The translations under genes and the position numbers were made by a program. Below are positions 1 through 64,000 of a stretch of DNA of 64,000 bases, in pieces. The stretch is from IMG/VR virus record IMGVR_UViG_3300021594_000641, positions 64,001-128,000 of that record; one strand, given 5' to 3'. The DNA comes from a virus. The notes under the pieces are model-generated. The model saw nothing but the letters and a program-made list of their open reading frames with translations, was not told the origin of the DNA and searched no databases. Positions within the stretch are counted from its first letter, which is position 1; each line of letters starts with the position of its first letter.

Positions 1-1326
1 ATCAAATAATTTCCAATCGTTCGTGTGCTTATAAAAAGGATGAGAAGACCTCCATTTCATGCCATAAGCAAGTTCATCGTCAGCAAGAAGCGCGGCTCCT
101 GTACCGTCTGGAAAATCGCCACTAAGGCCTGAAGCTATTCCATCTGATTGACTTCCTGTTGGAACGTATCCAGGCGATCTATCTCCGGTTCCGTCTTCAG
201 GTCTTTTGAATTGAACAGGGCTGTTGAATACCGGAACGTGGGCCAGGAATATTCCCTGAGACGACACCATGTGGTAGTTGCCGTCTAGAGCCAAATGCTC
301 TTCCCAAACAGCAGGGACGTTCGTAGGGCTGTCCATGCTGAAAATCTGTTTTCCCGGCGGAGGAAGCCTTAATTGCTTCTTGAAGCCTTGCCCAAGAAAA
401 CCTGCGTATTCCACAAGTCTATGAAAAGGTGTTTGAGTAAGTTCTTTTAGGTCTATCAAAGAAAATTCTGTAGAGTTTTTAAGCACAGCCTCTTGGGTTC
501 TTTGCTTAAAAAGCTCGATACCTTTTACCAAGCCACCAAGAGATTCCCATAGATAAGGAGAGTGTCCTATTATTGAGGACAGCTCGCTCTCATCGTCAAA
601 GAAATCCATACTTGTAGTTGCTGACCGTATTTGCAGATTGTGCCCGTGCATCCTAGCTAGCTGATCGTGCCAGAACGCCCAGAATCCGCAGTTTTCATCT
701 GACCTTAGAAAAGCCATGAAAGGGTCTAGGAATACGGAAGACCCTGTCTCGGTCATTCGACCCCATTCGCCCAAGCATGTCTCGTCTACAGGAGATCCGT
801 AGGACAGCTTGGCTGGAGGTATAAAGTTTGGATTAAACCTAGCCGTGGTGACTTGTTCAGATATTGGAGTGTTAGTAGACGCCTGGCTTATGAAATCTCT
901 TATGCTTTTTTCGTTTTCTACAGAGTAACCGTTATCTACTCCAATTATTGTTCCGGTAGTTTCTCCCAAGCCATAGATTACAAATACTCTTGAGCCTGGT
1001 CGTATTGTTCCTACTTTTTGAACACCTGACCCTTGAGTGCCTACTTCTGATAGACAAGAACAAACCAAGGACGCGTTCTTGCCGTCAAGAGTTACCTTGT
1101 ACCAACCGTAAAAAGGAAGAGAGTCATCAACGAAACCGGCCAGCACCCGAGATGTAGTCTCAAGCGCCAGCCGGTTTATTGTTGAGTTTCCTGACTTGTC
1201 GTGCCTTGGCCTGTTAGGGTTCAAGGTCACTTGGTCTAAAGCGTTTATCCGGTTTGACAGTTCCCCTATAAGCCTTTCCATGCGTTGAAGGTAATCAACG
1301 ACATTAAAATGCTCGGGACTCGGCAT
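1..1326 (-). CDS. Partial gene running off the window; probable baseplate spike/hub protein with an N-terminal OB-fold-like region
   Basis: Not in the ORF track. Hand translation from ATG 1326 (GAGGG upstream) found no stop to position 1: MPSPEHFNVVDY...GWYKVTLDG...LVCSCL...IRPGSRVFVI...TIIGVD. Directly follows the tube gene. Confidence 0.5.
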   Translation of the reverse strand, partial: MPSPEHFNVVDYLQRMERLIGELSNRINALDQVTLNPNRPRHDKSGNSTINRLALETTSRVLAGFVDDSLPFYGWYKVTLDGKNASLVCSCLSEVGTQGSGVQKVGTIRPGSRVFVIYGLGETTGTIIGVDNGYSVENEKSIRDFISQASTNTPISEQVTTARFNPNFIPPAKLSYGSPVDETCLGEWGRMTETGSSVFLDPFMAFLRSDENCGFWAFWHDQLARMHGHNLQIRSATTSMDFFDDESELSSIIGHSPYLWESLGGLVKGIELFKQRTQEAVLKNSTEFSLIDLKELTQTPFHRLVEYAGFLGQGFKKQLRLPPPGKQIFSMDSPTNVPAVWEEHLALDGNYHMVSSQGIFLAHVPVFNSPVQFKRPEDGTGDRSPGYVPTGSQSDGIASGLSGDFPDGTGAALLADDELAYGMKWRSSHPFYKHTNDWKLFD

Positions 1327-1338
1327 CAAACCCTCGCT

Positions 1339-1860
1339 TTATGCCGCCGCTTGTTGCTTGTACATAGCGCCGGTCTGACAGGAAACATTTTCGCTAATCA
1401 TCATATCAGCGGCCTGCACAGAGTAAGCAACGTTGCTAGCGATAACGTCGCGAGCAATCAGAGACATTACTCCCTGGCCCTGCCCTTGGCCTGGAACAGA
1501 CCAGTTACAGGGAGCCGAGCCTAGTACGAAAGCTAGGGTGTGGTCTTCAGCTTTGCCGCTGCAAACATCACCAAGCTTTTGTAGCAGATCGGTCTGAACA
1601 CTGATAGGTCCGACGATACGCCCCAAGGTCATGGTGCCTTGAGTACGACCGACGACATAATAACGATAGGCGCTACCAACTTCAAAGATCTGATTGACTT
1701 GCTGTTGGTAGGTAGCTTGAAAACTTTGCACCAAGCTGCCTGCAGGCCCGTTAGCGCCAAGCAGACCACCGCCGAAGAGCAAAGCGTTGTCAGCCGTGAA
1801 GGCCCCACCCAATTGTGAGGGCCTTCTGCCTAGAACGTCAAAACCTGCACCCACACCCAT
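1339..1860 (-). CDS. Tail tube protein
   Basis: 173 aa directly downstream of the sheath; tube-like segment LVQSFQATYQQQVNQIFEVGS...VGRTQGTMTLGRIVGP. Confidence 0.75.
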   Translation of the reverse strand: MGVGAGFDVLGRRPSQLGGAFTADNALLFGGGLLGANGPAGSLVQSFQATYQQQVNQIFEVGSAYRYYVVGRTQGTMTLGRIVGPISVQTDLLQKLGDVCSGKAEDHTLAFVLGSAPCNWSVPGQGQGQGVMSLIARDVIASNVAYSVQAADMMISENVSCQTGAMYKQQAAA

Positions 1861-1883
1861 GTTATATACCTCCCCTCAGTTGA

Positions 1884-4646
1884 TTAGACGACCAACTTAA
1901 GTTCAATGTTGTTAAGAGGATAAGGAATGGTCAGGTTGATTTCGACCACAACCCTGTCCTTGTAGAGAGCGTGAGCTCTTACTACAGCAACAGTACCTTC
2001 CAGAAGCTGGGGACCTGCGGAGGTTCCAGCGACGGGAGCCTTCAGGGCGTCGACAGAGGAATCTACCAAGAACCTGATGGCCTGGATGGTGTCTCTGTTG
2101 ACGTTAGACTTACCGATGAATGGAGACAGGGCTTCCTTCAACACGTAAGCTATGGCGTCAACGTTCACGCGCACCATTTCTTCTCGGGTGTTTAGATCCG
2201 AGGGATCTGTGGTAACAGCGTGACGGTTGAAGATTTGACCTGCGGCGTTCTTGGCGATTATCCAACCGCCAGAACCAGCGACTATGTTTAGCTGACTGCC
2301 GTTGAGGCTTCCAACCAAGCTGCCCACGTCATCGATACCAGATACCGTGACATTGGTTAGGCCTTGCTGGGGAAGTACGCCTGAACGAAGACCAGCTATA
2401 GCCGCTGCAGCGAAGTAACCTGCGAAGGTTAGCCCGTTTGCGCCTACAGTGTCGTTGGCGATAGCCACAACTCTTCTGTTTGCGTACTGAGCAACCTTGT
2501 CCTTGGCAGCGTTAGCCAAATCAGTTTTGTTCAGGTTACGCCAAATTTCTACGCGCTGAGCTACGGTCACTGCTGACGTATGCCCAGATACTAGGCGCAA
2601 GCTGCCTTCAGACAACACTTCGTCCACAACGAACTCAGAGTAGGATTCGTTGCCAAAACCATCGGTGCTGTATAGGAAGCGAACGATGTCGCCAGCTCTT
2701 ACACCGTTTGTTTGGAACTTAGCGTTGTTAGCTGGAACTGACAGCAGGGTGTACTGAGTTCCTGAGGTGAAAGGATCGTCGGCAATCTTGGCAAGAGCCG
2801 CGCTGCCGTTAGAGGTCAAGCTGGAATCAACTACAGCCTTTACTCTAGGTACTGTGATTCCGAATACTGCTCCCTTGTAGTTAGCAACTTCAGGAGCTGA
2901 TTCGGCCAGAACCTGAGCCTTCCAGGCGTCAAGGACTGTTTCGTTATCTGTTAGAGGTACCAAGTTGTAAACTTGATTGTTACCTTCTACCAGCTCAAGA
3001 GCTTGCAGCCATGATTCTGTGTCAGAGGGATCAGCGATACCCGTGAAGTACACAGGCTGGCCGTTGGAGTTTTGCAAAGCCAAAGACACGCCCCAGAACA
3101 GGGGATTGTCAGGAGAGCTCTGCCCAAGCAAACCTGGAAGGTCAGCTATGTTTGTAACGCTTTCAAGAGCGCCAACATAATCAGACAACCAAGCTCGGTA
3201 CTCTACAAACAGCGTTCCGCCCTTTAGAGGCAAAGGAAGCTTAACGCCGCCGTCTGTCCAGCTTGAGTCGTAAAGCTGGATTCCGGAATGCACTGTTATT
3301 TCAGTGTCTGTTGTTGTGTAAGAAAGATTTGGAGCGTCAGCCTCCAACTCTTGAGCGATCTGCAAGTTCTTTTTGATGTAAAGCTTAAGGTCTAGGTCCG
3401 TGGCTGATTGAATAGCCTCGGGTAGGTCGTCAGCTAAGATCAGGGTTTTGATAGCGCCCTGCTTAGCTGCAGTTACTAAGACGTAATACTTGTCGCCCTT
3501 GCATAGGGCTGTTTGGTTGAAAGCAGCCGTAACGCCGTAGTTGCCTACCGGCTTAGCTACGTTTGCAGCAGTTACAACGGTAGGACCGCTTACATCGTAA
3601 CCAGTTGTTGTGGTCACGGTGATTTCGGGGCCAGAGGCATAAGCTCCGCCCTTGGTCACTTCAATAATGTAAGTAGTATCCTGAGTTCCGCTGTAAGTGC
3701 CGGCGGCTGTAATTGTAGGAGCAACGAAAGCCTGGTTTACCGTAAAGCTCCACTTCTGTCCTACAACCAGATCGTTTTCGCTAATACCGTTTAGGTTAGC
3801 TATCGAGCTGGTTGAGTTAGTGTCTACAGCGTTAAATGTTACAAGCAGGCCTCTTGTGCCAATTTCTGTGGCGCTTCCTGCCGTAGCTGGCGTTATGCTA
3901 GCTTGGTTATCTCTACCGCTAGCGCTTGTAACTCTAAAACGAGCAGTAGTAAAGTCTGCGTCTACTGAACTTTTGATGACTTCAACAGTGTAAGTTTCTG
4001 TTATGTCACCAGTCGGTCTGCCGTCATAGGCTGATGCGTTGGCAGAGACGGTTACAGCGTTCTTTAGACCTAGTGTTTGAGAAACTACACTCAAAGTCTG
4101 ATTGGTCTTGTTAGAGGAGTCGTAAACTTCTGTTGTGTTAACAGCTCCTGCTATGGTCTCACCAGCAAACCCCTTGATTGAGGTAGTTAGCTCGTAAGGA
4201 GTTCCGGAGTTGATTCCGCGCACGTAAACCACGTCGCCAATTTGGGCATCGCGGTCGTACATGACTGCAGATCTTGGATAGGACGTTCCGTTAGACTTGA
4301 ACGAGGTTCCAGCGTCACGGACTCTGTTTTTGAATCCTGATACTGGTGCTACAGTTGAACCTACGCTTGAGTCATTTACGTAGTATTCAAGAAGAGCGTC
4401 TTCGGCATACAGCTTCACAAAGCTGAAGTCCACCTGAGACCCGGCTGGGCGCTCAGGCCACAGGTATGGAGTGTCGCTTACAGAGTCGTACTCTCCAAGA
4501 TTGATGACATCCTTTTCATCAGAATTGGAGTACCTGAAAAGCTTGGCTTGAGGTCCAGCGATGTGTGCCGATCTTGGCACAGCCGTGGCCGCAGGCGCGA
4601 TATTGAATTCTTGGAATACCAAAACCTGTGGAAGAACGTATGCCAT
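1884..4646 (-). CDS. Tail sheath protein, large, with inserted beta-rich domains
   Basis: 920 aa. N-terminus MAYVLPQVLVFQEF; sheath-type C-terminus (AAAIAGLRSG..PQQGLTN...IFNRHAVTTD...REEMVRVNVDAI...IEINLTIPYPLNNIELKLVV-like, read as VVEINLTIPYPLNNIELKLVV); precedes the tube gene. Confidence 0.85.
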   Translation of the reverse strand: MAYVLPQVLVFQEFNIAPAATAVPRSAHIAGPQAKLFRYSNSDEKDVINLGEYDSVSDTPYLWPERPAGSQVDFSFVKLYAEDALLEYYVNDSSVGSTVAPVSGFKNRVRDAGTSFKSNGTSYPRSAVMYDRDAQIGDVVYVRGINSGTPYELTTSIKGFAGETIAGAVNTTEVYDSSNKTNQTLSVVSQTLGLKNAVTVSANASAYDGRPTGDITETYTVEVIKSSVDADFTTARFRVTSASGRDNQASITPATAGSATEIGTRGLLVTFNAVDTNSTSSIANLNGISENDLVVGQKWSFTVNQAFVAPTITAAGTYSGTQDTTYIIEVTKGGAYASGPEITVTTTTGYDVSGPTVVTAANVAKPVGNYGVTAAFNQTALCKGDKYYVLVTAAKQGAIKTLILADDLPEAIQSATDLDLKLYIKKNLQIAQELEADAPNLSYTTTDTEITVHSGIQLYDSSWTDGGVKLPLPLKGGTLFVEYRAWLSDYVGALESVTNIADLPGLLGQSSPDNPLFWGVSLALQNSNGQPVYFTGIADPSDTESWLQALELVEGNNQVYNLVPLTDNETVLDAWKAQVLAESAPEVANYKGAVFGITVPRVKAVVDSSLTSNGSAALAKIADDPFTSGTQYTLLSVPANNAKFQTNGVRAGDIVRFLYSTDGFGNESYSEFVVDEVLSEGSLRLVSGHTSAVTVAQRVEIWRNLNKTDLANAAKDKVAQYANRRVVAIANDTVGANGLTFAGYFAAAAIAGLRSGVLPQQGLTNVTVSGIDDVGSLVGSLNGSQLNIVAGSGGWIIAKNAAGQIFNRHAVTTDPSDLNTREEMVRVNVDAIAYVLKEALSPFIGKSNVNRDTIQAIRFLVDSSVDALKAPVAGTSAGPQLLEGTVAVVRAHALYKDRVVVEINLTIPYPLNNIELKLVV

Positions 4647-4678
4647 GGTTTCCTCCGTAAGAGCCCCTACTCGTTAAT

Positions 4679-5305
4679 TTAAGGGATGAACTTAGACAAC
4701 ACAATCCTTTTCAACACTGGACTTTGCGTTACAAGCTGCCAATTTTCATCAGCAGCATACGACACTGTTACCGGTACGCCGTAATTCTCTTTCGATTCCT
4801 CAAGCTCAAAAAGTCCGCCGACTTGAGCTAAGGTGAATCGTTTAAGATCTAGTTCTTGTCTGATTATCGGGCCAAACTGCATCATTTCTCTGTAAACTTC
4901 AGCAGCCAATATTTCTGCTTCTGTACCCTTGCCCGATATGCAGAAGAAAGTGTGGCTGCCTGTAATCAATGCTGAATAATCTCTAGCTCCTGTTAATGGT
5001 ACATTACCGAGGTACCTATCGTCTATACTGATTCTTTGCACTTGCCAGTCATTTCTTTTAATTATGATTGCAGGCCTTTTTTGGGTCAAGTCAGGCCTCC
5101 ATTGAGTTATAGATTCAACAACTAAATCTGTTGAAGGTACAGCTTTCCATAACTTACCCCTTAACTCTTTTGCCTCTATATTGTTAGGGTCTGAAAAGTG
5201 ATTTATAAACCACTCTCTAAAGAACCCAGTCATCAAATGGGGTCTTGGCGCTATTGAGCACCAGTTGCTTATCTTCTCTGGGTCATGCGTCTCTGGCGTG
5301 CTCAT
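4679..5305 (-). CDS. Probable tail completion/terminator protein
   Basis: 208 aa between neck genes and sheath; RPAIIIKR...THTFFC-type pattern (GSHTFFC)...PVTVSY. Assignment is mostly from position. Confidence 0.45.
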   Translation of the reverse strand: MSTPETHDPEKISNWCSIAPRPHLMTGFFREWFINHFSDPNNIEAKELRGKLWKAVPSTDLVVESITQWRPDLTQKRPAIIIKRNDWQVQRISIDDRYLGNVPLTGARDYSALITGSHTFFCISGKGTEAEILAAEVYREMMQFGPIIRQELDLKRFTLAQVGGLFELEESKENYGVPVTVSYAADENWQLVTQSPVLKRIVLSKFIP

Positions 5306-5441
5306 TATTCTTCTCCAAACCCAGAGACTTAGCTATAACTTTTTTAAGATTTTCGTCAGGTTCCCAATTAAGCAGACTTTTCTTGGGAAGAAGCGTTGTT
5401 CTCTTAGTGTTATCGTCAAGAGTTTTAGCGGGCTTGTCCAT
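5283..5441 (-). CDS. Small hypothetical protein (52 aa)
   Basis: MDKPAKTLDD...HARDA fills the gap between two neck/tail genes; its start overlaps the upstream stop (TAATG). Confidence 0.4.
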   Translation of the reverse strand: MDKPAKTLDDNTKRTTLLPKKSLLNWEPDENLKKVIAKSLGLEKNNEHARDA

Positions 5442-6259
5442 TAAGATCCCTCTAAAGGAATAGTATAAACTATATCAGAGAAATTAGCCTGTCTAACGTT
5501 TACTTTGGTGACAATAGGATAACCGCGCATTTCCGCAGCCGCCACCACTTCGTGAATTATAAATCTCCTGTCGCTTCCAGAGTCTACGAACACGTCGTAG
5601 CTGTCTGGTATTGGATCTCCAAGCATTCGGCACTCTTGAAACACAACTTCTTTTTTAGTGCCTACAGCCTGGACGTTGTCCATCTCTTCTCTTGCTGCGT
5701 GCAAAGCTAGCTCTAGATATGAAGGGACTGCTGCAAAATATCCTTGAGTTATTCCAGTACCTTTGCATACAGAGCAGTTGCTGTCAGTTACTTCTTCAGT
5801 CAAATAGTCCGTACAGGTAGTACATCGCGACCCGTAACGTTTCCTTTTTAAGAGAAATCCCTTCAATGAAGTGTACTTTTTATGCCTAAGGGTTTCTTTT
5901 CTAATTACGTCTCTAGATAGACGCCAATCTCTAAATTGTAAGTTTTTACTAGCTGAAACTATCTCTGAATAGTAAGTGCGTACTGGAGTTACTAGCTTAA
6001 CTCGGTAATAAAAATCTTGAGTTTGAGCGAATATCCTTTTTTCATCATCTTCCAAAAAATAAGTGTTAGTAGCCGATAAGCCTATGTTTGAAAACTGAGG
6101 ATTGTTTGTAGAAGAGTAAGCGCCCTGCAGAGTAAACGTATGAGGCTGTTTGTCTGTAAACAGCCTGGACAATACCCATTCAACTCTAGTCGTTCCCTCG
6201 ACAGAGTATTTTATAAAGACCCGTTCAAACGGACTGGCTATTTGTGACCTGTCGGTCAT
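5441..6259 (-). CDS. Probable neck/head-closure protein with a Cys4 zinc finger
   Basis: 272 aa; RCTTC..NCSVCKGTG motif; position in the neck region. Confidence 0.5.
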   Translation of the reverse strand: MTDRSQIASPFERVFIKYSVEGTTRVEWVLSRLFTDKQPHTFTLQGAYSSTNNPQFSNIGLSATNTYFLEDDEKRIFAQTQDFYYRVKLVTPVRTYYSEIVSASKNLQFRDWRLSRDVIRKETLRHKKYTSLKGFLLKRKRYGSRCTTCTDYLTEEVTDSNCSVCKGTGITQGYFAAVPSYLELALHAAREEMDNVQAVGTKKEVVFQECRMLGDPIPDSYDVFVDSGSDRRFIIHEVVAAAEMRGYPIVTKVNVRQANFSDIVYTIPLEGS

Positions 6260-6262
6260 GGC

Positions 6263-7189
6263 TTATCTCCAACGGCCACCGTAATCGTAGCCAGAGCCGA
6301 ACGAGCCGTTCCAGTTTTGAGCGTTGTACTGGGCTTTCTTGTTCTTTACCCAAGCTTGGTATTCTCCAAGCATCTGAGCGCCCATCTGCTCGTATTCTGC
6401 GGCTTTGTTCTTGTCGTCTATCTGCATACCGCCAGCAGAGTAAGGAAGATGGTTTCTTCTGTAGTGCTTTGCAGCTATCTGGTACAGATATCCCATTATC
6501 CCGTTTAGTAGCATGACGGGATTTGGAAAATTGGTGCTGTCAAACTTCTGGGTTATTGGAGGCTGAGCTGAATTGAAATGCTGCAAGCATCGTATAGCTG
6601 ATTCTACAATTTCTGTAAGATCGAACTCTAGTTCAGACAACAAATAGTTATCTTCTGGAGAATTGTCCCTGAGAAACACTCTGATGTCTTCAGGGGAAGG
6701 AACTCCCTTGAAATTAACGTTTGTTCCAAACTCGCCTCTATCTACCATCAAGAAAAAGGAAGAAGTAAACAGTATTGACGAGTCAGAGTCCATGAACGCA
6801 AACTGACCGCGCATTATTCCATTCAGTTCAGTGGCGGCTGCAGGCACTCTAGCCCTAATTACTCCAGCCTCTGGGTTTATGACAATAGCTTCTAGTTCTA
6901 CTGGAGCGTTTTCTTGTGATTCGCTTATAACCTCACGCATTTTTCCTATTATTCTTTGAGACCCGGATCCTTCGCTCATTGAGCTTGAAATGCTTGAGCT
7001 GAAACCGCACTCAGTAAGGTTTATAGGTCTGCCTTCGGAATCCCTCAGGACTAACTCCATTACCGGAGTAACTCCCTGACTGGTTAGCAAAGAAGGTATC
7101 TTGGCCAGTATAGGCTGACCTTCAACTCGGGTTACTCTAGGTCTGATTATGATTTGTTCAGAACAATTGATTATCGAAGGATCAGGCAT
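6263..7189 (-). CDS. Probable head-tail adaptor (neck) protein
   Basis: 308 aa. N-terminal BppU-like segment (LVLRDSEGRPINLT...GVIRARVP); adaptor-like C-terminus (RRNHLPYSAGGMQIDDKNKAAEY). Confidence 0.55.
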   Translation of the reverse strand: MPDPSIINCSEQIIIRPRVTRVEGQPILAKIPSLLTSQGVTPVMELVLRDSEGRPINLTECGFSSSISSSMSEGSGSQRIIGKMREVISESQENAPVELEAIVINPEAGVIRARVPAAATELNGIMRGQFAFMDSDSSILFTSSFFLMVDRGEFGTNVNFKGVPSPEDIRVFLRDNSPEDNYLLSELEFDLTEIVESAIRCLQHFNSAQPPITQKFDSTNFPNPVMLLNGIMGYLYQIAAKHYRRNHLPYSAGGMQIDDKNKAAEYEQMGAQMLGEYQAWVKNKKAQYNAQNWNGSFGSGYDYGGRWR

Positions 7190-7256
7190 TTATTGACCCT
7201 CTGGGTAAATTTAGTTTATAGCTTATTTGGTCATACTACCATACGTAACTTTATGC

Positions 7257-7308
7257 CTGATAGCTAAAAAAAACCCACCGCCAAGGCGCTAGCCTCAACG
7301 GTGGTTCT
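7257..7308 (-). terminator. Intrinsic terminator with conserved AGCTATCAG tail
   Basis: Minus strand: ACCACCGTTGAGG-loop-CCTTGGCGGTGGG, then a U-tract and AGCTATCAG. Confidence 0.8.
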
Positions 7309-7310
7309 GG

Positions 7311-7712
7311 TTAAACCAGCTTGAACGTCATAGCGGCCAGAGCCGCAAGGCTGGTTATGAGCCAGGCTCCTCCAAGCACCGCCGCTGAAAAGAATGCGGC
7401 CTTGAAAACTACAAACAGCGCTGTTTGTAGTTTTTTCTCCAATTCTTTCATGATGAGGAAAAAAACGGAGAAAACAGCAAAAGAAGCGGCTGCCTCAAAA
7501 CAAACGCCATCCTTACCCTCAACTTCTGTTGAGAGTATAGGGCTCTGCTGATCCACCTCCACAACACTCTTGTGTCCTGGGAGGTGAAGCCAGCCGCCAT
7601 CCGGCAGCTGGCTGAAATGGTCGCCGTTTGCGGCGGCGGCCTTAGCGGCCCTGCTGGCCGCTTTGGCCTGGTCTGGGCCGAAGACTCTGAGGTTGTTGTG
7701 TTTAATTTCCAT
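7311..7712 (-). CDS. Accessory membrane protein, function unknown
   Basis: 133 aa, two hydrophobic C-terminal segments, GGAG RBS, own promoter and terminator. Confidence 0.6.
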   Translation of the reverse strand: MEIKHNNLRVFGPDQAKAASRAAKAAAANGDHFSQLPDGGWLHLPGHKSVVEVDQQSPILSTEVEGKDGVCFEAAASFAVFSVFFLIMKELEKKLQTALFVVFKAAFFSAAVLGGAWLITSLAALAAMTFKLV

Positions 7713-7747
7713 GTTCGTCTCCAGAAATGCTAATTAGACACCATATG

Positions 7748-7775
7748 AATATGACAGGTTTAAAGCTCGACTTAA
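7748..7775 (-). promoter_or_regulatory. Putative promoter TTAAGT-N16-CATATT
   Basis: Same bipartite motif and spacing as the sites at 46272, 48119 and 48977. Confidence 0.6.
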
Positions 7776-7779
7776 GTAA

Positions 7780-7826
7780 CTGACGGCTAAAAAAAAGTCC
7801 CTCAATGCGCTTTGGCGTTGAGGGAC
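7780..7826 (-). terminator. Intrinsic terminator with variant tail (AGCCGTCAG)
   Basis: GTCCCTCAA...TTGAGGGAC stem followed by U8 on the minus strand. Confidence 0.8.
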
Positions 7827-7844
7827 TAATTGTGACACTAAAAA

Positions 7845-8435
7845 CTAACTAAAGTTTTTAGCATACCATGTCCAACCGTAGCCCGCTGCAACGCAGGCCA
7901 CTATTGGAAAAACTACAGGTAGTTCTGAGTAAAAATATCTACAGGCGAAAAAGACGGCGATGCCGCCTACTACTGGCATCAGAGAGACACCTCCTGATGC
8001 CTTAGGCCTCTCTCTGACGTTTCCTGAAGCCTCAGTATCGTAGTCTTCTTGCCGGAACTTGTCCGCCAATTCCATGACGGACTTGACGTTCCGTTCTAGC
8101 CTAGCAACTACCTCCTTCCCCAAATCATTTTTAGCCTCATCTTCTTTTATTGCTTTGATTATTTCTTCGTCGGACATACCTAGTTTGTTCCGTTCGTTGA
8201 AATATCTTTGTTTATTTATCTGCACCGCCAACATCCTGTTGATCGCGTACGTCTGAGGCGACGGCTTATCCATCACCTCAAACTCAGCGTCAATAACGTC
8301 GTCAGAATCCTTTTCAGGTTTTCTGTCGTGCCTGCTGCTGTCTTGGCTTTTATGCCTCCTTTGTTGGCTACCGTTTTTCTTTTTACGATTACCGCCAATG
8401 GAAAAAGACTCACCTTCACCAAGGTTCCAGCTCAT
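7845..8435 (-). CDS. Accessory protein with C-terminal hydrophobic helices
   Basis: 196 aa ORF with RBS; GTCATAAT motif upstream at about 8495-8502. Confidence 0.6.
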   Translation of the reverse strand: MSWNLGEGESFSIGGNRKKKNGSQQRRHKSQDSSRHDRKPEKDSDDVIDAEFEVMDKPSPQTYAINRMLAVQINKQRYFNERNKLGMSDEEIIKAIKEDEAKNDLGKEVVARLERNVKSVMELADKFRQEDYDTEASGNVRERPKASGGVSLMPVVGGIAVFFACRYFYSELPVVFPIVACVAAGYGWTWYAKNFS

Positions 8436-8514
8436 GGTAACACTCCCAACCCTTCAGCTGCCGCGAAAGCGAACAGATATACTGAGGGCATAGGATTATG
8501 ACAGATTTTTGAGT

Positions 8515-8556
8515 ACAAAATAAAACCACCGCTCCCTTTTGAGAGCGGTGGTTTTA
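8515..8556 (-). terminator. Terminator ending the head-gene operon
   Basis: AAAACCACCGCTC...GAGCGGTGGTTTT inverted repeat with a T-run on the minus strand. Confidence 0.75.
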
Positions 8557-8591
8557 AATATCTAGTCTCTGTTACTACTGACTTAGTTAAA

Positions 8592-8933
8592 TCAGGAGAT
8601 AGAGCTAGAGTACGCGCCCCAGCAAGGATCGACGTCGTTGACCACGCTGTTTGCAACAGTGATGATCTTGGTGACGTCTAGGGTTGCGTCGTAGTAGTGT
8701 TGGGAAGGAGTGCTTACGATCACTAGGTCGCCAGAGTTTACCGCAGCTTCAAACCCTGCCAGTTGACGGGCGCGGGTTCTGAAGTTGGGCTGACTTAGGC
8801 GAGTGACTAGGTCACCAGTGAACGTATACTCTTCACCAGGAGCAAGGCGCTTGCCATGAGCCCCGAGAAAACCAAAGAACTTGGTTGCCCCGGACATGTT
8901 GCGCACTTTTGTTTGAAGGCAAGTGATTGCCAT
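8592..8933 (-). CDS. Hypothetical virion-associated protein
   Basis: 113 aa, GGAGG RBS, last gene of the head operon. Confidence 0.65.
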   Translation of the reverse strand: MAITCLQTKVRNMSGATKFFGFLGAHGKRLAPGEEYTFTGDLVTRLSQPNFRTRARQLAGFEAAVNSGDLVIVSTPSQHYYDATLDVTKIITVANSVVNDVDPCWGAYSSSIS

Positions 8934-8947
8934 TTAAAACCTCCGGT

Positions 8948-9346
8948 TTAGTTAGCGGCCAGGTGTTCAGCGATAGCTTGGTGGTACACGGCCACGGCTT
9001 CTCTGACGTTAGGATTTAAAGCTAGATTGGCTGCGGCTGCCTTTACCAGACTTTCTTGCTGGGCTGACTTAACCTGAGCTTCGTTACCTAGGCTCGAGGG
9101 ATTAAGTACGCCTTCAAGGTTCTGAGCGGCTGCAGTAATCAGGCTGCTGTGAGCGCTGGCTTGCTTGGCCAGTTCCTGTTCCTGAATGCTAGTAATGCTG
9201 CTAGCAATTTTTAGAAGTTGTGCAACTTCTTCTTCAGTCTGAGGAACAATGCCGTAATCGCTTGCCAGCTTCTCTAGGAAGACAGGCACATACACTTCCT
9301 GCATGAGGAAAGCATGGGCAGCTTCTGGAGTAGCGTTGGTGGACAT
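8948..9346 (-). CDS. Probable head protein with K-x-A motifs
   Basis: 132 aa directly after the capsid gene; AKQAS, VKSAQ, VKAAA. Confidence 0.6.
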   Translation of the reverse strand: MSTNATPEAAHAFLMQEVYVPVFLEKLASDYGIVPQTEEEVAQLLKIASSITSIQEQELAKQASAHSSLITAAAQNLEGVLNPSSLGNEAQVKSAQQESLVKAAAANLALNPNVREAVAVYHQAIAEHLAAN

Positions 9347-9370
9347 CTAAGTTGCTCCTTTCTTTGCACG

Positions 9371-9402
9371 ACAGGGTAGCGGCGGTTAAGCCGCTACCCT
9401 GT
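9371..9402. other. 13-bp hairpin after the capsid gene, without a U-tract
   Basis: ACAGGGTAGCGGC-GGTTAA-GCCGCTACCCTGT. Confidence 0.75.
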
Positions 9403-9413
9403 TACGATGCGGA

Positions 9414-10346
9414 TCAAGCGAAGTCGGCGCGGGCCAGAGAGTTGGTGTTGCCGATAGCGCCACCAATTGTCTCGTAAGCAAAGAACTCAAGCATGTAAGC
9501 CTTACGCTCGATGTACATTGTGGTGTCTTCGAGGACGTAGGACTTGCCCATGAACTTGGGATCAGCAAACAAGTACATTGAGTCGCTGGGGACCAAGTCT
9601 TGCTTGATGGTGATGATCCAGTTGGCGTTCATGAAGTTCTGCTCAGACCAGCCGTTCTTGAAGACGTCCTGGCTGAAGTCACCACCCATTTCTTCACGAC
9701 CAAACTTCATGATCTCGCGGATCGTGAGGTTGTTCAGAAGAACTGTGCCGGTTTCTAGGCGGCTGATGGTGCGGGGCAGAATCTTGAAAGCCTCTTGGAG
9801 GTTATCACGAGTGATACCGCCGTAGAGGGTTTCCCACTGAACAACGCCGGAGTTGGTGTTGGTGGCGTCGGCGGAGCCGCCCAAGCCAGCATCAACAGAG
9901 GCCAAGAACTTGCGGTCTTCTTCAGCCAGCATGTCCTTGATGGAGTTGTCAGAAAGAACCTGACGGATGTCGATGTAGTACGTCCGTAGTTCGTCAACGT
10001 CCTTGGTGAACCGAGGGGTGACGATACGATCGAAGCTAACGCGATAGCGCTGGCCGCGAATGTACAGGTTCATTGGTAGGGTGGCGAAGGGGATGCTGAT
10101 CGCGGCGGGGGAATCCGGCTCGCGGTCAACAATCTTCACGGGCTTGTCGGTATCAACCTGACGATCGAGATCGTCATTGCTGATCTGGACGGGTGGAAGG
10201 ATTCTGCGGTAGAAGCCTTCTTCACGCATCCTGTACCGGGTGAAGTCATTAACAGCGTCAAGTGCGCGCTTTTCCATGCCTGGGGTTTCCAGGTAGGACA
10301 TGAAGGTCTCGTTGCGCAGCTTGACATCTTCGCTAACTGATGCCAT
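9414..10346 (-). CDS. Major capsid protein (compact HK97 fold)
   Basis: 310 aa, AGGAG RBS, codon style of a highly expressed gene. Follows the scaffold/decoration genes; MREEGFYRRILPP...FDRIVTPRFTKDVDEL...AYETIGGAIGNTNSLARADF. Confidence 0.8.
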   Translation of the reverse strand: MASVSEDVKLRNETFMSYLETPGMEKRALDAVNDFTRYRMREEGFYRRILPPVQISNDDLDRQVDTDKPVKIVDREPDSPAAISIPFATLPMNLYIRGQRYRVSFDRIVTPRFTKDVDELRTYYIDIRQVLSDNSIKDMLAEEDRKFLASVDAGLGGSADATNTNSGVVQWETLYGGITRDNLQEAFKILPRTISRLETGTVLLNNLTIREIMKFGREEMGGDFSQDVFKNGWSEQNFMNANWIITIKQDLVPSDSMYLFADPKFMGKSYVLEDTTMYIERKAYMLEFFAYETIGGAIGNTNSLARADFA

Positions 10347-10382
10347 GTCTAAATTCTCCTGCAGTTACCTTGGGGTTAAGAA

Positions 10383-10961
10383 TTAGTTACCAGTCTTGCC
10401 GGGTTTGTAAACGGGCCAGAACGCCAACACGGTGTTGCGGTCAGACTGACGCTTACGAGGAGCGCGGCTTACAACCCCTACAATCGCTGTGGGGTTGGTG
10501 CTGCTGCTTAGCGAAGATGAGTTTTCCAGAGTTATGACGCTCTGGTTTGTCAAACGACCACCGGTTGTCTGGTTGCTGTTGCTAGCAACAGCGCGCAGGT
10601 AATCGTTAGGGTAGTAAGTCTGAGCGGTGTCGAACTCGGTTGTTTCGAGTTCATAAGCGCCCTTGGCTACCAAACCCGTCAAGTTACCGTCAGGTCCGAT
10701 GGGATACCAGAGAGCTCCGCCGTTTCCGTTGGAGTCGCCAGAATTAGCCACATCGCTATCGGTACTGTTCTGCAGCAAGAAGATAGGCATCTGGGAACCC
10801 AGAACACCCATTTCAAACTCACCGTCGTTGTTCAGGTGAACGCAACGACCAGCGTAAGCTGTGATCGTGACGTTGTCGCTGAGCTTAGCGGTGAAGTCCA
10901 GGGCGGCCATGTGGAACCAGCCCTTAACCGCATCCAAGGTGTGAGCAAACATCTGAGCCAT
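10383..10961 (-). CDS. Probable capsid decoration/stabilising protein
   Basis: 192 aa beta-rich protein directly upstream of the capsid gene (GAYELETTEFD..TYYPNDYL...IVGVVSR). Confidence 0.6.
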   Translation of the reverse strand: MAQMFAHTLDAVKGWFHMAALDFTAKLSDNVTITAYAGRCVHLNNDGEFEMGVLGSQMPIFLLQNSTDSDVANSGDSNGNGGALWYPIGPDGNLTGLVAKGAYELETTEFDTAQTYYPNDYLRAVASNSNQTTGGRLTNQSVITLENSSSLSSSTNPTAIVGVVSRAPRKRQSDRNTVLAFWPVYKPGKTGN

Positions 10962-10985
10962 GTCAAAAACCTCCTAAGGTTAGAA

Positions 10986-11369
10986 TTAACCGTTAAGACC
11001 AAGAACTTCATCGAACCTCAGATCGCTGGCGCGGGCCTGAGAAGAACGCAGGCCAACGTAAGGAGAAGGGGCTGAAGCCTTCTTTTCCTGCACGGCATGG
11101 CCTAGCTGCCGTGGCCTAATGGTGCGATTGGTGTCAGCGGTCTTCTCAAGGATTTCCAGCACTTTGACTGGGTCCTTTAGAAGGGCAGCGCACTTTTCGC
11201 GATCTTTGGGATCAATCCTCTCATGGGCGACTAGGGCGTCGACCACGGCGGGGATGAGCTCAGATGCCTTCTTAGTGGCAGCTTCGCTCTGCTTGATCAG
11301 CTTATCGGCTGCGTCAAGAGCAGCGGCGCTGCACTCGACATAATCAACTACTGCAAGAAGATTGCTCAT
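10986..11369 (-). CDS. Small head protein with K-x-A motifs
   Basis: 127 aa in the head operon; TKKAS, EKTAD, EKKAS. Confidence 0.6.
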   Translation of the reverse strand: MSNLLAVVDYVECSAAALDAADKLIKQSEAATKKASELIPAVVDALVAHERIDPKDREKCAALLKDPVKVLEILEKTADTNRTIRPRQLGHAVQEKKASAPSPYVGLRSSQARASDLRFDEVLGLNG

Positions 11370-11389
11370 GATTACCTCCTAGTTTCGTA

Positions 11390-12670
11390 TCAACCAACGA
11401 TGTCAGCGATGCATTTCTTGATCTCTTCGCGAAGTTGCCGTTGTCCAGCAGTCTTAGCATCAGAGATTCTGAATTTGCCGCTTTTCTGCCTGGCTTTGGC
11501 GGCTTTCATCAAAGTCACAATTTGGTTATTGGACTTGTCAGAAGCCATCTTTGGAGCAGCGCCCATTTCAGGAGGCATAGCCCCTGCACCTTCGCCGCCA
11601 GCAGCCGCTTGCATGATCTCTTCTGGGCTTACACCCATTTCAGCCAAAGCTGACAAGAGTTCATCTACAGCTGCTTGGTCACCACCAGGAACTTCGGCAG
11701 AACCGGCTTCGGGACCTGCTTCTTCGCCTAGCCCACCGGCCATAGCGGCCATGTCGGCATCAGTTAGACCAAGGTCACCGCCGGCTTCGTGAGACTCTTC
11801 GCCGCCTGGAGCGTGCTCAGCAGTCTCCTCAGCGGGGCTCTCCGCAGCTTCGTGCTTTTCTGATTCTTCTGCGCTCTTTACTAGCTGGCGATTAAACTCA
11901 GCTACATAAGCACCAGTCAAATCAGCGGCTTGAAGAGCCCCTCTGATGATATTTTCTGAAGCGGTCTTGAAGAACTCTTCAATCTCGGCTTCGTTGGCTT
12001 CGGCAGGCTGGCCTGCTTGAACAGCTTGGTCGTAACCTACAGCTGCTGCAGTCTTAGCCGCTTCTTCCTTAGTTTCTTTTTGTTCCGTTACCCCTTTCTT
12101 TTTTTTTAAGAGGGGAAAGTCGGCAGAATCAATTTTGCCGTTCTTGTTAGCGTCAATCTTATGCTGATCGCCAACTAATTCAGATTGCTTGGTCAAAGCA
12201 ACTGAAATGTCAGCAATAAGAGCGTTAGCCTTCTTCTCAGTCAAAGACTTTAGCTTTGAGAAGTTCATTGAGCTGTACTTCTCGCCGTCTTCGGTCTTGG
12301 CTGGATGGCTTGTGCCTGGGTCTTCCTTTTCACCCTTGTAGTCGTCTTCGTGGGCTGGGTCTTCGCCAGTCGAAGTAGACTTTAGACCAACATCAAACTG
12401 CTGGTCTTCTTGGTCTGGTGTTGAGTCGGTAGCGGAATCAACGCCGCCGCCAGGAACCTGTGCTTTTACGTCGGCGGTGTTCTCAGAAGAACGAGTGCCT
12501 TCGTGAGCGTCGGCGGTTTGATCGTCCACGCTCTTAACAGGATGGCTGGTTCCGCCTTCGTAGCTACCAGCTTCGGTGTTAGCTTCAGCTTTCTTTTTGC
12601 TAGCTGCAGCCTTCTCCTGCTGTCCTTCTACTTCGGCCAAGAAAGACCTTAGCTCGTCAAATAAAGCCAT
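11390..12670 (-). CDS. Prohead scaffold/core-like protein
   Basis: Acidic, low-complexity protein between protease and capsid genes. Start at MALFDEL (GAGGAG RBS) preferred over 12697. Carries KIDANKNGKIDSADFPLLKKK and many K-x-A sites. Confidence 0.6.
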   Translation of the reverse strand: MALFDELRSFLAEVEGQQEKAAASKKKAEANTEAGSYEGGTSHPVKSVDDQTADAHEGTRSSENTADVKAQVPGGGVDSATDSTPDQEDQQFDVGLKSTSTGEDPAHEDDYKGEKEDPGTSHPAKTEDGEKYSSMNFSKLKSLTEKKANALIADISVALTKQSELVGDQHKIDANKNGKIDSADFPLLKKKKGVTEQKETKEEAAKTAAAVGYDQAVQAGQPAEANEAEIEEFFKTASENIIRGALQAADLTGAYVAEFNRQLVKSAEESEKHEAAESPAEETAEHAPGGEESHEAGGDLGLTDADMAAMAGGLGEEAGPEAGSAEVPGGDQAAVDELLSALAEMGVSPEEIMQAAAGGEGAGAMPPEMGAAPKMASDKSNNQIVTLMKAAKARQKSGKFRISDAKTAGQRQLREEIKKCIADIVG

Positions 12671-12779
12671 TTCAGGACTCCTCGCTAATGGATACAAACC
12701 CGCCGTTCGGTAATGTATACCCTCTATTTAAAATTATCCAAATCACGCACTAAGTCTGCAAGAGTAAATCTTGCAGATT

Positions 12780-14258
12780 TCAAGATAGGTAATTGGAGCG
12801 TACGGCGTGCTCCTTATACCAACTGAAATTCGGTTCGCTCTTGAGCTCATTTAAGAAATATAGCTGGTAAGCAGCATAACGTCTAGCTAGTTGTTCGCTA
12901 TCGTCTGTAGCTGCTGTTTTAACCAGTTCAGAATTTCTAGCTCTAAAACTTGCTTGCTTAGTATTTCCAGACAAAACTTGCTTGAAAATACGCTTTTCAA
13001 ACAAATTAGGTCTTATCGACTTTGAAACTGCTACCTTGTGAGCCCATTGCTGAATCTTTTCGCTTGGGAAAGCCATAGACGGGTCACAAGTTCTTTCTTC
13101 CAAACACTGCTCAAAACTTGCAGAATCACTTATAAGTCTAGAAAAAACGCCTGGAAGCCTTGCTTCTACGTCTTTATAGGACGCAGACTTCAAAATTATG
13201 CTGTTTGAGTCTTTTCCTACCAGGTCTAGCCAGTCTTTTACGCTCAAAGCCACTTTTTCGCGGCTCAAAGCCCTCCAAATCTGCACTCCGGCCATTTTTC
13301 CCATAGGAACGTCGGTCAAAGCCGTTTTCTTATCGTCAAGAATGGTTGAGTCCTTCTGAGACACTCCAAACTTGCCGTTTTCTAGAGAACTTTCCATTTC
13401 TGCAAGTTCGTAGGCAAGTTTGAGCAAAGAAGCTGACCTTTCAGGCATATTTTCAAAACACAGCCTGAAAGGAGCTGTCACACCCATTTCTTCAGCTAAA
13501 AGAGCTCCTCCAGCCACTTGACTGGCGTTAGCCGCCTTCATGTGGCCAAAAACGTAAGCAATTCTGTCGGCGGGTCGATAAACGTCAGAAATATCAAACC
13601 AAGTAGGGTCAGGGTTGTCCACATGCAGTACATGACCATCAGCGGCCACTTTTGTCAGGTTGTTATAGCATCCGCCGTACTTACAGTTTCTTTCTGTGCA
13701 GTAAGTAGACCTGTTAGCGGCTTTGTTGCCACAACCGCTGCAAACGTCAAAAGGAACCCTACAAGCCATGGAAACGCCCCAGTCATTTGAACCGGAGGCT
13801 ATTTTTTGCATTTCCTTGTCAGCAACCAGGCCTTTGTTGCGGTCAGCTGCTTCTTTAGTGCCGTTAAGCGCTACAAGCAGCTCAATACGCTTCATCGCCT
13901 CGTTGAACGCCGACATTTTGATAATGCCATAACTTTTCGCTTCATCTTTATTTTGGTGGTTGCGGTACCACCTAGCGTGTTTGACGAACGTAGGATGGTA
14001 TTTGCGGCAAGTCGCAGACTTGAAACCGTCTCCGTTACGGTTTGGACCGTATGACTCCGTAGCTCCAATAGCAATAAGGTGAACGAGCTGCTCACCTGGC
14101 GCGACGTTGACATCGCGAAGTTTATCAGCGAATTCATGCCCAGCTCTTTTTATAAATGACTTAAGATCGTCGCCGCGAAGCCCGCGACTTGATTGCTTTA
14201 CCATCTCTACAGCTGGTACGCCAAAGTCTTGGGAGTCTGGAGAAGTTATCTTTATCAT
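12780..14258 (-). CDS. Prohead maturation serine protease with a Cys-rich insertion
   Basis: Candidate catalytic His (YRNHQN) and Ser (GVSMAC); CSGC..C...C..C insert; FDISDVYRPADRIA; upstream of scaffold and capsid genes. Confidence 0.65.
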   Translation of the reverse strand: MIKITSPDSQDFGVPAVEMVKQSSRGLRGDDLKSFIKRAGHEFADKLRDVNVAPGEQLVHLIAIGATESYGPNRNGDGFKSATCRKYHPTFVKHARWYRNHQNKDEAKSYGIIKMSAFNEAMKRIELLVALNGTKEAADRNKGLVADKEMQKIASGSNDWGVSMACRVPFDVCSGCGNKAANRSTYCTERNCKYGGCYNNLTKVAADGHVLHVDNPDPTWFDISDVYRPADRIAYVFGHMKAANASQVAGGALLAEEMGVTAPFRLCFENMPERSASLLKLAYELAEMESSLENGKFGVSQKDSTILDDKKTALTDVPMGKMAGVQIWRALSREKVALSVKDWLDLVGKDSNSIILKSASYKDVEARLPGVFSRLISDSASFEQCLEERTCDPSMAFPSEKIQQWAHKVAVSKSIRPNLFEKRIFKQVLSGNTKQASFRARNSELVKTAATDDSEQLARRYAAYQLYFLNELKSEPNFSWYKEHAVRSNYLS

Positions 14259-14267
14259 GGCATCCTC

Positions 14268-15749
14268 TTATTCGTCAAAAAGTGGGAATCCGCCTTTAGT
14301 TGTGGCTCTCTGTATGTCGCCAACTATGGCTTCCAGCTTGTCTCTGCTTAAAGGCTTGGTGTAAAGACCATACCAGTCTTGTTTAGGGTTTTGTTCAAGA
14401 ATATTTTGCAAGAAACTTCCCTGCTCTTTAGCTTTTTCAGGCGTTATTTCCCCACTAGCCAGCTCTGCCTCGGTTCTACCTTTATAAATATTCAATAAAT
14501 TATGCAATTGCCGCATTCTTTCTTGATCTGGACTAGCGTCAACCAGGCTGGGATTAACAGCAGTTGTTCCAGCTAGGGTTAGACCTATTAGCCCAGCTTT
14601 GCTTCCAGCATTTCTAGTTAATCTTGTAATTAAAGGCTCAGACACGTGCGAAGACGACGGCTGAGTGGCTTTTGAGTCTACTAACCTTTGTTTGTGTGTA
14701 GGAGCTCGTCCGCCATAAGCAACGTACTCTCCTACAGTTTGAGGTAGCCGTAATAATGATCCTGCGTTTATTTTAGGGCTTGGAGCTTTAAGATAGCTTT
14801 TTACTAAACCCTCCCTTTCTCCAGAGCCTACTTCTGATAAGCTTTTTACAAAACTTTGTCTTTGAGTTTGATCCATACTTTCAAAGAATTCAGATAATGG
14901 CGAACCGCCCAGCGCTGTTCTTGGATCTTCAACCAATTTTTTCATTTGTTTAGGGTCTGTTATAAATTTTCTAAAACCGCTAGACGGGGATTCCATGTAT
15001 GAAACAAATTCTTTTATTCCTTTATTAAAGTTTGCTTCAGTATTAGGGTTGTTTGGTATTGCACTAGTGGCTGGAAGAGCGTTTTTAAGCGCGGGCCAAA
15101 AAGCCTGTAAGTTTTTCTGAAAGTCAGGCCTAAACATGTATTTCATGTTAGCCTGGCCTCTGTTGAAACCTTCAACACCTTCACCAATGGTCGCAGCGCC
15201 TCCAAACAAGGCAGAACCTAAAGCTGCGGTTGGAGCCAACCTTGCTCTAAAAAAGTTATTAATTATGTTTGTATCCCTTGAAACATCTCTAGCTATTGTT
15301 GCTGTGTCTCTAGCTATTGAGCTATTAGCTGGTCTAGCAGAAGGTAAAATATTTTCTTCTGCTTTCCTTTTTAGCTCTTCAGCAGATTCTGAAGACCTGT
15401 CATACAAAGCTCCGCCGCCGGCACCTAGAGCTGAGCCAAGAAGCCCGAACAAGGCGGCGTCAGAAATAGCCCGCATTTTCTTTTTCTTATGCCGGCTAAG
15501 TCCCAGCAAACCGCCGCCCAAAGCGCCTGCTCCCAGTCCAAGAAGAGCTCCTGGCAATACACTGCTTTTTGCTGCAGGCTTGTTGTCTTCTGCTTCTTTT
15601 GTTAAACCAATTTTTTCATAATAAGCAGCGGCGGAAGTTCTAACACCGTCAGCCCAGTCTGGATAAACTCCGGCTTTCTCCAAAGTGTTAGATTTTTCAG
15701 CAAAAGCTTTCTTTTCAAAAAGAGCTTCTACCGCTTGCTTTACTTCCAT
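14268..15749 (-). CDS. Putative internal head protein with glycine-zipper hairpin
   Basis: 493 aa; K-x-A-rich N-terminus; GALLGLGAGALGGGLLG-basic loop-GLLGSALGAGGG. Confidence 0.6.
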   Translation of the reverse strand: MEVKQAVEALFEKKAFAEKSNTLEKAGVYPDWADGVRTSAAAYYEKIGLTKEAEDNKPAAKSSVLPGALLGLGAGALGGGLLGLSRHKKKKMRAISDAALFGLLGSALGAGGGALYDRSSESAEELKRKAEENILPSARPANSSIARDTATIARDVSRDTNIINNFFRARLAPTAALGSALFGGAATIGEGVEGFNRGQANMKYMFRPDFQKNLQAFWPALKNALPATSAIPNNPNTEANFNKGIKEFVSYMESPSSGFRKFITDPKQMKKLVEDPRTALGGSPLSEFFESMDQTQRQSFVKSLSEVGSGEREGLVKSYLKAPSPKINAGSLLRLPQTVGEYVAYGGRAPTHKQRLVDSKATQPSSSHVSEPLITRLTRNAGSKAGLIGLTLAGTTAVNPSLVDASPDQERMRQLHNLLNIYKGRTEAELASGEITPEKAKEQGSFLQNILEQNPKQDWYGLYTKPLSRDKLEAIVGDIQRATTKGGFPLFDE

Positions 15750-17146
15750 CAGATAACTCCAAGCGTAGGAGACCCTTCGACTTTTCTCTGTAAGGAAGAG
15801 TCGGTATCGCGGTCCTTAAGCTTAGACTCAATACTTAGCAGCTGGTCTATTTCGTAAGGGTCTACGTTATTACCAGAAGCTAGCCTTTTTCTAAGTATTG
15901 ACCGCACTAAAGACTCTTGAGTTGAAGCCCTTGGAGCCAACTCGCTAATTTGGTTGTAGTGATCCAGAACTGCGTCAGGATCATAAGTGCTTATCACATC
16001 GTCGTTTGCCATCAGATCTGTAAGCATCGACTGAGCTTCTATGTTGCGAAGTGTCGCTGCCTGTATTGGATCTGATGTTCTCTTGGCCCAGCTTAGTCTG
16101 GCGTCTGCTGTGCTAGGCACAGACGTAGACATAGCCAGCTCTTTGCCAGCCGCTGTAGCCCCTGCCGCAGGAGAAAGAATATAACCTGCGGCAAGAGCTC
16201 CTAGATTAGACTTCTTTTCAAACGACCCCAGGACCCCAAGGCTCGTTGCTTGGTCCTGGGGTACGACAAAAGGGAGGAGGGTTTCCTCCGACAAGGCAGA
16301 AGCTTTCTTTTGAAATTCTTCAAAAGAAGCCTGCTTTTTCAAATAGTCTTCTGCGTTTTCCAAGCATTCTTTTACTAGGCTGTAAGGCTGCTTGGAGAAT
16401 TCGACCAAAGAAAAGAATTCTTTTCCTGATCCGGCTTGCTTGGTCAAAGACCTGTTTCTTTTCTCAAGTATCGAGAACAGGGCTTCAGCTTTCTTGCCGA
16501 AGATCCTGGTCATGTTGCCTTTTACGCCAAGGAAAGGCTCGCAGTCAGTTTTTCTAAAGTATTCGCCAAGCTTTGTTATAGATCCAACAAGCTTGTCGTG
16601 TGCGGCGGAAGCTACACCTCTTTGGTTATCCAACTCTCTGGCTGCGTCTAGCATTCGGCAGTGAGCTTTCTTCATAGCTTCCACAGGATCTGTGGGAAGA
16701 GGCTCAACGCCAGTGATAGCTTTACCGGCTTTTGTCACAAGAGGTGGCAGCTCAAGTTTTGCGGCTGCCGCTTTCACGTGTCTCTTGTACCAAGTAGGCG
16801 GAGCAGAATATTCTTCTGACACCGCTGTCTCGGTATGAATTTGACTAGCCGTCTTTACAGACTTGGGAAACATTTTCCCAAGAATGTTTTCAGCGTCGGC
16901 TAAATCAAACTCAGCGGCTTTTTCGAATATATCGCCGCCTATTTTTCTTTGAGTTTCGGCTCTGCCTGTATTGAACGCGTTAACCATAAGGTTAACGTGT
17001 CCAGCGGGTAGAGACCTTTCAGAAGCCACTTTTACAATAGCTTCGTCTGGATGCGATCCGTCCGCAACCATCTCAGCTACTTTCTCAAGTGCTTCAGTTA
17101 TGTTTCGCTCAGCTTCTTTGCTAAGCCTATTTATGGCCATTATCAC
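15749..17146 (-). CDS. Putative internal head protein, K-x-A rich
   Basis: 465 aa; SKEAE, EKAAE, VKTAS, VKAAA, TKQAG, KKQAS. Confidence 0.6.
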   Translation of the reverse strand: MIMAINRLSKEAERNITEALEKVAEMVADGSHPDEAIVKVASERSLPAGHVNLMVNAFNTGRAETQRKIGGDIFEKAAEFDLADAENILGKMFPKSVKTASQIHTETAVSEEYSAPPTWYKRHVKAAAAKLELPPLVTKAGKAITGVEPLPTDPVEAMKKAHCRMLDAARELDNQRGVASAAHDKLVGSITKLGEYFRKTDCEPFLGVKGNMTRIFGKKAEALFSILEKRNRSLTKQAGSGKEFFSLVEFSKQPYSLVKECLENAEDYLKKQASFEEFQKKASALSEETLLPFVVPQDQATSLGVLGSFEKKSNLGALAAGYILSPAAGATAAGKELAMSTSVPSTADARLSWAKRTSDPIQAATLRNIEAQSMLTDLMANDDVISTYDPDAVLDHYNQISELAPRASTQESLVRSILRKRLASGNNVDPYEIDQLLSIESKLKDRDTDSSLQRKVEGSPTLGVI

Positions 17147-18077
17147 CCTCCGGCTCAGGCAAGCGCATCTCTTGAATAGGTTCTTCAGTTACCCCGCCGT
17201 TTAAAATTAACCCTATTTCTCTAATCCTCGGTTCAGCAGACCAGCCATCCATATCTTTCATGCAATCAAGTACAGGATGCTTTATCGTACCGTTACCGCT
17301 TGACCAAGGCAAACTAAGCATAACCTCAGTAAGCTTTTTACCTACTAAACCTTCTGATCCAGGTGCCGCGCTAGCCAGCTCTGCCTTCTTATATTCAAGC
17401 GCGATACTCTTTATGTTGTGGGCAGTAAATCCGTTTATTGGTTCAACTATGTTGGCAACTGCGGCTCTCACCGAATTAACCAAACCGTGAGCGTCGTCCA
17501 AAATTCCTTTAATATCATCTTTGGATATTGGATTACGCCCTAGACCTACTAATCCTGTTCTGTTTATGAACGCGCTCAAAATGTCAGGACCGCCGTGATA
17601 GCCATACATCTTCCAGATAAGGTCATAGTCTCTGTCAGAAACCCCTTGGTGTATGGATCTGCCCATCACCACCTGGATTATGTAGCTGGAGCTATCTAGC
17701 CTGTCCCTCACGTTGAAAAATACTTTTTCGTAAAGGTCTATAACTTCAGGGCTGGCAGAAGTCAGCTTAGCTATTTCCTCGTCTGTCTGCCCGCTTAGAA
17801 GCCTGGCTTCTACTTCCCATCTAAGATCAGAAGCCCCATCTTTTGAATACAAAGTATAAGCTTGATGCATCAAAGGATAATCTTCGTATATATCAAGCTC
17901 GTCAAACGTGTCCGATTCTCTTCTGGCAAAGTACTCGTTAGAAAACCGCAAAGCCTCAACTAGAAAAGAATCCGAGTCTGCTGGCTTTAGCCTTTTTCTT
18001 TTTTCTCTGCAGTGGGTAGCTCTCTTCCAACGCCAGTCTGGCGCTCTTAGAAAGCTTTCCTTTACGAGTTCAAGCAT
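17127..18077 (-). CDS. Hypothetical protein with a helix-turn-helix-like segment
   Basis: 316 aa; EARLLSGQTDEEIAKLTSASPEVIDLYE resembles a sigma-region-4/LuxR-type HTH. Confidence 0.5.
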   Translation of the reverse strand: MLELVKESFLRAPDWRWKRATHCREKRKRLKPADSDSFLVEALRFSNEYFARRESDTFDELDIYEDYPLMHQAYTLYSKDGASDLRWEVEARLLSGQTDEEIAKLTSASPEVIDLYEKVFFNVRDRLDSSSYIIQVVMGRSIHQGVSDRDYDLIWKMYGYHGGPDILSAFINRTGLVGLGRNPISKDDIKGILDDAHGLVNSVRAAVANIVEPINGFTAHNIKSIALEYKKAELASAAPGSEGLVGKKLTEVMLSLPWSSGNGTIKHPVLDCMKDMDGWSAEPRIREIGLILNGGVTEEPIQEMRLPEPEGDNGHK

Positions 18078-18517
18078 CAGCCTACGTCCACATCACCACC
18101 GATTACCAAATCCCAGGTAGCGTCACCGCTGCCTACAGGAGTGATTTGGACATAAATTTTCTTAACTGGCAATGTGTATGTTCCGTCTTGGTTACGGAAT
18201 GCGCGTCCAAAGTTGTCTGATATTTCCATAAGCTCTCCGGCTGTTCCGGCAGTTGGAGGAAATACCACATACATGTCTGGAGAAGCTATGCACTTGGCTG
18301 GACCTGAAGGTCCGTCAGAATCTCCAATAGAAGATGAGTTAGGCTGACAAGCGGCCAGAGAGTTATAGACGGTTACTGTAAAGTTAGCCGTCGATCCTCC
18401 AGTCTGCTTGACCAACAACCTCTTTATCTGAGCTTCTGGAGGAAAGCCTATCTGCCAGCAGGTTGTTTGCCCGCATGGCGCACTTAGGCTGCAGACCCTA
18501 CGTTCGTATATACGCAT
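18077..18517 (-). CDS. Hypothetical beta-rich protein
   Basis: 146 aa; its stop overlaps the start of the next gene. Confidence 0.6.
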   Translation of the reverse strand: MRIYERRVCSLSAPCGQTTCWQIGFPPEAQIKRLLVKQTGGSTANFTVTVYNSLAACQPNSSSIGDSDGPSGPAKCIASPDMYVVFPPTAGTAGELMEISDNFGRAFRNQDGTYTLPVKKIYVQITPVGSGDATWDLVIGGDVDVG

Positions 18518-18530
18518 CGTTAGCTCCTAA

Positions 18531-21410
18531 TCAATCGGCTGTATCTGACAGGTCTGCGCTGAACCCTTCGTCAGGGAATGGCTCAACAGTCTTTTGCTTG
18601 AGGAACAAGACCACATCCCCTACGGCTTCAAAAGCATTCCTGAGAGATTCTTCCAACTCAGGCATGTCTTTCTTTCCGTAGCGATCTTGCATCTCGTCTC
18701 CGTGCCAGTAGAAGGAGAACATAATTCTGCCAATTCTGTCCAGGCCCTTCATCAGATCACCGAGGTGCTGATCTATCATGCTATCACTTCTTACGTTTTT
18801 AAGAAGTGAACCCATCATAGCAGTATCAAACACTTCTTTTTGCCCAGACTGTGCGGCGTTGTAGCCGATAGCCATAGTCTTGGGGTCAGGAAGCCTTGGG
18901 TCATAAAGCTGTTCGTTACCAACCAGCTGGCTGGAAGACGGCATGACAGGCAGAGCTTCTTGCTGGGGATACAGCGACTGAACGCTGCCCAACATTGTCT
19001 GCTCTAGGCCTGAAGGAGGAGAGGGGAAAGGAGGAACGCTGGTTGTTCCGCCCATTCTTGGATCGATAGGATCTCCAGGAGCAGCTTCCTTTACTAAGGT
19101 TTCAAGCCACTCAGGAGGAGATACCACAAAGTCCACAGACTTTTTGGCAGCCGCCTTTTCAATTATGGCTCTTGCCTGCTTTTCCCTTAGAGACCAGTCG
19201 CGAACAAGGTGAATGACTGCTGTCTTTGGTGTAAGCCTTACGTCATTAACAAGAACTTCCGTTCCGTTATGCTTGACGTTAAGAGAAGCTGTCTTTTCGT
19301 AGATGGCCTTCTGAAGGTCAAGAAGATTGCCATAGGCTACTGGAGACTTCTCGCTACGGTCAGCGTGATGGTCTCCAGGCTCTTCTAGCTTGATTACCTT
19401 AAAGCCCTCAGGAACATAAACTTCGTTGTTCATGTTCCTGAGCCGACCGCCGGTCTTATTGGTCAGGTGTAGGATGGATGAGCATCCGCAACCCCAGCCA
19501 ATATTGTGACCGTCGCGTCCATAACCCCAATAGCTGTCCTTGTTTCCTTCCATCTTTGGAAGATAGCCAGGACGATCTGTTGAGGCGTAGTCCATAAAGT
19601 GGACTTTGAAAGAAGCGCCAGCGTCGTCTTCTTCAAGTTTCTCCACAACCCTGAAAGGAAGCGTTCCTTCCCTTCCATGGCAGAAGATTATGTAGCAGCC
19701 GTCTTCCTTTAGGGCAGATGGCTTGGCTTCTGGAAGACTTTCGCACAATTTAACGCAATCGTCTTCCTGAGTCTCTCTTTCACGAGACCAGAGATGACCA
19801 GCGTGAATGTTTGTCCATGACTTCTTTTCATCGTCTAGGTCTACGATGGTAGCAAAGTTGGCTGTTCCCTTAGGACCTACTGGTCCGTGGATAACCAAAG
19901 ACTTGCAGAAAGAAGATGGGCGGCAAAGTATGTCATAAACGCCAGTTTGAGGAGGATTGGTTAGCTTCAGAGGCGTTTGAACCTCGTAAGCTATTCCGGT
20001 CTCTGGCCTTTCGTCACGGATCGAGAATCCTTCAGACAAGATTTTTTCTTTTTCCTTGTCAGTAGGCTCAAAAGCCACACCGCGCTGCACCACGGTCTTC
20101 ATAGTAAGTACAGCTACAGTGCCTGCCTTCTTGGTCATGTCGCCATTCTTGGCTTCAAGAACTCCCTTGCCGGCAGTTGGAGACTTCTGCTTTGGCTTCT
20201 TTTTCTTATCGATACTTTCCATCATTTCCTGGAAAGGACCTTTCTTGGCTGCTCCTTCCTTGTAGTATTCGTCGTCATCGTCTCTACGACGCCTTTTGGA
20301 AGTAAGCGCGTTGTAAAGAGCGTAAGCTCCGCCTAGGCCTAGACCTACGGCTGGAATTCTAAATCCTTGAGGTATGTAGTTCAGACCTGGGATAACTCCA
20401 GCGTAATCTTCTACAGCGTTGTAGCCAGATACGATAGGGTCGTACCAGTTTTCTTGTTTTTTTGCGGGCGGCGGAGGAGCAACTTTTGGCTCTTCAGCCT
20501 TTGGCTGATTAACTGCCTTAGGTTGTTTTGGTCCAGTCAATGGGTTAGCGACAGAGCTAGTTAAAGCTCCTAGAGGGCCTGCGGAGCTAGCTCCTACTAA
20601 GCTGGCAGCCTGATTAGCACGCGCCTTATTGACTGCATCTATAGAAACAAGTCCAGTATTGTTTGAATGATCGGCGGCTTCCTTGACAGCTTCTTTTAGC
20701 TCGCTGCTTTTATAAAACTTGCCGATAGAGTCCATGATGGCTGGATACTTTTCCATGCCGTCTAGAAGGGCCAGTACCGTTTCTTTTCCGGCAGCCTTCA
20801 AAAAGCCAGGCAAGTCTTTTATACCTTCGTACTTGCTGTCATTCAGAGGATTGCTGGTGGCAAAATGGGCAAAAGCAATCTTTCCGTCCAACATGCTTCC
20901 ACGATTGTCAGAAGCAAACTTGGCTGGAGGCCTTGAAAATGCCTGCAGGTCTGGAGATAGAACGCCTAGAGCCTGAAGGTTTCTGTTTGTCTCGCTGCCA
21001 AGGCTCATAGGCTTGCGGCGAAGAATATAGTTCAGCCAGTTTTCCTTTAGAGGAACGAACTGATCCTGATCTTTGATATACAGAAGCTCCGTTCCCTTTA
21101 GATCGCCGTTTAGAAAGAAGACTGGGCAGTATAGCCACTGAGAACCAATCTTAAATCCAAATACGCCAACGGCTTTAGTGTTGTCGTCATTTCTGTCCAT
21201 CAGCTGGAAGCCAACTTCGTAATCAAGCAACGAAGGTGCTTTGTCCTTGATGAACGCATGAGCCAAGTTGCTAAAAGCTTGCTCAAACTGCGTATCGTTA
21301 CCGTCGCCGCCAAGAGCTGCAGACTTTTCGCTGCCCCAACCGGCAAGGTATTCGCGCATTAGTGAACGGCATTCTTTTAGATGCTGTAGAGTCTTGCTAG
21401 ACATCGACAT
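18531..21410 (-). CDS. Large putative internal head protein
   Basis: 959 aa; globular-looking ends with K-x-A sites at apparent domain borders (EKSAA, VKEAA, TKKAG, EKTAS, VKEAA). Confidence 0.65.
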   Translation of the reverse strand: MSMSSKTLQHLKECRSLMREYLAGWGSEKSAALGGDGNDTQFEQAFSNLAHAFIKDKAPSLLDYEVGFQLMDRNDDNTKAVGVFGFKIGSQWLYCPVFFLNGDLKGTELLYIKDQDQFVPLKENWLNYILRRKPMSLGSETNRNLQALGVLSPDLQAFSRPPAKFASDNRGSMLDGKIAFAHFATSNPLNDSKYEGIKDLPGFLKAAGKETVLALLDGMEKYPAIMDSIGKFYKSSELKEAVKEAADHSNNTGLVSIDAVNKARANQAASLVGASSAGPLGALTSSVANPLTGPKQPKAVNQPKAEEPKVAPPPPAKKQENWYDPIVSGYNAVEDYAGVIPGLNYIPQGFRIPAVGLGLGGAYALYNALTSKRRRRDDDDEYYKEGAAKKGPFQEMMESIDKKKKPKQKSPTAGKGVLEAKNGDMTKKAGTVAVLTMKTVVQRGVAFEPTDKEKEKILSEGFSIRDERPETGIAYEVQTPLKLTNPPQTGVYDILCRPSSFCKSLVIHGPVGPKGTANFATIVDLDDEKKSWTNIHAGHLWSRERETQEDDCVKLCESLPEAKPSALKEDGCYIIFCHGREGTLPFRVVEKLEEDDAGASFKVHFMDYASTDRPGYLPKMEGNKDSYWGYGRDGHNIGWGCGCSSILHLTNKTGGRLRNMNNEVYVPEGFKVIKLEEPGDHHADRSEKSPVAYGNLLDLQKAIYEKTASLNVKHNGTEVLVNDVRLTPKTAVIHLVRDWSLREKQARAIIEKAAAKKSVDFVVSPPEWLETLVKEAAPGDPIDPRMGGTTSVPPFPSPPSGLEQTMLGSVQSLYPQQEALPVMPSSSQLVGNEQLYDPRLPDPKTMAIGYNAAQSGQKEVFDTAMMGSLLKNVRSDSMIDQHLGDLMKGLDRIGRIMFSFYWHGDEMQDRYGKKDMPELEESLRNAFEAVGDVVLFLKQKTVEPFPDEGFSADLSDTAD

Positions 21411-21439
21411 GAGACACCTCTCTGGCTGCTGCTATCGAA

Positions 21440-21468
21440 ATTATGTCACGTTGTCTAAAATGAATCAA
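21440..21468 (-). promoter_or_regulatory. Putative promoter TTGATT-N17-CATAAT
   Basis: Sigma70-like spacing, 30 nt upstream of the 959-aa gene; shares the CATAAT element. Confidence 0.45.
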
Positions 21469-21476
21469 TTACAATG

Positions 21477-22007
21477 CTATTTACCAGGCTTTTGGCCGTG
21501 CCACCAGTTGCTAATATAACCTTTGGCTTGATTGAAGGCTGGTTGAACATAGTTGTTAGCAATGTATTTATTAGTCATATCTGTTTTAATTTTGTTAAAT
21601 TGACCACTTATATTGTTAGCTAAGTTTTCATAAGCTGGACCGCCTAAAGACTTAGCGTCTTCTCCGCCTCTAAGCGCCAGATTAGCTAAAGCTCCAACTC
21701 CAGCCAAGCCTCCAACAGAACCTACAGCTTTAAATATTGGAGAACCTAGACTAGCTACCAACCCGTAGGCATTTTCTGGATTCATGTAATTACTCAAAGC
21801 CCAAGGAGGTGTTCCTGGAGGCGGAGTATACTTTGGCTGAGCTGGCTGTTGCGGCTGAGCTGGAGCCGCCGGAGCTGTAGGCTTTTGAATTGGTTTAGCT
21901 GTTTGATTTGCAGCGTCCAGCATTGGATTGCCGCCAGCTGGTTGCTGTAAGGCAGACTTTACAAAGCTAATTGCAGCCTTTTGAGCTAATAGCTGTGCTA
22001 TCCGCAT
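21477..22007 (-). CDS. Putative internal head protein with Pro/Gln-rich linker and Gly-rich helix
   Basis: 176 aa; AQKAA, VKSAL, then GSVGGLAGVGALANLA. Confidence 0.6.
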   Translation of the reverse strand: MRIAQLLAQKAAISFVKSALQQPAGGNPMLDAANQTAKPIQKPTAPAAPAQPQQPAQPKYTPPPGTPPWALSNYMNPENAYGLVASLGSPIFKAVGSVGGLAGVGALANLALRGGEDAKSLGGPAYENLANNISGQFNKIKTDMTNKYIANNYVQPAFNQAKGYISNWWHGQKPGK

Positions 22008-22015
22008 GTCTCACC

Positions 22016-23506
22016 TTAAGAATGATGGCTTCCAACTTGTTTTAGGATTTCTCTGAACTTGTTGTTCAGGTCTTCCTTTTCTCTAGCTATTCCTTCTATT
22101 ATCTCATCGCCAGTTCTATATTTTTTAGCTCCAAGCATTTTAGAGAAGAAGCTGGGCTCTTCAGCCTGACTTATATACTTTTGTATAATAACGTCTTTCA
22201 GCTCTTCAGGTAAACCTACGTGAGAATCGAACCTTAGGCCTCTTCCTTTAGCCTGTTGAGTTCTCGACTCATGGAAGTGAGGGTCAAGTATTTGTATAAG
22301 ACTGGTGCCCTTGGTGCTTAAACCTTCTGCTCCAGCGGGACCAATCAATAAAGCTCTTAATTTACCAGCGTTGTAAGCATCTACGGCTTTCTTACGCTCT
22401 CTTTCCTTTACTCCTCCATGGAAAAACCCGTAAGGAATTTTCTCTTTGGCTAGAGCCGCAGCGTATGGGTCTAATCCTGCGCCTATATAGTTAGAGTATA
22501 TCAAAGCTTTTTTACGCTTATCTTCTTGTAGAACTTGTTTTAAGTTTTTTAAAGCTTCAGTCAACTTACCTGACTGCTGGAAAGACTTTATAAGATTCTT
22601 GTCTGCTCTAAACGGCGAAGTAGACAGACCTACTTGTCTAAGACCTGTCATGAAGCTGTTCAGCCTCTTTGACTCTTCTGCAGATAGGGGAAACTCTCTG
22701 TCTAGTTTCCATAAAAACTTAAGAGGAATCTTTTCCCTGATAGCGCTTTGAATTCTTTGCTGTTCTTGAGTTAGAGGAACTTTTATTAGCTGCTCGTTTA
22801 TGCTGACGCCTTCTGGAAGCTTTCCTGGCTGGTAATCAACTTTATTTTCAAGAAGCTTACGAAGTATGTGTTCGTTTCTTATTGTTTCTCTTTCGCCTGG
22901 CATGATGCCTCTAAGTTTGGCGAAGAAACCTGGGTCTACTCTTTTCTTTCGTATAAAAGCTTTGTTGAAATCTTCAGGATCTATCTTGAAACCGGTAAGC
23001 ATTGATAGCGGAGTAGCCAAATCAGATGGTTCGTTGACTATTGGAGACCCAGACAAGAGCATCAGCTGATTGGCTCTATTAGCGGCTCTGGCTATAGCCT
23101 CAGTTGCGGCTGAAGTTGGGCTTCTGAGCCTATGCGCTTCATCTACGATTATTGTTTTAGGAGGCTGTTTGAACTTTTTGCCTAAAGCCGCGCCTGTGTA
23201 AGAGAGTATTTCAGGCTCGCTACCGGTGGTGAATCTGTCTACTTCTTTCTGGAAGTTTTCTCTTAGGCTTGCTGGGGCTATTACGCCGTAATCGTCACCG
23301 AATTTCTTTTTGGCGGCTTCGGCTGCAAGTATTGAAGCTAAAGTTTTGCCGGTTCCTAAGCCGTGGTAGACCAACATCTTAGGACTTTTTGTAACTAATT
23401 TCTTAGCGACTCTAAGCTGATGAGCCTGAGGAATTACCTCAGGCTTCATCTCCGCGCTCTTCCCAATCTCTGAGAAGAGCGCTATTAGCTTGGAGTATTG
23501 ATTCAT
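22016..23506 (-). CDS. SNF2/SF2 helicase-like ATPase, D6/D11-like signature
   Basis: Motif I LVYHGLGTGKT, motif II IIVDEAHR, motif III LLSGSPIVN, motifs V-VI AGAEGLSTKG..ILDPHF..SRTQQAKGRGLRFDSH. Confidence 0.85.
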   Translation of the reverse strand: MNQYSKLIALFSEIGKSAEMKPEVIPQAHQLRVAKKLVTKSPKMLVYHGLGTGKTLASILAAEAAKKKFGDDYGVIAPASLRENFQKEVDRFTTGSEPEILSYTGAALGKKFKQPPKTIIVDEAHRLRSPTSAATEAIARAANRANQLMLLSGSPIVNEPSDLATPLSMLTGFKIDPEDFNKAFIRKKRVDPGFFAKLRGIMPGERETIRNEHILRKLLENKVDYQPGKLPEGVSINEQLIKVPLTQEQQRIQSAIREKIPLKFLWKLDREFPLSAEESKRLNSFMTGLRQVGLSTSPFRADKNLIKSFQQSGKLTEALKNLKQVLQEDKRKKALIYSNYIGAGLDPYAAALAKEKIPYGFFHGGVKERERKKAVDAYNAGKLRALLIGPAGAEGLSTKGTSLIQILDPHFHESRTQQAKGRGLRFDSHVGLPEELKDVIIQKYISQAEEPSFFSKMLGAKKYRTGDEIIEGIAREKEDLNNKFREILKQVGSHHS

Positions 23507-23512
23507 CTGTGA

Positions 23513-24445
23513 TTACTTCTTCTTTGGAAGATTGTCCATCACATCGATCTTGGAATAAGGCTTCTTTGAGCTCTTATCCTTGTAGTTCATACCCTCTGAC
23601 CCGCAAGAAGAAGCGGCTTGCTTGAGGGTGTTGAGCATCCTTATTACTCTGTACTTCCTGTCTAGGCTTTCTTTTACGCTAGCCGTAGTTGTTTTAAACT
23701 CAGACTTTCCACTTTCAGTGTTTTTAGTCTGAGCCTTTGAAGTATCTTCTTTAGGCTTGGCTGCTTCAGGCTTGGGAGCTTCAGCCGCAGGTGGTTTAGC
23801 TGGAGAAGAAACATCTCCTCCGGCTATTGCGTTACCTACGTTTGTACCCCTACGCTTTACTTCTTTAAAATTAGCTTTTGCGTTATCTAAAGCTTTAGAC
23901 CCAAGTTCTTGAATTTTGCTCAATCCCTGAGTTGCTAATTCTTTTCCTTTTCCGTAGCTGGAATCTGCAAACTGCCCTGGAACTCTTGTCGCATAGCCTA
24001 GGTAACCGCCTAAGCCTTTTGCTCCTCGGGCAGCAGCAGCGTGCCTGCTTTTCTGTTGTTCTAGAAGACCTGGTAGCTCAGATATTTGTTCAGGAGAAAG
24101 CCCACCTTGTTCAAGAGCCTCTTGATATTTTTTTAGATCTGCTTCTGTAGGCTCTTGCCCCATCATCGACAATTCTGTGGCTCCGCCTAAAAGGCCCGCG
24201 CCCGCAGTGCCGCCAAGTAGCCCATACAGAAGAGCATTACGTAAACGGTTCTTCTTTGATAGCGCTAGACCGCCTAGACCGCCCAAAGCCAGTCCAGGAA
24301 CGCCGCCAGCAATTGCTGAAGCGACAGTCGGGTCTAGGTTAGAGGTACTTATCTCTTTTGGATCTACTATCGTGGATAGATCTCCTTCGGCAGCCAATTT
24401 CTTTAGTGCGGCGGCTTTCAGGCTAAGCTCTGTCAAATTGCTCAT
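23513..24445 (-). CDS. Putative internal head protein with glycine-zipper hairpin
   Basis: 310 aa; LKAAALKKLAAE leader; GGVPGLALGGLGGLALSKKNRLRNALLYGLLGG. Confidence 0.6.
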   Translation of the reverse strand: MSNLTELSLKAAALKKLAAEGDLSTIVDPKEISTSNLDPTVASAIAGGVPGLALGGLGGLALSKKNRLRNALLYGLLGGTAGAGLLGGATELSMMGQEPTEADLKKYQEALEQGGLSPEQISELPGLLEQQKSRHAAAARGAKGLGGYLGYATRVPGQFADSSYGKGKELATQGLSKIQELGSKALDNAKANFKEVKRRGTNVGNAIAGGDVSSPAKPPAAEAPKPEAAKPKEDTSKAQTKNTESGKSEFKTTTASVKESLDRKYRVIRMLNTLKQAASSCGSEGMNYKDKSSKKPYSKIDVMDNLPKKK

Positions 24446-24495
24446 GATACACCTCGGTGTGGGTCTTGAAATAAATACTATCGTAACTGTTACCT

Positions 24496-27006
24496 TTATG
24501 CTAGCTCTTCGTCAGCATCTTCCTTTTTCTTACGCCTATCTTCTTTTAACTTAGTTAAATAGTCATATAGCTTATATATACCGTAAGCACCGCCGCCAAG
24601 AGCGGCTGTTGCGCCCAAGCCTTGAACCCATGGAGCAACCTTGTGAGAAGTGGCAGTAATATTGCCAGGCTGCTCAAGAGCCTTGACTATACCCATGTAC
24701 AAAGGCCCGATTGTCGCAGGGTTAACCCCCTGGTGAGGCTGAGCAGCTGACATGGCGTGAGCAGCGGCAGCCGTTGTCGGATCTTTTGTCAGAGCTTCGT
24801 AAATAAGCTTGGATTGTTCCCTGTCTGGAGTTGGATGGGCTTTCTGTACATCCTGCACTATCTGATGCATCCTGCTCATGGTGTCCACGACGCCCTGACG
24901 CCCAGATCCGTATCCTAGAAGCCTTTGCATAGCTGCGTTTTGCTTTGAGGCGGCTTCTGGAGTAGCGGCTGACTGCGCAAAAGCCGATTCTATGTCTTGT
25001 CTTTCTGCATCCGAAAGACTGGCTTTGCGCTTGCTGATCAAATCAAACAGTTTTTCAGCTGTGGCTTTGCTCTGAAGCCTGTTGTACTTGGTATCTTTTG
25101 AGAAGAATCGCATGGGGTTGGCGTGAGCCAAGTATCCGCCGAGTGTAGCTTCTTCTTCTGGCTTGTCTGTGCTCTTTAGCTCTGCCTGCGGAGCTATGAT
25201 GCCGGTAAGTTCTTCAATCCAGTCTTTCTTGTACTTATCCTCAGGCGAAATATTCTTATCAAAGTCAGGCTGGGGATAAGTAGGCTTTCTATTCATGCCA
25301 GCTCGAGATTTAATCTCTACTGTGGCTATTCTTTTGATCAAGTCTTCAAGAGGGTTAACTCCTTCTACAGTTTGCTGCATAAAAGCTGAAGACGGGTCTT
25401 TAGCGTAATAGTTGTAGTGAGAATAATGCCCGCCTTCTGGCTGAGGAACTCCTTCTCTTGTCTCTAGCTTGGGCTGTCCGTGAGTTTGAACTCCCTGAGC
25501 GCGTAGAGCTTCAAGAATATTCTTTCTCTGAGTGTTCAGCTCTGCGCTGCCTGGCTTGTTTACATCTTTGAACAAAGGTTCAAGAAAAGCGGAGGCAGCT
25601 TCTGGAGTTATGCCCCTAGCCTTAGCTAGTTCTTGTACAGCAAAGTCTTTCTTTGTTTCTATATCCCGGAATCTTTCGTCAAAATCTCTTCTACCTAGAT
25701 AGTTGGTGCCAGGAATTCTCTCCCATTCACCTTTTGAGTTCTTTCTGTACTCTGATCCCTCTGTTCCTGGCCTTGGAGGAGGTCCTCCAACATTCATAAG
25801 CGGCCCAACCCAGTTTTCATTACGCGGGCTACGCATCCAGTTCATTATGTCTAAGGCTTTTGTGTTGCCATAAGCTATTGTCGGCAATAGGTTATTGGCT
25901 TCTCTGATATATGCAAGCTGGGCTGTAAGCTTGTCTGGTGCGCTGAACAAATCTTTTACAGCTTCTGATCCGGCTCCAAACCCTTTTGTTCTACCTGGGT
26001 TTAAATCCCTAAGTTTGAAATTAGGCATTACCTGTATGGCGTCTTGCTTAGCATCATGCTCTCTTTTCATTCTCTCTATGACAGCTTTCTCTTCTGGCGT
26101 AGCTCCGCCTCTTAGAGAGCTTGAAAGAATGCCAAACCATCCTGGTCTTTCATCTTTTGGTAGGTTTCCGCGCAACTCGGCTCTAGCAGAAGCCAAGTCT
26201 ATCTGATTCTGAACGTCCTCAAGGGTCAGATTCCCTAGTTGCCTGAGTTTCGTACCGCCGTATATTCCAGCGGCACCAGCACCACCTAGCAGGGCAGATC
26301 CCAGCAAACCGGCAGTCGGAAATGAGGCTGTCGAGGGTCTTTTCTTTTTTTTAGCGGTCCTGCTGGGTGATTGCCCAATGTCGAGGTACTCTTTACCTTC
26401 TGCATCTTCAAATTGAAGATTTTCTAGCTCTTCACGATTTGCCTGATTAGCCAACAAATCATTTGCTTCTGCATTAAGTTGCCAGTTTTCAAGCTCATTA
26501 AGTCTATTTTTATTTAAATCAGGCAGCTCCGCCTTTTTCTCTGACTCTCTAGTTACTTTCTTCCAGTTCTTTGCTGTTGGGTATCCTTTCTCTCCAGGCT
26601 TTGCTGGAGCTTCTCCACGCTCTTTCTTGGCGTGAATGTTTGCCCAGAGGCCTGGTTTTCCGCCTGCTTCTTTCTGATTTTCTGTCTCAGCTCGCTTACT
26701 AAGAGACTGTAGTATCTCGGCTAGTTTTTCATGAGCGCTGCCACACTTCCATTTACGAAGAGACTTGTTTATTCGGCTATCTGGGTCGTTTGCCGTAGCT
26801 TTTGAAGTTAGCTTGGACTTCATGCCTTTCATTCTGGCGCAGAAGCTATCTTTTCTTGGACCTCCTTCTGGCTGAGGCCTTTTTATGTCATGGCCTTGGG
26901 CTTTTAGGCTCTTACGGCCTTTCTCGTTCAGACCGCCTTCTGGGTTCTTGCCTTCAGAACGCTGCCAAGCTGGTGATGCGGACTTTTCTGTATCTTCAAG
27001 GCTCAT
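24496..27006 (-). CDS. Modular putative internal head protein with a DUF6321-like N-terminal module
   Basis: 836 aa; AWQRSEGKNPEGGLN...SFCARMKGM...DPDSRINKSLRKWKC, then GLWANIHAKK module; two Gly-rich hydrophobic helices. Confidence 0.65.
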   Translation of the reverse strand: MSLEDTEKSASPAWQRSEGKNPEGGLNEKGRKSLKAQGHDIKRPQPEGGPRKDSFCARMKGMKSKLTSKATANDPDSRINKSLRKWKCGSAHEKLAEILQSLSKRAETENQKEAGGKPGLWANIHAKKERGEAPAKPGEKGYPTAKNWKKVTRESEKKAELPDLNKNRLNELENWQLNAEANDLLANQANREELENLQFEDAEGKEYLDIGQSPSRTAKKKKRPSTASFPTAGLLGSALLGGAGAAGIYGGTKLRQLGNLTLEDVQNQIDLASARAELRGNLPKDERPGWFGILSSSLRGGATPEEKAVIERMKREHDAKQDAIQVMPNFKLRDLNPGRTKGFGAGSEAVKDLFSAPDKLTAQLAYIREANNLLPTIAYGNTKALDIMNWMRSPRNENWVGPLMNVGGPPPRPGTEGSEYRKNSKGEWERIPGTNYLGRRDFDERFRDIETKKDFAVQELAKARGITPEAASAFLEPLFKDVNKPGSAELNTQRKNILEALRAQGVQTHGQPKLETREGVPQPEGGHYSHYNYYAKDPSSAFMQQTVEGVNPLEDLIKRIATVEIKSRAGMNRKPTYPQPDFDKNISPEDKYKKDWIEELTGIIAPQAELKSTDKPEEEATLGGYLAHANPMRFFSKDTKYNRLQSKATAEKLFDLISKRKASLSDAERQDIESAFAQSAATPEAASKQNAAMQRLLGYGSGRQGVVDTMSRMHQIVQDVQKAHPTPDREQSKLIYEALTKDPTTAAAAHAMSAAQPHQGVNPATIGPLYMGIVKALEQPGNITATSHKVAPWVQGLGATAALGGGAYGIYKLYDYLTKLKEDRRKKKEDADEELA

Positions 27007-28907
27007 AGTACACCACCGTTATCAGTTGGCTTTATCACACCTTTTGGGTCGTATCCTTTTATCTTGCCTGTACTGCCAAAACCGACAGACTTAGCCAAAG
27101 AAGGCACGAACGAAGTACCAGTCTCGTCAGAGATAGCTCCACTCCACGTGCCCTTCAATAAACCCTTTTGAAGATTTGACCCAAGCATTCTTGTCATCCA
27201 GTCTGGATCATACTGCAGGTTATCCAAACCTCGCAAGAAGTGAGGCTCTATTGGAGGAGGCTCATGGTGAGCTATCACTTCATTAATTCCGAAATCAGAT
27301 AGTGTGTTTATAACTTTAGGAGTTACCCTGGTTCCTATCGTGTAGTGAAGGACAGGCCTTTCCAGGTACTTACCTTTTGCCGATTTTGTTGAAAGTTTCT
27401 GGTGTCCTGGCCTTGGCTGAAAAGTTTTCTCAAATAGATCGTAAGGAATAATGTCGTCAGGCATGAACTCTTCCAACTCGTCATTTAGCCTGACGTGGTT
27501 GATAAGCCCTCTAGATAGCATTTCAATATTTCTTCTATGCGCGCCCAGCCCAGCTTCTTTCATTGCGTCTCTAAAACTTAGAACAAACTGCCTTCTTCCT
27601 TCGCCTATTCCCTTGAACTTTACAAATTCAGCAGGGTTTGGAAGGCCGTCACTAAGCACATCTCCAGCTTCTACCTCATCTCCTATTTTGAACTTCATCC
27701 CGGCTTCTGGATTTATGTAGTGAGGAACTTGTTTGATAAATATGAACTGCCCGCCGCTAGGAGCTTCGCGAACAGATTCTATTTTTCCATCTACTTGAGC
27801 ATGAGTTGCCCAGTAAGGAGACTGCTTGGGACTTTGAATCAACTGATTTAGCTGCTTGAAGCCTGATATGGACTTACCGCCAGCAACTCCGCCGCTGTGT
27901 TTTGAGCTCAGGGTTCCTTGTGAGATTGGTTCGCTGAGTGCTTGCACCGCTGCAATGCCCACAAAGTCCCCAACAGCAGGTAAACCGCCACGCTCACGAA
28001 CTCCAACATCTCTTGCATACAAGCCTCCGTCAGGAGCTCCTGTGGCTACAGGACTTCTGACTACCATCTTGGTTATTCCACGGCTGAGAAGGTCTTTCAT
28101 GACCTTTGGAGTTATCAGCGTGTTTTTCTTATAGCCGCCTACTGGAACAGACAGAAGTGATCCTTCGTTGTCAGAATCGTCAACATCAACAGGCATTCCT
28201 CTGCTGTCCGTATGCCCAGGATCTTCAGCGTCTCTGGCTGTGACTATGAGCCTGTGCCCTAACTGGTTTAGCTGTTTGGAAAAGAACCCAGAGTGTTGAA
28301 CAGAGAACTTGGTATCAACAACTCCCTTTCTGGCTCCGAAGCTTCCAGCAAAATACTCTGCTGGAGTTAGGCCTTTGGAGAAAGAGTTCAAAACTGGAAT
28401 AGGAATAGGCCTGTCTCTGTGGTCTGTGTACAGTAAGTCTCCGCCTCTCAAAGACTTAAGGTTTGAAGGCTTGCCTCTTGAACCAGACAAAACCTGCAGA
28501 GCCAAAGGGCTGTGCTCAGCTTTGGACTCGTTAAGAATGGCGTCTTCTAGAGGCTTCTGATAACTAAGAACAGTTTTGACAATCTCGTCGTTCTTTTCTT
28601 TCTCTGGAAGGTTTCTTGCCTGTATGGCTTGTATTCTTTTCTTTATTTCTAAAGCAGCTTCCTTGCCTGATACTGACGTCCTTAGAGAATCAAGTCCGAA
28701 AGAGAATCCTCCGGTCTTGTAAGCTACATCTCTACCAACGTCAAATAACTTCTTAAGCACATCCCTGTAGCTGTCTGGATCCTTCTCAGCTATCTGCTGC
28801 ATCACTTTTTGAACAGTCTTACCGTCAAGAATACGATTATAGTCTCGATAGCTCTGAGGAAGAGCTTCGTTAACTAGCAGCTGACCTACAGTAGTTCTGA
28901 TAGACAT
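27003..28907 (-). CDS. rpoC: Multisubunit RNA polymerase, C-terminal half of beta-prime
   Basis: TTVGQLLVN; SGSRG; bridge helix SFSKGLTPAEYFAGSFGARKGVVDT..SGFFSKQL; trigger loop VGIAAVQALSEPISQGTLSSKHSGGV. Confidence 0.92.
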   Translation of the reverse strand: MSIRTTVGQLLVNEALPQSYRDYNRILDGKTVQKVMQQIAEKDPDSYRDVLKKLFDVGRDVAYKTGGFSFGLDSLRTSVSGKEAALEIKKRIQAIQARNLPEKEKNDEIVKTVLSYQKPLEDAILNESKAEHSPLALQVLSGSRGKPSNLKSLRGGDLLYTDHRDRPIPIPVLNSFSKGLTPAEYFAGSFGARKGVVDTKFSVQHSGFFSKQLNQLGHRLIVTARDAEDPGHTDSRGMPVDVDDSDNEGSLLSVPVGGYKKNTLITPKVMKDLLSRGITKMVVRSPVATGAPDGGLYARDVGVRERGGLPAVGDFVGIAAVQALSEPISQGTLSSKHSGGVAGGKSISGFKQLNQLIQSPKQSPYWATHAQVDGKIESVREAPSGGQFIFIKQVPHYINPEAGMKFKIGDEVEAGDVLSDGLPNPAEFVKFKGIGEGRRQFVLSFRDAMKEAGLGAHRRNIEMLSRGLINHVRLNDELEEFMPDDIIPYDLFEKTFQPRPGHQKLSTKSAKGKYLERPVLHYTIGTRVTPKVINTLSDFGINEVIAHHEPPPIEPHFLRGLDNLQYDPDWMTRMLGSNLQKGLLKGTWSGAISDETGTSFVPSLAKSVGFGSTGKIKGYDPKGVIKPTDNGGVL

Positions 28908-29131
28908 CAGATATTGATCTCTTGGACATCGACGTCTGATTTAATGCCAAGTTTAGAGAGAATAGAATCAAACAAACCATTATCGCCTTTCTTGGCCTTG
29001 TACAAAGTGATTGTCCCAGGAGCTAGCTCAAGAACAACGATAATAGGCTGGCCAAAGCTATCGCGAATGACCAGCCTAGTAGCTTCTGCTTCTCCTGAAG
29101 ATTGAAAACCGTTGTGATATTCCAGCTTCAA
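28907..29131 (-). CDS. Small hypothetical protein coupled to the beta-prime C-half gene
   Basis: 74 aa; TGATG overlap with the next start. Confidence 0.65.
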   Translation of the reverse strand: MKLEYHNGFQSSGEAEATRLVIRDSFGQPIIVVLELAPGTITLYKAKKGDNGLFDSILSKLGIKSDVDVQEINI

Positions 29132-29141
29132 AGCTTCCCCT

Positions 29142-29873
29142 TTATCGTTTGAATCCCATTGCGTTGATCAAGCAGCGAACAGCTTCGGTTTTGTCTTTCA
29201 AGCTTGCTTCCTTCTTTCCGCCGATTGGATCAATTGGCTTGATAGGAGGAATGCCGCCAACGCTGGCATCGCTTCCTTGTTCTTTTGAAGGAACAACCGG
29301 CTCTTGAGCGTCTTCGCCTTCTGGTGCGGGCTTATCGAGAATGTCGTAAGGAAGATTTAGGCCTAGGCTTTCGTACAGATTGATTAGCAACTTTTGTTGC
29401 CTTTCCATGTACTCAAGCATCTGCGCGGGATCTACCTTGCCGCCGCCTTTTGCCTTTGGCTTTGCTGCCCCGTCAGGAGAAGCTCCGCCGAGAGCTGCCT
29501 GCACGGCATCAGTAACCATTTTCTTTATGTCATCAGGAGAAGGGGCTGGAGGAGCGCCGCCCATAGCCGCTGGATCCATAGGCGGAGCACCGCCCATCAT
29601 AGCTGGGTCCATAGGAGGAGCTCCGCCGCCACCCATGGCAGCCATCATTGCTGGATCCATAGGAGGAGCACCGCCCATCATGGAAGGATCCATTGGTGGA
29701 GCGCCTGGAGGAGCAGCTCCCATCATGGCTGGGTCCATAGGAGGAGCTCCGCCGGCAGCGGCTTGGTCCATGGGAGGAGCGCCAGGAGGAGCGCCACCGC
29801 CAGGAGGAACAAAAGCGTTCTTCAGAGCCATAGCCCTTTTGACTTCTTGTAGCAAAATTGGATTGATAGGCAT
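29142..29873 (-). CDS. Pro/Met/Gly repeat low-complexity protein
   Basis: Start MPINPIL (GGAG RBS) removes the overlap given in the track; tandem GGAPPMDPAMM-type repeats. Confidence 0.7.
   Translation of the reverse strand: MPINPILLQEVKRAMALKNAFVPPGGGAPPGAPPMDQAAAGGAPPMDPAMMGAAPPGAPPMDPSMMGGAPPMDPAMMAAMGGGGAPPMDPAMMGGAPPMDPAAMGGAPPAPSPDDIKKMVTDAVQAALGGASPDGAAKPKAKGGGKVDPAQMLEYMERQQKLLINLYESLGLNLPYDILDKPAPEGEDAQEPVVPSKEQGSDASVGGIPPIKPIDPIGGKKEASLKDKTEAVRCLINAMGFKR
29533..29812 (-). repeat. Degenerate coding tandem repeat (GGAPPMDP[A/S]MM)
   Basis: About seven APPMD/APPA units with synonymous codon variation. Confidence 0.85.
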
Positions 29874-29892
29874 TGATAGCTCCGTATTTAAA

Positions 29893-30858
29893 TTATCTAG
29901 CTCCCGCGCCGATCGGCCCAGAATGACCTTTTTCAAACTTATCAAGAAAATGACTCATAGCCCAGTTGTATTCGTCGCTAGACAAAGGCCGTCCGTACAT
30001 TTGATTGAATACTTGCCGAGCTGGAGCCATAGGAACTCTGTTAGCGTAAGTCCTATTCCTTGGATCAGGAGCGCTGACGCCAGCATAGAAGTTAGGAATC
30101 ATAAAATCGTTATCTTTGTCCTGAAACTTGTCAGGCATCTTAGAGTTTTTAAGCGCAGAAGATTCAAACATCTGCCTATGAGGGTGATAGCTCAAAGAAG
30201 CCCCGTAGCTGCCTTCAGGAAAGGGCTGAGGCTCAAGAGTTGTGCCTCCGGCATTGACCGTAAGCATCTGAGACAAGTTCTTATTTGAGCTAGGAGCTCT
30301 TCTGCTCTGGCTAAGCATAGCCTTGTTGTTTGCTGAAGCCATCTCCTGAGGGCTCATGGTTGGAGGAACCATGTTTGGAACGCCTCTATTGCCTGCAGGG
30401 GCTACAGCCGAAGGAGGACGGCTTGGAGTGGTTACAGGCCTACTGGGCGTTGGAGCAGATATAGCTCCAGGAAGACTAGCTGGACTTACAGCTGGGCTAG
30501 GCGCTGCTGGAGTCATTCCTGGAACTGTGGGAGATACTGACCCAGGAAGGGCAGATGGAGTAACTGGAGGAGTAGGAGCTGGAAGGCTGCTACTCCTCAG
30601 ATGGTTTTGCAAAGAAGCCAAGGCGTCTTGGTTCATCCTGGCCATATGTGCCACTTCTGCGTCTTGCCTAGCCCTGTGCGCGGTAGCACTGGATTGGGCA
30701 TTTCTAAGATGGCCAGCTATGGTGTTACCAGACACGTCGGTTAGAGGAGCCGTTGACGGAGTTGCCGGAGTGGCTGGAGTTCCTGAGTCTTGAGCCGCTT
30801 TAATCATGTGTTTGGCTAAAGCGGCCTTAACCATAATCAACTTAAATGTGTCAATCAC
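29893..30858 (-). CDS. Pro/Ala/Ser/Thr-rich putative internal head protein
   Basis: 321 aa, GTG start; leader MVKAALAKHMIKAAQ. Confidence 0.65.
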   Translation of the reverse strand: MIDTFKLIMVKAALAKHMIKAAQDSGTPATPATPSTAPLTDVSGNTIAGHLRNAQSSATAHRARQDAEVAHMARMNQDALASLQNHLRSSSLPAPTPPVTPSALPGSVSPTVPGMTPAAPSPAVSPASLPGAISAPTPSRPVTTPSRPPSAVAPAGNRGVPNMVPPTMSPQEMASANNKAMLSQSRRAPSSNKNLSQMLTVNAGGTTLEPQPFPEGSYGASLSYHPHRQMFESSALKNSKMPDKFQDKDNDFMIPNFYAGVSAPDPRNRTYANRVPMAPARQVFNQMYGRPLSSDEYNWAMSHFLDKFEKGHSGPIGAGAR

Positions 30859-30881
30859 GGCTTCTCCTTGTTCTTATAAAC

Positions 30882-31640
30882 TTATTTGTTTCTAGCTACG
30901 CCTGGCATGTCTACGTTTAGCTTCGATGGAGACGTGCTAAAAGGAGTTTGAACTGGAGGGAAGACAGAGGATGGTCTAGAGGATGCTATGTTTCTCTGCC
31001 CTTGCGCAGCCCTGCCTTGCTGATAGTTGGCGTATTCATTTGGCATTATACTTCTGCCACCTGCAGCCACGCCCACAGGATTTTGAAAAGCCTCTGGGTC
31101 AATCAAAGCTGTTCCCATTCGGTCTAGCATGGGAGAACCGCTATTCTGCCCCAAAGAAGCTAAGTAGCCTAGAGGACTGGAGCTAGCGTGTTCCACGTGC
31201 TTCTTTATGGTCGCAGCGTTATCTATTGCTGACCTTCCAAAGTTAGCTGCGCCAGAAGCCGCGTTAGCCAGATAGCTTCCAGCATCTCTCATGCTGTTTC
31301 TTACATTCTCAGACCTAGTTAAGTCGTCTAGAGCTCTGGCCGTAGCGTAATCCGGAGCAGCCATGCTGGCTCCGGGTTTTAGACCTGTTACAAGCTGCCC
31401 TCTTCCTAGAGCCTGCTGTCTACGATTGGCTTGAATAGCCAAGTCGGCAGAAGTAGGACCAGAAGTAGGAGGCACTCTAGAAGAAGCTATAGCCTTGTCT
31501 ACAGAAGTAGGAGCGGGCTTAGGCGCATTAACGCTAGCAGGGTTAGGTCCTTCTGGAGGAAAAACAGGAGGAGCGGCCTGTTTAATTAACTTAGCCGCTG
31601 CCTCTTTTACCTGCTGAATAGCCTTGTAGTTGAAAGCCAT
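30882..31640 (-). CDS. Putative internal head protein, MAFNYKAI leader family
   Basis: 252 aa; MAFNYKAIQQVKEAAAKLIKQAA. Confidence 0.7.
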   Translation of the reverse strand: MAFNYKAIQQVKEAAAKLIKQAAPPVFPPEGPNPASVNAPKPAPTSVDKAIASSRVPPTSGPTSADLAIQANRRQQALGRGQLVTGLKPGASMAAPDYATARALDDLTRSENVRNSMRDAGSYLANAASGAANFGRSAIDNAATIKKHVEHASSSPLGYLASLGQNSGSPMLDRMGTALIDPEAFQNPVGVAAGGRSIMPNEYANYQQGRAAQGQRNIASSRPSSVFPPVQTPFSTSPSKLNVDMPGVARNK

Positions 31641-31682
31641 CTTAGTATCCTCAGGGTTAGAGCTTTAAAAACTACTAAAAAA

Positions 31683-32120
31683 TTACTTAGATAACCTAGC
31701 TTTAGGTAATCCGTACAACTCATCTTCTATATTTTTTGGCATGGGCAGCGCGAAATTGCTAGTTGGAACCGAATAAACTCCTCTTGGCTGGTAGTGCATG
31801 GCTCTGCGAGCCATGTCCAGGGTAGTAGGCGATGTTAGCATGTTCTCTACTTGAGCTCTATCTTTACCTATGGACACCGCGTCTTCTTTTTTCCCAGACT
31901 CCAAAGCTTTAATTTGCTTTTCTAAAAGTCTCTTAGCGAAGTCTTTTTGAATATCAATAAAGTTACTCATACCCTGGTCATTTGGATAATTTCTAGCGGC
32001 AAGACCGGCGTCTCCTGGAGCTCCTAGAGTAGATTTAAGTTTTACTGCTTCATTTTTATCTGCAGATAATTTAACTGCAGCTTTTTTAACTTGTTCAATA
32101 GCCTTGTAGTTGAAAGCCAT
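31683..32120 (-). CDS. Putative internal head protein, MAFNYKAI leader family
   Basis: 145 aa; MAFNYKAIEQVKKAAVKLSA. Confidence 0.7.
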   Translation of the reverse strand: MAFNYKAIEQVKKAAVKLSADKNEAVKLKSTLGAPGDAGLAARNYPNDQGMSNFIDIQKDFAKRLLEKQIKALESGKKEDAVSIGKDRAQVENMLTSPTTLDMARRAMHYQPRGVYSVPTSNFALPMPKNIEDELYGLPKARLSK

Positions 32121-32243
32121 CTTAGTATTCCTAACTTTAAAACTGCGTTGGCTACGGAAGTAAAACGTATCTAGAAGTATAAACTGCTTTATAGCTTACA
32201 GCAATCAGCCTTTTACTAACAATTTTTACCTTGGCTTTTACCA

Positions 32244-32714
32244 TTAATACCCGTAGTTAACTTTACCTGTGCCAAGACTTGGCAAACCTACGCCTTTTAG
32301 AAAAGCTTGCCTATGCAAATTGTTGAATGGAGTTTTTGACAATTCTGTCGGTAACGTTTGATAAGTAGGGTATGGAACAATTTGACGATAGTTTTCTGAT
32401 CCAGGCATGGAGTATTGATACGGGTTTACGGGTTTATTTAGCGCCTCTGTACTGGCTGCGTGTCGCGTTTCTGGAAGATTTCTAGAGCCTTCCAACATTT
32501 TTTGTTTTCTTTCTGTTTCAGAAAGCCACTTTATGCCAGGCTCAGGCGCTTTTTGATAAGTAGGAAGACCTATAGCGTCTCCTCCGTAACCTGGAGGAAT
32601 AATTTGCGGTTTAGTCGCACTGCTGGCAGTAGGTTTTAAAGTAGCCGCAGATTCAGCAGCCCTTTTTGCCAGAGCTTCTTTAACCATTGAAATAGCTTTG
32701 TAATTAAAAGGCAT
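32244..32714 (-). CDS. Putative internal head protein, MPFNYKAI leader family
   Basis: 156 aa; MPFNYKAISMVKEALAKRAA. Confidence 0.7.
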   Translation of the reverse strand: MPFNYKAISMVKEALAKRAAESAATLKPTASSATKPQIIPPGYGGDAIGLPTYQKAPEPGIKWLSETERKQKMLEGSRNLPETRHAASTEALNKPVNPYQYSMPGSENYRQIVPYPTYQTLPTELSKTPFNNLHRQAFLKGVGLPSLGTGKVNYGY

Positions 32715-32719
32715 GGCTT

Positions 32720-32763
32720 CACCCTAGTTTACACCCTAGTTTTCACCCTAGTTTTCACCCTAG
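32720..32763. repeat. 12-bp tandem repeat, about 3.7 copies (CACCCTAGTTT[T/A])
   Basis: Units start at 32720, 32732, 32744 and 32756; spans the RNAP stop and the RBS of the next gene. Confidence 0.9.
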
Positions 32764-35700
32764 CTGTTTAGAATTACCACTTTCTGATCAGGCCCAATTT
32801 CTCCTGACTTATAAGCCCTGATTGCGTCGGCTTTTGTGGCAAAATACCGTTCTGGTTTATTAGACACGAAGGCCGTTGCCTGATAAAGACCGCCTTGATA
32901 CTCGTTCTTTGGCAGCTGGTGAACTTTAAACGTTTTAGTTGATAGCAAATTCTTGCTAGGCAACATCTTTTCAAGAGCGTCTTTGACAGCTCCATCAGAC
33001 ACAGGAACGTGGTAGTTCATGGTGTCGCCATCAAAGTCGGCACCAAATCCCGTAACCACAGCTGGGCATAACTGCATTGTTTCGTTGTCTACAAGTATTG
33101 GCTTGAAGGCCATAACGCCATACCTGTGAAGAACTGGAGCTCTGTTGATAATCACAGGCCTGTCGTTCATCTCTTGCTGCATAGCTGTCAGAGCTAACTT
33201 GTCTTTGTTCTGCACAAGTTCTGCTGCCCTAATCGGAGAAACTCCTTGTCTGGCCAGTCTTCTTACAATAAATGGTTTATATATTTCCCAAGCTTTGTTG
33301 ATAGGAATGCCTACTTGATCTAAATCCAGATTGGCGTTTGGAGAGATAACGCCTCTGCCAACAACGTCTACTGTCGTGCTTAGCAACTTGCGCTGCATAA
33401 CAGAGAACTTAGGATTATCGCCAAACACGTATTTGAGAACGCCTTTGACTCCGCGCTCTTGGTTCTTGGGACTTATTGGATCACCAAGTCCCGTGACTGC
33501 TTTGAATGACCTATATAGAGCTAAGCGCTCATCTCCAACTTCGTTGGATATTCTTCTGGTTTCTTTCAAAGCCTGGTTAGCTTCAAAAGCTTCCTTATAC
33601 AGGTAATTAGGATCAGCCACCAAAGGTCTGTCGCCAGATCCCATAACAGCCACAGGGCGGAATATTGGTGGAAGGACTGGAATCTTGTCCATCATCCAAT
33701 CTTTTGGATGCATCTTCAGCCTTTGGGTGTGTTTCAGAATCGCCCAGCGCTTTAGAGCTGCATCTTTCGATGACTTCTTCGAGTTTCTCCATTCTGTTTC
33801 TGCTCTCTTTGTTGCCTCGTTGATGTCAATTCTTTCCAAAGACTTCTTTATAGCCTCTGGACCGGACATTTCATTGAACGTCTCTTTTCCAGAAAGTATG
33901 GCGTTGAACCTGTTTTGAGTCAGGCCGAGTATTCTGCGAATAGGCTCTTCCATGACAGGATTGGGCAAAGGCTCAGCTAACTTTATGTAGCTCCATCTAT
34001 TTCCTCCATGTCCTCCTGTTGTTGATTCGTCAAACAATCCTCCCTTTATGGGCTTCAAGCCTTCCTTCCAGTCCACAGTTTCAGGAGAAGTTATTTCCCT
34101 TCCTGCAGCTAATTGGTCTATATCCTTGTTGGTCAAGGCCATGATCTGAATTCTTGGCCCAGTTCTTATTGGGTTTATGCCTGCAGACCTGAGTTGTTCA
34201 AAGAACTTATGGTATACGAGAGGAATTCTTGGCTCAGGAGGAGTTCTACCGGACATGAATGCTGCCCAGTAGTCTTGATTTTTTTGTCCTCTAATAGCTC
34301 CGGCATCGGTAAGAACATCCAAAGCTCCATGGGAAAGAAGGGCGTTGTTGTCAGCAAGGCTTACGCGCTTGCTTCCCATTGGACCGCCTTTAGCTGGAGA
34401 TTCCTCAGAGGTGTAAGAACCCAAACCACGACCAGAGCCTTTGCTCTCAGCCATGTGGTGCAACTTCATGAAGAAGCGATTTCCTGTGAATACGTCCCTT
34501 ATTTTTGTGCTGTCTATTGGATCCAGTATGTCTTCCCTGTCAGACATGTTGTGCTTGGATAGTTCTTTTTTGGCGAACTCTATCATGTCTTCTATGTCAG
34601 AAAAGTCTTTTACGGCGTATCTCTTACCGTGCTTTTCAGCTATTTTTCCCAGAACCGCTTCTACCATCTGACCAGGATTTGTTCTGGAAATAATGCCCAA
34701 GGGGTTTACCAGAACCTCAAAAGGTCTTCCGTCGCTATCTACAGGCATGTGGTTGTCTGGAACTATCTCAGAAATTACTCCCTTGTCTCCATACCTTCCA
34801 GAAAGCTTGTCGCCAACCTGCATTTGGGAGTAGCTCTTTACTGTTACGACTACGCCTTTCCTGGTTTTCTCTACGTCTGTAACCACTCCTTTGTCGTGAT
34901 GATCCCAAGTTACAGTGCTGTCTGAAAAAGTAGGAGCCTTGCCTCTGGTTATTTGATTGTGCGCCAGCTCTTTCTGCTTAACCTGAAGAATAAGAGGAGT
35001 ATCGGCATTTACTATTGAGCCCTTCTTGATTACTCCGTCCTCATCCATGTTGTCCAGGATGGCTTTGTCGTAAGTGCCTGGGAACATGGATATAAAAGTT
35101 TTCTTTCCGTATTTGGCGTTATCCTCAAACTCCACGTCGTTTTGATACATGTGTTCTGAGGAAAGACGCTTGGCAGCTGCCTCAGATATAACTATGGCGT
35201 CTTCAAAGTTCTGACCTTTATAGGGAATGTAGGCAGTACGCATGTTCAGACCCAAAGCCGTAGCGCCTTTGGCGTCTGTAAAGTTAGACCTGGCAATAAG
35301 AGTATTCTTCTTTACCATGTCTCCAGGCATAACTACAGGCGTGTTATGAAGATAAGTCTTTCTGTTGTAAGGAAGGTTGTCATGTATTTCTTTAACATGC
35401 ACCTTGCCATCAGATCCCTTTATGTGAATCTCTTCTGGAGTAACCTTAACAACTTGTCCTTCTACGTCGGAATGTACCGCGCCCATGTACTTGCCGTATC
35501 TTTCCTCATACGACTCGTCATCAGGACCTGGAACACCTGACTGAACAAACGGGGATTCGGCGTTTGCAATAGGCAAAGCCTGTGTAAGCATTCTCGCGCC
35601 CATCATCACGCGCTGGCCTTTGATGGTGGATTTGAGAGGAATCATGTTTACCAGAGGATTGAACGAGTCTTCCATGTGTGGAAGAACGTATTCAACCTGG

Positions 35701-37196
35701 TTCTTTGGAACATATTTGATTTTGCCGCTAACCAAAGCAGCCACTACGTTTGAATTCTTGTTTTCAAGCTCTTTGGGGAAAGCTATTACAGAGTCAGCAA
35801 TATCCTGAGGAGTTTTCCATACAGGTTTATTTCCATTCTTTACGTCAAGAAACTTGGCATAGACCTTTCCATCCTTACCTTTCATGGAAGATTGAGCCAA
35901 ACGGCTATCAACACCTACCTTTAGAGATTCAGGAGTGAGTAGAGGATCGACATAACCAAAGTGAGAAGGCTGAACCGACCTGGCTTCGTCTGGAACAGCG
36001 TCCAGAGAAGGAATACCGCCTTCGCCAAGACGACTCATTCTGGTCAGCTGGCCAAGAATCTCAGCGTTGTTCACTTCTTCAGAAGGCTGTCCAAGTCCAG
36101 AACTTGTAATTGCAGCATTCAAATGCTTGCCAAGGAAGTTAGTTCCCAGAGGACTGAGATTATTTTTGAATGTGGCTTTCCACAGTAAAGGCCTCATGAC
36201 CTTGTAGGCTGAGCGCATCTTCTCAGAAAACAGATCCTCAGGACCCATGATCATCTGATAGGCCATGGCATCGCGGTCGTCTGGATCTGCTTCTCTCTTG
36301 TTTATGGCCACGATCTTCTTTGTGGCATCAATAATGGCATCTACTGACAAGTTTTTATACGGTTTGCCTAGTGTTCTTGACGTTACAACACCATCTAAAT
36401 GCATGTTCTCAAAGAAGTTACGAAGCTTTTGATACTTGCTTTCCTTGTCTCCTTCCTGATCAGCCTTCCTAAGAGTTCTTTGGATTAGCTTTTCCAGAAC
36501 CTGCGGGTCGTTTTGCCTGGCGTTTACTTCGTACAGCTCGTTTCCCCAAGAGTCTCTAAGCTGTTTGTCTGTTGCACCCATGGCTTTGAGCAGGGGAAAC
36601 AGAGGCATGGACGCTTGGCCCATGGAAACTTTGAATACGCCGCGAGCTGGATCTAGAGAATATCTGTGAGAAACACCTTTACCAGGAAGTACGTTAACGT
36701 GAGATTCTATTTCACCGTTCTGCTTTTCTCTCGTATATATCCCTGGGCGCAATCTGGCTTGGTTGGCAAGTGTGTATTCAACACCATTAAGTACGAAAGT
36801 GCCGCCATTTGTCATCTTGGGAATACGAGCCATGGTTATGGCTTTTTCATCAACGATGTTTCCCTGCGTGTCCTGAAGCTGCCATATGCCCTGAAGCCTT
36901 CTTTCAAGGCTTTCTTTTCTAAGAATGGCTTTCTTTCGTTCTTTTATGGAAGGAACTGGGCTATCTAGATAGCTAGCGCTGACTAGCTTTAGCTTATACC
37001 TATTGTTTTCAAATACAGGAATTTCTTTCGTAGCGTTTAAAACACCGTCGTATATGGAGTTACGAGTCTTATCTATGTCAGAAAAAGACCGCATCTCTTC
37101 CTGAGGTTTATTTAAAATAGGCGCGGCCAGATTGCCAAGAACTCCTGCAGGCTTGTTTGGTCCCGCAGGAGTTCCACCGTCTAGGACAGAAGCCAT
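32760..37196 (-). CDS. rpoBC: Multisubunit RNA polymerase: beta fused to the N-terminal catalytic half of beta-prime
   Basis: Beta motifs: IPKMTNGGTFVLNG, SHFGYVDPLLTPES, RVMMGARMLTQALP, GQNFEDAIVIS, GDKLSGRYGDKGVI, NPLGIISRTNPGQ, RFFMKLHH. Beta-prime motifs: IPVLPPIFRP, RKLLSTTVDVVGRGVI, NRAPVLHR, GADFDGD. Confidence 0.95.
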   Translation of the reverse strand: MASVLDGGTPAGPNKPAGVLGNLAAPILNKPQEEMRSFSDIDKTRNSIYDGVLNATKEIPVFENNRYKLKLVSASYLDSPVPSIKERKKAILRKESLERRLQGIWQLQDTQGNIVDEKAITMARIPKMTNGGTFVLNGVEYTLANQARLRPGIYTREKQNGEIESHVNVLPGKGVSHRYSLDPARGVFKVSMGQASMPLFPLLKAMGATDKQLRDSWGNELYEVNARQNDPQVLEKLIQRTLRKADQEGDKESKYQKLRNFFENMHLDGVVTSRTLGKPYKNLSVDAIIDATKKIVAINKREADPDDRDAMAYQMIMGPEDLFSEKMRSAYKVMRPLLWKATFKNNLSPLGTNFLGKHLNAAITSSGLGQPSEEVNNAEILGQLTRMSRLGEGGIPSLDAVPDEARSVQPSHFGYVDPLLTPESLKVGVDSRLAQSSMKGKDGKVYAKFLDVKNGNKPVWKTPQDIADSVIAFPKELENKNSNVVAALVSGKIKYVPKNQVEYVLPHMEDSFNPLVNMIPLKSTIKGQRVMMGARMLTQALPIANAESPFVQSGVPGPDDESYEERYGKYMGAVHSDVEGQVVKVTPEEIHIKGSDGKVHVKEIHDNLPYNRKTYLHNTPVVMPGDMVKKNTLIARSNFTDAKGATALGLNMRTAYIPYKGQNFEDAIVISEAAAKRLSSEHMYQNDVEFEDNAKYGKKTFISMFPGTYDKAILDNMDEDGVIKKGSIVNADTPLILQVKQKELAHNQITRGKAPTFSDSTVTWDHHDKGVVTDVEKTRKGVVVTVKSYSQMQVGDKLSGRYGDKGVISEIVPDNHMPVDSDGRPFEVLVNPLGIISRTNPGQMVEAVLGKIAEKHGKRYAVKDFSDIEDMIEFAKKELSKHNMSDREDILDPIDSTKIRDVFTGNRFFMKLHHMAESKGSGRGLGSYTSEESPAKGGPMGSKRVSLADNNALLSHGALDVLTDAGAIRGQKNQDYWAAFMSGRTPPEPRIPLVYHKFFEQLRSAGINPIRTGPRIQIMALTNKDIDQLAAGREITSPETVDWKEGLKPIKGGLFDESTTGGHGGNRWSYIKLAEPLPNPVMEEPIRRILGLTQNRFNAILSGKETFNEMSGPEAIKKSLERIDINEATKRAETEWRNSKKSSKDAALKRWAILKHTQRLKMHPKDWMMDKIPVLPPIFRPVAVMGSGDRPLVADPNYLYKEAFEANQALKETRRISNEVGDERLALYRSFKAVTGLGDPISPKNQERGVKGVLKYVFGDNPKFSVMQRKLLSTTVDVVGRGVISPNANLDLDQVGIPINKAWEIYKPFIVRRLARQGVSPIRAAELVQNKDKLALTAMQQEMNDRPVIINRAPVLHRYGVMAFKPILVDNETMQLCPAVVTGFGADFDGDTMNYHVPVSDGAVKDALEKMLPSKNLLSTKTFKVHQLPKNEYQGGLYQATAFVSNKPERYFATKADAIRAYKSGEIGPDQKVVILNS

Positions 37197-37199
37197 GGC

Positions 37200-38216
37200 T
37201 TATTCCTCGTTATCTTCTTCCTGGTCTTCAGACTCTTCTACTTTTTTCTTCTTTTCATGAATTGGAAGAGCCATAAGCTTTGGAGGAGAAGCAGCCTGCC
37301 TTGCAGCAGCTCTTTCTCTGGCTATTTCGCCAAGGAGCTTGGAAGGATCTCTCTTGCTGAAGTATTCGTATCCAAGGGTTGTTCCAAGAACAGGCAAACC
37401 AGCCAAAGCTGTAAGCCCCAAACCTCCAATTATGTTACCGGCGGATTCTAAAGAAGCTCTTGCCGCATTAGGGTCAATGCCTGCTTGCTCATAAATAGGG
37501 TCTGTAATCATTCTGCTAGTAGGTATAAGATCACCGCTAGCCTCAACTTTATAAGGAGGATATTTGCCAGATATCTTAAGAATGTACGCTAGCTTTTCCA
37601 GGTTGTACCGCAGCTCTTTGGCTACAGCCTTATCCCCAGAACCGGCTTTTTGCATCTTTAGTTTATCTTCGTCATAAGACTCCATTAGAGCCTTGTTGAA
37701 CTCTTCCGCCTCATCAGAAACATCTTCTTGAATCTGCTTGGCTCGTCTTGAGTTGAGAATGGCGTTGGTCAGCTTGTAGCCGCCATACATAGTTCCCAAG
37801 CCGCCAAGAATACTGAGAGGCCAGAAAATTGGCGCTTCTGCAGGGCTTTGAGCTTCGTGGCCGTGAAGCCAGCTAGCTTGTTCATATGGTTTTCTGTAAG
37901 CGCCTAAGGCCTTGGCTATAAGGTTGCTTTGCGTTGGCTTTTCAGAAGATGCCTTTATAGCTTCTTCTACAATCTGCTCTTTTACGTCCTCTTCAGGATC
38001 TTCCGTATAGTTTGGATGGGGAAGAGGAAGTATTGATGGGGTTCTAGACCTGAACTTGGCTTTATTCTTTTTGAAGACGCCAGGAATTTCCTGAGCCGCT
38101 CTGGCTCCAGCTCCAAGCATGGCCGAACCTAGAAGAACTTGGCTCAGCAGTCCGTAAGTTTTATTTACCGCTCTGTTTGAATCATCAATTTCATCTGCTT
38201 TCTTTTCTTGAGACAT
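37200..38216 (-). CDS. Putative internal head protein with three Gly-rich hydrophobic helices
   Basis: Start MSQEKKAD (GAGGAG RBS) preferred over 38270; EKKAD, QKAGS, EKLAY. Confidence 0.6.
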   Translation of the reverse strand: MSQEKKADEIDDSNRAVNKTYGLLSQVLLGSAMLGAGARAAQEIPGVFKKNKAKFRSRTPSILPLPHPNYTEDPEEDVKEQIVEEAIKASSEKPTQSNLIAKALGAYRKPYEQASWLHGHEAQSPAEAPIFWPLSILGGLGTMYGGYKLTNAILNSRRAKQIQEDVSDEAEEFNKALMESYDEDKLKMQKAGSGDKAVAKELRYNLEKLAYILKISGKYPPYKVEASGDLIPTSRMITDPIYEQAGIDPNAARASLESAGNIIGGLGLTALAGLPVLGTTLGYEYFSKRDPSKLLGEIARERAAARQAASPPKLMALPIHEKKKKVEESEDQEEDNEE

Positions 38217-38218
38217 GG

Positions 38219-38563
38219 TCACAGTCTCCTCTGTACGTTCTTTGGAATGATGCCGACTACTTCGCCCCATTCCAGATGGATTCTTATCTCTTTACCGTCT
38301 TCAGATATGAGCTTAGTCCTATCTATTAGACGGAATAACCCGTTGACTATCTTATCCAGTATCTGTGTATATTCTTCTAAATCTGAAGAATTACCAAGAT
38401 CAAATACCTTCACATTCGCATTAACGCCGTGAGGTATATTGTCGTACTCTTCCTGAGTTAGATTTGGCGTGGCGTTTCCCATTAAGGGAAAGCCTTGCGA
38501 AGTTACAGCTCTTGAATCAGCGCGATACTTAGCCCCAACACCAAACTGATTCAGTATCTTCAT
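38219..38563 (-). CDS. Hypothetical protein
   Basis: 114 aa, tightly packed in the operon. Confidence 0.65.
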   Translation of the reverse strand: MKILNQFGVGAKYRADSRAVTSQGFPLMGNATPNLTQEEYDNIPHGVNANVKVFDLGNSSDLEEYTQILDKIVNGLFRLIDRTKLISEDGKEIRIHLEWGEVVGIIPKNVQRRL

Positions 38564-39024
38564 ATACCGCCGCTTTCTTTAAGCCTTCTAAGTTTGTTCT
38601 TCATCCTGATCTTAGCCTTCTGAATAGCTAAGTCGTTTATTACTTCCTCGGCTTTTGCTTCTTGCTCGGCCAAAGGATCTGAGCGCATGTCAGCCAAGGC
38701 TTTACCAGCCAGAATACCAGAACCTGTGGCTGCTATGCCTGTAGCTGCCAGTATCTTTGGAGCGTTATTGAGTATCCAGTCAGAGTATCCAGTAGCAGCC
38801 AAAGCCGCACCTGCGTTCTGAACTGGAGTAGAAGCTCCAAGAGTGTTTAAAGTTATGCCTGTGCCAAGACCTTTAGCTAGCCTTGACCCAAGAGTTTCGT
38901 TGTCAGCTTGTTTCTCAAGCTTATGAATGGCAGTCTTAACTCGCTCGTTCATCTGAGCAAGAGTTAGACCTTCGTCCAGACATCTACTTATAAAAGCTAA
39001 CTTGAAACTGGTCAGAGGATCCAT
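38560..39024 (-). CDS. Putative internal head protein with Gly-rich helices
   Basis: 154 aa; VKTAI, EKQAD. Confidence 0.6.
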   Translation of the reverse strand: MDPLTSFKLAFISRCLDEGLTLAQMNERVKTAIHKLEKQADNETLGSRLAKGLGTGITLNTLGASTPVQNAGAALAATGYSDWILNNAPKILAATGIAATGSGILAGKALADMRSDPLAEQEAKAEEVINDLAIQKAKIRMKNKLRRLKESGGI

Positions 39025-39027
39025 GAA

Positions 39028-39390
39028 TCACCTCTTTGGAATATTCAGGCCTGACAGTGAGACATAAACTCTCTTTCGTTCTTCAGCTTGTTGTCTGCGA
39101 ATGTCAGGGTCCATTGGATTTCCCTGATCTTCAGCAGCCTTTATAACTTCCATAAGATTTTTAGCTGCTTGCAATAGTTCGCGGCGTTCGTCAACGTAGT
39201 GACCACCACGATCTCTCATGTGCTCAGCTTCTCTTGCAAATGAAACTGCTCTATATCTCATAGTCATTGGGGCTTCATATTTGATATCACCTGCTTTCTC
39301 ATCAATAATCGCAACCATTCCGTCCTGAGCCCAATACCTCAGGTCTCTGAAAGAAAACACTTTGCTGTTTTTTACAATGTCTTCAGCCAT
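39028..39390 (-). CDS. Hypothetical protein
   Basis: 120 aa ORF in the operon. Confidence 0.65.
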   Translation of the reverse strand: MAEDIVKNSKVFSFRDLRYWAQDGMVAIIDEKAGDIKYEAPMTMRYRAVSFAREAEHMRDRGGHYVDERRELLQAAKNLMEVIKAAEDQGNPMDPDIRRQQAEERKRVYVSLSGLNIPKR

Positions 39391-39407
39391 GATAGCCCTT
39401 TCTATAC

Positions 39408-40397
39408 TTAATCTAGCTTAAGCACTCTGTCTAAAACCCTGAAGTCGTTTACCGACTTACACGTCTCATCCCTTCTATCAGTATCGTCTGAACTCTGGCT
39501 AGACAACATCAGTGTATCACGCCCTCGAACCACAAGCACTCTCAAACTAAGTATCGTATCTCCGTTCTCAGAGTGAACGTCATAAGCTGTTACAGGTAAT
39601 TTTCTATCATTTAAAAAAATATCATTTGAGCCATTCTTTCCTAAACTTATTACCCATCTGTTTGATTCAGGATTTGACGTGTCAGCTCTTGTTAGTTGAA
39701 CCAGAGAACTTTCAGGCAATGGCTCTTGAGGATAATAGATCTCATCCTCATACATCTCCGAGTATCCATACCATGGGTTGTACATGGTTGTTCCTGGAAT
39801 CTCTCTATCAGGAACATCTACTTGTTCTATTCTTTCTCTTTCTTCCATTACTCCCGACATATCCAATAACTGATTTATCAAAGCATTCCTTTCTCTTAGA
39901 ACTTCTCCTCTTTCCAATACTAACCTTGAATACAGTCCTTGGTTTCTTAGAGGAGCAGCTATTCTTGCCATTAGGGCTAATTCTTGGTCTATCTTATTCT
40001 GTAGCAAGTCTAACCATGCTTTTCTGTTTCTGTTGTTTAAATACCTTACTGAAGAGCGTCTATTTGATATCGAGCCTTCTGGTCTTTCCATATAGTCTTT
40101 TATTGCTTCTTGAGATAGTTCTATCATTGCGGCTATATATTGTCTGACTGCTGTGCCTAGAGTTGGATTTATTTCATCTAACTGAGCATATGTTGCAATA
40201 TAACTTTCTCTAAGAAGCTTTAATTGTTCTTCCATGAATTCTTGAACTGTATATACGCTTTCTTCTAAATCGAATGATCTTGCTGAAATAGAAAAGCCGA
40301 ATGGAAGTATGTACGAATGCTGCCTTATATCTTCTGAGGCGTTTTCGTTCACTTCTCTTTCCATTCTTATTGCTTCTTCGTGAGAAGATTCATACAT
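39408..40397 (-). CDS. Hypothetical Arg/Glu-rich, Lys-poor protein
   Basis: 329 aa, GGAGGAAGG RBS; composition unlike its K-x-A-rich neighbours. Confidence 0.65.
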   Translation of the reverse strand: MYESSHEEAIRMEREVNENASEDIRQHSYILPFGFSISARSFDLEESVYTVQEFMEEQLKLLRESYIATYAQLDEINPTLGTAVRQYIAAMIELSQEAIKDYMERPEGSISNRRSSVRYLNNRNRKAWLDLLQNKIDQELALMARIAAPLRNQGLYSRLVLERGEVLRERNALINQLLDMSGVMEERERIEQVDVPDREIPGTTMYNPWYGYSEMYEDEIYYPQEPLPESSLVQLTRADTSNPESNRWVISLGKNGSNDIFLNDRKLPVTAYDVHSENGDTILSLRVLVVRGRDTLMLSSQSSDDTDRRDETCKSVNDFRVLDRVLKLD

Positions 40398-40416
40398 GGA
40401 TCCTTCCTCCTATACC

Positions 40417-41499
40417 TTATTGACCAAACAATCCTGGTATTACTGCCTTTAGTGCTCCAGCGAACATTCCTGTATTCTGTAATGTTCTTTGGGCTGTTGG
40501 TGTCAGACCAGCTAATGCTCCAAGCACCTTTCCGCCTATATATGCCTGGGATAATCCAGCGCCCATTCCAAGTCCTACTCTTGAAATGTCGAATGGAGAT
40601 ATGATTCCCATGTTTCCTTTTGATTGGTTTGCTGCTTCTGTTAGTCCGACTGTTGCTGTTCTTAGTGGTATTGAGGCAAAAGGATCCATCATTACTGATC
40701 TGTTGAATGCGTCGACAGGAATGGTTGGAAGGTTTTCTATGCCTGATTGGGATAGAGATTGCTTTTGCATATAGTCATCTAGCATTTGTTCTGATTCTTT
40801 GTTTGGGTGTATATCTTTTATTCCTTCAAATGCTCTATTGATTGCTTCTGAGATTTTTTCTTGAGGTTTTTCTTCTGGCTGAGAACCCCAGAACACATTT
40901 GGCTTTACCCAGGCATTCCACTTACTCTTATCCTTGTCGTCCCAATTCCTCATTCCTACAACTCCTAGATATGCTGGAATTGCTGCTCCGCCCAAAGCTC
41001 CAATGACTCCAAGAGTCTTGTTGAGCCTGTCTCTTTTTACAAACCTTTCTGGAAATAGTCTTTCTAGCAGACTTCCTGTCAAATATCCCGCGCCGCCTCC
41101 TAAAGCTCCGCTAGTTAACATTGAGAATAAAGGGCTTGTTCCAAACTCTCCGAAGTTTTGATTGAAGGAGTTTGGAGCCAAGTTCATTAGCTTGGGAATC
41201 GTTGAAAGAGTATCTTTTGCTTTCAATGGCTCTGCTGCTCTCTTTACGAATATCCATCTCTTGTTTTCAGGCAGCTTTGTTTCCCTATGACCTATTTCAA
41301 ATCCTTTCTTCTGCATGTTCTCTACTGTTGATAGGCAATCTGTAGTTAGTAATCCTGGATTGTCTGCATCGAACCAGACAACTGAATTGTCTTCAAGGGC
41401 GCTAGAAACCTTTTCGTGAAATGGCTTAAGAGACTTAATTGCTTCCTTGACCATTTCTGGAAGGAGCAAGTATTCCATCTTTAGAAGAGTGTCGGTCAT
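40417..41499 (-). CDS. Putative internal head protein with glycine zippers
   Basis: 360 aa; VKEAI, VKRAA; GALGGGAGYLTG...LGVIGALGG; GLGMGAGLSQAYIGG. Confidence 0.6.
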   Translation of the reverse strand: MTDTLLKMEYLLLPEMVKEAIKSLKPFHEKVSSALEDNSVVWFDADNPGLLTTDCLSTVENMQKKGFEIGHRETKLPENKRWIFVKRAAEPLKAKDTLSTIPKLMNLAPNSFNQNFGEFGTSPLFSMLTSGALGGGAGYLTGSLLERLFPERFVKRDRLNKTLGVIGALGGAAIPAYLGVVGMRNWDDKDKSKWNAWVKPNVFWGSQPEEKPQEKISEAINRAFEGIKDIHPNKESEQMLDDYMQKQSLSQSGIENLPTIPVDAFNRSVMMDPFASIPLRTATVGLTEAANQSKGNMGIISPFDISRVGLGMGAGLSQAYIGGKVLGALAGLTPTAQRTLQNTGMFAGALKAVIPGLFGQ

Positions 41500-41500
41500 C

Positions 41501-42085
41501 TTAGTTTCTCGAATAGAAGGCTGAAGGCATGTGTGATTGAAGCATGTGTATTCTGAAGTTTGTGGGTTTGTGCGTTAATCCCACAATACCGTTCTTTGGT
41601 TCGTCGCTTATGTCGAATTCGTCTGGAGCTGCTGATACAAGTGCTCTAAGTATTATATTCTTCCTTATATATTGTTTCTTGTCTGATAGCTCTTTGGCTG
41701 TTATCAGGCTTTTTAGTGTTTCGCTCTTTGCTGCATACTTTAGGGCTGAAGGCTCTTCTTCTAGTCCAGCCAACACGGACAGTTTGTTTGCAAGATAGTT
41801 TGAGCCTAAGGCTCCAAGTATTGCTCCCAAGGCTTTTCCTGGAGTTACAGAACTATCTGTTGATCCTGACAAAGCTCCTCCTACGCCATAACCTCCTATT
41901 GCTCCTGTTCCTGTTGCCAGTCCTTTCATGCCTCCTCGAATAAGGTCTAGTAGCCTTGTGTATTTGTTCTTGCCTTTTCCGCCTGTTGGTTCAGCTAGGG
42001 CTGATCCGGCTATTGTGGTAAGTCCAAGCAAGCCCGCAGCTGGACTAACTGGAAAAATATTTGCGGGTTTTGACTCTTTGCTCAT
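41501..42085 (-). CDS. Putative internal head protein with glycine zippers
   Basis: 194 aa; GLATGTGAIGGYGVGG, GAILGALG, LKYAA. Confidence 0.6.
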   Translation of the reverse strand: MSKESKPANIFPVSPAAGLLGLTTIAGSALAEPTGGKGKNKYTRLLDLIRGGMKGLATGTGAIGGYGVGGALSGSTDSSVTPGKALGAILGALGSNYLANKLSVLAGLEEEPSALKYAAKSETLKSLITAKELSDKKQYIRKNIILRALVSAAPDEFDISDEPKNGIVGLTHKPTNFRIHMLQSHMPSAFYSRN

Positions 42086-42160
42086 GTTACCGCTTCCATT
42101 AAACCAGTGTGGCTTTGTACTTATGTCTAATTATTAAATCCGTTTGCTTGCTTTTTGCTT

Positions 42161-42227
42161 CCTTTCTACAATCCTCTTACCGCCGCATTTGGCGGTTCTT
42201 TTTTTGTTGAGTTGAAAGGGTAGAAAG
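42161..42227 (+). promoter_or_regulatory. Structured 5' leader of the RNR gene: terminator-like hairpin plus anti-RBS pairing
   Basis: ACCGCC-GCATTT-GGCGGT followed by TCTTTTTTT; CTTTCTAC (42162-42169) is complementary to GTAGAAAG (42220-42227). Confidence 0.45.
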
Positions 42228-45200
42228 ATGAGTCCTGCAAACAAGTCTAAGGACATTGTCAAGAAAATTGAGTCTAAATTCAAGGTCCAAAAGAGAGGTG
42301 GTGGATCAGAAGACTTCAAGGTCAGCAAGGTTCATAGCGCAATCAAGCGAGCTTTGGTGAATGGAGGTGGTTGGAATCCTGACGAAGCTGAGAAGGAAGC
42401 TGAGAATATCACTAACGCCGTTATCAGTCTTATCGTCAAGACTTTGACTAGTCCTGTTAATGTTGAAAGCATTCAGAATTTGGTAATCCAGCAGCTATGG
42501 GCTTTCAATCGCGACACTGAAGCTACTCATTACACCGTTTACAAGGAAGAAAGGAAGAAGTCGCGTGAGCTTGTTCCTGTGGATGAGAAGATCAAGGCGA
42601 TGATTGCTGATGACGCCAAGAACTTTGATGAGCCTATTCAGTACTTTCAGCTTATTACCAAGTTTGCACGATGGAATGAAAAAGCCAATAGGCGTGAAAC
42701 TTGGCAAGAAGTGTGTGATCGTGTGATTGGCTGGTTTCAAAAGCAGCCAAGACTTAAGAATGTTGAAGAAAGCCAATGGAATGAGTTGTTCAGCTATCTA
42801 TATAACTTGAAAGCAAGCCCTGCTATGCGGGTTGTTCAGATGGCTGGAGCTCCTTTGGACCGATGCAACGTTGGTGTTTTCAACTGCTCTTACTTGCCTA
42901 TCGTTGATTTGTTCTCCTTTGTCGAGCTTCTCTACATTCTTATGCAAGGCACAGGTGCTGGCTTCTCCGTTGAGTCTGCCAACATCGAGCATCTTCCTCG
43001 CATCAAGAGGCAAAAGCTTGCAGAGAAGACCAAGCACATTATTGAAGACTCCACAGAAGGTTGGTGCGATGCCTTACATATGGGGTTGAAGGCTTGGTTT
43101 GAGGGAGATGACATTGATTTTGACTTCAGCAGGATTAGACCTGCTGGGGCAAAGCTCAAGACCAAGGGCGGTAGAAGCTGCGGGCCTGAGCCTCTAAAGG
43201 ATCTTCTGAAGTTTGCCCGCGATTTGATTCTCAAGCGCCAAGGCAAATACCTTACTGAGCTTGATTGCCACGACCTTGCTTGCATGGTTGGCAAGATTGT
43301 TCAGGTTGGAGGCGTAAGGCGTGCAGCTTTGATCTCTCTTTCTGACCTTAGCAGTTCAGAAATGCGTGAAGCCAAGAGTGGAGCATGGTGGCAAAACCAC
43401 GTTCACCGTTCCATGGCCAACAACTCTGCCGTGTATGACAGCAAACCAAGCGATGTTGCCTTCATGGACGAGTGGCTCAGCCTGGCAAAGTCTGGTTCTG
43501 GAGAGCGAGGTATCTTCAATCGCGATGGTGTTTTGAAGATGTTGCCCAAACGACGCAAGAAAGCCAAGTTTGGAACCAACCCTTGCTTTCATCCAGACAC
43601 AAGAATCTTCTGTAGCGAAGGTCTGATGCGCATTGTTGACCTTTACGAGCTAGGCATGGAGGTGAACGTAACTGTTGACAACCGTGAAAAGCCTGGAGAG
43701 ATCGTTGTCGGTGTGGATTTGAAGGCAGCTAGCCAAGTTGAGCTGACTCAAACCCAGGCCAAGGTCTTCAGGCTGACAACGGAGCACGGTCATGAGATCG
43801 TTTGCACCGAAAATCATGAGTTTCCAACCGCCAAGGGGCGTAAGCAACTTAAAGATTTGAAGGCTGGAGACACTCTGTGCCTTCAATCTGACGAGGGTTT
43901 CTTCGGTCCTTACGGCGATTACAAGACAGGAGTGCTTCTTGGAGTGGTTGCCGGTGCTGGAAAGGTAGAAACCAACGACAGAAGGCTTAAAACCTTGTCC
44001 ATAGAGGACTTCCTGTCTGACATGGACAACATGGACATGGTTGATGACTGCCTTACAGCCGTCGGAAAGCGCGGGAACAAGCACAAGACCGCAAATGTGC
44101 GCACCCAGCCCAAGATGTCTGGCATGGTTTTCACCAACAGAGTGGCGGAGATGGCTTATTTGAGCGATACGTCCGAGATGAAGACGTCAATTCCTGAAAC
44201 TGTAATGCGCGGAAAGCGTTCTATGGTCGCAGGTTACTTGTCGGCTGTCATGTCCAGCGCTTCCAGGGTCATTTCCACCCGTGAAAATGACGCTCAGAGC
44301 TTCATGATGCAGATTGACAGCCCGTCAAAGAGCTTCCTTCTTGGTTTGCAGATGCTTTTTGCCAACTTTGGCGTTGTTGCCAGGGTTGCAAAGAGGTCTG
44401 GCAAGACAAATAACATAGGAATGCTTCGTGACGTCAATCCAAGCAATGACGATAAGGTCAGTTTGATCCTAAACAGGACAAATTGCGCCATCGCCTATGA
44501 GAGGATTGGCGTTTCTGGTCTTCCTGGCTCCATCCTTAGTGATTTTCTTGGCAACACCAAGACCTGGATGGCTGACAGAGACGAGAAATACGTCACGAAG
44601 GTCAAGGAAATCCGTCCTGACGGCTTCTCTGACGTATATTGCCTCAACCAACCAGAGACTCACAACGTTATAGCCAACGGTGTGGTCGCTGGAAACTGCG
44701 CTGAGATCATTTTGAGGCCACACGAGTTCTGCAATCTCACAATTGTTATTGCAAGACCCAACGATACGGCTGAAACTCTTAAAGAGAAGATCCGCATTGC
44801 CACTATTTTCGGCACCATGCAAGCCAGCTGCACAAACTTCAAGTACATTCGCAATGAATGGCACAAGAACTGTGAAGAAGAGGCGTTGCTTGGCGTCGAT
44901 ATCACTGGACAGATGGACTGTCCTCTTCTTAGACCTGACGCTGAAGGCCGTGAAAAGCTTCTTGAGGAGCTTAAGGGCGTGGTCGCCAAGACTAACGAGG
45001 AGTGGGCTAAGAAAATCGGCATCAACAGGGCTGCAGCCGACACTTGCGTCAAGCCTAGTGGCGATAGCAGCCAGTTCTACAACTGTGGTTCAGGCATACA
45101 CGCCTGGTTTGGTAAGTTCTTCGTCAGAAGGGTTCGCGAACGTCGCGATAGCCCTGTGGCGAGAATGCTAATGGACCAGGGAGTGCCTTGGATGGTAGCT

Positions 45201-45611
45201 CCTGAAGACCCATCCTTGGTTTGTTTTGAGTTCCCACGTAAAGCGCCGGAAGGAGCGTTGACACGCCATGATCAAACCGCGATCGACCAACTGGAGAATT
45301 GGCTTGTATGGAAGAAGCATTTTGCGGAGCACTCAGTGTCAGCCACTATATATGTGGAAGACGGAGAGTGGCTCGAAGCTGGTCTCTGGGTCCACAAGCA
45401 TTTCGATGAAGTTAGCGGCGTCAGCTTTCTGCCTAGGGATAACGGTACTTACACTGGTACTCCCTATGAGGAGATCACCGAAGAAGAGTACAACAAGAGA
45501 CTGGCTGCGCTGCCTGAGATCGATTGGTCCAAGCTGGTACGGTATGAAACCGAAGACATGACTGTGGGTTCTCAAACCTACGCATGTACTGCCGGCGGTT
45601 GTGATTTCTGA
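42228..45611 (+). CDS. nrdJ: Class II (cobalamin-dependent) ribonucleotide reductase with N-terminal ATP cone and an intein
   Basis: ATP cone (FKVQKRGGGSEDF..KVHSAI); ASPAMR, GVFNCSY, VGGVRRAALISL, MANNS, TNP/CAEI, CVKPSG, EHSVSAT, C-terminal CTAGGC. Confidence 0.9.
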   Translation: MSPANKSKDIVKKIESKFKVQKRGGGSEDFKVSKVHSAIKRALVNGGGWNPDEAEKEAENITNAVISLIVKTLTSPVNVESIQNLVIQQLWAFNRDTEATHYTVYKEERKKSRELVPVDEKIKAMIADDAKNFDEPIQYFQLITKFARWNEKANRRETWQEVCDRVIGWFQKQPRLKNVEESQWNELFSYLYNLKASPAMRVVQMAGAPLDRCNVGVFNCSYLPIVDLFSFVELLYILMQGTGAGFSVESANIEHLPRIKRQKLAEKTKHIIEDSTEGWCDALHMGLKAWFEGDDIDFDFSRIRPAGAKLKTKGGRSCGPEPLKDLLKFARDLILKRQGKYLTELDCHDLACMVGKIVQVGGVRRAALISLSDLSSSEMREAKSGAWWQNHVHRSMANNSAVYDSKPSDVAFMDEWLSLAKSGSGERGIFNRDGVLKMLPKRRKKAKFGTNPCFHPDTRIFCSEGLMRIVDLYELGMEVNVTVDNREKPGEIVVGVDLKAASQVELTQTQAKVFRLTTEHGHEIVCTENHEFPTAKGRKQLKDLKAGDTLCLQSDEGFFGPYGDYKTGVLLGVVAGAGKVETNDRRLKTLSIEDFLSDMDNMDMVDDCLTAVGKRGNKHKTANVRTQPKMSGMVFTNRVAEMAYLSDTSEMKTSIPETVMRGKRSMVAGYLSAVMSSASRVISTRENDAQSFMMQIDSPSKSFLLGLQMLFANFGVVARVAKRSGKTNNIGMLRDVNPSNDDKVSLILNRTNCAIAYERIGVSGLPGSILSDFLGNTKTWMADRDEKYVTKVKEIRPDGFSDVYCLNQPETHNVIANGVVAGNCAEIILRPHEFCNLTIVIARPNDTAETLKEKIRIATIFGTMQASCTNFKYIRNEWHKNCEEEALLGVDITGQMDCPLLRPDAEGREKLLEELKGVVAKTNEEWAKKIGINRAAADTCVKPSGDSSQFYNCGSGIHAWFGKFFVRRVRERRDSPVARMLMDQGVPWMVAPEDPSLVCFEFPRKAPEGALTRHDQTAIDQLENWLVWKKHFAEHSVSATIYVEDGEWLEAGLWVHKHFDEVSGVSFLPRDNGTYTGTPYEEITEEEYNKRLAALPEIDWSKLVRYETEDMTVGSQTYACTAGGCDF
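43584..44696 (+). mobile_element. Intein (371 aa) with a degenerate LAGLIDADG-type domain
   Basis: Begins CFHPDTRI after TNP, ends VYCLNQPETHNVIANGVVAGN, followed by Cys; removal restores TNPCAEI. Confidence 0.92.
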
Positions 45612-45617
45612 AGTTAG

Positions 45618-45670
45618 CTGATAGCTAAAAAAAAAGAGTGTAGCTTAAAAGCTACACTCTTTTTTTAGCT
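45618..45670. terminator. Bidirectional terminator between convergent genes
   Basis: A-run, GAGTGTAGC-TTAAAA-GCTACACTC, T-run; AGCTATCAG tail on the minus side. Confidence 0.85.
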
Positions 45671-46027
45671 GTCCATGGCATCTTTAATAGCTTTTCTCCA
45701 AACGTCTTTTTTTATGTGCATGTCTTCATATAAGTTTAGCGAAAATCCTAGTTCTTCATTGGCCTCCTCTAGAAAAATAATAACAGAATCACCGTCTTTA
45801 CCGTAGCCAACATCGTTCTTAATTTCTTCTTCGTCGCCATCGATTCCAAGAACTGTTACGTTGTAACAGTGGTCTTTAACTCTACCGACTACTATCTGCG
45901 CTGCAAATTTAATCCTTTCTTCTATTGGCAATTTTAAGAGCCTGGCTCGCTCCTTCGCCAGGGAACAGATCTCCCTAAGCTCTTTAGAGCTTGTAGCCGC
46001 TATCCAATTCTTATTAGGCTGTGTCAT
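45665..46027 (-). CDS. Accessory hypothetical protein
   Basis: 120 aa, AGGAGAAGG RBS. Confidence 0.7.
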   Translation of the reverse strand: MTQPNKNWIAATSSKELREICSLAKERARLLKLPIEERIKFAAQIVVGRVKDHCYNVTVLGIDGDEEEIKNDVGYGKDGDSVIIFLEEANEELGFSLNLYEDMHIKKDVWRKAIKDAMDS

Positions 46028-46063
46028 AAGATCCTTCTCCTAGGGGTTAAAAAAAGCCAGGCA

Positions 46064-46094
46064 GGGAGTGCAGTTTTTAGGCTACACTCCCCAT
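46064..46094. repeat. Copy of the GAGTGTAGC/GCTACACTC hairpin
   Basis: GGGAGTGCAGTTTTTAGGCTACACTCCCCAT, near-identical to 46332-46363. Confidence 0.8.
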
Positions 46095-46099
46095 TTGGT

Positions 46100-46213
46100 T
46101 TACATTTGTTTCCATGCTACCCACAGCACGACATTAGCCACCAAAAGGTATGTGACCAACGCCACTGGAATCATCACAAAAAGACAACTAGCCAAATCAA
46201 ATTTCTTAAACAT
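46100..46213 (-). CDS. 37-aa single-helix membrane peptide
   Basis: MFKKFDLASCLFVMIPVALVTYLLVANVVLWVAWKQM; AGGAGG RBS; promoter motif upstream; absent from the track. Confidence 0.6.
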   Translation of the reverse strand: MFKKFDLASCLFVMIPVALVTYLLVANVVLWVAWKQM

Positions 46214-46271
46214 GGCACTACCTCCTAACAAATCACCGACTACCGAAGTGATAGGTGGCGATCAGCACAGG

Positions 46272-46299
46272 ATTATGCCGCTTATACGCGTTTACTTAA
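46272..46299 (-). promoter_or_regulatory. Putative promoter TTAAGT-N16-CATAAT
   Basis: Conserved bipartite motif. Confidence 0.6.
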
Positions 46300-46303
46300 G
46301 TAG

Positions 46304-46363
46304 CTGATAGCTAAAAGAAAACCCGGAGGGTGGGGAGTGTAGCTTTTAGGCTACACTCCCCAT
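46304..46363 (-). terminator. Terminator with repeated hairpin and AGCTATCAG tail
   Basis: GGGGAGTGTAGC/GCTACACTCCCC stem, then TTTTCTTTTAGCTATCAG. Confidence 0.75.
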
Positions 46364-46368
46364 CGGGG

Positions 46369-46986
46369 TTATAGGTTTTTAAGCGCATGATTTAACATGC
46401 GTTTCGCCTCCCCCTCCGATATGACGGCATCACCGCCGCCATCGATTTCGATATGGTAGGTGTTATCTACCGTCTCAACGATGTATATGGTGGGGGACAC
46501 TCGATATACCCTCCTGGTTGGGTGGTAGTACCCCTCCGGAGGAGGGGGCACTTGAAGCCTGGCGAAATCTTCAACCTCCAAAGCTGAAGCCCTTGCGATG
46601 AGAGCCTCGGCTTCGTTGATCATTGCGAGGTAGTCTGGGTACGCCCCAGATTCCTCGAAGGAATATGCAGGGGCCAGCGCCGATGGCCCCCAGACCTTCC
46701 TGTGGACCCATCTTTCCCGCACATAATAGGCGGCGGTCCTTAAGGCCTCAGCCTTCTTGCGAAGGCCCACGGAGGATTCGGCAAATGCCGCATCAGCTGC
46801 GGCCTTGACGACGAAGGCCCGCGCAGCCTCCAGATCCCTCAGGTTCGCCGCCGCCTGGGCTGCCGCCTCTGCCTCGCGCTGGATTTTGACGCGGTTTTCC
46901 GCGTCAATGCCAATGAGGCGGATTTTTGACTTCAGGGCCCGAAATTTAGCGTTGTTCATGGCCTGTACCCCAATAGGCACGCCCAC
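46369..46986 (-). CDS. Accessory Ala-rich coiled-coil protein, GC-rich
   Basis: 205 aa ORF; the real start may be MNNAKF. Confidence 0.6.
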   Translation of the reverse strand: MGVPIGVQAMNNAKFRALKSKIRLIGIDAENRVKIQREAEAAAQAAANLRDLEAARAFVVKAAADAAFAESSVGLRKKAEALRTAAYYVRERWVHRKVWGPSALAPAYSFEESGAYPDYLAMINEAEALIARASALEVEDFARLQVPPPPEGYYHPTRRVYRVSPTIYIVETVDNTYHIEIDGGGDAVISEGEAKRMLNHALKNL

Positions 46987-47016
46987 ACATCTCAGTTGTG
47001 TGAGGGCTATACCTAT

Positions 47017-47562
47017 TCATATTAATATGACGTGTTTTTGTTGGGCAACGTTACCACCCCAGTCGTCAACGAGAGTTGAAACATCGTCTTTGAAGAGAGG
47101 CCTGAAAGCCTCTCCCAAGAACCTTGAGGGTTTTCCTGTCCCGGTATCCCAGGAAAGGCAACTCATGTGGTCATGGGCCTCCACCTGGACCCACCGCCCC
47201 TCCGTGGCCCAGCCAGTCCACCACACCCTAAGGTGAGCGCCGTCCGGTCCTCCAGTTTTGTGAGAATACACAAATCGGGCAGCCGAGGAGCCATCCCCTC
47301 GGTTTCGGTGATAGTACCAGTTCGCCTCCTGGAGGAGGTGAAAGTAGTCATTGACCACTTTCACCTCCTCCGGAACCCCGTACCAGAAAGGAGGAAGGGT
47401 CACTCCTTTCTTTTGGAGGATTATGCTGCTGAAGATCGTCAGCAGCGCCTCCATGAACTGACCCACCCGACGGCGTGCGTCGATATCAGCCGCCATAGCG
47501 CGGCAGGCGACCCAGCCATGGGCCTGGAGAAGCTGGTTGTAGCAGGCGTTGTCCATATTCAT
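47017..47562 (-). CDS. Accessory hypothetical protein, GC-rich
   Basis: Start MNMDNAC with GGAG RBS, downstream of the promoter motif at 47626; 3' end and stop taken from the track. Confidence 0.55.
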   Translation of the reverse strand: MNMDNACYNQLLQAHGWVACRAMAADIDARRRVGQFMEALLTIFSSIILQKKGVTLPPFWYGVPEEVKVVNDYFHLLQEANWYYHRNRGDGSSAARFVYSHKTGGPDGAHLRVWWTGWATEGRWVQVEAHDHMSCLSWDTGTGKPSRFLGEAFRPLFKDDVSTLVDDWGGNVAQQKHVILI

Positions 47563-47625
47563 GGTCAAGACTCCACTAGGCACTCTACACCTCTCAGTTG
47601 GGTAGTAGATATACCTATGCATCTG

Positions 47626-47654
47626 ATTATGACTTTTATTAGTGCAGTAATTAA
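47626..47654 (-). promoter_or_regulatory. Putative promoter TTAATT-N17-CATAAT
   Basis: Conserved bipartite motif. Confidence 0.55.
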
Positions 47655-47661
47655 ACACTGG

Positions 47662-47710
47662 CTGATAGCTAAAAAAGGACTTACGTGATGAGCGCCTTAG
47701 CGCTCTCACT
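47662..47710 (-). terminator. Terminator with AGCTATCAG tail
   Basis: GTGAGAGCGC-TAAG-GCGCTCATCAC, then TTTTTTAGCTATCAG. Confidence 0.7.
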
Positions 47711-47717
47711 GCCTTTG

Positions 47718-47867
47718 TTAGTTGAATTCGCAGGGGCTTGTAACCTCTGCTATTCTTGCTTCCCAGTCTTCTGCCTGGCACAGGTCCAAGCAGAAAGAAA
47801 GGAAAAGCCCAAAAACAAAAGCCGCCAACAGAATGGCGGCTGGAATGAAAAGACCTTCCTTGGTCAT
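47718..47867 (-). CDS. 49-aa membrane or secreted peptide
   Basis: MTKEGLFIPAAILLAAFVFGLFLSFCLDLCQAED...; AGGAGG RBS. Confidence 0.55.
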   Translation of the reverse strand: MTKEGLFIPAAILLAAFVFGLFLSFCLDLCQAEDWEARIAEVTSPCEFN

Positions 47868-47877
47868 AGCGGGCCTC

Positions 47878-48069
47878 CTAGCCCTTAAAAAGGATACGGA
47901 AGTATCCTGCGGAAGTGGAGAAAACCACTTCCTTCAGAACTTCCGTCTTGTCTCCCAAGAGACAGTCGACCCCCTCTGGGTCGCTTCTTACCTCCTGTAG
48001 GGCCTTTACCAAAACAGACTCAAGAAGAGGAAGCGTTTCCTCTCCTGAAAGAATCCTTCCGTTTTTCAT
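47878..48069 (-). CDS. Small accessory protein
   Basis: Start MKNGRIL with GAGGG RBS. Confidence 0.55.
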   Translation of the reverse strand: MKNGRILSGEETLPLLESVLVKALQEVRSDPEGVDCLLGDKTEVLKEVVFSTSAGYFRILFKG

Positions 48070-48118
48070 GGTCTGACCCTCAATAGCAAAAGGCACAATG
48101 CCTATATGCTTTCAAGTT

Positions 48119-48146
48119 ATTATGACAAGTATTCAGTTTGAATTAA
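48119..48146 (-). promoter_or_regulatory. Putative promoter TTAATT-N16-CATAAT
   Basis: Conserved bipartite motif. Confidence 0.6.
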
Positions 48147-48153
48147 ATAAAAA

Positions 48154-48196
48154 CTGATAGCTAAAAAAAAGCAGCAACGGGAAATCCCGCTGCTGC
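48154..48196 (-). terminator. Terminator with AGCTATCAG tail
   Basis: GCAGCAGCGGG-ATTT-CCCGTTGCTGC, U8, AGCTATCAG. Confidence 0.85.
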
Positions 48197-48214
48197 CTTG
48201 AGAAGCTGGGAAAG

Positions 48215-48538
48215 CTATTCAAACTTTCCCAGCTTCTCTCCAACCTCTTCAAGAGCGTAGAGGTTGGTCCTGGCGATAAACGCCAGGCGGGTCATGTCGA
48301 CCCAGCCCTGTCGGGCTTTTGGGTCGAGCGGGTATTTCTCCCGCTGAAGACGGCGCGACCTCAGCCGCTTTTCAATTCGGCTGAGCTGGACGTAGCCATC
48401 CGTCAGGATGGACATCCAGGCCTCGCGGATGTCGTCCGCGTCTGCGCCTGGAAGGCTGTCCTTCACCCTCTTGAGGAGGGAGTCCGCCAATTTCTTGGCG
48501 GCTTCCCTCACTCGGTCCACTGTCCTTTCACTTTCCAC
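48215..48538 (-). CDS. Accessory hypothetical protein, GC-rich
   Basis: 107 aa, GGAGG RBS. Confidence 0.65.
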   Translation of the reverse strand: MESERTVDRVREAAKKLADSLLKRVKDSLPGADADDIREAWMSILTDGYVQLSRIEKRLRSRRLQREKYPLDPKARQGWVDMTRLAFIARTNLYALEEVGEKLGKFE

Positions 48539-48767
48539 AACCGCACCTCCATCCTTGGAGAAAAACCCGCAGCTCGACAGAGCATACGGGGCATATTATC
48601 CTTGAGGCCGACGGGGCCTCGGGGTCGAGATCAATCTTGACCTCGGCCCAGCTAGGATTACCAACCGGGTCGACAGGAGGACCCTGCTCCTCCTCCTGTC
48701 TGGAAAGCTCGTCTTGAGCTTTCATCCGGGGCCAGTCGTTTCTGGCCTCTTCTTTCTTTCTGCTCAC
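48528..48767 (-). CDS. Small protein with a possible C-terminal zinc ribbon
   Basis: 79 aa; CPVC...CGC; GAGGAGG RBS. Confidence 0.6.
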   Translation of the reverse strand: MSRKKEEARNDWPRMKAQDELSRQEEEQGPPVDPVGNPSWAEVKIDLDPEAPSASRIICPVCSVELRVFLQGWRCGCGK

Positions 48768-48776
48768 AGTTCCTCC

Positions 48777-48926
48777 TCACTGTGAAAGGCGAAGACGGAT
48801 TTCTCCATCGCTCGCCTTGTAAGAGAAGTCCAGCTCGACGCGAACTGGACTAGGCTGAGTTCTGGTTGCCTGACACCCAGTCAGACCAACGATAACCAGA
48901 GCCAGCAAAACACTCATCCTGAGCAT
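48777..48926 (-). CDS. Small lipoprotein (49 aa)
   Basis: MLRMSVLLALVIVGLTG-C lipobox; GGAGG RBS; absent from the track. Confidence 0.65.
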   Translation of the reverse strand: MLRMSVLLALVIVGLTGCQATRTQPSPVRVELDFSYKASDGEIRLRLSQ

Positions 48927-48976
48927 GGCGGTGCCCTCCTTGGCTTCCGCTATCGAGGGATAACGGACACCAAAGT

Positions 48977-49004
48977 ATTATGCCGCTTTTGCTTGTTTAA
49001 TTAA
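48977..49004 (-). promoter_or_regulatory. Putative promoter TTAATT-N16-CATAAT
   Basis: Conserved bipartite motif. Confidence 0.6.
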
Positions 49005-49687
49005 GTTTCTATCTTTTCAAGCATCTTGCTTATTATTGGATGCCTTACGATGCTTGTCGCAGGCATGTTGACAACGGCCAAACCTTCTATTCCCTGAAGC
49101 CTTTCAACCATAGGCATAAGCCCAGAGTCTCTACCTATATCAGATTGATACGGATCTCCAGTAATTATCATCTTTGTTCTTTTGCCTATTCTTGTGAGAA
49201 CAAGCTTTATCTGCTCCCATGTGCAGTTTTGAAACTCATCACATATCACAACTGAGTAAGCAAACGTTCTTCCTCTTAGATAGGCTATCGGAGAAAACTC
49301 TATGGATTCTATTACTCTCTTGTGATCAACGCCGCCTTTACCCATGCACATTTCCATGCAATCAATTATCGGCGCTAGGTAAGGGGCTATCTTTTCATCT
49401 GCCGTGCCTGGAAGAAAACCCAGGCTTTCGGTGGCTACGCACGGTCTTGTGAGAACTATCTTTCTTTGTCTTTTACCCAGTATGCTGCTTGCGGCATATG
49501 CTGAAGCTACTTGAGTTTTACCGCAACCGGCTGGACCAATTAGAAATGTTATGTCGTTCTTTTCAATAGTTTCCCAGGCCAGCTTTTGAGTTTCGTTATA
49601 GAATGTGAAGTTATATTTATTTATTGTTTTATCCACAGGAGGCTGAGGTCTTGTTTCTATTTCAACTTTGTTTTTCTTTCTTGACAT
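49001..49687 (-). CDS. phoH: PhoH family ATPase
   Basis: FLIGPAGCGKT, KIVLTRP, LGFLPGT..EKI.PY, IAYLRGRTF, DEFQN, LTRIG, GDPYQSD, IVRHP. Confidence 0.92.
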   Translation of the reverse strand: MSRKKNKVEIETRPQPPVDKTINKYNFTFYNETQKLAWETIEKNDITFLIGPAGCGKTQVASAYAASSILGKRQRKIVLTRPCVATESLGFLPGTADEKIAPYLAPIIDCMEMCMGKGGVDHKRVIESIEFSPIAYLRGRTFAYSVVICDEFQNCTWEQIKLVLTRIGKRTKMIITGDPYQSDIGRDSGLMPMVERLQGIEGLAVVNMPATSIVRHPIISKMLEKIET

Positions 49688-49709
49688 GTGGTGTTTGCAA
49701 CCTCCTTTC

Positions 49710-50150
49710 CTAAGCTTTCCAGGCGGTTATTCCCCATTGCCTATAAGTCGCGCCTAGCCTGTCTATGTCTTTCCAACATTCTATCCACTTCCTTTTACCC
49801 AGACTCTTTGGGCCTTCGCTTGGATCTTGGTAATGCATTCTTCTGTCTTTTATACCAGAAGCAACGACCCAATGCCCGACGTTGTTTAGCATTATCAGGC
49901 AAATGACTGGTCTTGTTTGTGTGAAGAAAGCAAGATCGTTCCAGGTCATCTCGCCTGAAAGGACATGAAGCCCTAGTTTTCTTAGCAGTGACTCTATTGC
50001 TCTTGGGTCTGTTCCATCTATCGGAGAAGTGGACAAGGCCATTAGCCTGTCAGGAGTAAGTCTTTTTCCTAAAGCTTTAAGCAGAATTTTTACAGCTACT
50101 ATGCCGCAGTCATAATCAGTTTTTTGTCTTATGTCTGATAGAGTTATCAT
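49710..50150 (-). CDS. C39-like cysteine peptidase
   Basis: RQKTDYDCG (Gln/Cys), GHWVV (His), YQDP (Asp). Confidence 0.8.
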   Translation of the reverse strand: MITLSDIRQKTDYDCGIVAVKILLKALGKRLTPDRLMALSTSPIDGTDPRAIESLLRKLGLHVLSGEMTWNDLAFFTQTRPVICLIMLNNVGHWVVASGIKDRRMHYQDPSEGPKSLGKRKWIECWKDIDRLGATYRQWGITAWKA

Positions 50151-50174
50151 GGCTATACCCTCTCAGGTAGCCGT

Positions 50175-50450
50175 TTATCCTTTTCCAATCTTGGCCAAAA
50201 ACTCAAAAGCCTCTTTCCATGAAGCTTTCTTTACCTTTGGGTTTATTCCCTTGGTCTTCTGTGTTGCTTGAACCAGAGCTTCTCTTAGTCTGTGTAGTTT
50301 GTTCTGACCTTCTGGTAGTTTCTTTTCAGGCTTGGGCATGTTCTTCAAGAACGCCGCGTCTTCAGCTTCTGGCGTTATTACTTCGCTGTGCATCTCTCTG
50401 AGATGTGTCATGCCTTTCTTCAGTATTCCAAGCATTTCATCTGTGTTCAT
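50175..50450 (-). CDS. Small basic hypothetical protein
   Basis: 91 aa; VKKAS. Confidence 0.55.
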   Translation of the reverse strand: MNTDEMLGILKKGMTHLREMHSEVITPEAEDAAFLKNMPKPEKKLPEGQNKLHRLREALVQATQKTKGINPKVKKASWKEAFEFLAKIGKG

Positions 50451-50451
50451 T

Positions 50452-51732
50452 TCAGTCCGCCTCTGATTCGTTAGACTCTGCCTTTATTGGCTTTATCTCT
50501 TTAGTCGTTATTACTTCTATTCTTGGTCGTATCTTCATTCCCATGTATTCTGTTTCTTTAAGTCCGCCGTTACTAGAAGCTTGTTCCCATCTCTTCAACG
50601 CGGACATTAGACCTTTCTGCCCAAAGCCTGTTCTTGATTTAGGTAAACCGACTACATCAAAAAAAGAACTGTCTATTATGTCTTGGGCTAGAGGAGCTTC
50701 ATGTTTTATTGATCCAGGAGTTCCGAACTGTTCTTTACCGCTTATAGTGGCGTAAAGAAAAGATTTGTTTGGATCAGCTTGAAGACCTTTTAGCCTAAGT
50801 CTCTTACGTAGCTGATCTTCCAGCTTCTTTCTTTCGTTAACATATTGTTTGGCTTTATCGGGTTGATCTTCCCATCTTCCGCTTGTTCTATCTACAACTA
50901 ACTCTTCATAGCTAAGAGGTTTTAAAACATCATGTTTGTTTCTTGAGTAATGCACCAGCATGTGCTGCAAGGCATCAGACGCCAGAGACTTCTTTTCTAT
51001 TTCTTCTACCTTCTTGTAATAGTCTTCGTCTTCAAGCATGTGATCTTTAGCAACTTCTTTTGCTATGTCTGGATTTTCAGTGTGCTCCATCTCATGTTTC
51101 TTTCCGTGCTCAAGTTTCTTCTTGTCAAAGTCTGAATCTGGAACGTTGTCGGCTTCTCCTCCTGGAAGTATATCCTTGGCTGCTACTTTCTTTATTTGAT
51201 TATGCCCAAGAACTCCTATCTTCCTCATGGCCACTACTATGTTAAATCCATGTTTGCCCGGGCTTGAGTCTAACCCATACGTCCTTCTTAGCTGAGATAG
51301 CTCAGGACTGGACACCGGCATAAACCATACTCGACTAAAGTCAAATATGTTTGCCGCTTGAGCTTCTTGTATTCCTGAAATGCTGTAGTGAAAATGCTTT
51401 CCACGCTCTGTTACTTTTTCTATTCCGCCTATTCTTTGAACTTCGTCTGGAGTGAACACAACTATGTGAGCGTTGAACTTGCCGTCTTTCTCAGGCAACG
51501 ATATGCCGTTCTCGTCTAAAGCAGCAAAAGCTCCTCTGACAAGAGCGTTAGGAACATTCAAAAGTATGGAGTCGTCGTTTGAGGCGAAGAGCTCGCCTGA
51601 CATGGCTGAAGTTTTTAAAGCAGCTTCCTTACCCATATATACGACTGCTTCACCAATATTTTCCAAAGACTGTTCATACAGCTTGGATATTTCAGCCTGC
51701 TTTTCCTTGCTTATTATCGGATTGAACAGCAT
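50452..51732 (-). CDS. 2H-phosphoesterase-like domain, DUF5661-like module and unknown C-terminal domain
   Basis: NAHIVV...VWFMPVSSPELSQLRRTYGL..GFNIVVA; HEMEHTENPDIAKEVAKDHMLEDEDYY; KEAA, KTSA, KKVAA borders. Confidence 0.6.
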   Translation of the reverse strand: MLFNPIISKEKQAEISKLYEQSLENIGEAVVYMGKEAALKTSAMSGELFASNDDSILLNVPNALVRGAFAALDENGISLPEKDGKFNAHIVVFTPDEVQRIGGIEKVTERGKHFHYSISGIQEAQAANIFDFSRVWFMPVSSPELSQLRRTYGLDSSPGKHGFNIVVAMRKIGVLGHNQIKKVAAKDILPGGEADNVPDSDFDKKKLEHGKKHEMEHTENPDIAKEVAKDHMLEDEDYYKKVEEIEKKSLASDALQHMLVHYSRNKHDVLKPLSYEELVVDRTSGRWEDQPDKAKQYVNERKKLEDQLRKRLRLKGLQADPNKSFLYATISGKEQFGTPGSIKHEAPLAQDIIDSSFFDVVGLPKSRTGFGQKGLMSALKRWEQASSNGGLKETEYMGMKIRPRIEVITTKEIKPIKAESNESEAD

Positions 51733-51750
51733 GTGTTTGACCTAACTCTT

Positions 51751-52194
51751 TTATTCCCCCAAAGCTTCTGCCTCAGATTGGAGGAACTTTATTATGTTTA
51801 CTGCTTTCTTGTAGTCGCTTTCCTCATGCCTGATTGATGGCTTTAATCTTATCAGGACATTGACCGCGTCTCTAAGCATCACAGTCATTGTGTAATTATG
51901 CCTTAAAACTACCAAGTCGGCCAGCATAGCTGTTATTGTTTTCTTTGATATATTCTTACCGTCATTTATATCTTTACGTACCTTTTCTAAATCGCTTGTA
52001 GACATCTGTCCATTAATAAGCTTATCCATCATTTCGTCTAACAGCATGAAACCTCCGTTGGGCGGAGCGGTGATTGTTTCAACTGTCCCCTCAGATCCCC
52101 TACCTGAAGCCCGTGTCTGCCTTTCGCAGAAGGCGGCGGAAATAAGAACGCTTCCACGCCGCGCCACCATGATTGACGAGAAGACCTCAGACAA
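51751..52194 (-). CDS. Hypothetical protein
   Basis: ORF in operon orientation; start uncertain. Confidence 0.5.
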   Translation of the reverse strand: MSEVFSSIMVARRGSVLISAAFCERQTRASGRGSEGTVETITAPPNGGFMLLDEMMDKLINGQMSTSDLEKVRKDINDGKNISKKTITAMLADLVVLRHNYTMTVMLRDAVNVLIRLKPSIRHEESDYKKAVNIIKFLQSEAEALGE

Positions 52195-52335
52195 TCAAAC
52201 CTCGCTAATTAAAGCTCCTAACCAGTCGGCGTTCTCGACTAAACAGGAAGAACAATCACCGCCGTTTGTAGGCCAGTGCCCGTTAAAGACTTTTGCTTTG
52301 CTTTGACAGGCGCTGCCGTGATCTTTATCTAAGAG

Positions 52336-52488
52336 CTATTTCTTCTTGCTCTTAGGCTTGCTGTTAACTGGAGCGCAGCTGTCGTTAGAGTAGGGCTTCT
52401 TTCCTGGGACTGGTTTGTAACCTGCCCAGCAGCGCCCTGCGGCTTCTTTGGCTAGTTGTGCTATTAGTTTGCTGACTTGGCTCTGCAT
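52336..52488 (-). CDS. 50-aa microprotein with a CWxGY module
   Basis: MQSQVSKLIAQLAKEAAGRCWAGYKPVPGKKPYSNDSCAPVNSKPKSKKK; absent from the track. Confidence 0.65.
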   Translation of the reverse strand: MQSQVSKLIAQLAKEAAGRCWAGYKPVPGKKPYSNDSCAPVNSKPKSKKK

Positions 52489-52555
52489 AACTAACCGCCC
52501 TCAAAGGCTCGATGCCTTATAGGATTTTATGTTCTACGCTATCTCAAAGCAATAA

Positions 52556-52758
52556 TTATTCTGTGTTGGCGTTAGCTCCTTCCTTGTCTTCTTCTCTTCC
52601 TCCTGTGAAACTTATAAACCATCTTTTAGTAACTCTTTTACCGTTCCTATACAAAACTGGAACAGACTTTTCTTCTGCCGTGTCATGCCATCTTATGGCT
52701 ATAGCAGAGTCTATAGGAGTAACAAGCCCGTCTATCCATAACCTAGAGTTTAGCTGCA
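52556..52758 (-). CDS. Small hypothetical protein
   Basis: Start MQLNSRL overlaps the upstream stop. Confidence 0.5.
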
Positions 52759-53094
52759 TTCTGCACGCGCCAGTTCTGCTAATTCGTTTAAGTGATGCCA
52801 GCAACTAGGATTCTCTTGTTCAAAATTTTTTATTGTTCCATACCTATTCGCTTTAGCCAGATCGTCAAAAAACTTTTTTCTTTTGTCCGGGTTGGCCGGA
52901 AGTTTAGTGACTTTAAATTTTTTACCTATTACCGCTGGACCTCCGCCGAATATCTTGCTTAGCGTATATCCTGATATTACCCAAGCGGCGTGCAGCACGT
53001 TTTTCTTTTCTATGGTGTCGTCACGGCCAGATAGATACTCGGCTATGAGTTGAACAGCCTCTGAAGGATAAGTTCTTGGGTATGGGTACATCAC
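52750..53094 (-). CDS. Hypothetical protein coupled to the papain-like peptidase gene
   Basis: 114 aa; ATGA overlap. Confidence 0.65.
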   Translation of the reverse strand: MMYPYPRTYPSEAVQLIAEYLSGRDDTIEKKNVLHAAWVISGYTLSKIFGGGPAVIGKKFKVTKLPANPDKRKKFFDDLAKANRYGTIKNFEQENPSCWHHLNELAELARAECS

Positions 53095-54002
53095 ACAAAC
53101 CAGTCGATAATGTTACGGGGTACGAAACCTTTCTGACCAGCGTAAGCAAACGAGTCCCCTTGTGCAAGCATTTTGGCTACCGTAGCTTCAGCAGCATAGA
53201 ACCCTTCAGGACCGGGGTTGCCCGGTCCTGTGGGTCCAGTGTGCGTGGTAGCTCCCCAGCTGTTGTCGATACGGAAGTAAGTATTTCCTTCAATCTTGGC
53301 GTAACCGCAAATGCACATCTGGTGAGCCCAAGAGCCTGAAGCTGCGCATATTCCGTTTGCATTACGCGTGTATTTAAAGCCATAGTCGCTAGCCACGGAT
53401 ATACCGTAACCAGCAGACAAAGCTTTCTTGGCTTCTTCAGTTGTCTTTACCAGCGTGATAGTGCTGATAGGGTATTTCTTTACTTCAGGCTCTAGGTCGT
53501 CTGGAACACCGGACATGCCGTAAGCTCGGCACCTTTCCTGGCTGTACTCTCTGAAGTCGTACTTGCCGTAGACTCCACGATCTAGCGAACCCCAGCGCTT
53601 GGCGAACTCAGCACTCCAAGCGCCGATGGACCCATCGCCTCTGCCTAATCTGCCTTTACCCACTTCGATACGTCCACCGCCGTAATTTATCTCGGTGCAG
53701 AGGTCTCGGAATTCTTCATTCTCTCCAGCGGCTATTTCAGCCAGCTGGGTATATTCGATGGCTCTAATGCAACCAAAAGCCACACAGCTTCCTACTTTCC
53801 CCTGGCTACGTGGTGGCAGCAGTTTACCCAATACCTTACGAGCTGCGTCCCAAAGGTACACGTTATCCGGCAAAGCAGAAGCAGTAGTAAATCTGCCAGC
53901 TTCTGTATCAGAGAATGTTTTATATGGCTGTAGGGCTACAACGCTTTCCACTTCTTGTGGATCGTTAACCCAGCCCTGTGCAAATTCAAGAGTATCGCTC
54001 AT
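53091..54002 (-). CDS. Papain-like (C1) cysteine peptidase
   Basis: SQGKVGSCVAFG (Gln/Cys), WAHQMCICGY (His), RIDNSWG (Asn). Confidence 0.85.
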   Translation of the reverse strand: MSDTLEFAQGWVNDPQEVESVVALQPYKTFSDTEAGRFTTASALPDNVYLWDAARKVLGKLLPPRSQGKVGSCVAFGCIRAIEYTQLAEIAAGENEEFRDLCTEINYGGGRIEVGKGRLGRGDGSIGAWSAEFAKRWGSLDRGVYGKYDFREYSQERCRAYGMSGVPDDLEPEVKKYPISTITLVKTTEEAKKALSAGYGISVASDYGFKYTRNANGICAASGSWAHQMCICGYAKIEGNTYFRIDNSWGATTHTGPTGPGNPGPEGFYAAEATVAKMLAQGDSFAYAGQKGFVPRNIIDWFV

Positions 54003-54186
54003 CTCTTCTCATCTCCAGAATAGCGCCTATGACATTCATGTAAGCTTTTAACATAGAGAACTGCTGCAGGCTGGTAGGGTCTAGCTTACCCGATGTGTAA
54101 GACTTTGTGTCTAGCCTTATCAGTCTGTCTATCTTGTCTTCAAGCACCGATAGAGTTTTTTCACAAAACGGACTGTCGGTGCTCAT
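53986..54186 (-). CDS. Small hypothetical protein
   Basis: 66 aa; loosely resembles the neighbouring 76-aa ORF (QFSMLKAYMNV versus QFGMMQAYFKV). Confidence 0.55.
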   Translation of the reverse strand: MSTDSPFCEKTLSVLEDKIDRLIRLDTKSYTSGKLDPTSLQQFSMLKAYMNVIGAILEMRRDERYS

Positions 54187-54202
54187 ACTTCACCTCGTAG
54201 CT

Positions 54203-54433
54203 TTATCGGTTCTTTTTCAGAGACAGCCCTGTGAACCTTTTGTCGTCGCCACCCAGTTCTTCGATTATCTGAGCGACTTTAAAGTAAGCCTGCATCATGC
54301 CAAATTGTGTTTCAGTCAAAGGAGGAGGGCCGTTTGACATGTCAACGCCTTCAACTGGCTCCATGTCCTTTTCAGAAACTTCGTTGATCTTCTTGGCTAG
54401 ATCAAGAAGTAGTGTCTTGCAGCACTCGCTCAT
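54203..54433 (-). CDS. Small hypothetical protein
   Basis: 76 aa; ATGA overlap with the upstream gene. Confidence 0.55.
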   Translation of the reverse strand: MSECCKTLLLDLAKKINEVSEKDMEPVEGVDMSNGPPPLTETQFGMMQAYFKVAQIIEELGGDDKRFTGLSLKKNR

Positions 54434-55215
54434 TTCAAGTTCTCCAAGATGTTGGCTATACGGCTAAACTGGCTAGACAGGTTCTTACGAACGTTAGCGT
54501 CTAGAACGATAGTAGCGTTTTTAGGTAGGGCAGAGTTTAGCTCTACACGGATGCGATCACGAATATCGTATATGTCCGTGCCTGTTAGCTCAGCTGCCCC
54601 AAGTGTATTTACGCGCTTGTACACATCTCCAACAGTGTTGAAGTAGGGCTTTCCTGTGCTTGGGTCAGTGTCTGTATTGTCAGCAGCCCTAGCGCCTTCT
54701 CTGTATATGGCTGCCAGCTTGGCTATCTTTTCTGCTGCTCCTCTCTCTTGGTCTTTCAACCCTCCATAAATGTTTTGCAAAGCACTTTCCAAGGCGTCTG
54801 GCTGAGGAGGGTTTGGGGGCATAGGCCCAGGAGGAGTAGGAGGAACAGGAGTCGGGGGTACGGGGGCTGGAGGAAGTGGAGCTGGGTTAAACGGACCAAA
54901 CGGCGCGTTGTCCGGTACGCCGCCGACATTGATGATTGTCATAGAAGGCTCTGAAGGCACATCTCCAAGAGCCGTGTAAGCCAACAAACGGTACTTGCCT
55001 TTAGGAGCTGTAACCACTGTGGCTACAGGGTTGGCGAGTAGAGCAGAAGGGAATACGTTCAGGCCTTTATCTAGGTATACGTACTTTACTGTTTTGCCGT
55101 TAGTTGTTGGCAAGATGGTAATGAAGTTACCAGGCTCTCCGGAGAAGGTGGTAGGCAGCTCTACCTTAGGAGCTGGAGCCTGGCTCATAGCAAGAACTAG
55201 CAATGCAAAAAACAT
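54430..55215 (-). CDS. Secreted protein with Ig-like N-domain, Pro-rich linker and helical C-domain
   Basis: Signal-like start MFFALLVLAMSQA; PAPLPPAPVPPTPVPPTPPGPMPPNPPQP linker. Confidence 0.65.
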   Translation of the reverse strand: MFFALLVLAMSQAPAPKVELPTTFSGEPGNFITILPTTNGKTVKYVYLDKGLNVFPSALLANPVATVVTAPKGKYRLLAYTALGDVPSEPSMTIINVGGVPDNAPFGPFNPAPLPPAPVPPTPVPPTPPGPMPPNPPQPDALESALQNIYGGLKDQERGAAEKIAKLAAIYREGARAADNTDTDPSTGKPYFNTVGDVYKRVNTLGAAELTGTDIYDIRDRIRVELNSALPKNATIVLDANVRKNLSSQFSRIANILENLK

Positions 55216-55219
55216 ACTG

Positions 55220-55420
55220 TCACTCCGTTCTCTTATTAGTTTCAAACAATAAACACAATAATACACATAGCATAACCACGCAAGGGAATGTCCATCTAAC
55301 TATTTGAATAATCTCGTTGTAGTGCATGGACACTATCTTTAAGCCATTAACAAGTCCAGTGCTGCTTTTAGCACTAGAGTGGTTGATGTAAAAAATTAGT
55401 AACTCTTCTATAGCTTCCAT
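55220..55420 (-). CDS. Small protein with a C-terminal membrane helix
   Basis: Start MEAIEEL with AGGAG RBS, after a terminator. Confidence 0.5.
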   Translation of the reverse strand: MEAIEELLIFYINHSSAKSSTGLVNGLKIVSMHYNEIIQIVRWTFPCVVMLCVLLCLLFETNKRTE

Positions 55421-55435
55421 TTTAATGCTCCTAAT

Positions 55436-55472
55436 TAAAAAGCCAGGCAGCGGGTTGAACCACTGCCTGGCC
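55436..55472 (-). terminator. Intrinsic terminator
   Basis: GCCAGGCAG...CTGCCTGGC followed by TTTTT on the minus strand. Confidence 0.7.
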
Positions 55473-55509
55473 AAACTGGTTTTACCCGCCAAGATCCAAC
55501 CAGCTTACG

Positions 55510-56040
55510 TTAGCCAATCTCTTCAGGAGAGCCGGCGTCAATTCCAACATTTACAGCTTTACCGGCTTTAACTTCAATATCAATAACGCCAGTAATTGTC
55601 TCAACGCCCTCGCCAAGATCTGCGTCGGCTGAAACATTTACTTGGCAAACGCCAAGCTTGCCAAGAGAACTTACTACAGCGCTTAGGCCGTCCTCAGACA
55701 CTTCAAGCTTTAAATGGTCTTCACAACCAAGACTCCAGACTGGAAGTCCGTCTATAGCGGCAGGATTTCCAGCCTTAGTTACAGGCTTGATTGACAAAGA
55801 AACCTTCTGGCTATCTGTAAGAATCAACATAGCGTTATCCTCCTTAGAAGCGCGAATCCAGTCAGCCACGGGGCCTATAGCTAACTTTAGTTTGTTTTTC
55901 TTGAACCTGACCTTAGCCCCGTATCGCAAATACCACCACCAAGGCCCCAAGTATACTTCTAAAACTTGAATGTTCCTAAGTCTTCCGAGCTTAGTCTCTA
56001 GTTCTTTTTCGCAATGAGCCCAGATATCGAAAGAGTCCAT
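55510..56040 (-). CDS. Protein with an Ig-like C-terminal domain; strong internal start at 55830
   Basis: MLILTDSQKVSLSIKPV...DADLGEGV; AAGGAGGA precedes the ATG at 55830. Confidence 0.6.
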   Translation of the reverse strand: MDSFDIWAHCEKELETKLGRLRNIQVLEVYLGPWWWYLRYGAKVRFKKNKLKLAIGPVADWIRASKEDNAMLILTDSQKVSLSIKPVTKAGNPAAIDGLPVWSLGCEDHLKLEVSEDGLSAVVSSLGKLGVCQVNVSADADLGEGVETITGVIDIEVKAGKAVNVGIDAGSPEEIG

Positions 56041-56086
56041 GGCCTAATCTCCATAGGACATTTTTAATAATACCCTAACGTAACAA

Positions 56087-56614
56087 CTAAGGCAACATTC
56101 CAAATGAGGGGCAAAAGACAGGCTTCTTTGAAATATCTTTTATTCTTTCAGATTGAGCTAAAGAACTTTCTATAAACAAATTAAAGTTAGATATCTTGTA
56201 CAGACCTCCCTTGAACAAAGACACCTGCTCTACCCATATGTTGTCGTCTTTTTCAAAAGGCCTCATTATTAGTTTCTTGGGATCAACAGAAAGTCCGTGT
56301 TCTTCAAGCCAGTCCATAGTAACCTTACGATACTGCTCGTGTCTTCCTGTTATTATCATTGGAATTTGTGAAGTATGCGGTAGGTATAAAGGTTTAGCTG
56401 TTCTTAAAAACTTGATATATTTTTCTTTGTCGTTAGGAATACCTTTAGGGCAATCCTCGCAGATTACGCCATCAAAATCGTATGCCGCCTTTATTCCTTC
56501 GGTAAGCTCTATCTTTTCAACAAAACCTCTGCTGTCATTTATTTTGCTTATCGTTATCCAGTTTTGAGTTTCCACTTTTAGCCCCTTGTTCTTGACCCCA
56601 AAATAAATGACCAC
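56087..56614 (-). CDS. HAD-superfamily phosphatase-like protein
   Basis: YDFDGVI, IITGR, LIMRP, FK, FIES; start probably further downstream. Confidence 0.7.
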   Translation of the reverse strand: MVIYFGVKNKGLKVETQNWITISKINDSRGFVEKIELTEGIKAAYDFDGVICEDCPKGIPNDKEKYIKFLRTAKPLYLPHTSQIPMIITGRHEQYRKVTMDWLEEHGLSVDPKKLIMRPFEKDDNIWVEQVSLFKGGLYKISNFNLFIESSLAQSERIKDISKKPVFCPSFGMLP

Positions 56615-56792
56615 AAACTAAGCCAGCCATGAATGATACCACAGGGTACTCTTTGGACATTGAATAGACTACTGTGCTTATAGTGCCTTCAAATCCAAAT
56701 CTATATACTGCGAAAAAATCGTAAACCAGTAAAAATATTATTGCCATAAGAATGGCCATACGCGTAACTGTCTTGGCGTCAACACTAGGCAT
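56535..56792 (-). CDS. Small two-helix membrane protein
   Basis: 85 aa; ILMAIIFLLVYDFF and VVSFMAGLVCGHLFW. Confidence 0.65.
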   Translation of the reverse strand: MPSVDAKTVTRMAILMAIIFLLVYDFFAVYRFGFEGTISTVVYSMSKEYPVVSFMAGLVCGHLFWGQEQGAKSGNSKLDNDKQNK

Positions 56793-56825
56793 GATTCTCT
56801 CCTAGCCTGTTTAAAAATTAAATGC

Positions 56826-57668
56826 CTACTGTTTTCTGTAAAGTTCTTCTGGTGAAATTTTACAATAATCTTTGTAGTTTATATAGTTGTTAGGCATGTG
56901 GTGAACTGTTTGTCCTTTGATATCATCTTTAAGCAACGTTCCTTTAAACATAGGTATAGCGCCAACAGCCGCAGCTTCTCTTTTGTAACCAAAGTAATAA
57001 GGACAAATGTTTAAGTCGAAATAAGCCTGGGCAGAAAACCATTCAAATTCTTCTTGGTCTAGTATCCATAGCCCGGAGTAAAAGTTATTGTCGTTTAGAT
57101 AAAATAATTCGTTATCTAAGTTTACTTCTTTGGGAAGAGGCTGACATTTACTAAACTTAGGTGAAATGTCCGTGCAATAAGCTTTATCTCTGTCATACTC
57201 TATTCTTAAAAACCCTAAGTTGTAACCGTGTCTGCTGCACAAAGAATGGTTTGAGTACCAATACTCCAGGTTATTCTGATTAAACAGAATGTCGTCTTCG
57301 ATATACATCACAGCATCGTAGTTTATGTACGTGGAAGCCATTATAGGCCTGTGCTTCCAAGAGAGCGTATGCCCGTCTTGGCCAGTCATATCATGAAAAA
57401 CTACCAGCGCGGGATAGTGTAGTTTTAATTTTAAATTGTTCGTGTGAACGAATACCTGAGTTTTACAAGACAAAGAGTTCAAACTTTTTATTAACTCGTT
57501 GACGTATTTAAATCTTTTTTCTGAGTGCCAATAAGTTACGTGAACAGCCAAAGTAAAATTACTAAGGTTATTAGGTAACTTGTAGTTAAAACAACGGTTT
57601 AGACAAGGTTTTGGAAAAGCAAATCCGCCGCTATCAAAACCTGTTGCCAAATCAAAAGGAACAGACAT
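56826..57668 (-). CDS. Glycosyltransferase-like protein (GT-A fold)
   Basis: VHVTYW, LSWKHR, VMYIEDDILF (DxD-like); position in the GT cluster. Confidence 0.6.
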   Translation of the reverse strand: MSVPFDLATGFDSGGFAFPKPCLNRCFNYKLPNNLSNFTLAVHVTYWHSEKRFKYVNELIKSLNSLSCKTQVFVHTNNLKLKLHYPALVVFHDMTGQDGHTLSWKHRPIMASTYINYDAVMYIEDDILFNQNNLEYWYSNHSLCSRHGYNLGFLRIEYDRDKAYCTDISPKFSKCQPLPKEVNLDNELFYLNDNNFYSGLWILDQEEFEWFSAQAYFDLNICPYYFGYKREAAAVGAIPMFKGTLLKDDIKGQTVHHMPNNYINYKDYCKISPEELYRKQ

Positions 57669-57678
57669 ATCAAGCCTT

Positions 57679-58410
57679 TCAAAAAGATTTTACTGAGCTC
57701 ATGTAGTCGTAGCTCCATCTGGGTTTTAGAACAATTTCGCCTGAAGGAATTATTTTTCTAGTGCGTTGACTTTCGACTATGGACTCAACAGCTAAGCTTA
57801 CATCAGTTTTTTGCGGACCCCAGCCAGAACCGTGATAAGAATTAACAGTTGACCACCTGTATATGTAAAACCTATCTTCTACAGGAACTTTGACAGAGTA
57901 ATGCCCTCCTACGGCTTCTCTAAATTTTTCCATTATCTTTACATCAACGTCGCATTGATCCTTTTCTGGATAACCGCCTATAGCATCAAACAAAGTTTTA
58001 GTGAAAGCGTGGGTGGCGTGGAAAACGTTTGAAGCTGGTTTTATGTTATTTACCGCGTTCTCAAAAAATCCGTCTCCAGTATGGAATATGCCGTTTTTCA
58101 TGTTAGCTAAGGTGTAAGAGATTCTATTAGGCAAATAAATGTCGTCGTCTTCCCAGCAAAACAAAACGTCTCCTGAACACATCTTTACTGTAGCGTTGAA
58201 CTTAGCTCCTAACGGTTTTATTCTATAAGGCGTGTTGTATACCTTTATATCAGGATGATCAAAACGTATAGTTTGATTTTCGTAGTCATTTAAAATGACT
58301 AACTCTTTTGGTCCCTTGTAGTCTTGCTTTAAAAAAGACTCTACGGCTTCTTCCAAACAGTGAACTCTGCCGTAAGTAGGGCAATAACAGCTAACTAAAT
58401 TAGGGGTCAT
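57679..58410 (-). CDS. GT2 family glycosyltransferase
   Basis: VSCYCPTYGR, LVILND, PLGAKFN, FCWEDDDIYLP; start MTPNLV removes the overlap. Confidence 0.85.
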   Translation of the reverse strand: MTPNLVSCYCPTYGRVHCLEEAVESFLKQDYKGPKELVILNDYENQTIRFDHPDIKVYNTPYRIKPLGAKFNATVKMCSGDVLFCWEDDDIYLPNRISYTLANMKNGIFHTGDGFFENAVNNIKPASNVFHATHAFTKTLFDAIGGYPEKDQCDVDVKIMEKFREAVGGHYSVKVPVEDRFYIYRWSTVNSYHGSGWGPQKTDVSLAVESIVESQRTRKIIPSGEIVLKPRWSYDYMSSVKSF

Positions 58411-58424
58411 GTGTATCTTTCTTT

Positions 58425-60929
58425 TTAAGCTTCTAGCTTGTAAATCCAGCAAAGCTCTCCAGCAGACACTGCTTTAGGTAAACTATCTACTACAGCTCTT
58501 TGTACTTCAGGCCAGTTCCAGTCGTGACCTGCCAAGACTCCTCCAGGTTTAACCTTAGGCAGCCACGCGGCTATGTCTGCTTTGACATCTTCGTATTCAT
58601 GAGAAGCGTCTATAAAAATAAAGTCCACACTGTTATCTTCAAACATATTAGCCGCTTCTACAGATTTCATTCTAATAGGCTTAACTACCTCACGACCCTT
58701 GTTTACAGGAGCCATGTTAGACAAGAACAACTCGTATAGCTTGTTTTCTTTTACGTACTGATCATTTATATGCGCAGCTTCGTTAGAGCCTAACCAAGTG
58801 TCTACAGCATACACTTGTATATTTTTATTTGAGTTTACTACCTCTACGCCAAGATAAGCCGTAGACTTTCCTTTCCAACTACCTACTTCTACTATCTTAC
58901 CTCCTTCAGGACAGTCTCTTACAAAACCTGAGTACAGTCCAGGATAGCTAAACCAGTTCTCTCCAAACTGAGGCTCTCCATAGATGTGATTCATTTTAGG
59001 CTTGGTGTGATCTTGCATAATTTTAACGTAATCCTTTTTCCATTTAGGTTTAAGTACAATCTTACCTAGAGGAATCTTACCCTCTTTAACATTACTTTCA
59101 AGTTTTTTAGCTGCCAGCTGGCTTACATTCTCAGTCATTATGTCGCAGGCAGACGTGTTGTAAAACCCAGTGCTGCCGAACCTATAGACTATAAACATGT
59201 CTTCAGGCCTTACCTCCTGGTCGTAATGCCCTCCTAGCTTCTCGGCAACTTTTCGCATGAAGAGCTGGTCTACTCCTACCCAGTCTGATTCTGTAAATCC
59301 TCCTACTGAATCAAACAGTTCTCTTGTGTAGGCGTGAGTTGGATGAGCTATAGGCCACTGATTGGCCATGTCTACCTTAGGTACTTCAAAAACTCCTTCC
59401 GAGCTTTCAGTCAAAATGTTTCTAGTGTGGAAAACTCCATTCTTCATTTTCTTTACGCAATAAGAAATTCTGTGAGGTAGAAAAATATCGTCATCGTCCC
59501 AACAAAACAAAATATCTCCCTTGCAATACTTTATTGTTTCATTGAATTTTTTACCCAAAGGAACTATATGCTCTTTTACGTTTATTATTCTTACCTCAGG
59601 ATGATCAAAATATAGCTCTTGTCCCTCGTAATCGTTTAGGATCACTAACTCTTTAGGTCCTTTGTAGTCTTGCCTTAAAAACGATTCTATAGCTTCTTCA
59701 AGACAGCTGACTCTACCGTAAGCCGCGCACCAGCAACTCACCATAGGCAAGTCTGTTGTTTTAAAAGCGTCTTCTTTAGGAAAAGTAGAATCTATTAGTT
59801 TTCCATACCTGTTGTAAGGAGTCTCGCTTAGAGAGTAAAACCCGTCGCCCCAAAGTTCTAGCATCTGGTCAAAATAAGCTTCGTACTGCCACCTGACTCT
59901 GTCTATGGAAAAATTGTCTAACGCGTACTGGTGTATTTTAAATGGATCAAGCCTGTGTACATTTTTAGCCGCTTGAACGTATTCTCCTATGGTCCTACAC
60001 CTGTATCCTGTAACGCCGTGGATAACGGTTTCAGTAAAAACTCCCCAATCTGTGGTTATGACTGGTGTTCCGCACATAGCTGCTTCCGCGTGAACACCTC
60101 CAAAAGGCTCTATGTACTGAGTTGGCACAAACAGAGCTTTTGCTTTTCGCATAAGCTCATTTCTTTCTTTGACGCCTACAACTCCTACATACTCTCCGTA
60201 GTTCATTGGAGGACCTTCAGCGCCAGCTATTAAAAGCCTGGCACCGAGATGCTTGCAAACATCTGCTGGAATTTGTATTCCTTTTCTGGGAGTGAGCCTA
60301 CCTATATAAAGGTAGTAGTCGTCCTTCTCGGCGCTGAAATCAAAATCGGCTGGGTCGTATAGACTACCTATTGCGCAATCAAAATATTTACCGTCAACGT
60401 CTGACGCGTCTCCTCTTCCTCCCTGAGCTCCGTAGAGAGTGTGCATCCAAGCGTAAGAATCAAAAATTCTAAATGTGGCAAAAGTCCCGCTGTATCCAAT
60501 ACCATATTCAACAGTCAAAAGGCTTGGAAAAAAATCAGCTATCTCTTTTTGAGAAGAGCCGCCGATTATGCAAATAAAGTCTTTTTTGGACTGCCTTTTC
60601 TTTATTCCTTCTATGACTCTTTTGTTGAACAGGCTAAAGGCGGGTTTACAGCCAGGCCAAAACACGTAAGGAGTCAGAGGAACCAACTTCTCTACGCCAA
60701 GAGTTTTCTTCTGTTCCTCCTCTGTCATTACAGGAATATGCTCTGTACATTCAGCTGTGTTGTTTTCTGGTGAGTAAAGGTAAACCGTGTGTCCTAGCGA
60801 CATCATGGCTTTGCAAAAATTTATTATTCTTGCGTTAAAAGCGCAATAAACAAAATTTTTATTTGTTTGAGCGTGAGGTAAGCCAACAACGTGAAATACT
60901 TTTTTAGGACCAAACCTTTGAGGATACAC
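58425..60929 (-). CDS. Three-domain fusion: GT4 + GT2 + class I SAM methyltransferase
   Basis: GT4: YIGRLTPRKG, YIEPFGGVHAEAAMCGTPVITTD. GT2: VSCWCAAYGR, WDDDDIFLP. Methyltransferase: VEVGSWKGKS, FIFIDASH, GVLAGHD. Confidence 0.88.
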   Translation of the reverse strand: MYPQRFGPKKVFHVVGLPHAQTNKNFVYCAFNARIINFCKAMMSLGHTVYLYSPENNTAECTEHIPVMTEEEQKKTLGVEKLVPLTPYVFWPGCKPAFSLFNKRVIEGIKKRQSKKDFICIIGGSSQKEIADFFPSLLTVEYGIGYSGTFATFRIFDSYAWMHTLYGAQGGRGDASDVDGKYFDCAIGSLYDPADFDFSAEKDDYYLYIGRLTPRKGIQIPADVCKHLGARLLIAGAEGPPMNYGEYVGVVGVKERNELMRKAKALFVPTQYIEPFGGVHAEAAMCGTPVITTDWGVFTETVIHGVTGYRCRTIGEYVQAAKNVHRLDPFKIHQYALDNFSIDRVRWQYEAYFDQMLELWGDGFYSLSETPYNRYGKLIDSTFPKEDAFKTTDLPMVSCWCAAYGRVSCLEEAIESFLRQDYKGPKELVILNDYEGQELYFDHPEVRIINVKEHIVPLGKKFNETIKYCKGDILFCWDDDDIFLPHRISYCVKKMKNGVFHTRNILTESSEGVFEVPKVDMANQWPIAHPTHAYTRELFDSVGGFTESDWVGVDQLFMRKVAEKLGGHYDQEVRPEDMFIVYRFGSTGFYNTSACDIMTENVSQLAAKKLESNVKEGKIPLGKIVLKPKWKKDYVKIMQDHTKPKMNHIYGEPQFGENWFSYPGLYSGFVRDCPEGGKIVEVGSWKGKSTAYLGVEVVNSNKNIQVYAVDTWLGSNEAAHINDQYVKENKLYELFLSNMAPVNKGREVVKPIRMKSVEAANMFEDNSVDFIFIDASHEYEDVKADIAAWLPKVKPGGVLAGHDWNWPEVQRAVVDSLPKAVSAGELCWIYKLEA

Positions 60930-60932
60930 GAG

Positions 60933-61070
60933 TCACTTCCCTTCAGTCTTGTCGGTAAGAAATCCCACGATTAACGTAACGCCTACAAGCACAAAAGATA
61001 CGAGAAAGAAATACATGAAAAACTCTGAGTACAACATAAACCTCAAAAAGCTATTCAGTAAATCAATCAT
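60933..61070 (-). CDS. 45-aa membrane peptide
   Basis: MIDLLNSFLRFMLYSEFFMYFFLVSFVLVGVTLIVGFL...; fills the gap between genes. Confidence 0.45.
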   Translation of the reverse strand: MIDLLNSFLRFMLYSEFFMYFFLVSFVLVGVTLIVGFLTDKTEGK

Positions 61071-61105
61071 TTGGCTTTGTTTATAGGGTAAACGGAACAA
61101 AAAAG

Positions 61106-61210
61106 CTATTCATCGCACTTTGGCTTTTCGTAGGCAAAGTATACAGCTGCAAAACCAAAAGCGCAAAATAGCATAACCAAGATTGTAGCTATGCCTTCTA
61201 TGCTAGTCAT
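61106..61210 (-). CDS. 34-aa membrane peptide
   Basis: MTSIEGIATILVMLFCAFGFAAVYFAY...; ATGACTAG overlap with the HNH stop. Confidence 0.45.
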   Translation of the reverse strand: MTSIEGIATILVMLFCAFGFAAVYFAYEKPKCDE

Positions 61211-61967
61211 GTTCTTTGTGCCTTTCTGGTCTGGGTCTTCTGTTGCCTTCACTTATGTTTTTAAACGCCTCAAGAGGCCTAGTGTTAGTGTAGTGAAAAG
61301 CTACCTTTTGCTTTTCAGGGTCTGTTAAATCAAAATGGCTCAAAGGAACTATATGGTCTATGTTCCAGCGTCTAACGCCGTCAGGCCTATGGCTTCCATG
61401 ATTGTCCCAGGTCATCCAGGACTCAAATAGATTTTCTAAATAAAGCTTGTACTCTTGTACAGAGCAACCTAAAAGAGTTGCTGTTTTTGTTGTTTTAGAG
61501 ACGCTCTGTTTTTTAAGAGCTACACGCATCAAAGCAGAAACAACTTGCTTTATTTTTAAGTGAGGGTCTGATCTTCTTCTGTCAGCCTCTTTTTTACGTG
61601 ATTCTTTATACTTTTTTGGATTATTGTTAACCCAGTCTTTCTTACTTTGAGCATTTTTTTCTTTGTTGTTTTCAATCCATTTCCGCCTATAGGCTCGCAT
61701 TTTATCTGGATTTGCTTTTTGCCAATCAGAGTTTTGTTTTAATATTTTTTGTTTGTTTTTAATATAGTTAGCTCTACCCCTTTCTTTATTTTTAAGCCTG
61801 CATTCTTCTAAATTTTCTTGATAATAGCGTTTAGCGTTTAAACGCCAAACCTCTTTAAGTTTTTCCGCGTGTTTCTCTCTGTACTTTTTACTGTATTCTT
61901 TAAATTTTTCCTTATTAGCTTCTCTGTATTTTCTATTGTACTCTCTTTGTTTTTCTTTATCAGTCAT
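61203..61967 (-). CDS. HNH-type homing endonuclease with charged helical N-terminal repeats
   Basis: LLGCS...MTWDNHG...WNIDHIVP...FHYTNTRPL..KN; start MTDKEK overlaps the upstream stop. Confidence 0.8.
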   Translation of the reverse strand: MTDKEKQREYNRKYREANKEKFKEYSKKYREKHAEKLKEVWRLNAKRYYQENLEECRLKNKERGRANYIKNKQKILKQNSDWQKANPDKMRAYRRKWIENNKEKNAQSKKDWVNNNPKKYKESRKKEADRRRSDPHLKIKQVVSALMRVALKKQSVSKTTKTATLLGCSVQEYKLYLENLFESWMTWDNHGSHRPDGVRRWNIDHIVPLSHFDLTDPEKQKVAFHYTNTRPLEAFKNISEGNRRPRPERHKEHD

Positions 61968-62832
61968 GTACTTTGTGCCTCTTTCCAGAATCATCATCAA
62001 AATCAATGCTTGGAAATATAAGTTTAATTCCGTTCAAAACTTCTTCGCACTGATCAGCTGGTAACTTTCTTTTAAAATAATCACAACATTGTTTAATGCT
62101 CCAGCCCATCTCGTAAGAAGCTACGAGGTAATTATGAAACTTATCATTAAGGGTTAAAGCATAGGTGATTGGTTTTGACCTGTAAAACCTATGAACCCAG
62201 CCTAGGTCTAAATGAACGTAACACTTACCTCCATTATTCCTCACTTTTTGATGTAAGTAAAGCTCTTCTGCGCTAAAACCTTTAAAGTGCTTGCTAAAGT
62301 ATGGATAGTGTTCACGCTTCATAAGCGTGTAAGCAGAGCCATGTCCTTCAATCTCTTTGATCTTTATCTTTGGCAGTTCTGGGTCTGTGTGCCATACGCC
62401 AAAGAAGTCTCCGCGCCATTCTGGTAGCAGCTCAGACGCGATCATGTGACCACGCTCGTTCAGCAACGGACCTGTCCAAAGGTCTTTGCCTATTAGGTCG
62501 CTGTCGATAGCGTCGATGATGTATTGCACAGAACATGGAGCTAGCAGAACATGACTGTCTACTAGAAGAACATAGTCGCCTTTGGCGTGTTCCCACACAG
62601 AATCTTTGGCGTGTGCTGGACCTTTGTTCTTGGAGTGGTGAACGTACCTGGCTCCAGAGTTGTTGCACACGTTTTCTAGGTCTTGCTGCTTCTCAGGCAT
62701 GTCGTCTATGACAAGAAGCTCTACGTCTGTTCTTTCTGCTTTGACGTGGTACTGGCGTATGGAAGTGAGGGTCCAGAACGCGCCTTCTGGGTCATCCCAG
62801 TTAGCCATGCCGATAGTGAGCTTGGGGGACAT
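61960..62832 (-). CDS. GT2 family glycosyltransferase
   Basis: LTIGMA, LLVIDD, KGPAHAKD, VLLVDSHVLL, FKGFSAEE. Confidence 0.82.
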   Translation of the reverse strand: MSPKLTIGMANWDDPEGAFWTLTSIRQYHVKAERTDVELLVIDDMPEKQQDLENVCNNSGARYVHHSKNKGPAHAKDSVWEHAKGDYVLLVDSHVLLAPCSVQYIIDAIDSDLIGKDLWTGPLLNERGHMIASELLPEWRGDFFGVWHTDPELPKIKIKEIEGHGSAYTLMKREHYPYFSKHFKGFSAEELYLHQKVRNNGGKCYVHLDLGWVHRFYRSKPITYALTLNDKFHNYLVASYEMGWSIKQCCDYFKRKLPADQCEEVLNGIKLIFPSIDFDDDSGKRHKVHD

Positions 62833-62842
62833 GACAGCCTTT

Positions 62843-63796
62843 CTATGTCAGACCGTACCGACCTTTGAGACGATTATACAGATTGGATATGCCTGTGGAA
62901 GAGAGGGCTTTGTCGTAAACCCTTACCATATAGAATGTGGCGTTTAAAGGCTCTGCTCCGCTACCGACGTCAGCGGCCAGTCTCCAGTTCTGACCAGTTG
63001 ATATGGTAGCAGTGTTGGTAGAACTAGCATTCAATGTTCCGTTTTTATAGAGCTTTGTGTTGTTTGAAGCGTCTCTAGTAGCCGCAATTATAAACGTTGA
63101 AGCAGTTAAGTTAGTAGACCAGTTAGGCGTGTACGAGTTTAAATACAGCCCTCCAATATTGTTTAGTTGAAGAGTATTGCTAGTATAGCCGACACCGTAG
63201 TTGCCTATGATGTTGCCACCAGTGGTATTATTTAAAGTTATAGCTACAACTATAGTAAACTGCCCAGTCACTAAAGAATTATTTGCAATTTCAGCGTAGC
63301 TGCTGCTACTACCACTAAAGCTTATTCCTCCGTAGTTAGTGGTAACAAAAGTTCCGTTGTAAATAGTAGCGTTATTACCGCTTTCACTCAGATCAAACCA
63401 GGTTGAGCCTGTGCCTGGGTAGCTCTTGTAGTTCAAAGCGTCTAGGTGCAGCTTCAAGCCGTACTCGTTCTCTATGTCTGTGTTAGCCAACGTAACAGCC
63501 GCGACGTAGCTTCCATCTAGGGCTGACTGAACTCCATTGGCCGCGAGAATAATCTCAACGCTGTCGTTTGCTTCTATCGTTACGCCTGAGATGTCCAAAA
63601 CAATAGTTTGATCAGAAGCGTCTGAATCTGCTGTGTTGAGCGTTATGCCAGCTGTTATCGGCCCAGCTGTTGTAGTGGTCGTCGTAGTTGTTGTGGTTGT
63701 TGTCGTTGTGGTCGTTGTTGTAGTAGTCGTACTGGTAGAGCTTGACGAGCTAGATGTTGTGCTAGTGTCTGGAGGCGGCGATGTCATGATAGCCAT
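62843..63796 (-). CDS. Ser/Thr-tract protein with a C-terminal LamG/concanavalin-like domain
   Basis: N-terminal S/T run including more than 20 consecutive Thr; LHLDALNYKSYPGTGSTWFDLS...MVRVYDKALS. Confidence 0.8.
   Translation of the reverse strand: MAIMTSPPPDTSTTSSSSSSTSTTTTTTTTTTTTTTTTTTTTTAGPITAGITLNTADSDASDQTIVLDISGVTIEANDSVEIILAANGVQSALDGSYVAAVTLANTDIENEYGLKLHLDALNYKSYPGTGSTWFDLSESGNNATIYNGTFVTTNYGGISFSGSSSSYAEIANNSLVTGQFTIVVAITLNNTTGGNIIGNYGVGYTSNTLQLNNIGGLYLNSYTPNWSTNLTASTFIIAATRDASNNTKLYKNGTLNASSTNTATISTGQNWRLAADVGSGAEPLNATFYMVRVYDKALSSTGISNLYNRLKGRYGLT
63660..63760 (-). repeat. Poly-Thr/Ser coding microsatellite (ACN codons)
   Basis: Plus strand gtt/gtc/gtg/gta runs. Confidence 0.85.
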
Positions 63797-63807
63797 TTGT
63801 CGGCTCC

Positions 63808-64000
63808 TTAGAACTTTATAGATTTCTTTATTCTAGCCGTAATCTCATTAGCGTCTATCAAAGTGCCTTGGTTGGCTCCAGGGCACTTTTTTGTGATATT
63901 GTTCCAGTTTTCTTGTGAGTTTTCAATAAGTCGCATAAAAGGATAGGAGCGACATTGGTTTGGTTGAGCATCATATACTGAACAGGTTGTTCCGTTGGCT
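63808..64000 (-). CDS. Partial YkgJ-like (zinc/Fe-S cysteine cluster) protein, C-terminus only
   Basis: TCSVYDAQPNQCRSYPF...W...KCPGANQG. Confidence 0.65.
   Translation of the reverse strand, partial: ANGTTCSVYDAQPNQCRSYPFMRLIENSQENWNNITKKCPGANQGTLIDANEITARIKKSIKF

Follow-up and report, generated by a model that had tools for sequence, protein, structure and literature searches.

A Lys-x-Ala motif in the head proteins of an uncultured large phage, probably recognized by its own capsid-maturation protease

In herpesviruses, the capsid-maturation protease assemblin cuts after Ala at its R and M sites and is laid out as protease, linker and scaffold; in PrV, the M-site cut removes 37 aa (PMC4498786). 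The phage proteases phiKZ gp175 and SPN3US gp245 recognize (S/A/G)-x-E sites, and the propeptides concerned are mostly N-terminal (PMC10052503). T4 gp21 follows an (L/I)-x-E rule, with Glu at P1 and Leu/Ile at P3, and T4 places short N-terminal leaders ending in the protease motif on unrelated cargo (IPI-III, Alt).

The window analyzed here is a 64,000-nucleotide stretch of the genome of an uncultured 190-kb phage, with a head block of 30 proteins at positions 8948-42085. A sequence-only reading had taken the tripeptide K-x-A, at leader ends and domain borders of head proteins, as the mark of some 20 packaged substrates of one protease, by analogy with T4 and phiKZ. We consider it likely that K-x-A is the recognition motif of the phage's own serine capsid-maturation protease, encoded at 12780-14258 and most probably cutting after Ala; the cutting as such, the bond cut and the capsid targeting by a leader are what we infer from the sequences. 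The protease gene lies in a head module, followed by a scaffold-like gene (11390-12697), two small genes and the capsid protein gene (9414-10346), an order found also in the Salmonella phage Arash (gp222 to gp226) and in the related genomes L002-L008. Its features are:

12780-14258, minus strand: prohead (capsid-maturation) protease, 492 aa, assigned from fold, family and 16 K-x-A sites
13956-13958, minus strand: codon of His101, candidate catalytic residue, invariant in 44 family members
13770-13772, minus strand: codon of Ser163, candidate nucleophile with a putative catalytic role, invariant in 44 members
14142-14150, minus strand: N-terminal site K37-R-A39; K37 invariant, K-x-A in 86% of 44 members and in Arash
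13530-13538, minus strand: K241-A-A243, candidate release site where the catalytic domain ends; K-x-A column in 66% of the family
12912-12920, minus strand: K447-T-A449, candidate maturational site leaving a conserved 43-aa C-terminal tail; K-x-A column in 73% of the family

The protein sequence matched no Pfam family at E ≤ 0.01, only phrog_2774 ('unknown function') among the PHROGs, and no PDB sequence either as a single sequence or as a profile, leaving no sequence-level link to a characterised protease. In the AF2 model (pLDDT 85), the catalytic domain spans approximately aa 16-244 and is joined by a low-confidence linker at 243-248 to a helical C-terminal domain at 250-492. Foldseek alone gave weak hits (prob 0.69-0.80, E > 0.2), and VIA-align placed it with the VZV protease (1vzv, Z 9.8, rmsd 2.9, 118 aa), T4 gp21 (5jbl, Z 9.6, rmsd 3.4, 137 of 165 aa) and the HCMV protease (8j3s, Z 7.4), with unrelated folds at 5.2 or less; as modelled, it has the assemblin/T4 gp21 fold. 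His101 precedes Ser163 by 62 residues, the order of assemblin and gp21, and inteins in homologues are inserted at S163-M-A/C166 (the slash marks the point). The family comprises 2511 representatives; 110 members carry a mean of 12.9 K-x-A against 3.5 expected, with Ser enriched 2.9x and Ala 1.8x at P1', and the site columns of this protease are kept in 57-86% of family members. Many of the conserved K-x-A sites (aa 80, 93, 135, 152) fall within the folded catalytic domain and could be structural.

Besides the fold, the system has in common with T4 a P3-x-P1 tripeptide rule, many sites in the protease itself as well as in scaffold-like proteins, a protease gene adjoining scaffold and capsid genes, and short leaders that end in the protease motif on unrelated cargo; as in a T4-type CTS, one leader, ending in V-K-x-A, is present on five unrelated genes (29142-32714). 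It differs in the residues, predicted here to be Ala at P1 and Lys at P3, in showing no sequence-level similarity to gp21, and in the 250-aa helical C-terminal domain and invariant four-Cys insert of the protease. For cutting at Ala the closest precedent is herpesvirus assemblin (x-x-Ala/Ser), to be set beside the Glu-type phage enzymes to which the sequence-only reading had confined itself. The likeness to assemblin (pUL26/pUL80a) extends from the fold to the predicted Ala at P1 and small P1', the succession of N-terminal protease domain, linker and helical domain, sites internal to the protease domain (also seen in HCMV and KSHV), and a motif at the domain boundary (aa 241), directly before the linker of pLDDT < 50 in the AF2 model, with another, some 43 aa short of the C-terminus, at aa 447, which by analogy we liken to the herpes M site as a candidate maturational site. 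However, P3 is an invariant Lys here and of Val/Leu/Tyr type in herpesviruses, and the phage encodes its main scaffold-like protein in a gene of its own, not as a nested in-frame product; the specificity common to both may be convergence. With phiKZ and SPN3US the phage has in common one protease for many head and ejection proteins, as a large myovirus packaging a multisubunit RNA polymerase, but [ASG]-x-E is not enriched here and the RNAP subunits lack a conserved site.

An N-terminal K-x-A (starting within residues 1-40) occurs in 23 of the 30 head-block proteins, more than in whole-protein shuffles (8.0 ± 2.2 proteins, maximum 14 in 400 shuffles) or local shuffles (11.6 ± 2.2, maximum 19); the recurrence of K-x-A that had been noted is real and exceeds chance. 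About eight of the 23 are the chance expectation, and the sites total 36 against 15.0 ± 3.2. Head-block N-termini are somewhat Lys/Ala-rich, as the higher local expectation indicates. Outside the block, 29 of 166 proteins carry the motif (28.4 expected, z 0.1), including chance-level counts for the putative tail genes at 1-8947 (1/8 vs 1.3) and for 42086-64000 (6/27 vs 5.2). Three genes at 50-52.5 kb that had been added to the substrates do contain K-x-A, but their group is not above chance and they are not supported as substrates. Every string that had been quoted was found: MEKRAL in the capsid protein (motif at aa 26-28), GKSAE in the helicase, EKAAA, KKKAE, AKTAA, FKTAS and VKSAE in the scaffold-like protein, and MKAAN, LKSAS, TKQAS and VKTAA in the protease.

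K-x-A came first in an unbiased scan that covered 1168 two-residue patterns (z 6.6, against a family-wise shuffle maximum of 6.1), with V-K as the runner-up. A-x-K, K-x-x-A, A-x-x-K, KA, AK and R-x-A were at background level in the same head-block N-termini, and the Glu motifs [LI]-x-E, A-x-E and [ASG]-x-E showed shuffle-level counts in the window, in a relative at 73% and in Arash. Over whole proteins, K-x-A is denser than expected only in 8948-21410 (68 vs 31.7), mainly through the protease (16 vs 4.3), 15749-17146 (11 vs 4.9), 8948-9346 (5 vs 0.9) and 18531-21410 (13 vs 6.6); in 21411-42085 it is at chance (50 vs 53.0), and the signal there is therefore purely N-terminal.

Across relatives at 69%, 65% and 40% identity and Arash, K-x-A pairs are kept at 77, 68, 34 and 27%, and control pairs at 25-56, 28-54, 0-28 and 0-35%, which places K-x-A above the controls in the three closer comparisons and less clearly so in Arash. 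The enrichment recurs in the 73% relative (20/28 vs 7.5-8.9; 0 of 1000 shuffles as high) and in Arash (8/15 vs 3.7; 9 of 1000 shuffles), replicates that are not independent because the relatives share phylogeny. The only virion proteome, that of Arash, contains homologues of the helicase, gp218, the capsid protein and RNAP (PMC10585845). It is a protein-level list that, running to 116 proteins, includes contaminants, and the high coverage it gives for some motif-rich proteins speaks against processing (PMC10585845).

In the first part of the block, the proteins with the motif include:

8948-9346, minus strand: small protein, 132 aa, 5 K-x-A (0.9 expected), four sites conserved in L002/L004
9414-10346, minus strand: major capsid protein, 310 aa, phrog_2522, homologous to Arash gp226
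10263-10271, minus strand: capsid leader site K26-R-A28, column shared by all five lineages (KRA/KQA/KEA)
10986-11369, minus strand: small head protein, 127 aa, 4 K-x-A at conserved sites, matching phrog_2976 'head maturation protease' over the latter's C-terminal part
11390-12697, minus strand: acidic scaffold-like protein, 435 aa, 9 K-x-A, between protease and capsid genes
14268-15749, minus strand: 493-aa protein, K-x-A at aa 4, 13, 51 and 57, the N-terminal and aa-51 sites also in a 26%-identical L002 orthologue
15749-17146, minus strand: head-assembly protein, 11 K-x-A

The capsid motif is kept in 118 of 120 close homologues, with x varying, and most sites of the scaffold-like protein are kept in L002/L004. 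At least eight sites of 15749-17146, probably a degradable core or scaffold component, stay in the same column even in an orthologue of 29% identity.

Further along the block, the proteins with the motif, cargo candidates among them, include:

18531-21410, minus strand: 959-aa virion protein with a 31-aa leader, homologous to gp218 found in Arash virions
21318-21326, minus strand: its leader end K29-S-A31, same column in four lineages
21477-22007, minus strand: leader-like N-terminus with K10 and K17, motif present, plausible only
22016-23506, minus strand: SNF2-type helicase (Pfam Helicase_C/SNF2), homologous to gp217 found in Arash virions
23453-23461, minus strand: end K16-S-A18 of its 18-aa leader, K[SQR]A in relatives despite leader divergence
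23513-24445, minus strand: leader-like N-terminus with K10 and K16, motif present, plausible only
24496-27006, minus strand: polyprotein-like protein, K-x-A at aa 8, 94, 104, 112 and 157
29142-32714, minus strand: five adjacent cargo genes with a common leader, M-[AP]-[FIL]-N-x-x-x-I-x-x-V-K-x-A-x-x-K, then unrelated bodies
38560-39024, minus strand: 154-aa protein, conserved K-x-A at aa 30 and 38 (aligned with L012, L009 and L016)
40417-41499, minus strand: 360-aa protein, leader site K18-E-A20 (V-K-E-A in L012) and a second site at aa 86 in three lineages

In the 959-aa protein the leader diverges, the K-x-A column is fixed and a conserved LGGDGND follows, and the Arash helicase, which has neither leader nor K-x-A, begins just past the site. 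The sites of 24496-27006 flank two small basic modules (Pfam DUF6321 at aa 19-86), which stand in a different order in L004/L012, always with K-x-A borders. Three small modules are shuffled between proteins, each always bounded by K-x-A; they start right after the motif (KSA/SPAWQ, KTA/APAWQ, KKA/SPAWQ) and end in E-K-x-A. An HMM of the five-gene leader matched its five training genes in all six frames of the genome (E 1e-8 to 1e-12) and nothing beyond them; the leader is also present on L009/L012 genes, and probably doubles as a capsid-targeting sequence. Translation of 29142-29945 probably starts at M25 (29873). Three proteins lack support as substrates, namely 17127-18077, 41501-42085 (K-P-A) and the RNAP fusion (also K-P-A); their sites are chance-like and not conserved.

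That K-x-A is nothing more than a consequence of the composition or structure of Lys/Ala-rich helices, without a function of its own, is very improbable: the Lys/Ala content of the N-termini would account for part of the count, yet the rearranged and neighboring Lys/Ala patterns remain at background in the same segments, K-x-A surpasses the family-wise shuffle maximum, its conservation lies well over the control pairs in the three closer comparisons, and the 166 other proteins of the genome show no enrichment. Rather unlikely, too, is an uncleaved binding or targeting element, e.g., a helix-capping contact with scaffold, portal or the C-terminal domain of the protease. Such an element would fit the motif's position within predicted amphipathic leader helices and the tag-like look of the five-gene leader, but it would leave unexplained the multiple module-junction sites of the polyprotein-like proteins, the load of the protease family and the site at the boundary of catalytic domain and linker, and the leaderless Arash helicase orthologue suggests a dispensable, removable part.

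The same protease could also read the same motif and cut another bond, e.g., K/x-A or before Lys, which we regard as unlikely. The sequence data set the motif and not the bond, and the shuffled modules and the Arash helicase locate the cut only to approximately three residues; against this, T4 gp21, phiKZ gp175/SPN3US gp245 and herpes assemblin all read P3-x-P1 and cut past the third residue (PMC10052503; PMC4498786), the conserved modules begin exactly one residue past Ala, and P1' is enriched in small Ser/Ala, as at herpes Ala/Ser sites.

The best reading is a protease that cuts after the Ala of K-x-A, as a Lys/Ala-directed equivalent of the T4/phiKZ Glu rule, because the motif is head-block-specific and conserved, and the enzyme has the gp21/assemblin fold with an invariant His and Ser. 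It would recognize Lys at P3, Ala at P1 and a small Ser/Ala at P1', often with Val/Glu at P4. In the prohead, the capsid protein and cargo (pore-like and low-complexity proteins, the helicase, the 959-aa virion protein) would lose their short N-terminal leaders, polyprotein-like cargo would be split into its modules and scaffold-like proteins chopped; the protease would chop itself at the release-type site (aa 241), the maturational-type site (aa 447) and internal sites, and these scaffold-like and protease pieces would leave before DNA entry. The V-K-x-A leader of the five genes would direct its cargo to the capsid. The earlier figure of about 20 packaged proteins is somewhat high and conflates cleaved with packaged, which are not the same, as pieces of scaffold and protease are probably expelled; approximately 15 proteins lie above chance, 13 are well-supported candidate substrates conserved across lineages, and up to 19 are plausible.

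We found no published precedent for a K-x-A head-protease code. The prohead proteases of T4 and phiKZ/SPN3US, the characterised phage enzymes in this comparison, cut after Glu; a Lys-x-Ala rule would add a new specificity to the superfamily of herpes assemblin, T4 gp21, HK97 gp4 and phiKZ gp175 and would draw phage and herpesvirus maturation closer. We suggest tentatively, with somewhat less than even confidence, that a very large and almost wholly uncultured clade (~2500 protease clusters at 50% identity) uses this cut-after-Ala, Lys-P3 code together with short leaders. As Arash is a cultured relative, the prediction is directly testable. If true, leader plus K-x-A would be a portable tag for loading into the capsid and subsequent release, and the capsid-loaded, ejected proteome (the helicase, pore-like proteins and polyproteins of small basic modules) would be readable from sequence alone. 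With its protease-linker-helical layout and its release- and maturation-type sites, the enzyme would then rank as the closest phage counterpart of herpesvirus assemblin. With a motif this simple, conserved and restricted to head genes, capsid-processed and capsid-loaded proteins, host-delivered enzymes included, could be predicted in this way for thousands of uncultured large phages.

The window covers bases 64001–128000 of a single phage contig of 189,675 bp, and almost all genes of the window are carried on its minus strand. The cultured relatives of this phage, Salmonella phage Arash and Vibrio phages D69, D148, and D181, are distant (31–32% identity in the capsid protein and 32–36% in the protease over its catalytic domain). 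The head block (8948–42085) ends with a strand switch ahead of the ribonucleotide reductase gene at 42228–45611, and includes:

9414–10346, major capsid protein (phrog_2522)
11390–12697, acidic scaffold-like protein
12780–14258, protease candidate (492 aa)
22016–23506, SNF2 helicase
24496–27006, DUF6321 protein
27003–28907, RNA polymerase beta'-C half
32760–37196, RNA polymerase beta/beta'-N fusion

PHROGs gave no name to the putative tail genes at 1884–8933, for which "tube" and "sheath" are labels only. At 62843–63796, adjoining glycosyltransferase-like genes, the ORF starts with a Ser/Thr homopolymer run of ~40 residues, mostly Thr.

The sequence-only reading had proposed Lys-x-Ala (K-x-A) as the cutting motif of the phage's own capsid-maturation protease, and all the strings it quoted were found in the sequence. 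When K-x-A was counted against whole-protein, composition-matched shuffles, enrichment was confined to some proteins; it was raised in the protease (16 observed vs. 4.3 expected, z 6.0), 15749–17146 (11 vs. 4.9), 8948–9346 (5 vs. 0.9), and 18531–21410 (13 vs. 6.6), with a density of 2.15-fold the expectation in 8948–21410 and 0.94-fold in 21411–42085. The general signal is positional: K-x-A starts at residues 1–40 in 23 of the 30 head-block proteins, versus 8.0 ± 2.2 in whole-protein shuffles (maximum 14, 400 shuffles) and 11.6 ± 2.2 (maximum 19) when the N-terminal segment alone was shuffled, and the N-terminal sites total 36 versus 15.0 ± 3.2 expected. In the same N-termini, A-x-K, K-x-x-A, A-x-x-K, KA, AK, R-x-A, and E-x-A were at background level, as were the Glu-type motifs [LI]-x-E and A-x-E. 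As a guard against post-hoc motif choice, all 1168 two-residue patterns (gaps 0–3) were scored; K-x-A ranked first (z 6.6; the maximum for any pattern in 1500 shuffles was 6.1) and V-K second, which suggests Val at P4 (Lys being P3, Ala P1, and the next residue P1' under a cut after Ala). Genome-wide, an N-terminal K-x-A occurred in 29 of the 166 proteins outside the head block, where 28.4 were expected (z 0.1); for the block itself z was 6.4. Genes at 42–64 kb, among them those at 50–52.5 kb that the sequence-only reading had counted in, stand at chance as a group (6 of 27 vs. 5.2).

Relatives were gathered from IMG/VR (loci L002–L012) and G001 (loci L013–L017), together with Arash (L001). 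On the contig with a 73%-identical protease, 20 of 28 proteins had an N-terminal K-x-A (7.5–8.9 expected; 0 of 1000 shuffles), and in Arash 8 of 15 (3.7 expected; 9 of 1000 shuffles), while [LI]-x-E and [ASG]-x-E were not enriched in either. Retention of both residues of the pair was compared with that of twelve control pairs in pairwise alignments.

Retention of K-x-A and of twelve control pairs
Close relative 1: mean identity 69%; K-x-A kept 77%; control pairs 25–56%
Close relative 2: mean identity 65%; K-x-A kept 68%; control pairs 28–54%
Middle-distance relative: mean identity 40%; K-x-A kept 34%; control pairs 0–28%
Arash: mean identity 32%; K-x-A kept 27%; control pairs 0–35%

In each of the three closer relatives, K-x-A was retained far more often than the twelve control pairs; in Arash one control pair, K-x-G (35%), was kept more often than K-x-A. 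In the capsid protein, K-x-A occupies one alignment column in five of five lineages (KRA, KQA, KEA); of 120 close homologues 118 have it too, the middle residue being R, K, T, N, V, or Q. The AF2 model of this protein had a pLDDT of 36 (25 close homologues). The leader of the 959-aa virion protein (31 residues) diverges; in four lineages it closes with K-x-A, and a conserved LGGDGND follows. The helicase leader is likewise divergent across relatives (SEIGKSAE, YLEHKQAA, CLEEKRAA), and the Arash helicase gp217, which is without a leader, starts three residues downstream of the K-x-A site. At least eight sites of 15749–17146 are kept, down to a 29%-identical orthologue. Other candidates were rejected: the sites of 17127–18077, K6-P-A of 41501–42085, and K15-P-A of the RNA polymerase fusion (absent in L012 and L016) are probably due to chance, as they are not conserved, and K8-L-A of 38560–39024 belongs to a conserved domain.

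The multisubunit RNA polymerase is encoded by two genes, the beta/beta'-N fusion and the beta'-C half, both within the head block. A conserved K-x-A leader is lacking in both subunits, and therefore, if packaged, they would take another route. Homologues of these subunits are the most abundant proteins of the Arash virion proteome. Virion preparations of Arash contained its homologues of the RNA polymerase subunits, helicase, and capsid protein, as well as gp218 (the homologue of the 959-aa protein) (PMC10585845). The published "structural proteome" (Table 2) comprises 116 of 252 proteins, ribonucleotide reductases and RNA ligases among them, and it gives coverage values that cannot be literal (e.g., 100% from 2 peptides) and were set aside as evidence (PMC10585845). 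Cytoplasmic proteins or proheads were probably left in the preparation.

Three small basic modules, SPAWQ...RKWKCGS (DUF6321), KPGLWANIHAK...NWKKV, and CWKGY..VPG...SC, occur in different orders among phages, either as stand-alone genes or terminally in large proteins. The window has the first two at the N-terminus of 24496–27006, while the third makes up a 50-aa gene with its own leader (52336–52488); in the relative L004 all three are grouped at the C-terminal end of a 964-aa protein (module-bearing loci L004:450–3344 and L012:19682–22543). Every junction is (E)-K-x-A, and the conserved module begins at the residue directly after it (KSA|SPAWQ, KTA|APAWQ, KKA|SPAWQ, KEA|RCWKGY). Modules bounded in this way are the pattern expected of protease-processed polyproteins, and their junctions provide the best sequence evidence for a putative scissile bond after Ala. 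Five adjacent genes (29142–32714) share one leader, M-[AP]-[FIL]-N-x-x-x-I-x-x-V-K-x-A-x-x-K, on wholly divergent bodies. An HMM of this leader, run against the six-frame translated genome, matched its own five training genes (necessarily) and nothing else, and related leaders are found on non-homologous genes in L009 and L012. The true start of 29142–29945 is probably M25 at 29873; its Gly/Pro/Met-rich body with a GGAPPMDPAMM repeat array is kept in three lineages.

The N-terminal 315 residues of the protease matched 2511 cluster representatives (E ≤ 1e−3; 1.84 billion proteins), which makes the family very large and almost wholly uncultured. In the AF2 model of the protease (pLDDT 85), a compact domain (~aa 16–244) is followed by a low-confidence linker (243–248) and a helical C-terminal domain; the model was compared with known structures by exhaustive VIA-align, in which unrelated folds gave Z ≤ 5.2.

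Structural alignment of the protease model
Varicella-zoster virus protease: Z 9.8; rmsd 2.9, 118 aa aligned
T4 gp21: Z 9.6; rmsd 3.4, 137/165 aa aligned
HCMV protease: Z 7.4; rmsd 3.2, 121 aa aligned
KSHV protease: Z 5.2; rmsd 3.4, 96 aa aligned

The predicted fold is that of the assemblin/prohead protease superfamily, and membership rests on structure prediction. PDB sequence searches with the protease or its 44-sequence profile found no match, Pfam gave none either, and none of the sequence methods tied it to any curated family of peptidases. By itself, Foldseek gave a weak result against the PDB (no match at E ≤ 0.001), and the exhaustive VIA-align search alone was clear. Invariant in the 44-sequence alignment are K37, H101, S163, D171, C173, C176, C187, C192, D222, S224, and D231. 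The four cysteines lie in an insert (aa 173–192, window 13680–13745; CSGCGN...YC....C) that is probably a zinc ribbon. Inteins, which lengthen many homologues to 600–1300 aa (e.g., P0009, P0015, P0020, P0003), occupy two conserved spots, sometimes both: after ~aa 78, adjoining an invariant N73/N75/D77 motif, and at S163-M-A|C166, the latter being consistent with S163 in the active site.

Among 110 intein-free family members, K-x-A averaged 12.9 per protein versus 3.5 by shuffling (controls: A-x-K 2.8, K-x-x-A 4.5), with Ser (2.9×) and Ala (1.8×) enriched at P1', Glu, Val, and Thr at P4, and Leu and Phe at P5. The motif was present at aa 37 in 86% of the 44 aligned members, and at aa 93, 135, 152, 241, 280, 408, and 447 in 84%, 70%, 68%, 66%, 64%, 57%, and 73%, respectively. 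The layout (protease domain, site at the domain end, helical domain, site ~43 residues before the C-terminus) parallels that of herpesvirus pUL26, which is cut after Ala at its release and maturational sites, the maturational cut freeing scaffold from capsid protein; internal inactivating sites are known in some herpes proteases (PMC4498786). As a side hypothesis, the last 43 residues of the window's protease may bind the capsid protein. In Bacillus phage G (L018, JN638751 3137–31634), the distant protease homologue gp19 has 8 K-x-A versus 2.5 expected and gp21 has 7 versus 3.0, the portal gp14 begins with MAKQAAS, and the capsid protein gp27 has none; by sequence, this cultured megaphage may share the code.

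The best explanation, and in our view a fairly likely one, is that K-x-A↓(S/A) is a cleavage code: the prohead protease would cut at this motif and the leaders would serve as capsid-targeting tags. Among cleavage readings, a cut after Ala is favored on three grounds: conserved modules start at the next residue, P1' shows a preference, and the characterized enzymes of the superfamily follow a P3-x-P1 pattern. A scissile bond elsewhere is unlikely. The enzyme is predicted to have a small S1 and an acidic S3 pocket, and trypsin, which itself cuts at the P3 Lys, would mask such sites in tryptic peptides. Less probable again is that K-x-A is a binding motif and stays uncleaved, while a compositional artefact, which the controls contradict, is very improbable.

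About 15 of the 23 proteins with an N-terminal K-x-A are in excess of chance. Cross-lineage support was found for 13 (by first coordinate or name: 8948, the capsid protein, 10986, 11390, the protease, 14268, 15749, 18531, the helicase, 24496, 29142, 38560, and 40417); the paralogous leader adds four (29893, 30882, 31683, 32244), and two more are plausible (21477, 23513). The earlier figure of roughly 20 packaged proteins is somewhat high, up to 19 substrates being plausible, and it conflates two things, as a cleaved protein need not be packaged; fragments of the scaffold and of the protease probably leave the head.

A literature search for Lys-x-Ala or K-X-A with phage prohead or capsid proteases returned no such rule and Glu-type systems only, and the phage protease rules described so far are Glu-directed (PMC10052503). 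The proposed K-x-A rule would be a variant of an already known kind of system; what makes it valuable is how large the clade is and that it has a cultured member, Arash, in which a direct test is possible.

Follow-up and report, generated by a model that had tools for sequence, protein, structure and literature searches.

We found nine genes for Gly-rich proteins, all on the minus strand and surrounding the phage's own virion-type RNAP genes, at positions 14268-42085 of a 64,000-nucleotide window (the whole stretch of DNA analyzed) from the 189,675-bp (~190-kb) genome of an uncultured freshwater phage with 201 ORFs (Table 1). We propose that these proteins travel inside the head as protease-processed cargo, are ejected together with RNAP and a helicase, and engage the host membrane through their helices, a tentative reading with a reasonable, if less than even, chance of being correct. 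All nine ORFs named in an earlier sequence-based reading (here, the original prediction) are present on the minus strand, the start at 38216 being an in-frame ATG inside ORF 37200-38270.

TABLE 1 Genes of the head block and their Gly-rich segments (window positions; Gly-rich proteins are named by their first position)
Feature	Position	Strand	Description	Gly-rich and related segments, aa (nt)	K-x-A, aa
14268	14268-15749	-	493 aa, just upstream of protease gene	Hairpin 62-116 (15402-15566), loop RHKKKKMRAISD (+5); third Gly/Ala run 171-189	4-6, 13-15, 25-27, 56-58
18531	18531-21410	-	959 aa, homologue of abundant Arash virion protein gp218	Single anchor 352-366 (20313-20357), then KRRRRDDDD	
21477	21477-22007	-	176 aa	Weak Gly/Ala-rich run 94-108 (21684-21728)	10-12, 17-19
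23513	23513-24445	-	310 aa	Hairpin 39-90 (24176-24331), loop KKNRLRN (+4)	
24496	24496-27006	-	836 aa, polyprotein-like	Anchors 224-252 (26251-26337) and 796-811 (24574-24621), the latter then KLKEDRRKKK	
37200	37200-38216	-	338 aa, 3 nt upstream of RNAP gene	Numbered in ORF 37200-38270: anchors 146-165 (37776-37835) and 280-301 (37368-37433); additional weaker run 40-58	
38560	38560-39024	-	154 aa	Gly/Ala-rich runs 45-75 and 91-107 (38704-38754)	EKQA at 37-40
40417	40417-41499	-	360 aa, best conserved of the nine	Hairpin 119-183 (40951-41145); C-terminal Gly-rich helices 305-358 (40426-40587)	
41501	41501-42085	-	194 aa, first gene of block	Signal-peptide-like N-terminus 8-31 (41993-42064); Gly-rich region 51-98 (41792-41935)	
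Major capsid protein	9414-10346	-			26-28
Prohead maturation protease	12780-14258	-	Predicted T4 gp21/herpes assemblin fold; homologue of Arash gp222		
SNF2-type helicase	22016-23506	-	Homologue of Arash gp217		
RNAP beta-prime C-half	27003-28907	-	Homologue of Arash gp216		
Five consecutive Pro/Ala/Ser-rich genes	29142-32714	-	Common leader MxFNYKxIxxVKxAxxK		
RNAP beta fused to beta-prime N-half	32760-37196	-	Homologue of Arash gp206		

The Gly-rich genes share a tightly packed minus-strand block with the genes for the major capsid protein, prohead protease, RNAP subunits, and SNF2 helicase. Intergenic gaps are at most 123 nt, several genes overlap, and terminator prediction on the minus strand placed none in an intergenic position between 23000 and 42400; the five Pro/Ala/Ser-rich genes in the same block contain no Gly zipper. 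The protease gene adjoins 14268 and is followed by two genes of unknown role and then the capsid gene, an order that roughly recalls the 21-22-23 run of T4 head genes. By its predicted structure (AF2 pLDDT 86.5), 12780-14258 is a prohead maturation protease of the T4 gp21/herpes assemblin fold, matching T4 gp21 prohead protease (5JBL; Foldseek E 7e-3, prob 1.0; VIA Z 11.3, rmsd 3.1 Å, 148/164 residues) and herpesvirus proteases (Z 4-4.6). Residues H101 and S163 are invariant; the protein has a Cys4 insertion, and its C-terminal half is helical. The K-x-A leaders noticed originally are real and specific to the head region: K-x-A occurs within the first 35 residues of 21/30 head-region ORFs versus 24/171 elsewhere (Fisher P = 1e-9) and ranks top in an unbiased scan of 1200 two-residue patterns. 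In the capsid protein it matches the place of the K-x-A in the major capsid protein (aa 27-29; 32% identity) of the nearest cultured relative, Salmonella phage Arash; Arash-like phages are myoviruses. The motif also bounds cassettes shuffled between relatives: 24496 carries K-x-A-bounded cassettes A (DUF6321, aa 11-97) and B (aa 114-160), identified by DUF6321 and PHROGs matches, and in the 192-kb relative G001 the same cassettes, each again K-x-A-bounded, stand C-terminally in reversed order.

Gly-rich hydrophobic helices had been noted in all nine proteins, and none of the nine lacks an uncharged run of 15 residues or more in which Gly makes up at least 20% and hydropathy is positive; the two peptides quoted as examples lie at aa 67-105 of 14268 and aa 47-79 of 23513. 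Tighter criteria (a 17-aa window free of charged and amide residues, with 5 or more Gly and KD of at least 0.9) admit 8/201 ORFs genome-wide, 6 of them inside 14268-42085, which is 15% of genome length (binomial P = 2.1e-4 by length; hypergeometric P = 3.8e-5 by ORF count). Helices of the nine proteins are 15 to 29 residues long, Gly/Ala/Leu-rich, and marginally hydrophobic. Across the clade, Gly-rich segments have a median length of 19 (range, 17 to 27, with a 17-residue minimum imposed), and in 62% the C-terminal end carries an aromatic residue. Many segments have a basic cluster (+3 to +5) next to them. Summed Hessa values, a crude scale, run from +2.5 to +7 kcal/mol, compared with +0.9 to +2.4 kcal/mol for a conventional membrane protein of this phage (7311-7712); the predicted hydrophobicity is too weak to call transmembrane helices with confidence.

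The proposed helix-basic loop-helix unit is present in 14268, 23513, and 40417, and the hairpins of 14268 and 23513 align beyond composition (z = 7.0 against shuffles), comparable to the match between the 14268 hairpin and its own orthologue (z = 7.5). A second module, in which one GLGGAxxY anchor precedes a basic cluster, occurs in 18531, twice in 24496, and in 37200 (z = 5.2 to 7.5), and module alignments of 21477, 38560, and 41501 gave no demonstrable relation to either type. There are at least two module types plus unrelated Gly/Ala segments, and on these alignments the label "family" is too strong for the nine proteins; no Pfam, PHROG, or NCBIfam family joins them, and DNA-level comparison of the modules found no similarity. 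Glycine zippers, taken as (G/A/S)xxxGxxxG or GxxxGxxx(G/S/T), are in excess only in 14268, 23513, 40417, and 41501 (6 to 8 motifs versus 1.2 to 1.9 expected) but at chance or absent in 18531, 37200, and 21477, the last having none; Gly i/i+4 spacing is only 1.23-fold over shuffles in 170 clade segments, so that strict periodicity is weak overall. The described absence of signal peptides holds for eight of the nine, which have long, highly charged N-terminal regions with no hydrophobic signal, but perhaps not for 41501, whose aa 1-31 resemble a Sec signal peptide (MSKESKP, a hydrophobic stretch, and ALA followed by E) and which may simply be secreted.

Against G001, identity is 95% for the capsid protein, 76% for RNAP, and 73% for the protease but 0 to 55% for the Gly-rich proteins, whose segments are nonetheless kept. 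The G001 orthologue of 14268 retains the hairpin and loop (LSKKRKKRYLSD) with the remainder barely alignable, and G001 protein G1b_5836 is a hairpin protein analogous to 23513, for which homologue searches found none. The 18531 anchor sits within an insertion of ~140 aa that is missing in four orthologues of 815 to 818 aa, orthologues of 37200 are 28 to 31% identical, and only aa 116-190 of 41501 are conserved in relatives. For 40417, which has an N-terminal alpha/beta domain before its hairpin, there are 82 homologues, all unnamed; in 47 sequences with identity down to 28% the hairpin Gly residues are invariant or nearly so, and 44/47 have [VI]-K-x-[AGS] at aa 85-88. Its AF2 model has pLDDT of 85 to 90 across helices 123-148 and 158-184, and fold searches with it returned no informative match. 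In wider relatives (90 to 230 kb), a block recurs in the order 39028 homologue, Gly-rich protein, 38219 homologue, Gly-rich protein, RNAP, and a Gly-rich segment is found in 13/19 syntenic proteins at the 38560 site (often ending GGxLGYG) and 16/20 at the 37200 site versus a background of 84/429. This pattern suggests that selection acts on the Gly-rich feature, not on sequence. Searches detected no sequence homologue of the nine in GenBank phages, nor of any in Arash apart from 18531 (the gp218 homologue).

Purified Arash virions offer an experimental view of the corresponding region. By LC-MS, gp206 was the most detected protein (128 unique peptides), with gp216, gp217, and gp218 at 40, 38, and 36, and the Gly-rich positional analogues gp213, gp221, and gp224 at 7 to 8 each (PMC10585845). 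Arash gp221 and 14268 occupy the same place, immediately upstream of the protease gene, which makes them positional analogues; gp221 is listed at 100% coverage (PMC10585845), and this does not point to removal of an N-terminal part. Because that study detected 116/272 proteins (43%) (PMC10585845), Arash virion data are weak evidence for packaging, and since the Gly-rich proteins lack Arash sequence homologues, their Arash support is by position and composition only. Packaging, as originally predicted, is supported only indirectly, by a head block shared with capsid, protease, RNAP, and helicase genes, by a K-x-A common to the capsid protein, and by Arash analogues in virions.

From these observations we infer co-transcription, cleavage, packaging, ejection, and membrane insertion of the nine proteins. 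In this scheme the phage packages a multisubunit RNAP of its own, and the nine would be rapidly evolving proteins of the head interior (prohead core or cargo), expressed late from one long minus-strand unit with the capsid protein, gp21-type protease, RNAP subunits, and SNF2 helicase. They would enter the prohead, be trimmed at or near K-x-A sites, be retained in the filled head, and exit via the tail with the DNA at infection. After that, their helices, arranged as a basic-loop hairpin or as one GLGGAxxY anchor with Lys/Arg behind it, would become associated with the host inner membrane or inserted in it, to anchor or conduct the incoming DNA-RNAP-helicase complex; insertion after ejection may form the conduit or compartment first suggested for them. 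By analogy, the tail tube of an Arash-like myovirus could make an ejectosome unnecessary, which counts against the proposal. If true, it describes a variant of a known phage ejection strategy, with cargo packed in the capsid beside the phage RNAP.

The same helices could instead work only inside the capsid, bundling cargo into a core or inner body while Lys/Arg clusters bind packaged DNA, with no membrane insertion. Head-module context and K-x-A apply equally here, glycine zippers are generic helix-packing motifs, and the basic clusters of +3 to +5 beside many segments and their marginal hydrophobicity also fit. The inner-body proteins of phiKZ are a precedent, being proteolysed and DNA-associated with no hydrophobic segments reported (10.1101/2024.03.24.586471). 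We nevertheless consider this unlikely, given segment lengths that cluster at transmembrane size (median, 19), C-terminal aromatic residues in 62%, wholly uncharged Gly-rich runs, and the T7 and N4 ejected proteins, which join exactly these traits with membrane activity.

Helix-basic loop-helix is also the classic Sec/YidC helical hairpin, as in E. coli leader peptidase, so ordinary membrane insertion is possible, with the loop inside; the proteins would then be late, unpackaged membrane proteins of the infected cell, inserted from the cytoplasm and serving assembly, superinfection exclusion, or lysis timing. The N-terminus of 41501 and the start of T4 prohead assembly at the inner membrane agree with this. 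It is improbable, however, for proteins of which eight of nine begin with long, highly charged regions and no signal sequence, which are well under the phage's conventional membrane proteins in hydrophobicity, whose genes are embedded among capsid, protease, and virion-type RNAP genes with the K-x-A of the capsid protein, and whose anchors occur as inserted segments in proteins homologous to an abundant Arash virion protein. Keeping the basic loop inside would oblige 14268 to send a charged N-tail of 61 residues across the membrane, and the C-terminal anchor of 24496 would imply post-translational export of ~795 residues. A lack of any common function, with compositionally biased Gly/Ala linkers arising easily and convergently in disordered, fast-evolving proteins, would account for the missing Pfam/PHROG/NCBIfam link, the three unrelated proteins, the absence of DNA-level similarity among modules, and the weak Gly periodicity. 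This too is improbable in view of the genome-wide clustering (P = 2e-4), hairpin similarity beyond composition (z 6 to 7.5), Gly positions invariant across 47 homologues down to 28% identity, and segments retained at syntenic positions in distant relatives.

The proposal of ejected, membrane-engaging head cargo can be set against several known systems. Bacterial glycine-zipper 2TM domains (PF05433 Rick_17kDa_Anti, PF13488, PF13441; YiaD/SlyB-type) likewise pair two short Gly-rich helices in a hairpin, and both the best, though weak, matches of 41501 and 14268 and the structural neighbors of the 23513 Atlas model lead to them, at scores far under curated cut-offs (14.5 versus 24.2 bits for 41501 and PF05433; 13.9 versus 175 bits); those domains belong to lipoproteins with signal peptides and short loops, whereas long basic loops and head-module proteins are found here. 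T4 internal proteins and prohead core carry a capsid-targeting sequence cut by gp21. The T4 system (IPI-III, Alt, prohead core) is similar in its gp21-fold protease within the head module (Z 11.3), a short motif common to many head-module proteins and the capsid protein, hypervariable cargo, and a protease gene close upstream of the capsid gene, but its cut motif is (L/I)-x-E where K-x-A is the candidate site here, and to our knowledge its internal proteins are not hydrophobic.

In phiKZ, inner-body proteins (PF12699) are paralogous, proteolysed head proteins injected with DNA and a multisubunit virion RNAP into a lipid EPI vesicle, so that injected cargo associates with host lipid (10.1101/2024.03.24.586471). 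A PF12699 profile search gave no match here, our analysis gave no sign of a vesicle or phage nucleus, and for the phiKZ proteins no hydrophobic segments are reported (10.1101/2024.03.24.586471). The ejection proteins of T7 (gp14, gp15, gp16) and P22 (gp7, gp16, gp20) are packaged or soluble although they contain transmembrane-like regions, and once ejected they refold into the envelope: T7 gp16 has transmembrane regions yet is soluble, gp16 requires a basic C-terminal cluster, and gp14-like proteins have 4 to 5 predicted transmembrane helices (PMC8954989). They too diverge rapidly (7 to 19% identity to one another) with conserved synteny but assemble, in short-tailed phages, as a defined core stacked on the portal, and the Gly/Ala-rich basic-loop hairpin and GLGGAxxY anchor are not described for them (PMC8954989); we detected no homology to them. 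Transmembrane length with marginal hydrophobicity is shared with the ejected proteins of both T7 and N4. In N4, the ejected RNAP travels with gp51 and gp52, which contain transmembrane helices and enter bilayers, and the polymerase stays tethered at the membrane (PMC13434306), steps of a kind that we propose for our phage. Family and fold searches detected no relation to the N4 proteins, and N4, a podovirus, uses a single-subunit RNAP of 3500 residues and two ejection proteins, whereas this phage has a myovirus as nearest cultured relative, a multisubunit RNAP, and some nine Gly-rich proteins representing two or more module types. What the two have in common is extreme sequence divergence between relatives and, on our reading, a virion RNAP accompanied by head-internal, signal-less, predicted membrane-spanning proteins, which in N4 are gp50, gp51, and gp52 (PMC13434306).

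All nine glycine-rich open reading frames (ORFs) named in the original prediction were found in the DNA, as were both of the peptides that it quoted. They lie on the minus strand, are designated here by window start coordinate (14268, 18531, 21477, 23513, 24496, 37200, 38560, 40417, and 41501), and encode proteins of 154 to 959 aa. Under a strict definition (a 17-aa window with no charged or amide residue, at least 5 Gly, and KD of at least 0.9), a Gly-rich hydrophobic segment occurs in 8 of 201 ORFs genome-wide, 6 of which fall within 14268-42085 (P = 2.1e-4 by length, 3.8e-5 by ORF count). Under a relaxed definition (an uncharged run of at least 15 residues, at least 20% Gly, positive hydropathy), all nine proteins have at least one such run. 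The Gly-rich feature is real, nonrandom, and conserved. The segments are weakly hydrophobic, with summed Hessa values of +2.5 to +7 kcal/mol versus +0.9 to +2.4 for a conventional two-helix membrane protein encoded at 7311-7712. That small protein and a second one (7845-8435), both on the minus strand and 3′ of the capsid gene, stand alone in this stretch of the genome in having conventional transmembrane segments of strong hydrophobicity; they may be lysis or membrane proteins. The predicted lack of signal peptides held for all of the nine but 41501, whose residues 1 to 31 resemble a Sec signal peptide; this signal-peptide-like N-terminal half is missing from its relatives.

The source is a 189,675-bp IMG/VR phage record (estimated completeness, 91%), of which the window covers bases 64001 to 128000. 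From window position 1 to 42085, all coding is on the minus strand; no gap exceeds 123 nt, stops and starts overlap in several places, and several of the genes have counterparts in Salmonella phage Arash, a myovirus and the nearest cultured relative. A promoter and terminator scan found no more sites than in shuffles and predicted no intergenic minus-strand terminators in 23000-42400.

Genes of the minus-strand block with counterparts in Salmonella phage Arash
Feature	Window position	Strand	Evidence
Major capsid protein	9414-10346	-	32% identity to Arash gp226
Putative protease	12780-14258	-	match to Arash gp222
gp218 homolog	18531-21410	-	N- and C-terminal ends match Arash gp218
SNF2 helicase	22016-23506	-	Arash gp217 homology
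RNAP beta-prime C-half	27003-28907	-	Arash gp216 homology
RNAP beta fused to beta-prime N-half	32760-37196	-	Arash gp206 homology

In LC-MS of Arash virions, gp206 was the most detected protein (128 unique peptides), followed by gp216, gp217, and gp218 (36 to 40 unique peptides each) (PMC10585845). From the detection of gp206, gp216, and gp217 in virions, it is very probable that this phage group carries its RNAP and helicase in the virion. Arash virion spectra number 1148 for the SNF2 helicase homolog gp217 versus 1210 for the beta-prime C-half homolog, and in distant relatives (L050, L051, L053) the helicase is fused into polyvalent-type proteins of 1806 to 2948 aa beside the 40417 homolog; the helicase may be packaged as a RapA-like factor associated with RNAP. 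We considered 18531 as a portal and dropped it, the Arash portal homolog being located at genome positions 154196-156109, outside the window. A 1344-aa protein also encoded outside the window (G000:C1:145303-149337, minus strand) was considered as a tape measure, against which its N-terminal SKAQQRWMFA motif and its site near the portal gene speak; it has a Gly-rich hairpin at aa 1059 to 1098 without a basic loop and is another candidate packaged giant protein. The intergenic stretch at 42086-42227, between the block and a divergent 1127-aa plus-strand gene, has a strong stem-loop and T run on the plus strand (42179-42196). In one IMG/VR relative (L003; IMGVR_UViG_3300008108_000260), the beta/beta-prime-N gene reads as two ORFs (487 and 987 aa), the beta-prime C-half is split (156 and 397 aa) with residues ∼154 to 237 absent, and an additional 525-aa ORF lies between a short homolog of ORF 28907 and the first beta-prime piece; this could reflect an insertion element, an intron or intein, or an assembly error.

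The nine proteins had been described as one family of glycine zipper hairpins. They are not one family. Three share a hairpin (type 1) and three an anchor (type 2); 21477, 38560, and 41501, which are Gly/Ala rich, have no demonstrable relation to either. Type 1 is a pair of Gly-rich helices with a basic loop between them, RHKKKKMRAISD in 14268 and KKNRLRN in 23513; these two hairpins align at z = 7.0 against shuffles, as compared with 7.5 for 14268 and its own ortholog, and 40417 is a more distant hairpin with the conserved loop E..LPE....G.LRK. Type 2 has one anchor only, GLGGAxxY with Lys/Arg after it, and is present in 18531, 24496 (twice), and 37200 (z = 5.2 to 7.5); it recurs in relatives, including within a 2948-residue SNF2-containing protein. 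Neither the hairpins nor the anchors resemble one another at the DNA level, which argues against gene conversion or duplication in the recent past; a degenerate DNA pattern for GLGGAY was not informative. The zipper motif, taken as (G/A/S)xxxGxxxG or GxxxGxxx(G/S/T), is in excess in four of the nine (14268, 6 versus 1.8 expected; 23513, 6 versus 1.9; 40417, 7 versus 1.2; 41501, 8 versus 1.2) and at or near expectation or zero in the others (24496, 3 versus 2.1 expected; 18531, 1, outside its anchor; 38560, 1; 21477 and 37200, 0). Across 170 segments from the clade, Gly spacing at i+4 is only 1.23 times that of shuffles. A four-copy oligomer model of the 40417 hairpin (aa 110 to 190) gave no verdict (score, 0.03) and counts neither for nor against a zipper. 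"Glycine-rich greasy helices" fits these proteins better than "glycine zippers."

We compared the block with its relatives in IMG/VR. RNAP identity to four of these is 76%. In a 192-kb relative (G001), identities are 95% for the capsid protein, 73% for the protease, 53% for 40417, and ∼30% for 37200 and 38560; only the first 60 residues of 14268 can be aligned and 23513 cannot be aligned at all, and Gly-rich hairpins and anchors nevertheless occur at corresponding places despite this divergence. The anchor of 18531 sits in an insertion of ∼140 residues that is absent from four orthologs of 815 to 818 residues, suggesting that the modules turn over rapidly even as the feature persists. A profile of the 40417 family, which has 82 homologs (all unnamed), retrieved 37 loci on viral contigs of 17 to 226 kb, most of them >50 kb, and these IMG/VR loci supplied the genomic context of distant homologs. 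Their recurrent order is 39028 homolog, small Gly-rich protein, 38219 homolog, larger Gly-rich protein, and RNAP, with Gly-rich segments in 13 of 19 of the small and 16 of 20 of the larger syntenic proteins versus 84 of 429 other ORFs. The 40417 alignment shows little or no variation at the hairpin glycines and at Y139, E146, P150, and R160, and in the AlphaFold2 model two long helices make up the hairpin (pLDDT, 85 to 90). The genes at 38219-38563 and 39028-39390 (minus strand; 114 and 120 aa), each flanked by Gly-rich proteins, are the best conserved of the block upstream of RNAP (56 to 70% identity in close relatives, detectable in distant ones), and no family or function was found for either. 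Single-protein scans of IMG/VR with 23513 and 37200 found no relatives, tblastn of 40417 and 23513 against GenBank phages gave no match, and word-based homolog searches for 14268, as the whole protein or the hairpin alone, returned one near-identical relative besides itself.

The K-x-A leaders that had been remarked on in these proteins are a property of the head region: K-x-A falls within the first 35 residues of 21 of 30 head-region ORFs versus 24 of 171 elsewhere (P = 1e-9), and the head-region leaders hold 31 sites versus 9 expected from the rest of the same proteins. It ranks first of 1200 two-residue patterns tested (next best, P = 9e-5), mostly in the context E-K-x-A or V-K-x-A. The capsid protein carries K-x-A at residues 26 to 28, and the Arash capsid protein carries its own at the corresponding position, 27 to 29, at 32% overall identity. 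In most of the nine proteins, K-x-A lies shortly upstream of the first Gly-rich run, 4 residues away in 14268 and directly adjacent in 41501. In 24496, it bounds on both sides each of two small, basic cassettes, DUF6321 (SPAW...EK[LM]A) and a KPGLWANIH unit (KPGLWANIH...EKKA); these are N-terminal here and C-terminal, in opposite order and with the same bounds, in the syntenic G001 protein (L011:15773-18211), which looks like shuffling within a polyprotein. The Gly-rich proteins were rejected as carriers of a stricter leader, MxFNYKxIxxVKxAxxK: its profile finds just five genes in the genome (29142-32714), all nonzipper and confined to the interval between the two RNAP genes, and the Gly-rich proteins have the looser K-x-A only. 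Those five consecutive minus-strand genes encode Pro/Ala/Ser-rich, probably disordered proteins, and the start of 29142 is probably the ATG at 29873.

The protease gene adjoins 14268. The protease homologs of Arash and Vibrio phage D69 likewise have, immediately upstream, a gene for a small Gly-rich protein carrying an upstream K-x-A, and the Arash one, gp221, has been found in virions (PMC10585845). The protease had no Pfam match, PDB sequence searches with it and with 18531 returned nothing, and its family comprises 2504 clusters (E ≤ 1e-3). Its AlphaFold2 model (pLDDT, 86.5) matches the T4 capsid assembly protease gp21 (5JBL) with a Foldseek probability of 1.0 (E = 7e-3) and aligns to it at Z = 11.3 and an rmsd of 3.1 Å over 148 of 164 residues, with herpesvirus proteases next (Z = 4 to 4.6); H101 and S163 are invariant, and the Atlas lead was to the S77/S78 families. 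By its predicted structure, it is a gp21/assemblin-fold prohead protease in the head module. An invariant Cys4 cluster (C173, C176, C187, C192) is inserted after the putative catalytic Ser163, and the C-terminal half is helical. In some family members of ∼850 to 900 aa, the match is interrupted near residue 167, leaving two stretches, a pattern suggestive of an intein-like insert.

Phages that carry an RNAP must bring large proteins as well as DNA across the envelope and must start transcription before any phage gene expression. In the mechanism that we propose, the block would be coexpressed with the capsid genes, as its gene packing and lack of predicted terminators suggest; its proteins would enter the prohead, where the gp21-like protease would trim them near K-x-A; and the trimmed proteins would stay in the head with RNAP and helicase until ejected, whereupon their Gly-rich helices would engage the inner membrane. 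Given insertion from the periplasmic side, the membrane potential would pull the basic hairpin loop inward, much as happens with the hydrophobic hairpin in pore-forming colicins. The steps through retention in the head draw on genomic context and on Arash proteomics of analogs, and ejection and membrane engagement draw on likeness to T7 gp14/gp16 and N4 gp51/gp52. We consider packaging by itself probable, and the whole chain from coexpression to membrane engagement a tentative proposal with slightly less than an even chance of being right.

A purely intracapsid role, with helix bundling and DNA binding by the basic clusters, is less likely but carries some weight. The helix-basic loop-helix unit is also that of a Sec/YidC helical hairpin, as would suit ordinary late inner membrane proteins; the long charged N-terminal tails, C-terminal anchors, and low hydrophobicity of these proteins make that reading distinctly improbable, and a Sec-type topology would, because of the basic loops and tails, require long charged domains to be exported. 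Mere compositional bias is very improbable, given the clustering of the segments, their similarity beyond composition, and the invariant glycines. As these data show no vesicle, the "compartment" of the original prediction is its least supported part. It would be a long shot that the hairpin and anchor modules are a virion-delivered membrane-remodeling kit, recruiting or reshaping host inner membrane around the incoming DNA, packaged multisubunit RNAP, and SNF2 helicase.

To our knowledge, ejected membrane proteins are known for podoviruses (T7, N4) and not for large myovirus-like phages with multisubunit virion polymerases, and we know of no proteins established as makers of the phiKZ early vesicle. 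If the remodeling kit were real, injected phage proteins would provide a phage group outside the chimalliviruses with a membrane-bound site for early transcription or with a membrane tether, and a kind of protein able to make such compartments could be named, as it cannot be even for phiKZ. Simpler versions in the cultured phages Arash and D69 (e.g., Arash gp221) make the idea testable at the bench. The clade signature is compact and recognizable, combining K-x-A-tagged head-module proteins with Gly-rich helices of transmembrane length. These helices recur as two types of module, which over short timescales come and go and enter conserved virion proteins as insertions. Should the membrane idea be wrong, the data still define a large unannotated prohead protease family (>2500 clusters) and its probable recognition motif.

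Among known families, none of the nine proteins scored above the gathering threshold of the Pfam glycine zipper 2TM families (PF05433, PF13488, PF13441, PF13436); the sole match was of 41501 to PF05433 (13.9 to 14.5 bits versus a cutoff of 24.2), PF13488 had no match in the genome, and NCBIfam YiaD_Gzip_OmpA gave 13.9 bits versus 175. None matched a PHROG with a function or, at E ≤ 0.1, the phiKZ internal head family PF12699. The proteolyzed inner-body proteins of phiKZ are injected and associate with host lipid, and no hydrophobic modules were reported for them (10.1101/2024.03.24.586471). The 40417 model had no match at E ≤ 1e-3 in PDB or BFVD and resembled only generic helical hairpins (Z ≤ 7.6; Foldseek, VIA wide); XaxB and PsaL, weak and nonsignificant top rows, were discarded as fold relatives. 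Holins and Sec-inserted membrane proteins have strongly hydrophobic segments and positive-inside topology, from which the nine seem to differ, as judged on a crude hydrophobicity scale. Polyvalent phage proteins are virion linked and many-domain, with conflict-related domains such as SNF2 (Iyer et al. 2017; PMC5512222); transmembrane or glycine-rich modules go unmentioned in that paper. For comparison, 24496 has DUF6321 and a second small cassette, and distant relatives have SNF2 fusions of 1806 to 2948 aa, one with a Gly hairpin. As in T4-type processed internal head proteins, a predicted gp21/assemblin-fold protease is present in the head module and a short motif near the N terminus, here K-x-A, is common to putative cargo and capsid protein. 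With T7 gp14-16, P22 gp7/16/20, and N4 gp51/52, the block shares head-module genes, lack of a signal peptide (save the 41501 N terminus), transmembrane-like helices, and fast divergence with kept synteny; no Pfam or PHROG match linked it to these ejection proteins, whose families are barely alignable among themselves (PMC8954989). Although they have transmembrane regions, T7 gp14/gp16 (PMC8954989) and N4 gp51/gp52 (PMC13434306) are soluble or packaged; they enter membranes once ejected and evolve fast. By analogy, the Gly-rich proteins are best classed within this known theme, as putatively ejected internal proteins that accompany a virion polymerase and have a putative membrane role.

Follow-up and report, generated by a model that had tools for sequence, protein, structure and literature searches.

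The question raised by this locus was whether a virus can encode an RNA polymerase (RNAP) whose β subunit continues, in a single polypeptide, into the N-terminal half of β′, with the C-terminal half made from a distant gene, and, if so, what sort of enzyme this layout represents and where it came from. The DNA analyzed, referred to here as the window, comprises 64,000 nucleotides (positions 64001 to 128000 of the 189,675-bp virus record IMGVR_UViG_3300021594_000641). The genome is estimated to be 91% complete, and the DNA of the record occurs in freshwater metagenomes. A scan of GTDB for host clues returned nothing.

Organization of the polymerase genes

The features of the locus are collected in Table 1. 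The genes for the longer chain (chain A) and the shorter one (chain B) are separated by 3,853 bp containing six ORFs of 74 to 321 aa plus one called ORF of 30 aa, in agreement with the six genes and approximately 3.9 kb of the original prediction. We infer that the intervening ORFs probably encode inner-head proteins. They appear to be no part of the enzyme plan, the corresponding gap ranging from 0.85 to 8.4 kb in relatives.

Table 1. Positions of the polymerase genes, their landmarks and selected neighbors in the window
Feature	Coordinates	Strand	Basis or remarks
Major capsid protein gene	9414..10346	-	Same family in Arash, Vibrio D69 and single-chain phages
Probable prohead protease gene	12780..14258	-	PHROG 18299, E 0.003; ortholog of Arash gp222
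SNF2/SF2 helicase gene, product Cys-free	22016..23506	-	Ortholog of Arash gp217, E 1e-73
Chain B gene, 634 aa, β′ C-terminal half	27003..28907	-	
Six or seven small, low-complexity, Cys-free ORFs separating the chain A and chain B genes	28907..32714	-	
Chain A gene, 1478 aa, β plus β′ N-terminal half	32760..37196	-	
Catalytic DFDGD	33024..33038	-	Chain A D1387, D1389, D1391 = E. coli D460/462/464
Fusion junction, hairpin in model	34137..34178	-	DSSP of AlphaFold model, structural match, alignment

Chain A joins β to the N-terminal half of β′

Chain A consisted of a compact bacterial-type β (residues 1 to 1012), a two-residue turn and the N-terminal half of β′ (residues 1015 to 1478). Pfam detected domains of β (Rpb2_3 at 373 to 437 and Rpb2_6 at 582 to 929) and of β′ (Rpb1_1 at 1123 to 1214 and Rpb1_2 at 1338 to 1409) in this one chain, and the fusion proposed for the ORF thus held. 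Searches with Pfam/NCBIfam and of PDB sequences followed the match to bacterial β up to about residue 1008 and that to β′ from about residue 1015, the junction being residues 1013 and 1014 (window ~34160 to 34155). Both double-psi barrels and the clamp helices were present. The β′ DxDGD motif, beginning at residue 1387 (window 33038), and the β lysines K797 and K805 were both found, as in two-barrel RNAPs. The remaining catalytic residues of the β part are R529, E665, D666, R838 and H914, and those of the β′ part are R1352 and the three aspartates, the latter being invariant across 72 homologs. In the alignment to the Salmonella subunits, all core catalytic residues of RpoB (R678, E813, D814, K1065, K1073, R1106 and H1237) and of RpoC (R425, D460/462/464, R731, Q929 and H936) were conserved, while the N-terminal zinc-binding domain of β′ was deleted and long lineage-specific inserts were missing from the chains. 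Chain A reads GADFDGD, the position of N458, just before the Asp motif, being occupied by Gly, as it is in 66 of 120 close homologs. The chain contains one Cys. In the rifampicin pocket, D516 is replaced by E and H526 by Q, so that the enzyme is predicted to resist the drug.

An AlphaFold model covering residues 443 to 1478 (pLDDT 88.8, pTM 0.77) gave the junction as a hairpin by DSSP, in which the last β strand (1007 to 1012) is followed by a Gly-Pro turn and the first β′ strand (1015 to 1020). Model residues up to 572 to 575 superposed on bacterial and plastid β, and the β match ended there; the comparison with B. subtilis β resulted in a Z score of 36.3 and an rmsd of 3.8 over 541 aligned residues. 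The junction aligned without gaps over the relatives described below. In bacterial RNAP the last β strand and the first β′ strand adjoin side by side. Severinov and colleagues reportedly obtained active engineered E. coli enzymes in 1996-97, both with such fusions and with cyanobacteria-like splits. Since the strands are adjacent in the bacterial enzyme and its engineered versions were active, neither the fusion nor the split should harm catalysis.

The possibility of a chimeric junction near position 34170 was rejected. The identical 1,478-aa protein was present in 78 index blocks of assemblies from NCBI, JGI, Logan and ENA; contigs from two runs, both of which may be sources of the window DNA, crossed the junction without any difference; and GC3 was equivalent on either side (0.44 versus 0.45). 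An assembly artefact, or host genes in decay, has a practically negligible chance of being the explanation, given that chain A recurs in this way, that its plan is shared by hundreds of homologs and by four cultured phages, and that the catalytic residues are invariant.

Chain B supplies the rest of β′

The assignment of the remainder of β′ to a separate gene was confirmed as well. Chain B contained Pfam Rpb1_5 and matched β′ from its third residue in the PDB sequence search. It comprises the TTxG motif and what follows it: the funnel, the bridge helix (residues 182 to 217), the trigger loop (Q330, L333 and H337) and the jaw. The bridge helix and a trigger loop with its His, both expected of a two-barrel RNAP, are thus on this chain. 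The model (pLDDT 80) was that of a normal β′ C-terminal half, with Foldseek matches to bacterial β′ at an E value of ~1e-25, so that profile and structure searches with both chains upheld their identities. All four Cys of the second zinc site were lost, and there is no other Cys in the chain.

Aligned to the NCBIfam rpoC profile, chain A spanned positions 156 to 534 and chain B began at 548, and the two pieces therefore abut without overlap. In E. coli numbering the break lies between ~561 and 572; cyanobacterial β′′ begins ~12 to 16 residues after it. The location just before TTxG thus stood as originally described, whereas its distinctiveness did not, because breakage of β′ after the barrel is a known hot spot common to phiKZ/AR9 and cyanobacteria (PMC7598289). 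The split site of the window nearly coincides with the one used in those enzymes.

Distribution of the split and single-chain enzymes

The best 120 homologs of each chain showed the same plan without exception (120/120). A profile scan of IMG/VR yielded at least 526 related stretches. Examination of 78 loci showed 68 to be split and 7 to be single chain, with 3 left unclassified. In every split locus chain A ended at profile positions 1464 to 1471, that is, within eight positions.

Four cultured phages have the same plan, namely, Salmonella phage Arash and Vibrio phages D69, D148 and D181. In Arash (OQ632216), gp206 (1,525 aa) and gp216 (606 aa) show the same fusion and split point and are accompanied by the sigma factor gp10 and the helicase gp217. 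The capsid, portal, terminase, sheath, protease, helicase and sigma families of Arash and the Vibrio phages are common to the genome of the window, and the Arash chains are 30% and 26% identical to chains A and B. A single ORF for β and the N-terminal part of β′, a break before TTxG and a separate C-terminal half of ~600 aa, all of which characterize the Arash-type split clade, were found in the window. Unlike the genome of the window, where neither was found, Arash and D69 retain the second zinc site and carry a further sigma factor. The Arash paper names the genes β and β′; the shifted boundary is unmentioned there, and enzyme function was outside its scope (PMC10585845).

Scanning for the catalytic-loop motif revealed many phage ORFs of ~2,000 to 2,200 aa (longer when they carry inteins) that contain whole β and β′ and are three times as close to chain A as to Salmonella. 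These single-chain RNAPs belong to uncultured phages of 150 to 210 kb (in IMG/VR, e.g., G003, G024 and G028). They share with the window the junction, the deletion of the first zinc domain and the capsid and sigma families, and differ from it in being unsplit, in their identity of 30 to 35% and in that most have exactly four Cys, those of the second zinc site. In the alignment, a short loop connects the two sides of the split point in these chains. No description of single-chain β-β′ RNAPs of these phages was found in the literature searched. Two loci taken at first as an unfused relative (L054) and as a second split (G034) were rejected as such, both being TGA-recoded single chains of 2,019 aa. 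The moraphages described in the literature are a different group and have no RNAP. A search of BFVD gave no full-length match, a result that carries no weight as evidence.

Phylogeny and evolutionary history

All trees were built under LG+G4, and the support values cited are those of IQ-TREE, since FastTree supports were possibly shifted by re-rooting. GN1 was omitted from the outgroup tree (mReC, bacteria and giant virus) and from the denser tree, the giant-virus row from the denser tree and the zinc-site/Cys tree, and the chain-A-only P rows from the family trees. Split and single-chain enzymes made up a single clade (100/100) to which neither mReC nor bacteria belonged. In the denser tree the split enzymes (SH-aLRT 100) and the single-chain ones (93) formed sister clades, and the window fell in one clade with Arash and D69 (SH-aLRT 100 in the denser tree, 92/90 in the outgroup tree). 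The phylogenies suggested with the original prediction, with mReC and cellular enzymes included, thus set the family apart; they do not sustain the idea of an independent, lone rearrangement, since the plan is inherited within a large clade, the sister of which has fully fused enzymes.

Fusion followed by split is the simplest history, because all outgroups have an intact β′: two events are needed, versus three if the split came first. This order rests on parsimony, as the sister clades leave the tree alone undecisive. The ancestor would have combined β with β′ in a single polypeptide and shed the first zinc domain; the lineage of the window, Arash and Vibrio D69 would then have detached the C-terminal half at the surface loop before TTxG; and the subclade of the window would afterwards have lost the second zinc site. 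For its part, this site is kept in most single-chain members and in early-branching split members, including Arash, and is lost in the subclade of the window.

Alternatively, the split plan might be ancestral, the single-chain enzymes having arisen by re-fusion of the C-terminal half, or the split might have happened twice. The sister relationship of the two clades would allow it, and G033, unbroken at the split point, nevertheless grouped with Arash and D69 (99/97, outgroup tree), within the split clade or next to it. A single split clade was also disfavored by the AU test under sparser sampling (p = 0.012). That rejection of one split origin was dropped, however, because p was 0.50 with more taxa; in addition, the ends are joined in the single-chain relatives by a short, natural-looking loop, and the count of events is as given above. 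We regard these alternatives as unlikely, although not to be neglected, and retain fusion followed by split.

Comparison with other multisubunit polymerases

Each of the two changes is known from cells: Helicobacter and Wolbachia have a full RpoBC fusion, and cyanobacteria and plastids have an RpoC1/RpoC2 split. The fusion of the former is at the same junction of β end and β′ start as in chain A, and the cyanobacterial split is within ~15 residues of that in the window. Bacterial variants, in contrast, show just one of the two changes each and retain α, ω and both zinc sites, and the phage chains were far below the bacterial family cutoffs and did not branch with bacteria. As fusion alone and split alone have cellular precedents, the layout does not amount to an enzyme of a new kind but is a variant.

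Among phages, crAss-like phi14:2 (gp66) and P23-45 have packaged RNAPs with both barrels in one chain. These enzymes are highly divergent, and the N4 virion RNAP has a T7 fold. Chains of the crAss, P23-45 or N4 type were not found among the PDB sequence matches listed, all of which were bacterial subunits.

Enzymes of phiKZ/AR9 resemble that of the window in having no α or ω and in a β′ split past the barrel, and they include a packaged enzyme for early genes (PMC7598289). They differ in that β is also split, giving four or five chains, in having two enzymes per phage and in the lack of a recognizable sigma-70 gene. In place of a β in two or three chains and two RNAP sets, the window has a β that is whole and fused, and its genome has one set. 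The phiKZ/AR9 enzymes are also far more divergent, and PHROG matches to them were partial.

The suggestion that the enzyme might belong to the mReC lineage was rejected. Listed mReC enzymes have separate β (900 to 1,563 aa) and β′ (887 to 1,391 aa), and their selection filter demanded at least 800 aa and NADxDGD (PMC7481178). The chains of the window, with 1,478 and 634 aa and a shifted boundary, do not have this size and gene pattern, and the motif is GADFDGD and lies in the β-containing chain. G001 (L076), the one listed mReC contig included in the trees, and like loci formed their own clade (100/100), away from the split and single-chain family, and forcing the split clade to group with mReC was rejected (AU p = 3e-5). 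Both groups are phage encoded and alignable to cellular β and β′, but mReC phages often have two sets per genome, a T4-like capsid family and Cys-rich enzymes. Capsid proteins of mReC phages are expected in the PF07068/VOG11186 family; the capsid of the window matched PHROG 2522 and gave no match in the partial contig G001. When rooted on the giant virus, mReC and the family united against bacteria (98/97, under LG+G4 and with one long outgroup), and a deeper kinship of the two is tentatively suggested.

A sigma-70-type gene outside the window

The original prediction recognized no α, ω or sigma gene. As to α and ω it was borne out, none being found in the window or in the 91%-complete genome, which likewise yielded one RNAP set and no second. 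As to sigma it was right for the window and wrong for the genome: a gene for a 289-aa sigma-70-type protein is located at C1:53572-54441, 10 kb outside the window. Pfam Sigma70_r2 and Sigma70_r4 searches of the genome gave no match, and the gene was reached only via Arash gp10, with which its product shares 32% identity (E 3e-16); it is thus the ortholog of the sigma factor found in Arash particles. Sigma70_r3 was above the cutoff, the SigBFG, FliA and RpoD profiles were weak and below it, and the region 2 to 4 pattern was conserved among eight orthologs. By its sequence, the product qualifies as a sigma-70 factor with regions 2, 3 and 4. The gene was present in all seven near-complete family genomes (7/7) and absent from mReC-like genomes, and this conservation contradicts a minimal two-chain enzyme working without sigma.

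Co-folding of this sigma with residues 990 to 1478 of chain A scored 0.77, versus 0.01 for the best control, with at least 60% contact agreement between runs and a partner pLDDT of at least 74; the mark set for this score was attained by 58 of 80 solved pairs and by 2 of 110 mismatched ones. The best predicted contacts were those of clamp helices 1190 to 1226 with sigma residues 63 to 102, the canonical site. The model supports binding of the phage sigma to the chain A clamp, although the score may reflect likeness to solved holoenzymes. Orthologs of the Arash sigma gp196 or of the D69 sigma were not found in the 91%-complete genome, the missing tenth of which could hold further subunits or a second sigma. 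A scan for sigma-70 promoters gave 8 sites, fewer than in shuffled sequences (20).

Evidence for packaging and loss of cysteines

Packaging of the enzyme, originally suggested by its location among head genes, was judged likely. In Arash particles, gp206 was the top protein, with 3,516 spectra, followed by the capsid (1,333), gp216 (1,210), the helicase gp217 (1,148), the portal (877) and the sigma gp10 (467), whereas the second sigma, gp196, was undetected (PMC10585845). Per residue, the values were 2.3 for gp206, 2.0 for gp216, 2.4 for gp217 and 2.0 for gp10, versus 1.5 for the portal, which fits equal amounts of the four proteins. By analogy with Arash, where the gp217 gene comes after that of the C-terminal half, the SNF2/SF2 helicase of the window is a candidate co-packaged partner of the RNAP.

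The enzyme is also nearly devoid of cysteine. Chains A and B together have 1 Cys in 2,112 residues (P = 5e-11 relative to the average of the genome), and of 106 intein-free homologs 97 are entirely without Cys. The gene block around the RNAP genes has 7 Cys in 6,317 residues, versus 1.9% in replication genes. Most relatives keep only the four zinc-ligand Cys, while mReC and bacterial enzymes have 16 to 35 Cys. The ejected polymerases of N4 and DEV (Schitoviridae) lack Cys, an absence that has been explained by their transit across the periplasm (PMC11445570).

The same enzyme might instead stay unpackaged, being made after infection from host-transcribed genes for middle or late use, with its presence in Arash particles due to carry-over. 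Among the 116 proteins of the Arash preparation, which came from a single sucrose gradient, are metabolic enzymes that hardly have a structural role, and the authors allow for carry-over (PMC10585845); the single RNAP set would agree with this, and a position among late head genes is compatible with either view. Carry-over is nevertheless hard to reconcile with gp206 as the top protein, with near-equal values per residue for both chains, gp217 and gp10 while gp196 was absent, and with a family-wide loss of Cys sparing only the four zinc ligands in most relatives. We consider it rather improbable, and packaging of the RNAP of the window in the virus particle likely.

Proposed model and its implications

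According to the model that we favor, and which as a whole, packaging included, we predict to be probably correct, chains A and B form the α-less core of the only RNAP of the phage. The covalent link between β and the N-terminal half of β′ would keep both barrels in one chain and replace the assembly platform of α, and chain B would dock onto chain A, bringing the bridge helix and the trigger loop. Promoters would be recognized by the phage sigma, bound to the clamp helices. The head would be loaded with core, sigma and helicase, which would then be ejected, probably unfolded, and such ejection would account for the loss of Cys and finally of both zinc sites. Once in the cytoplasm, the ejected enzyme would regain its fold and initiate phage transcription; as there is no second RNAP, newly made enzyme probably serves later genes too.

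It could be argued that the chains need host α (and ω) and work as a hybrid enzyme, since they are nearer to bacterial RNAP in sequence and fold than the phiKZ enzymes are and the genome has no phage α. However, orthologs with only 30% mutual identity have distant hosts, phiKZ/AR9 enzymes function without α (PMC7598289), and the fusion would link the very parts that α normally unites. A hybrid is therefore very unlikely in our estimation, and the α-less core remains the preferred reading. A broader proposal is possible, with the chances slightly against it: a widespread class of injected holoenzymes, free of α, zinc and Cys, with their own sigma-70 and SNF2 helicase, which would refold by themselves, run the whole infection and descend from a single-chain ancestor in an old line of phages apart from bacteria and mReC.

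As regards novelty, many phage RNAPs proved to share the plan, and none was found described. No description of the combined fusion and split, of the single-chain sister clade or of an α-less core with sigma-70 was found in the literature searched, which left subscription journals largely outside.

Assembly without α and tail passage followed by refolding are open questions for the enzymes of jumbo phages (PMC7598289). The family is the simplest case, with one or two core chains alignable with RpoB and RpoC and a recognizable sigma-70, and its natural variants differ in the break (one, none or joined by an intein) and keep either one zinc site or none. With at least 526 IMG/VR stretches, the family further extends RNAP phylogeny by a large branch that can be aligned and that the length and motif filters of the mReC survey would drop. 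A two- or three-gene orthogonal polymerase is possibly a useful tool, and phage Arash, grown on a laboratory strain of Salmonella (S. Typhimurium ATCC 14028), provides a culturable model.

Break site and inteins in related RNA polymerases

The break in beta-prime recurs, since Acinetobacter phage Ab1-TPeters, a smaller and unrelated phage, carries a stand-alone C-half, annotated as hypothetical, that begins near the start point of chain B (the 634-aa beta-prime C-half). Among the homologs of chain B, P0181 and P0217 (∼920 aa) have a NUDIX domain (PF00293) fused to the C-half, and further C-halves reach 1000 to 1450 aa owing to inteins or extensions.

In the related phage genomes G033 and G035, the RNAP is interrupted immediately 3' of the catalytic DFDGD motif. 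The interruption looks like an atypical split intein with an N-piece of 26 to 28 aa; in a third genome, G016, the matching site is occupied by a contiguous intein. The two RNAP halves of G033 lie on opposite strands, 55 kb apart, and the C-piece ends in Asp. For their part, two relatives with beta and all of beta-prime in a single chain, G021 (L159) and G034 (L166), use TGA as a sense codon, and translation table 4 rendered a 2019-aa RNAP ORF.

Features of the window, its genome (G000, contig C1) and related phages
Feature	Location	Strand	Remark
G033 RNAP pieces	L171:991-6264; L172:1729-4422		
G035 RNAP	L173		broken directly after DFDGD
507-aa beta-prime C-half	L018:11896-13419		Ab1-TPeters CDS0037
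Sigma-70-type gene	G000:C1:53572-54441 = L009:17573-18442	-	∼10 kb left of window
Head module	window 8948-42085	-	
Cysteine-poor block	window 21477-42085		16 genes
Giant Cys-free proteins	C1:57612-61247; C1:145303-149337		
11- to 12-bp unit, four tandem copies	window 32718-32762		between chain A stop and 156-aa gene start
32-bp direct repeat	window 31617-31648; 32097-32128		spans starts of 252- and 145-aa genes
Class II ribonucleotide reductase	window 42228-45611	+	ATP cone
Family A DNA polymerase fused to family-4 uracil-DNA glycosylase-like domain	C1:171160-174354 = L014:1161-4355		

Sigma gene and head module

The sigma-70-type gene is surrounded by baseplate genes and is orthologous to that of gp10, a particle protein of the Salmonella phage Arash; searches with Pfam sigma regions 2 and 4 did not pick it up.

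The motif K-x-A-[A/S], a candidate cleavage site of the prohead protease, was enriched four- to fivefold in the head module (41 occurrences in 10,384 aa, compared with 38 in 45,444 aa; p=3e-11), where it is carried by scaffold-like proteins, inner proteins and the protease itself. Chain A (beta plus the beta-prime N-half) and chain B contain only one copy apiece.

Only 7 of the 6317 residues encoded by the cysteine-poor block are Cys, and many of its proteins have glycine-rich hydrophobic stretches; the products of this block are candidates for ejected inner-head and membrane-crossing proteins. Similar giant proteins are encoded at two other loci.

Repeats and nucleotide genes

The products of the 252-, 145- and 156-aa genes, lying between those of chains A and B, have an N-terminal leader in common, and contig breaks coincide with the 32-bp repeat. 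The ribonucleotide reductase gene, the sole long plus-strand gene of the window, harbors an intein with a LAGLIDADG remnant.
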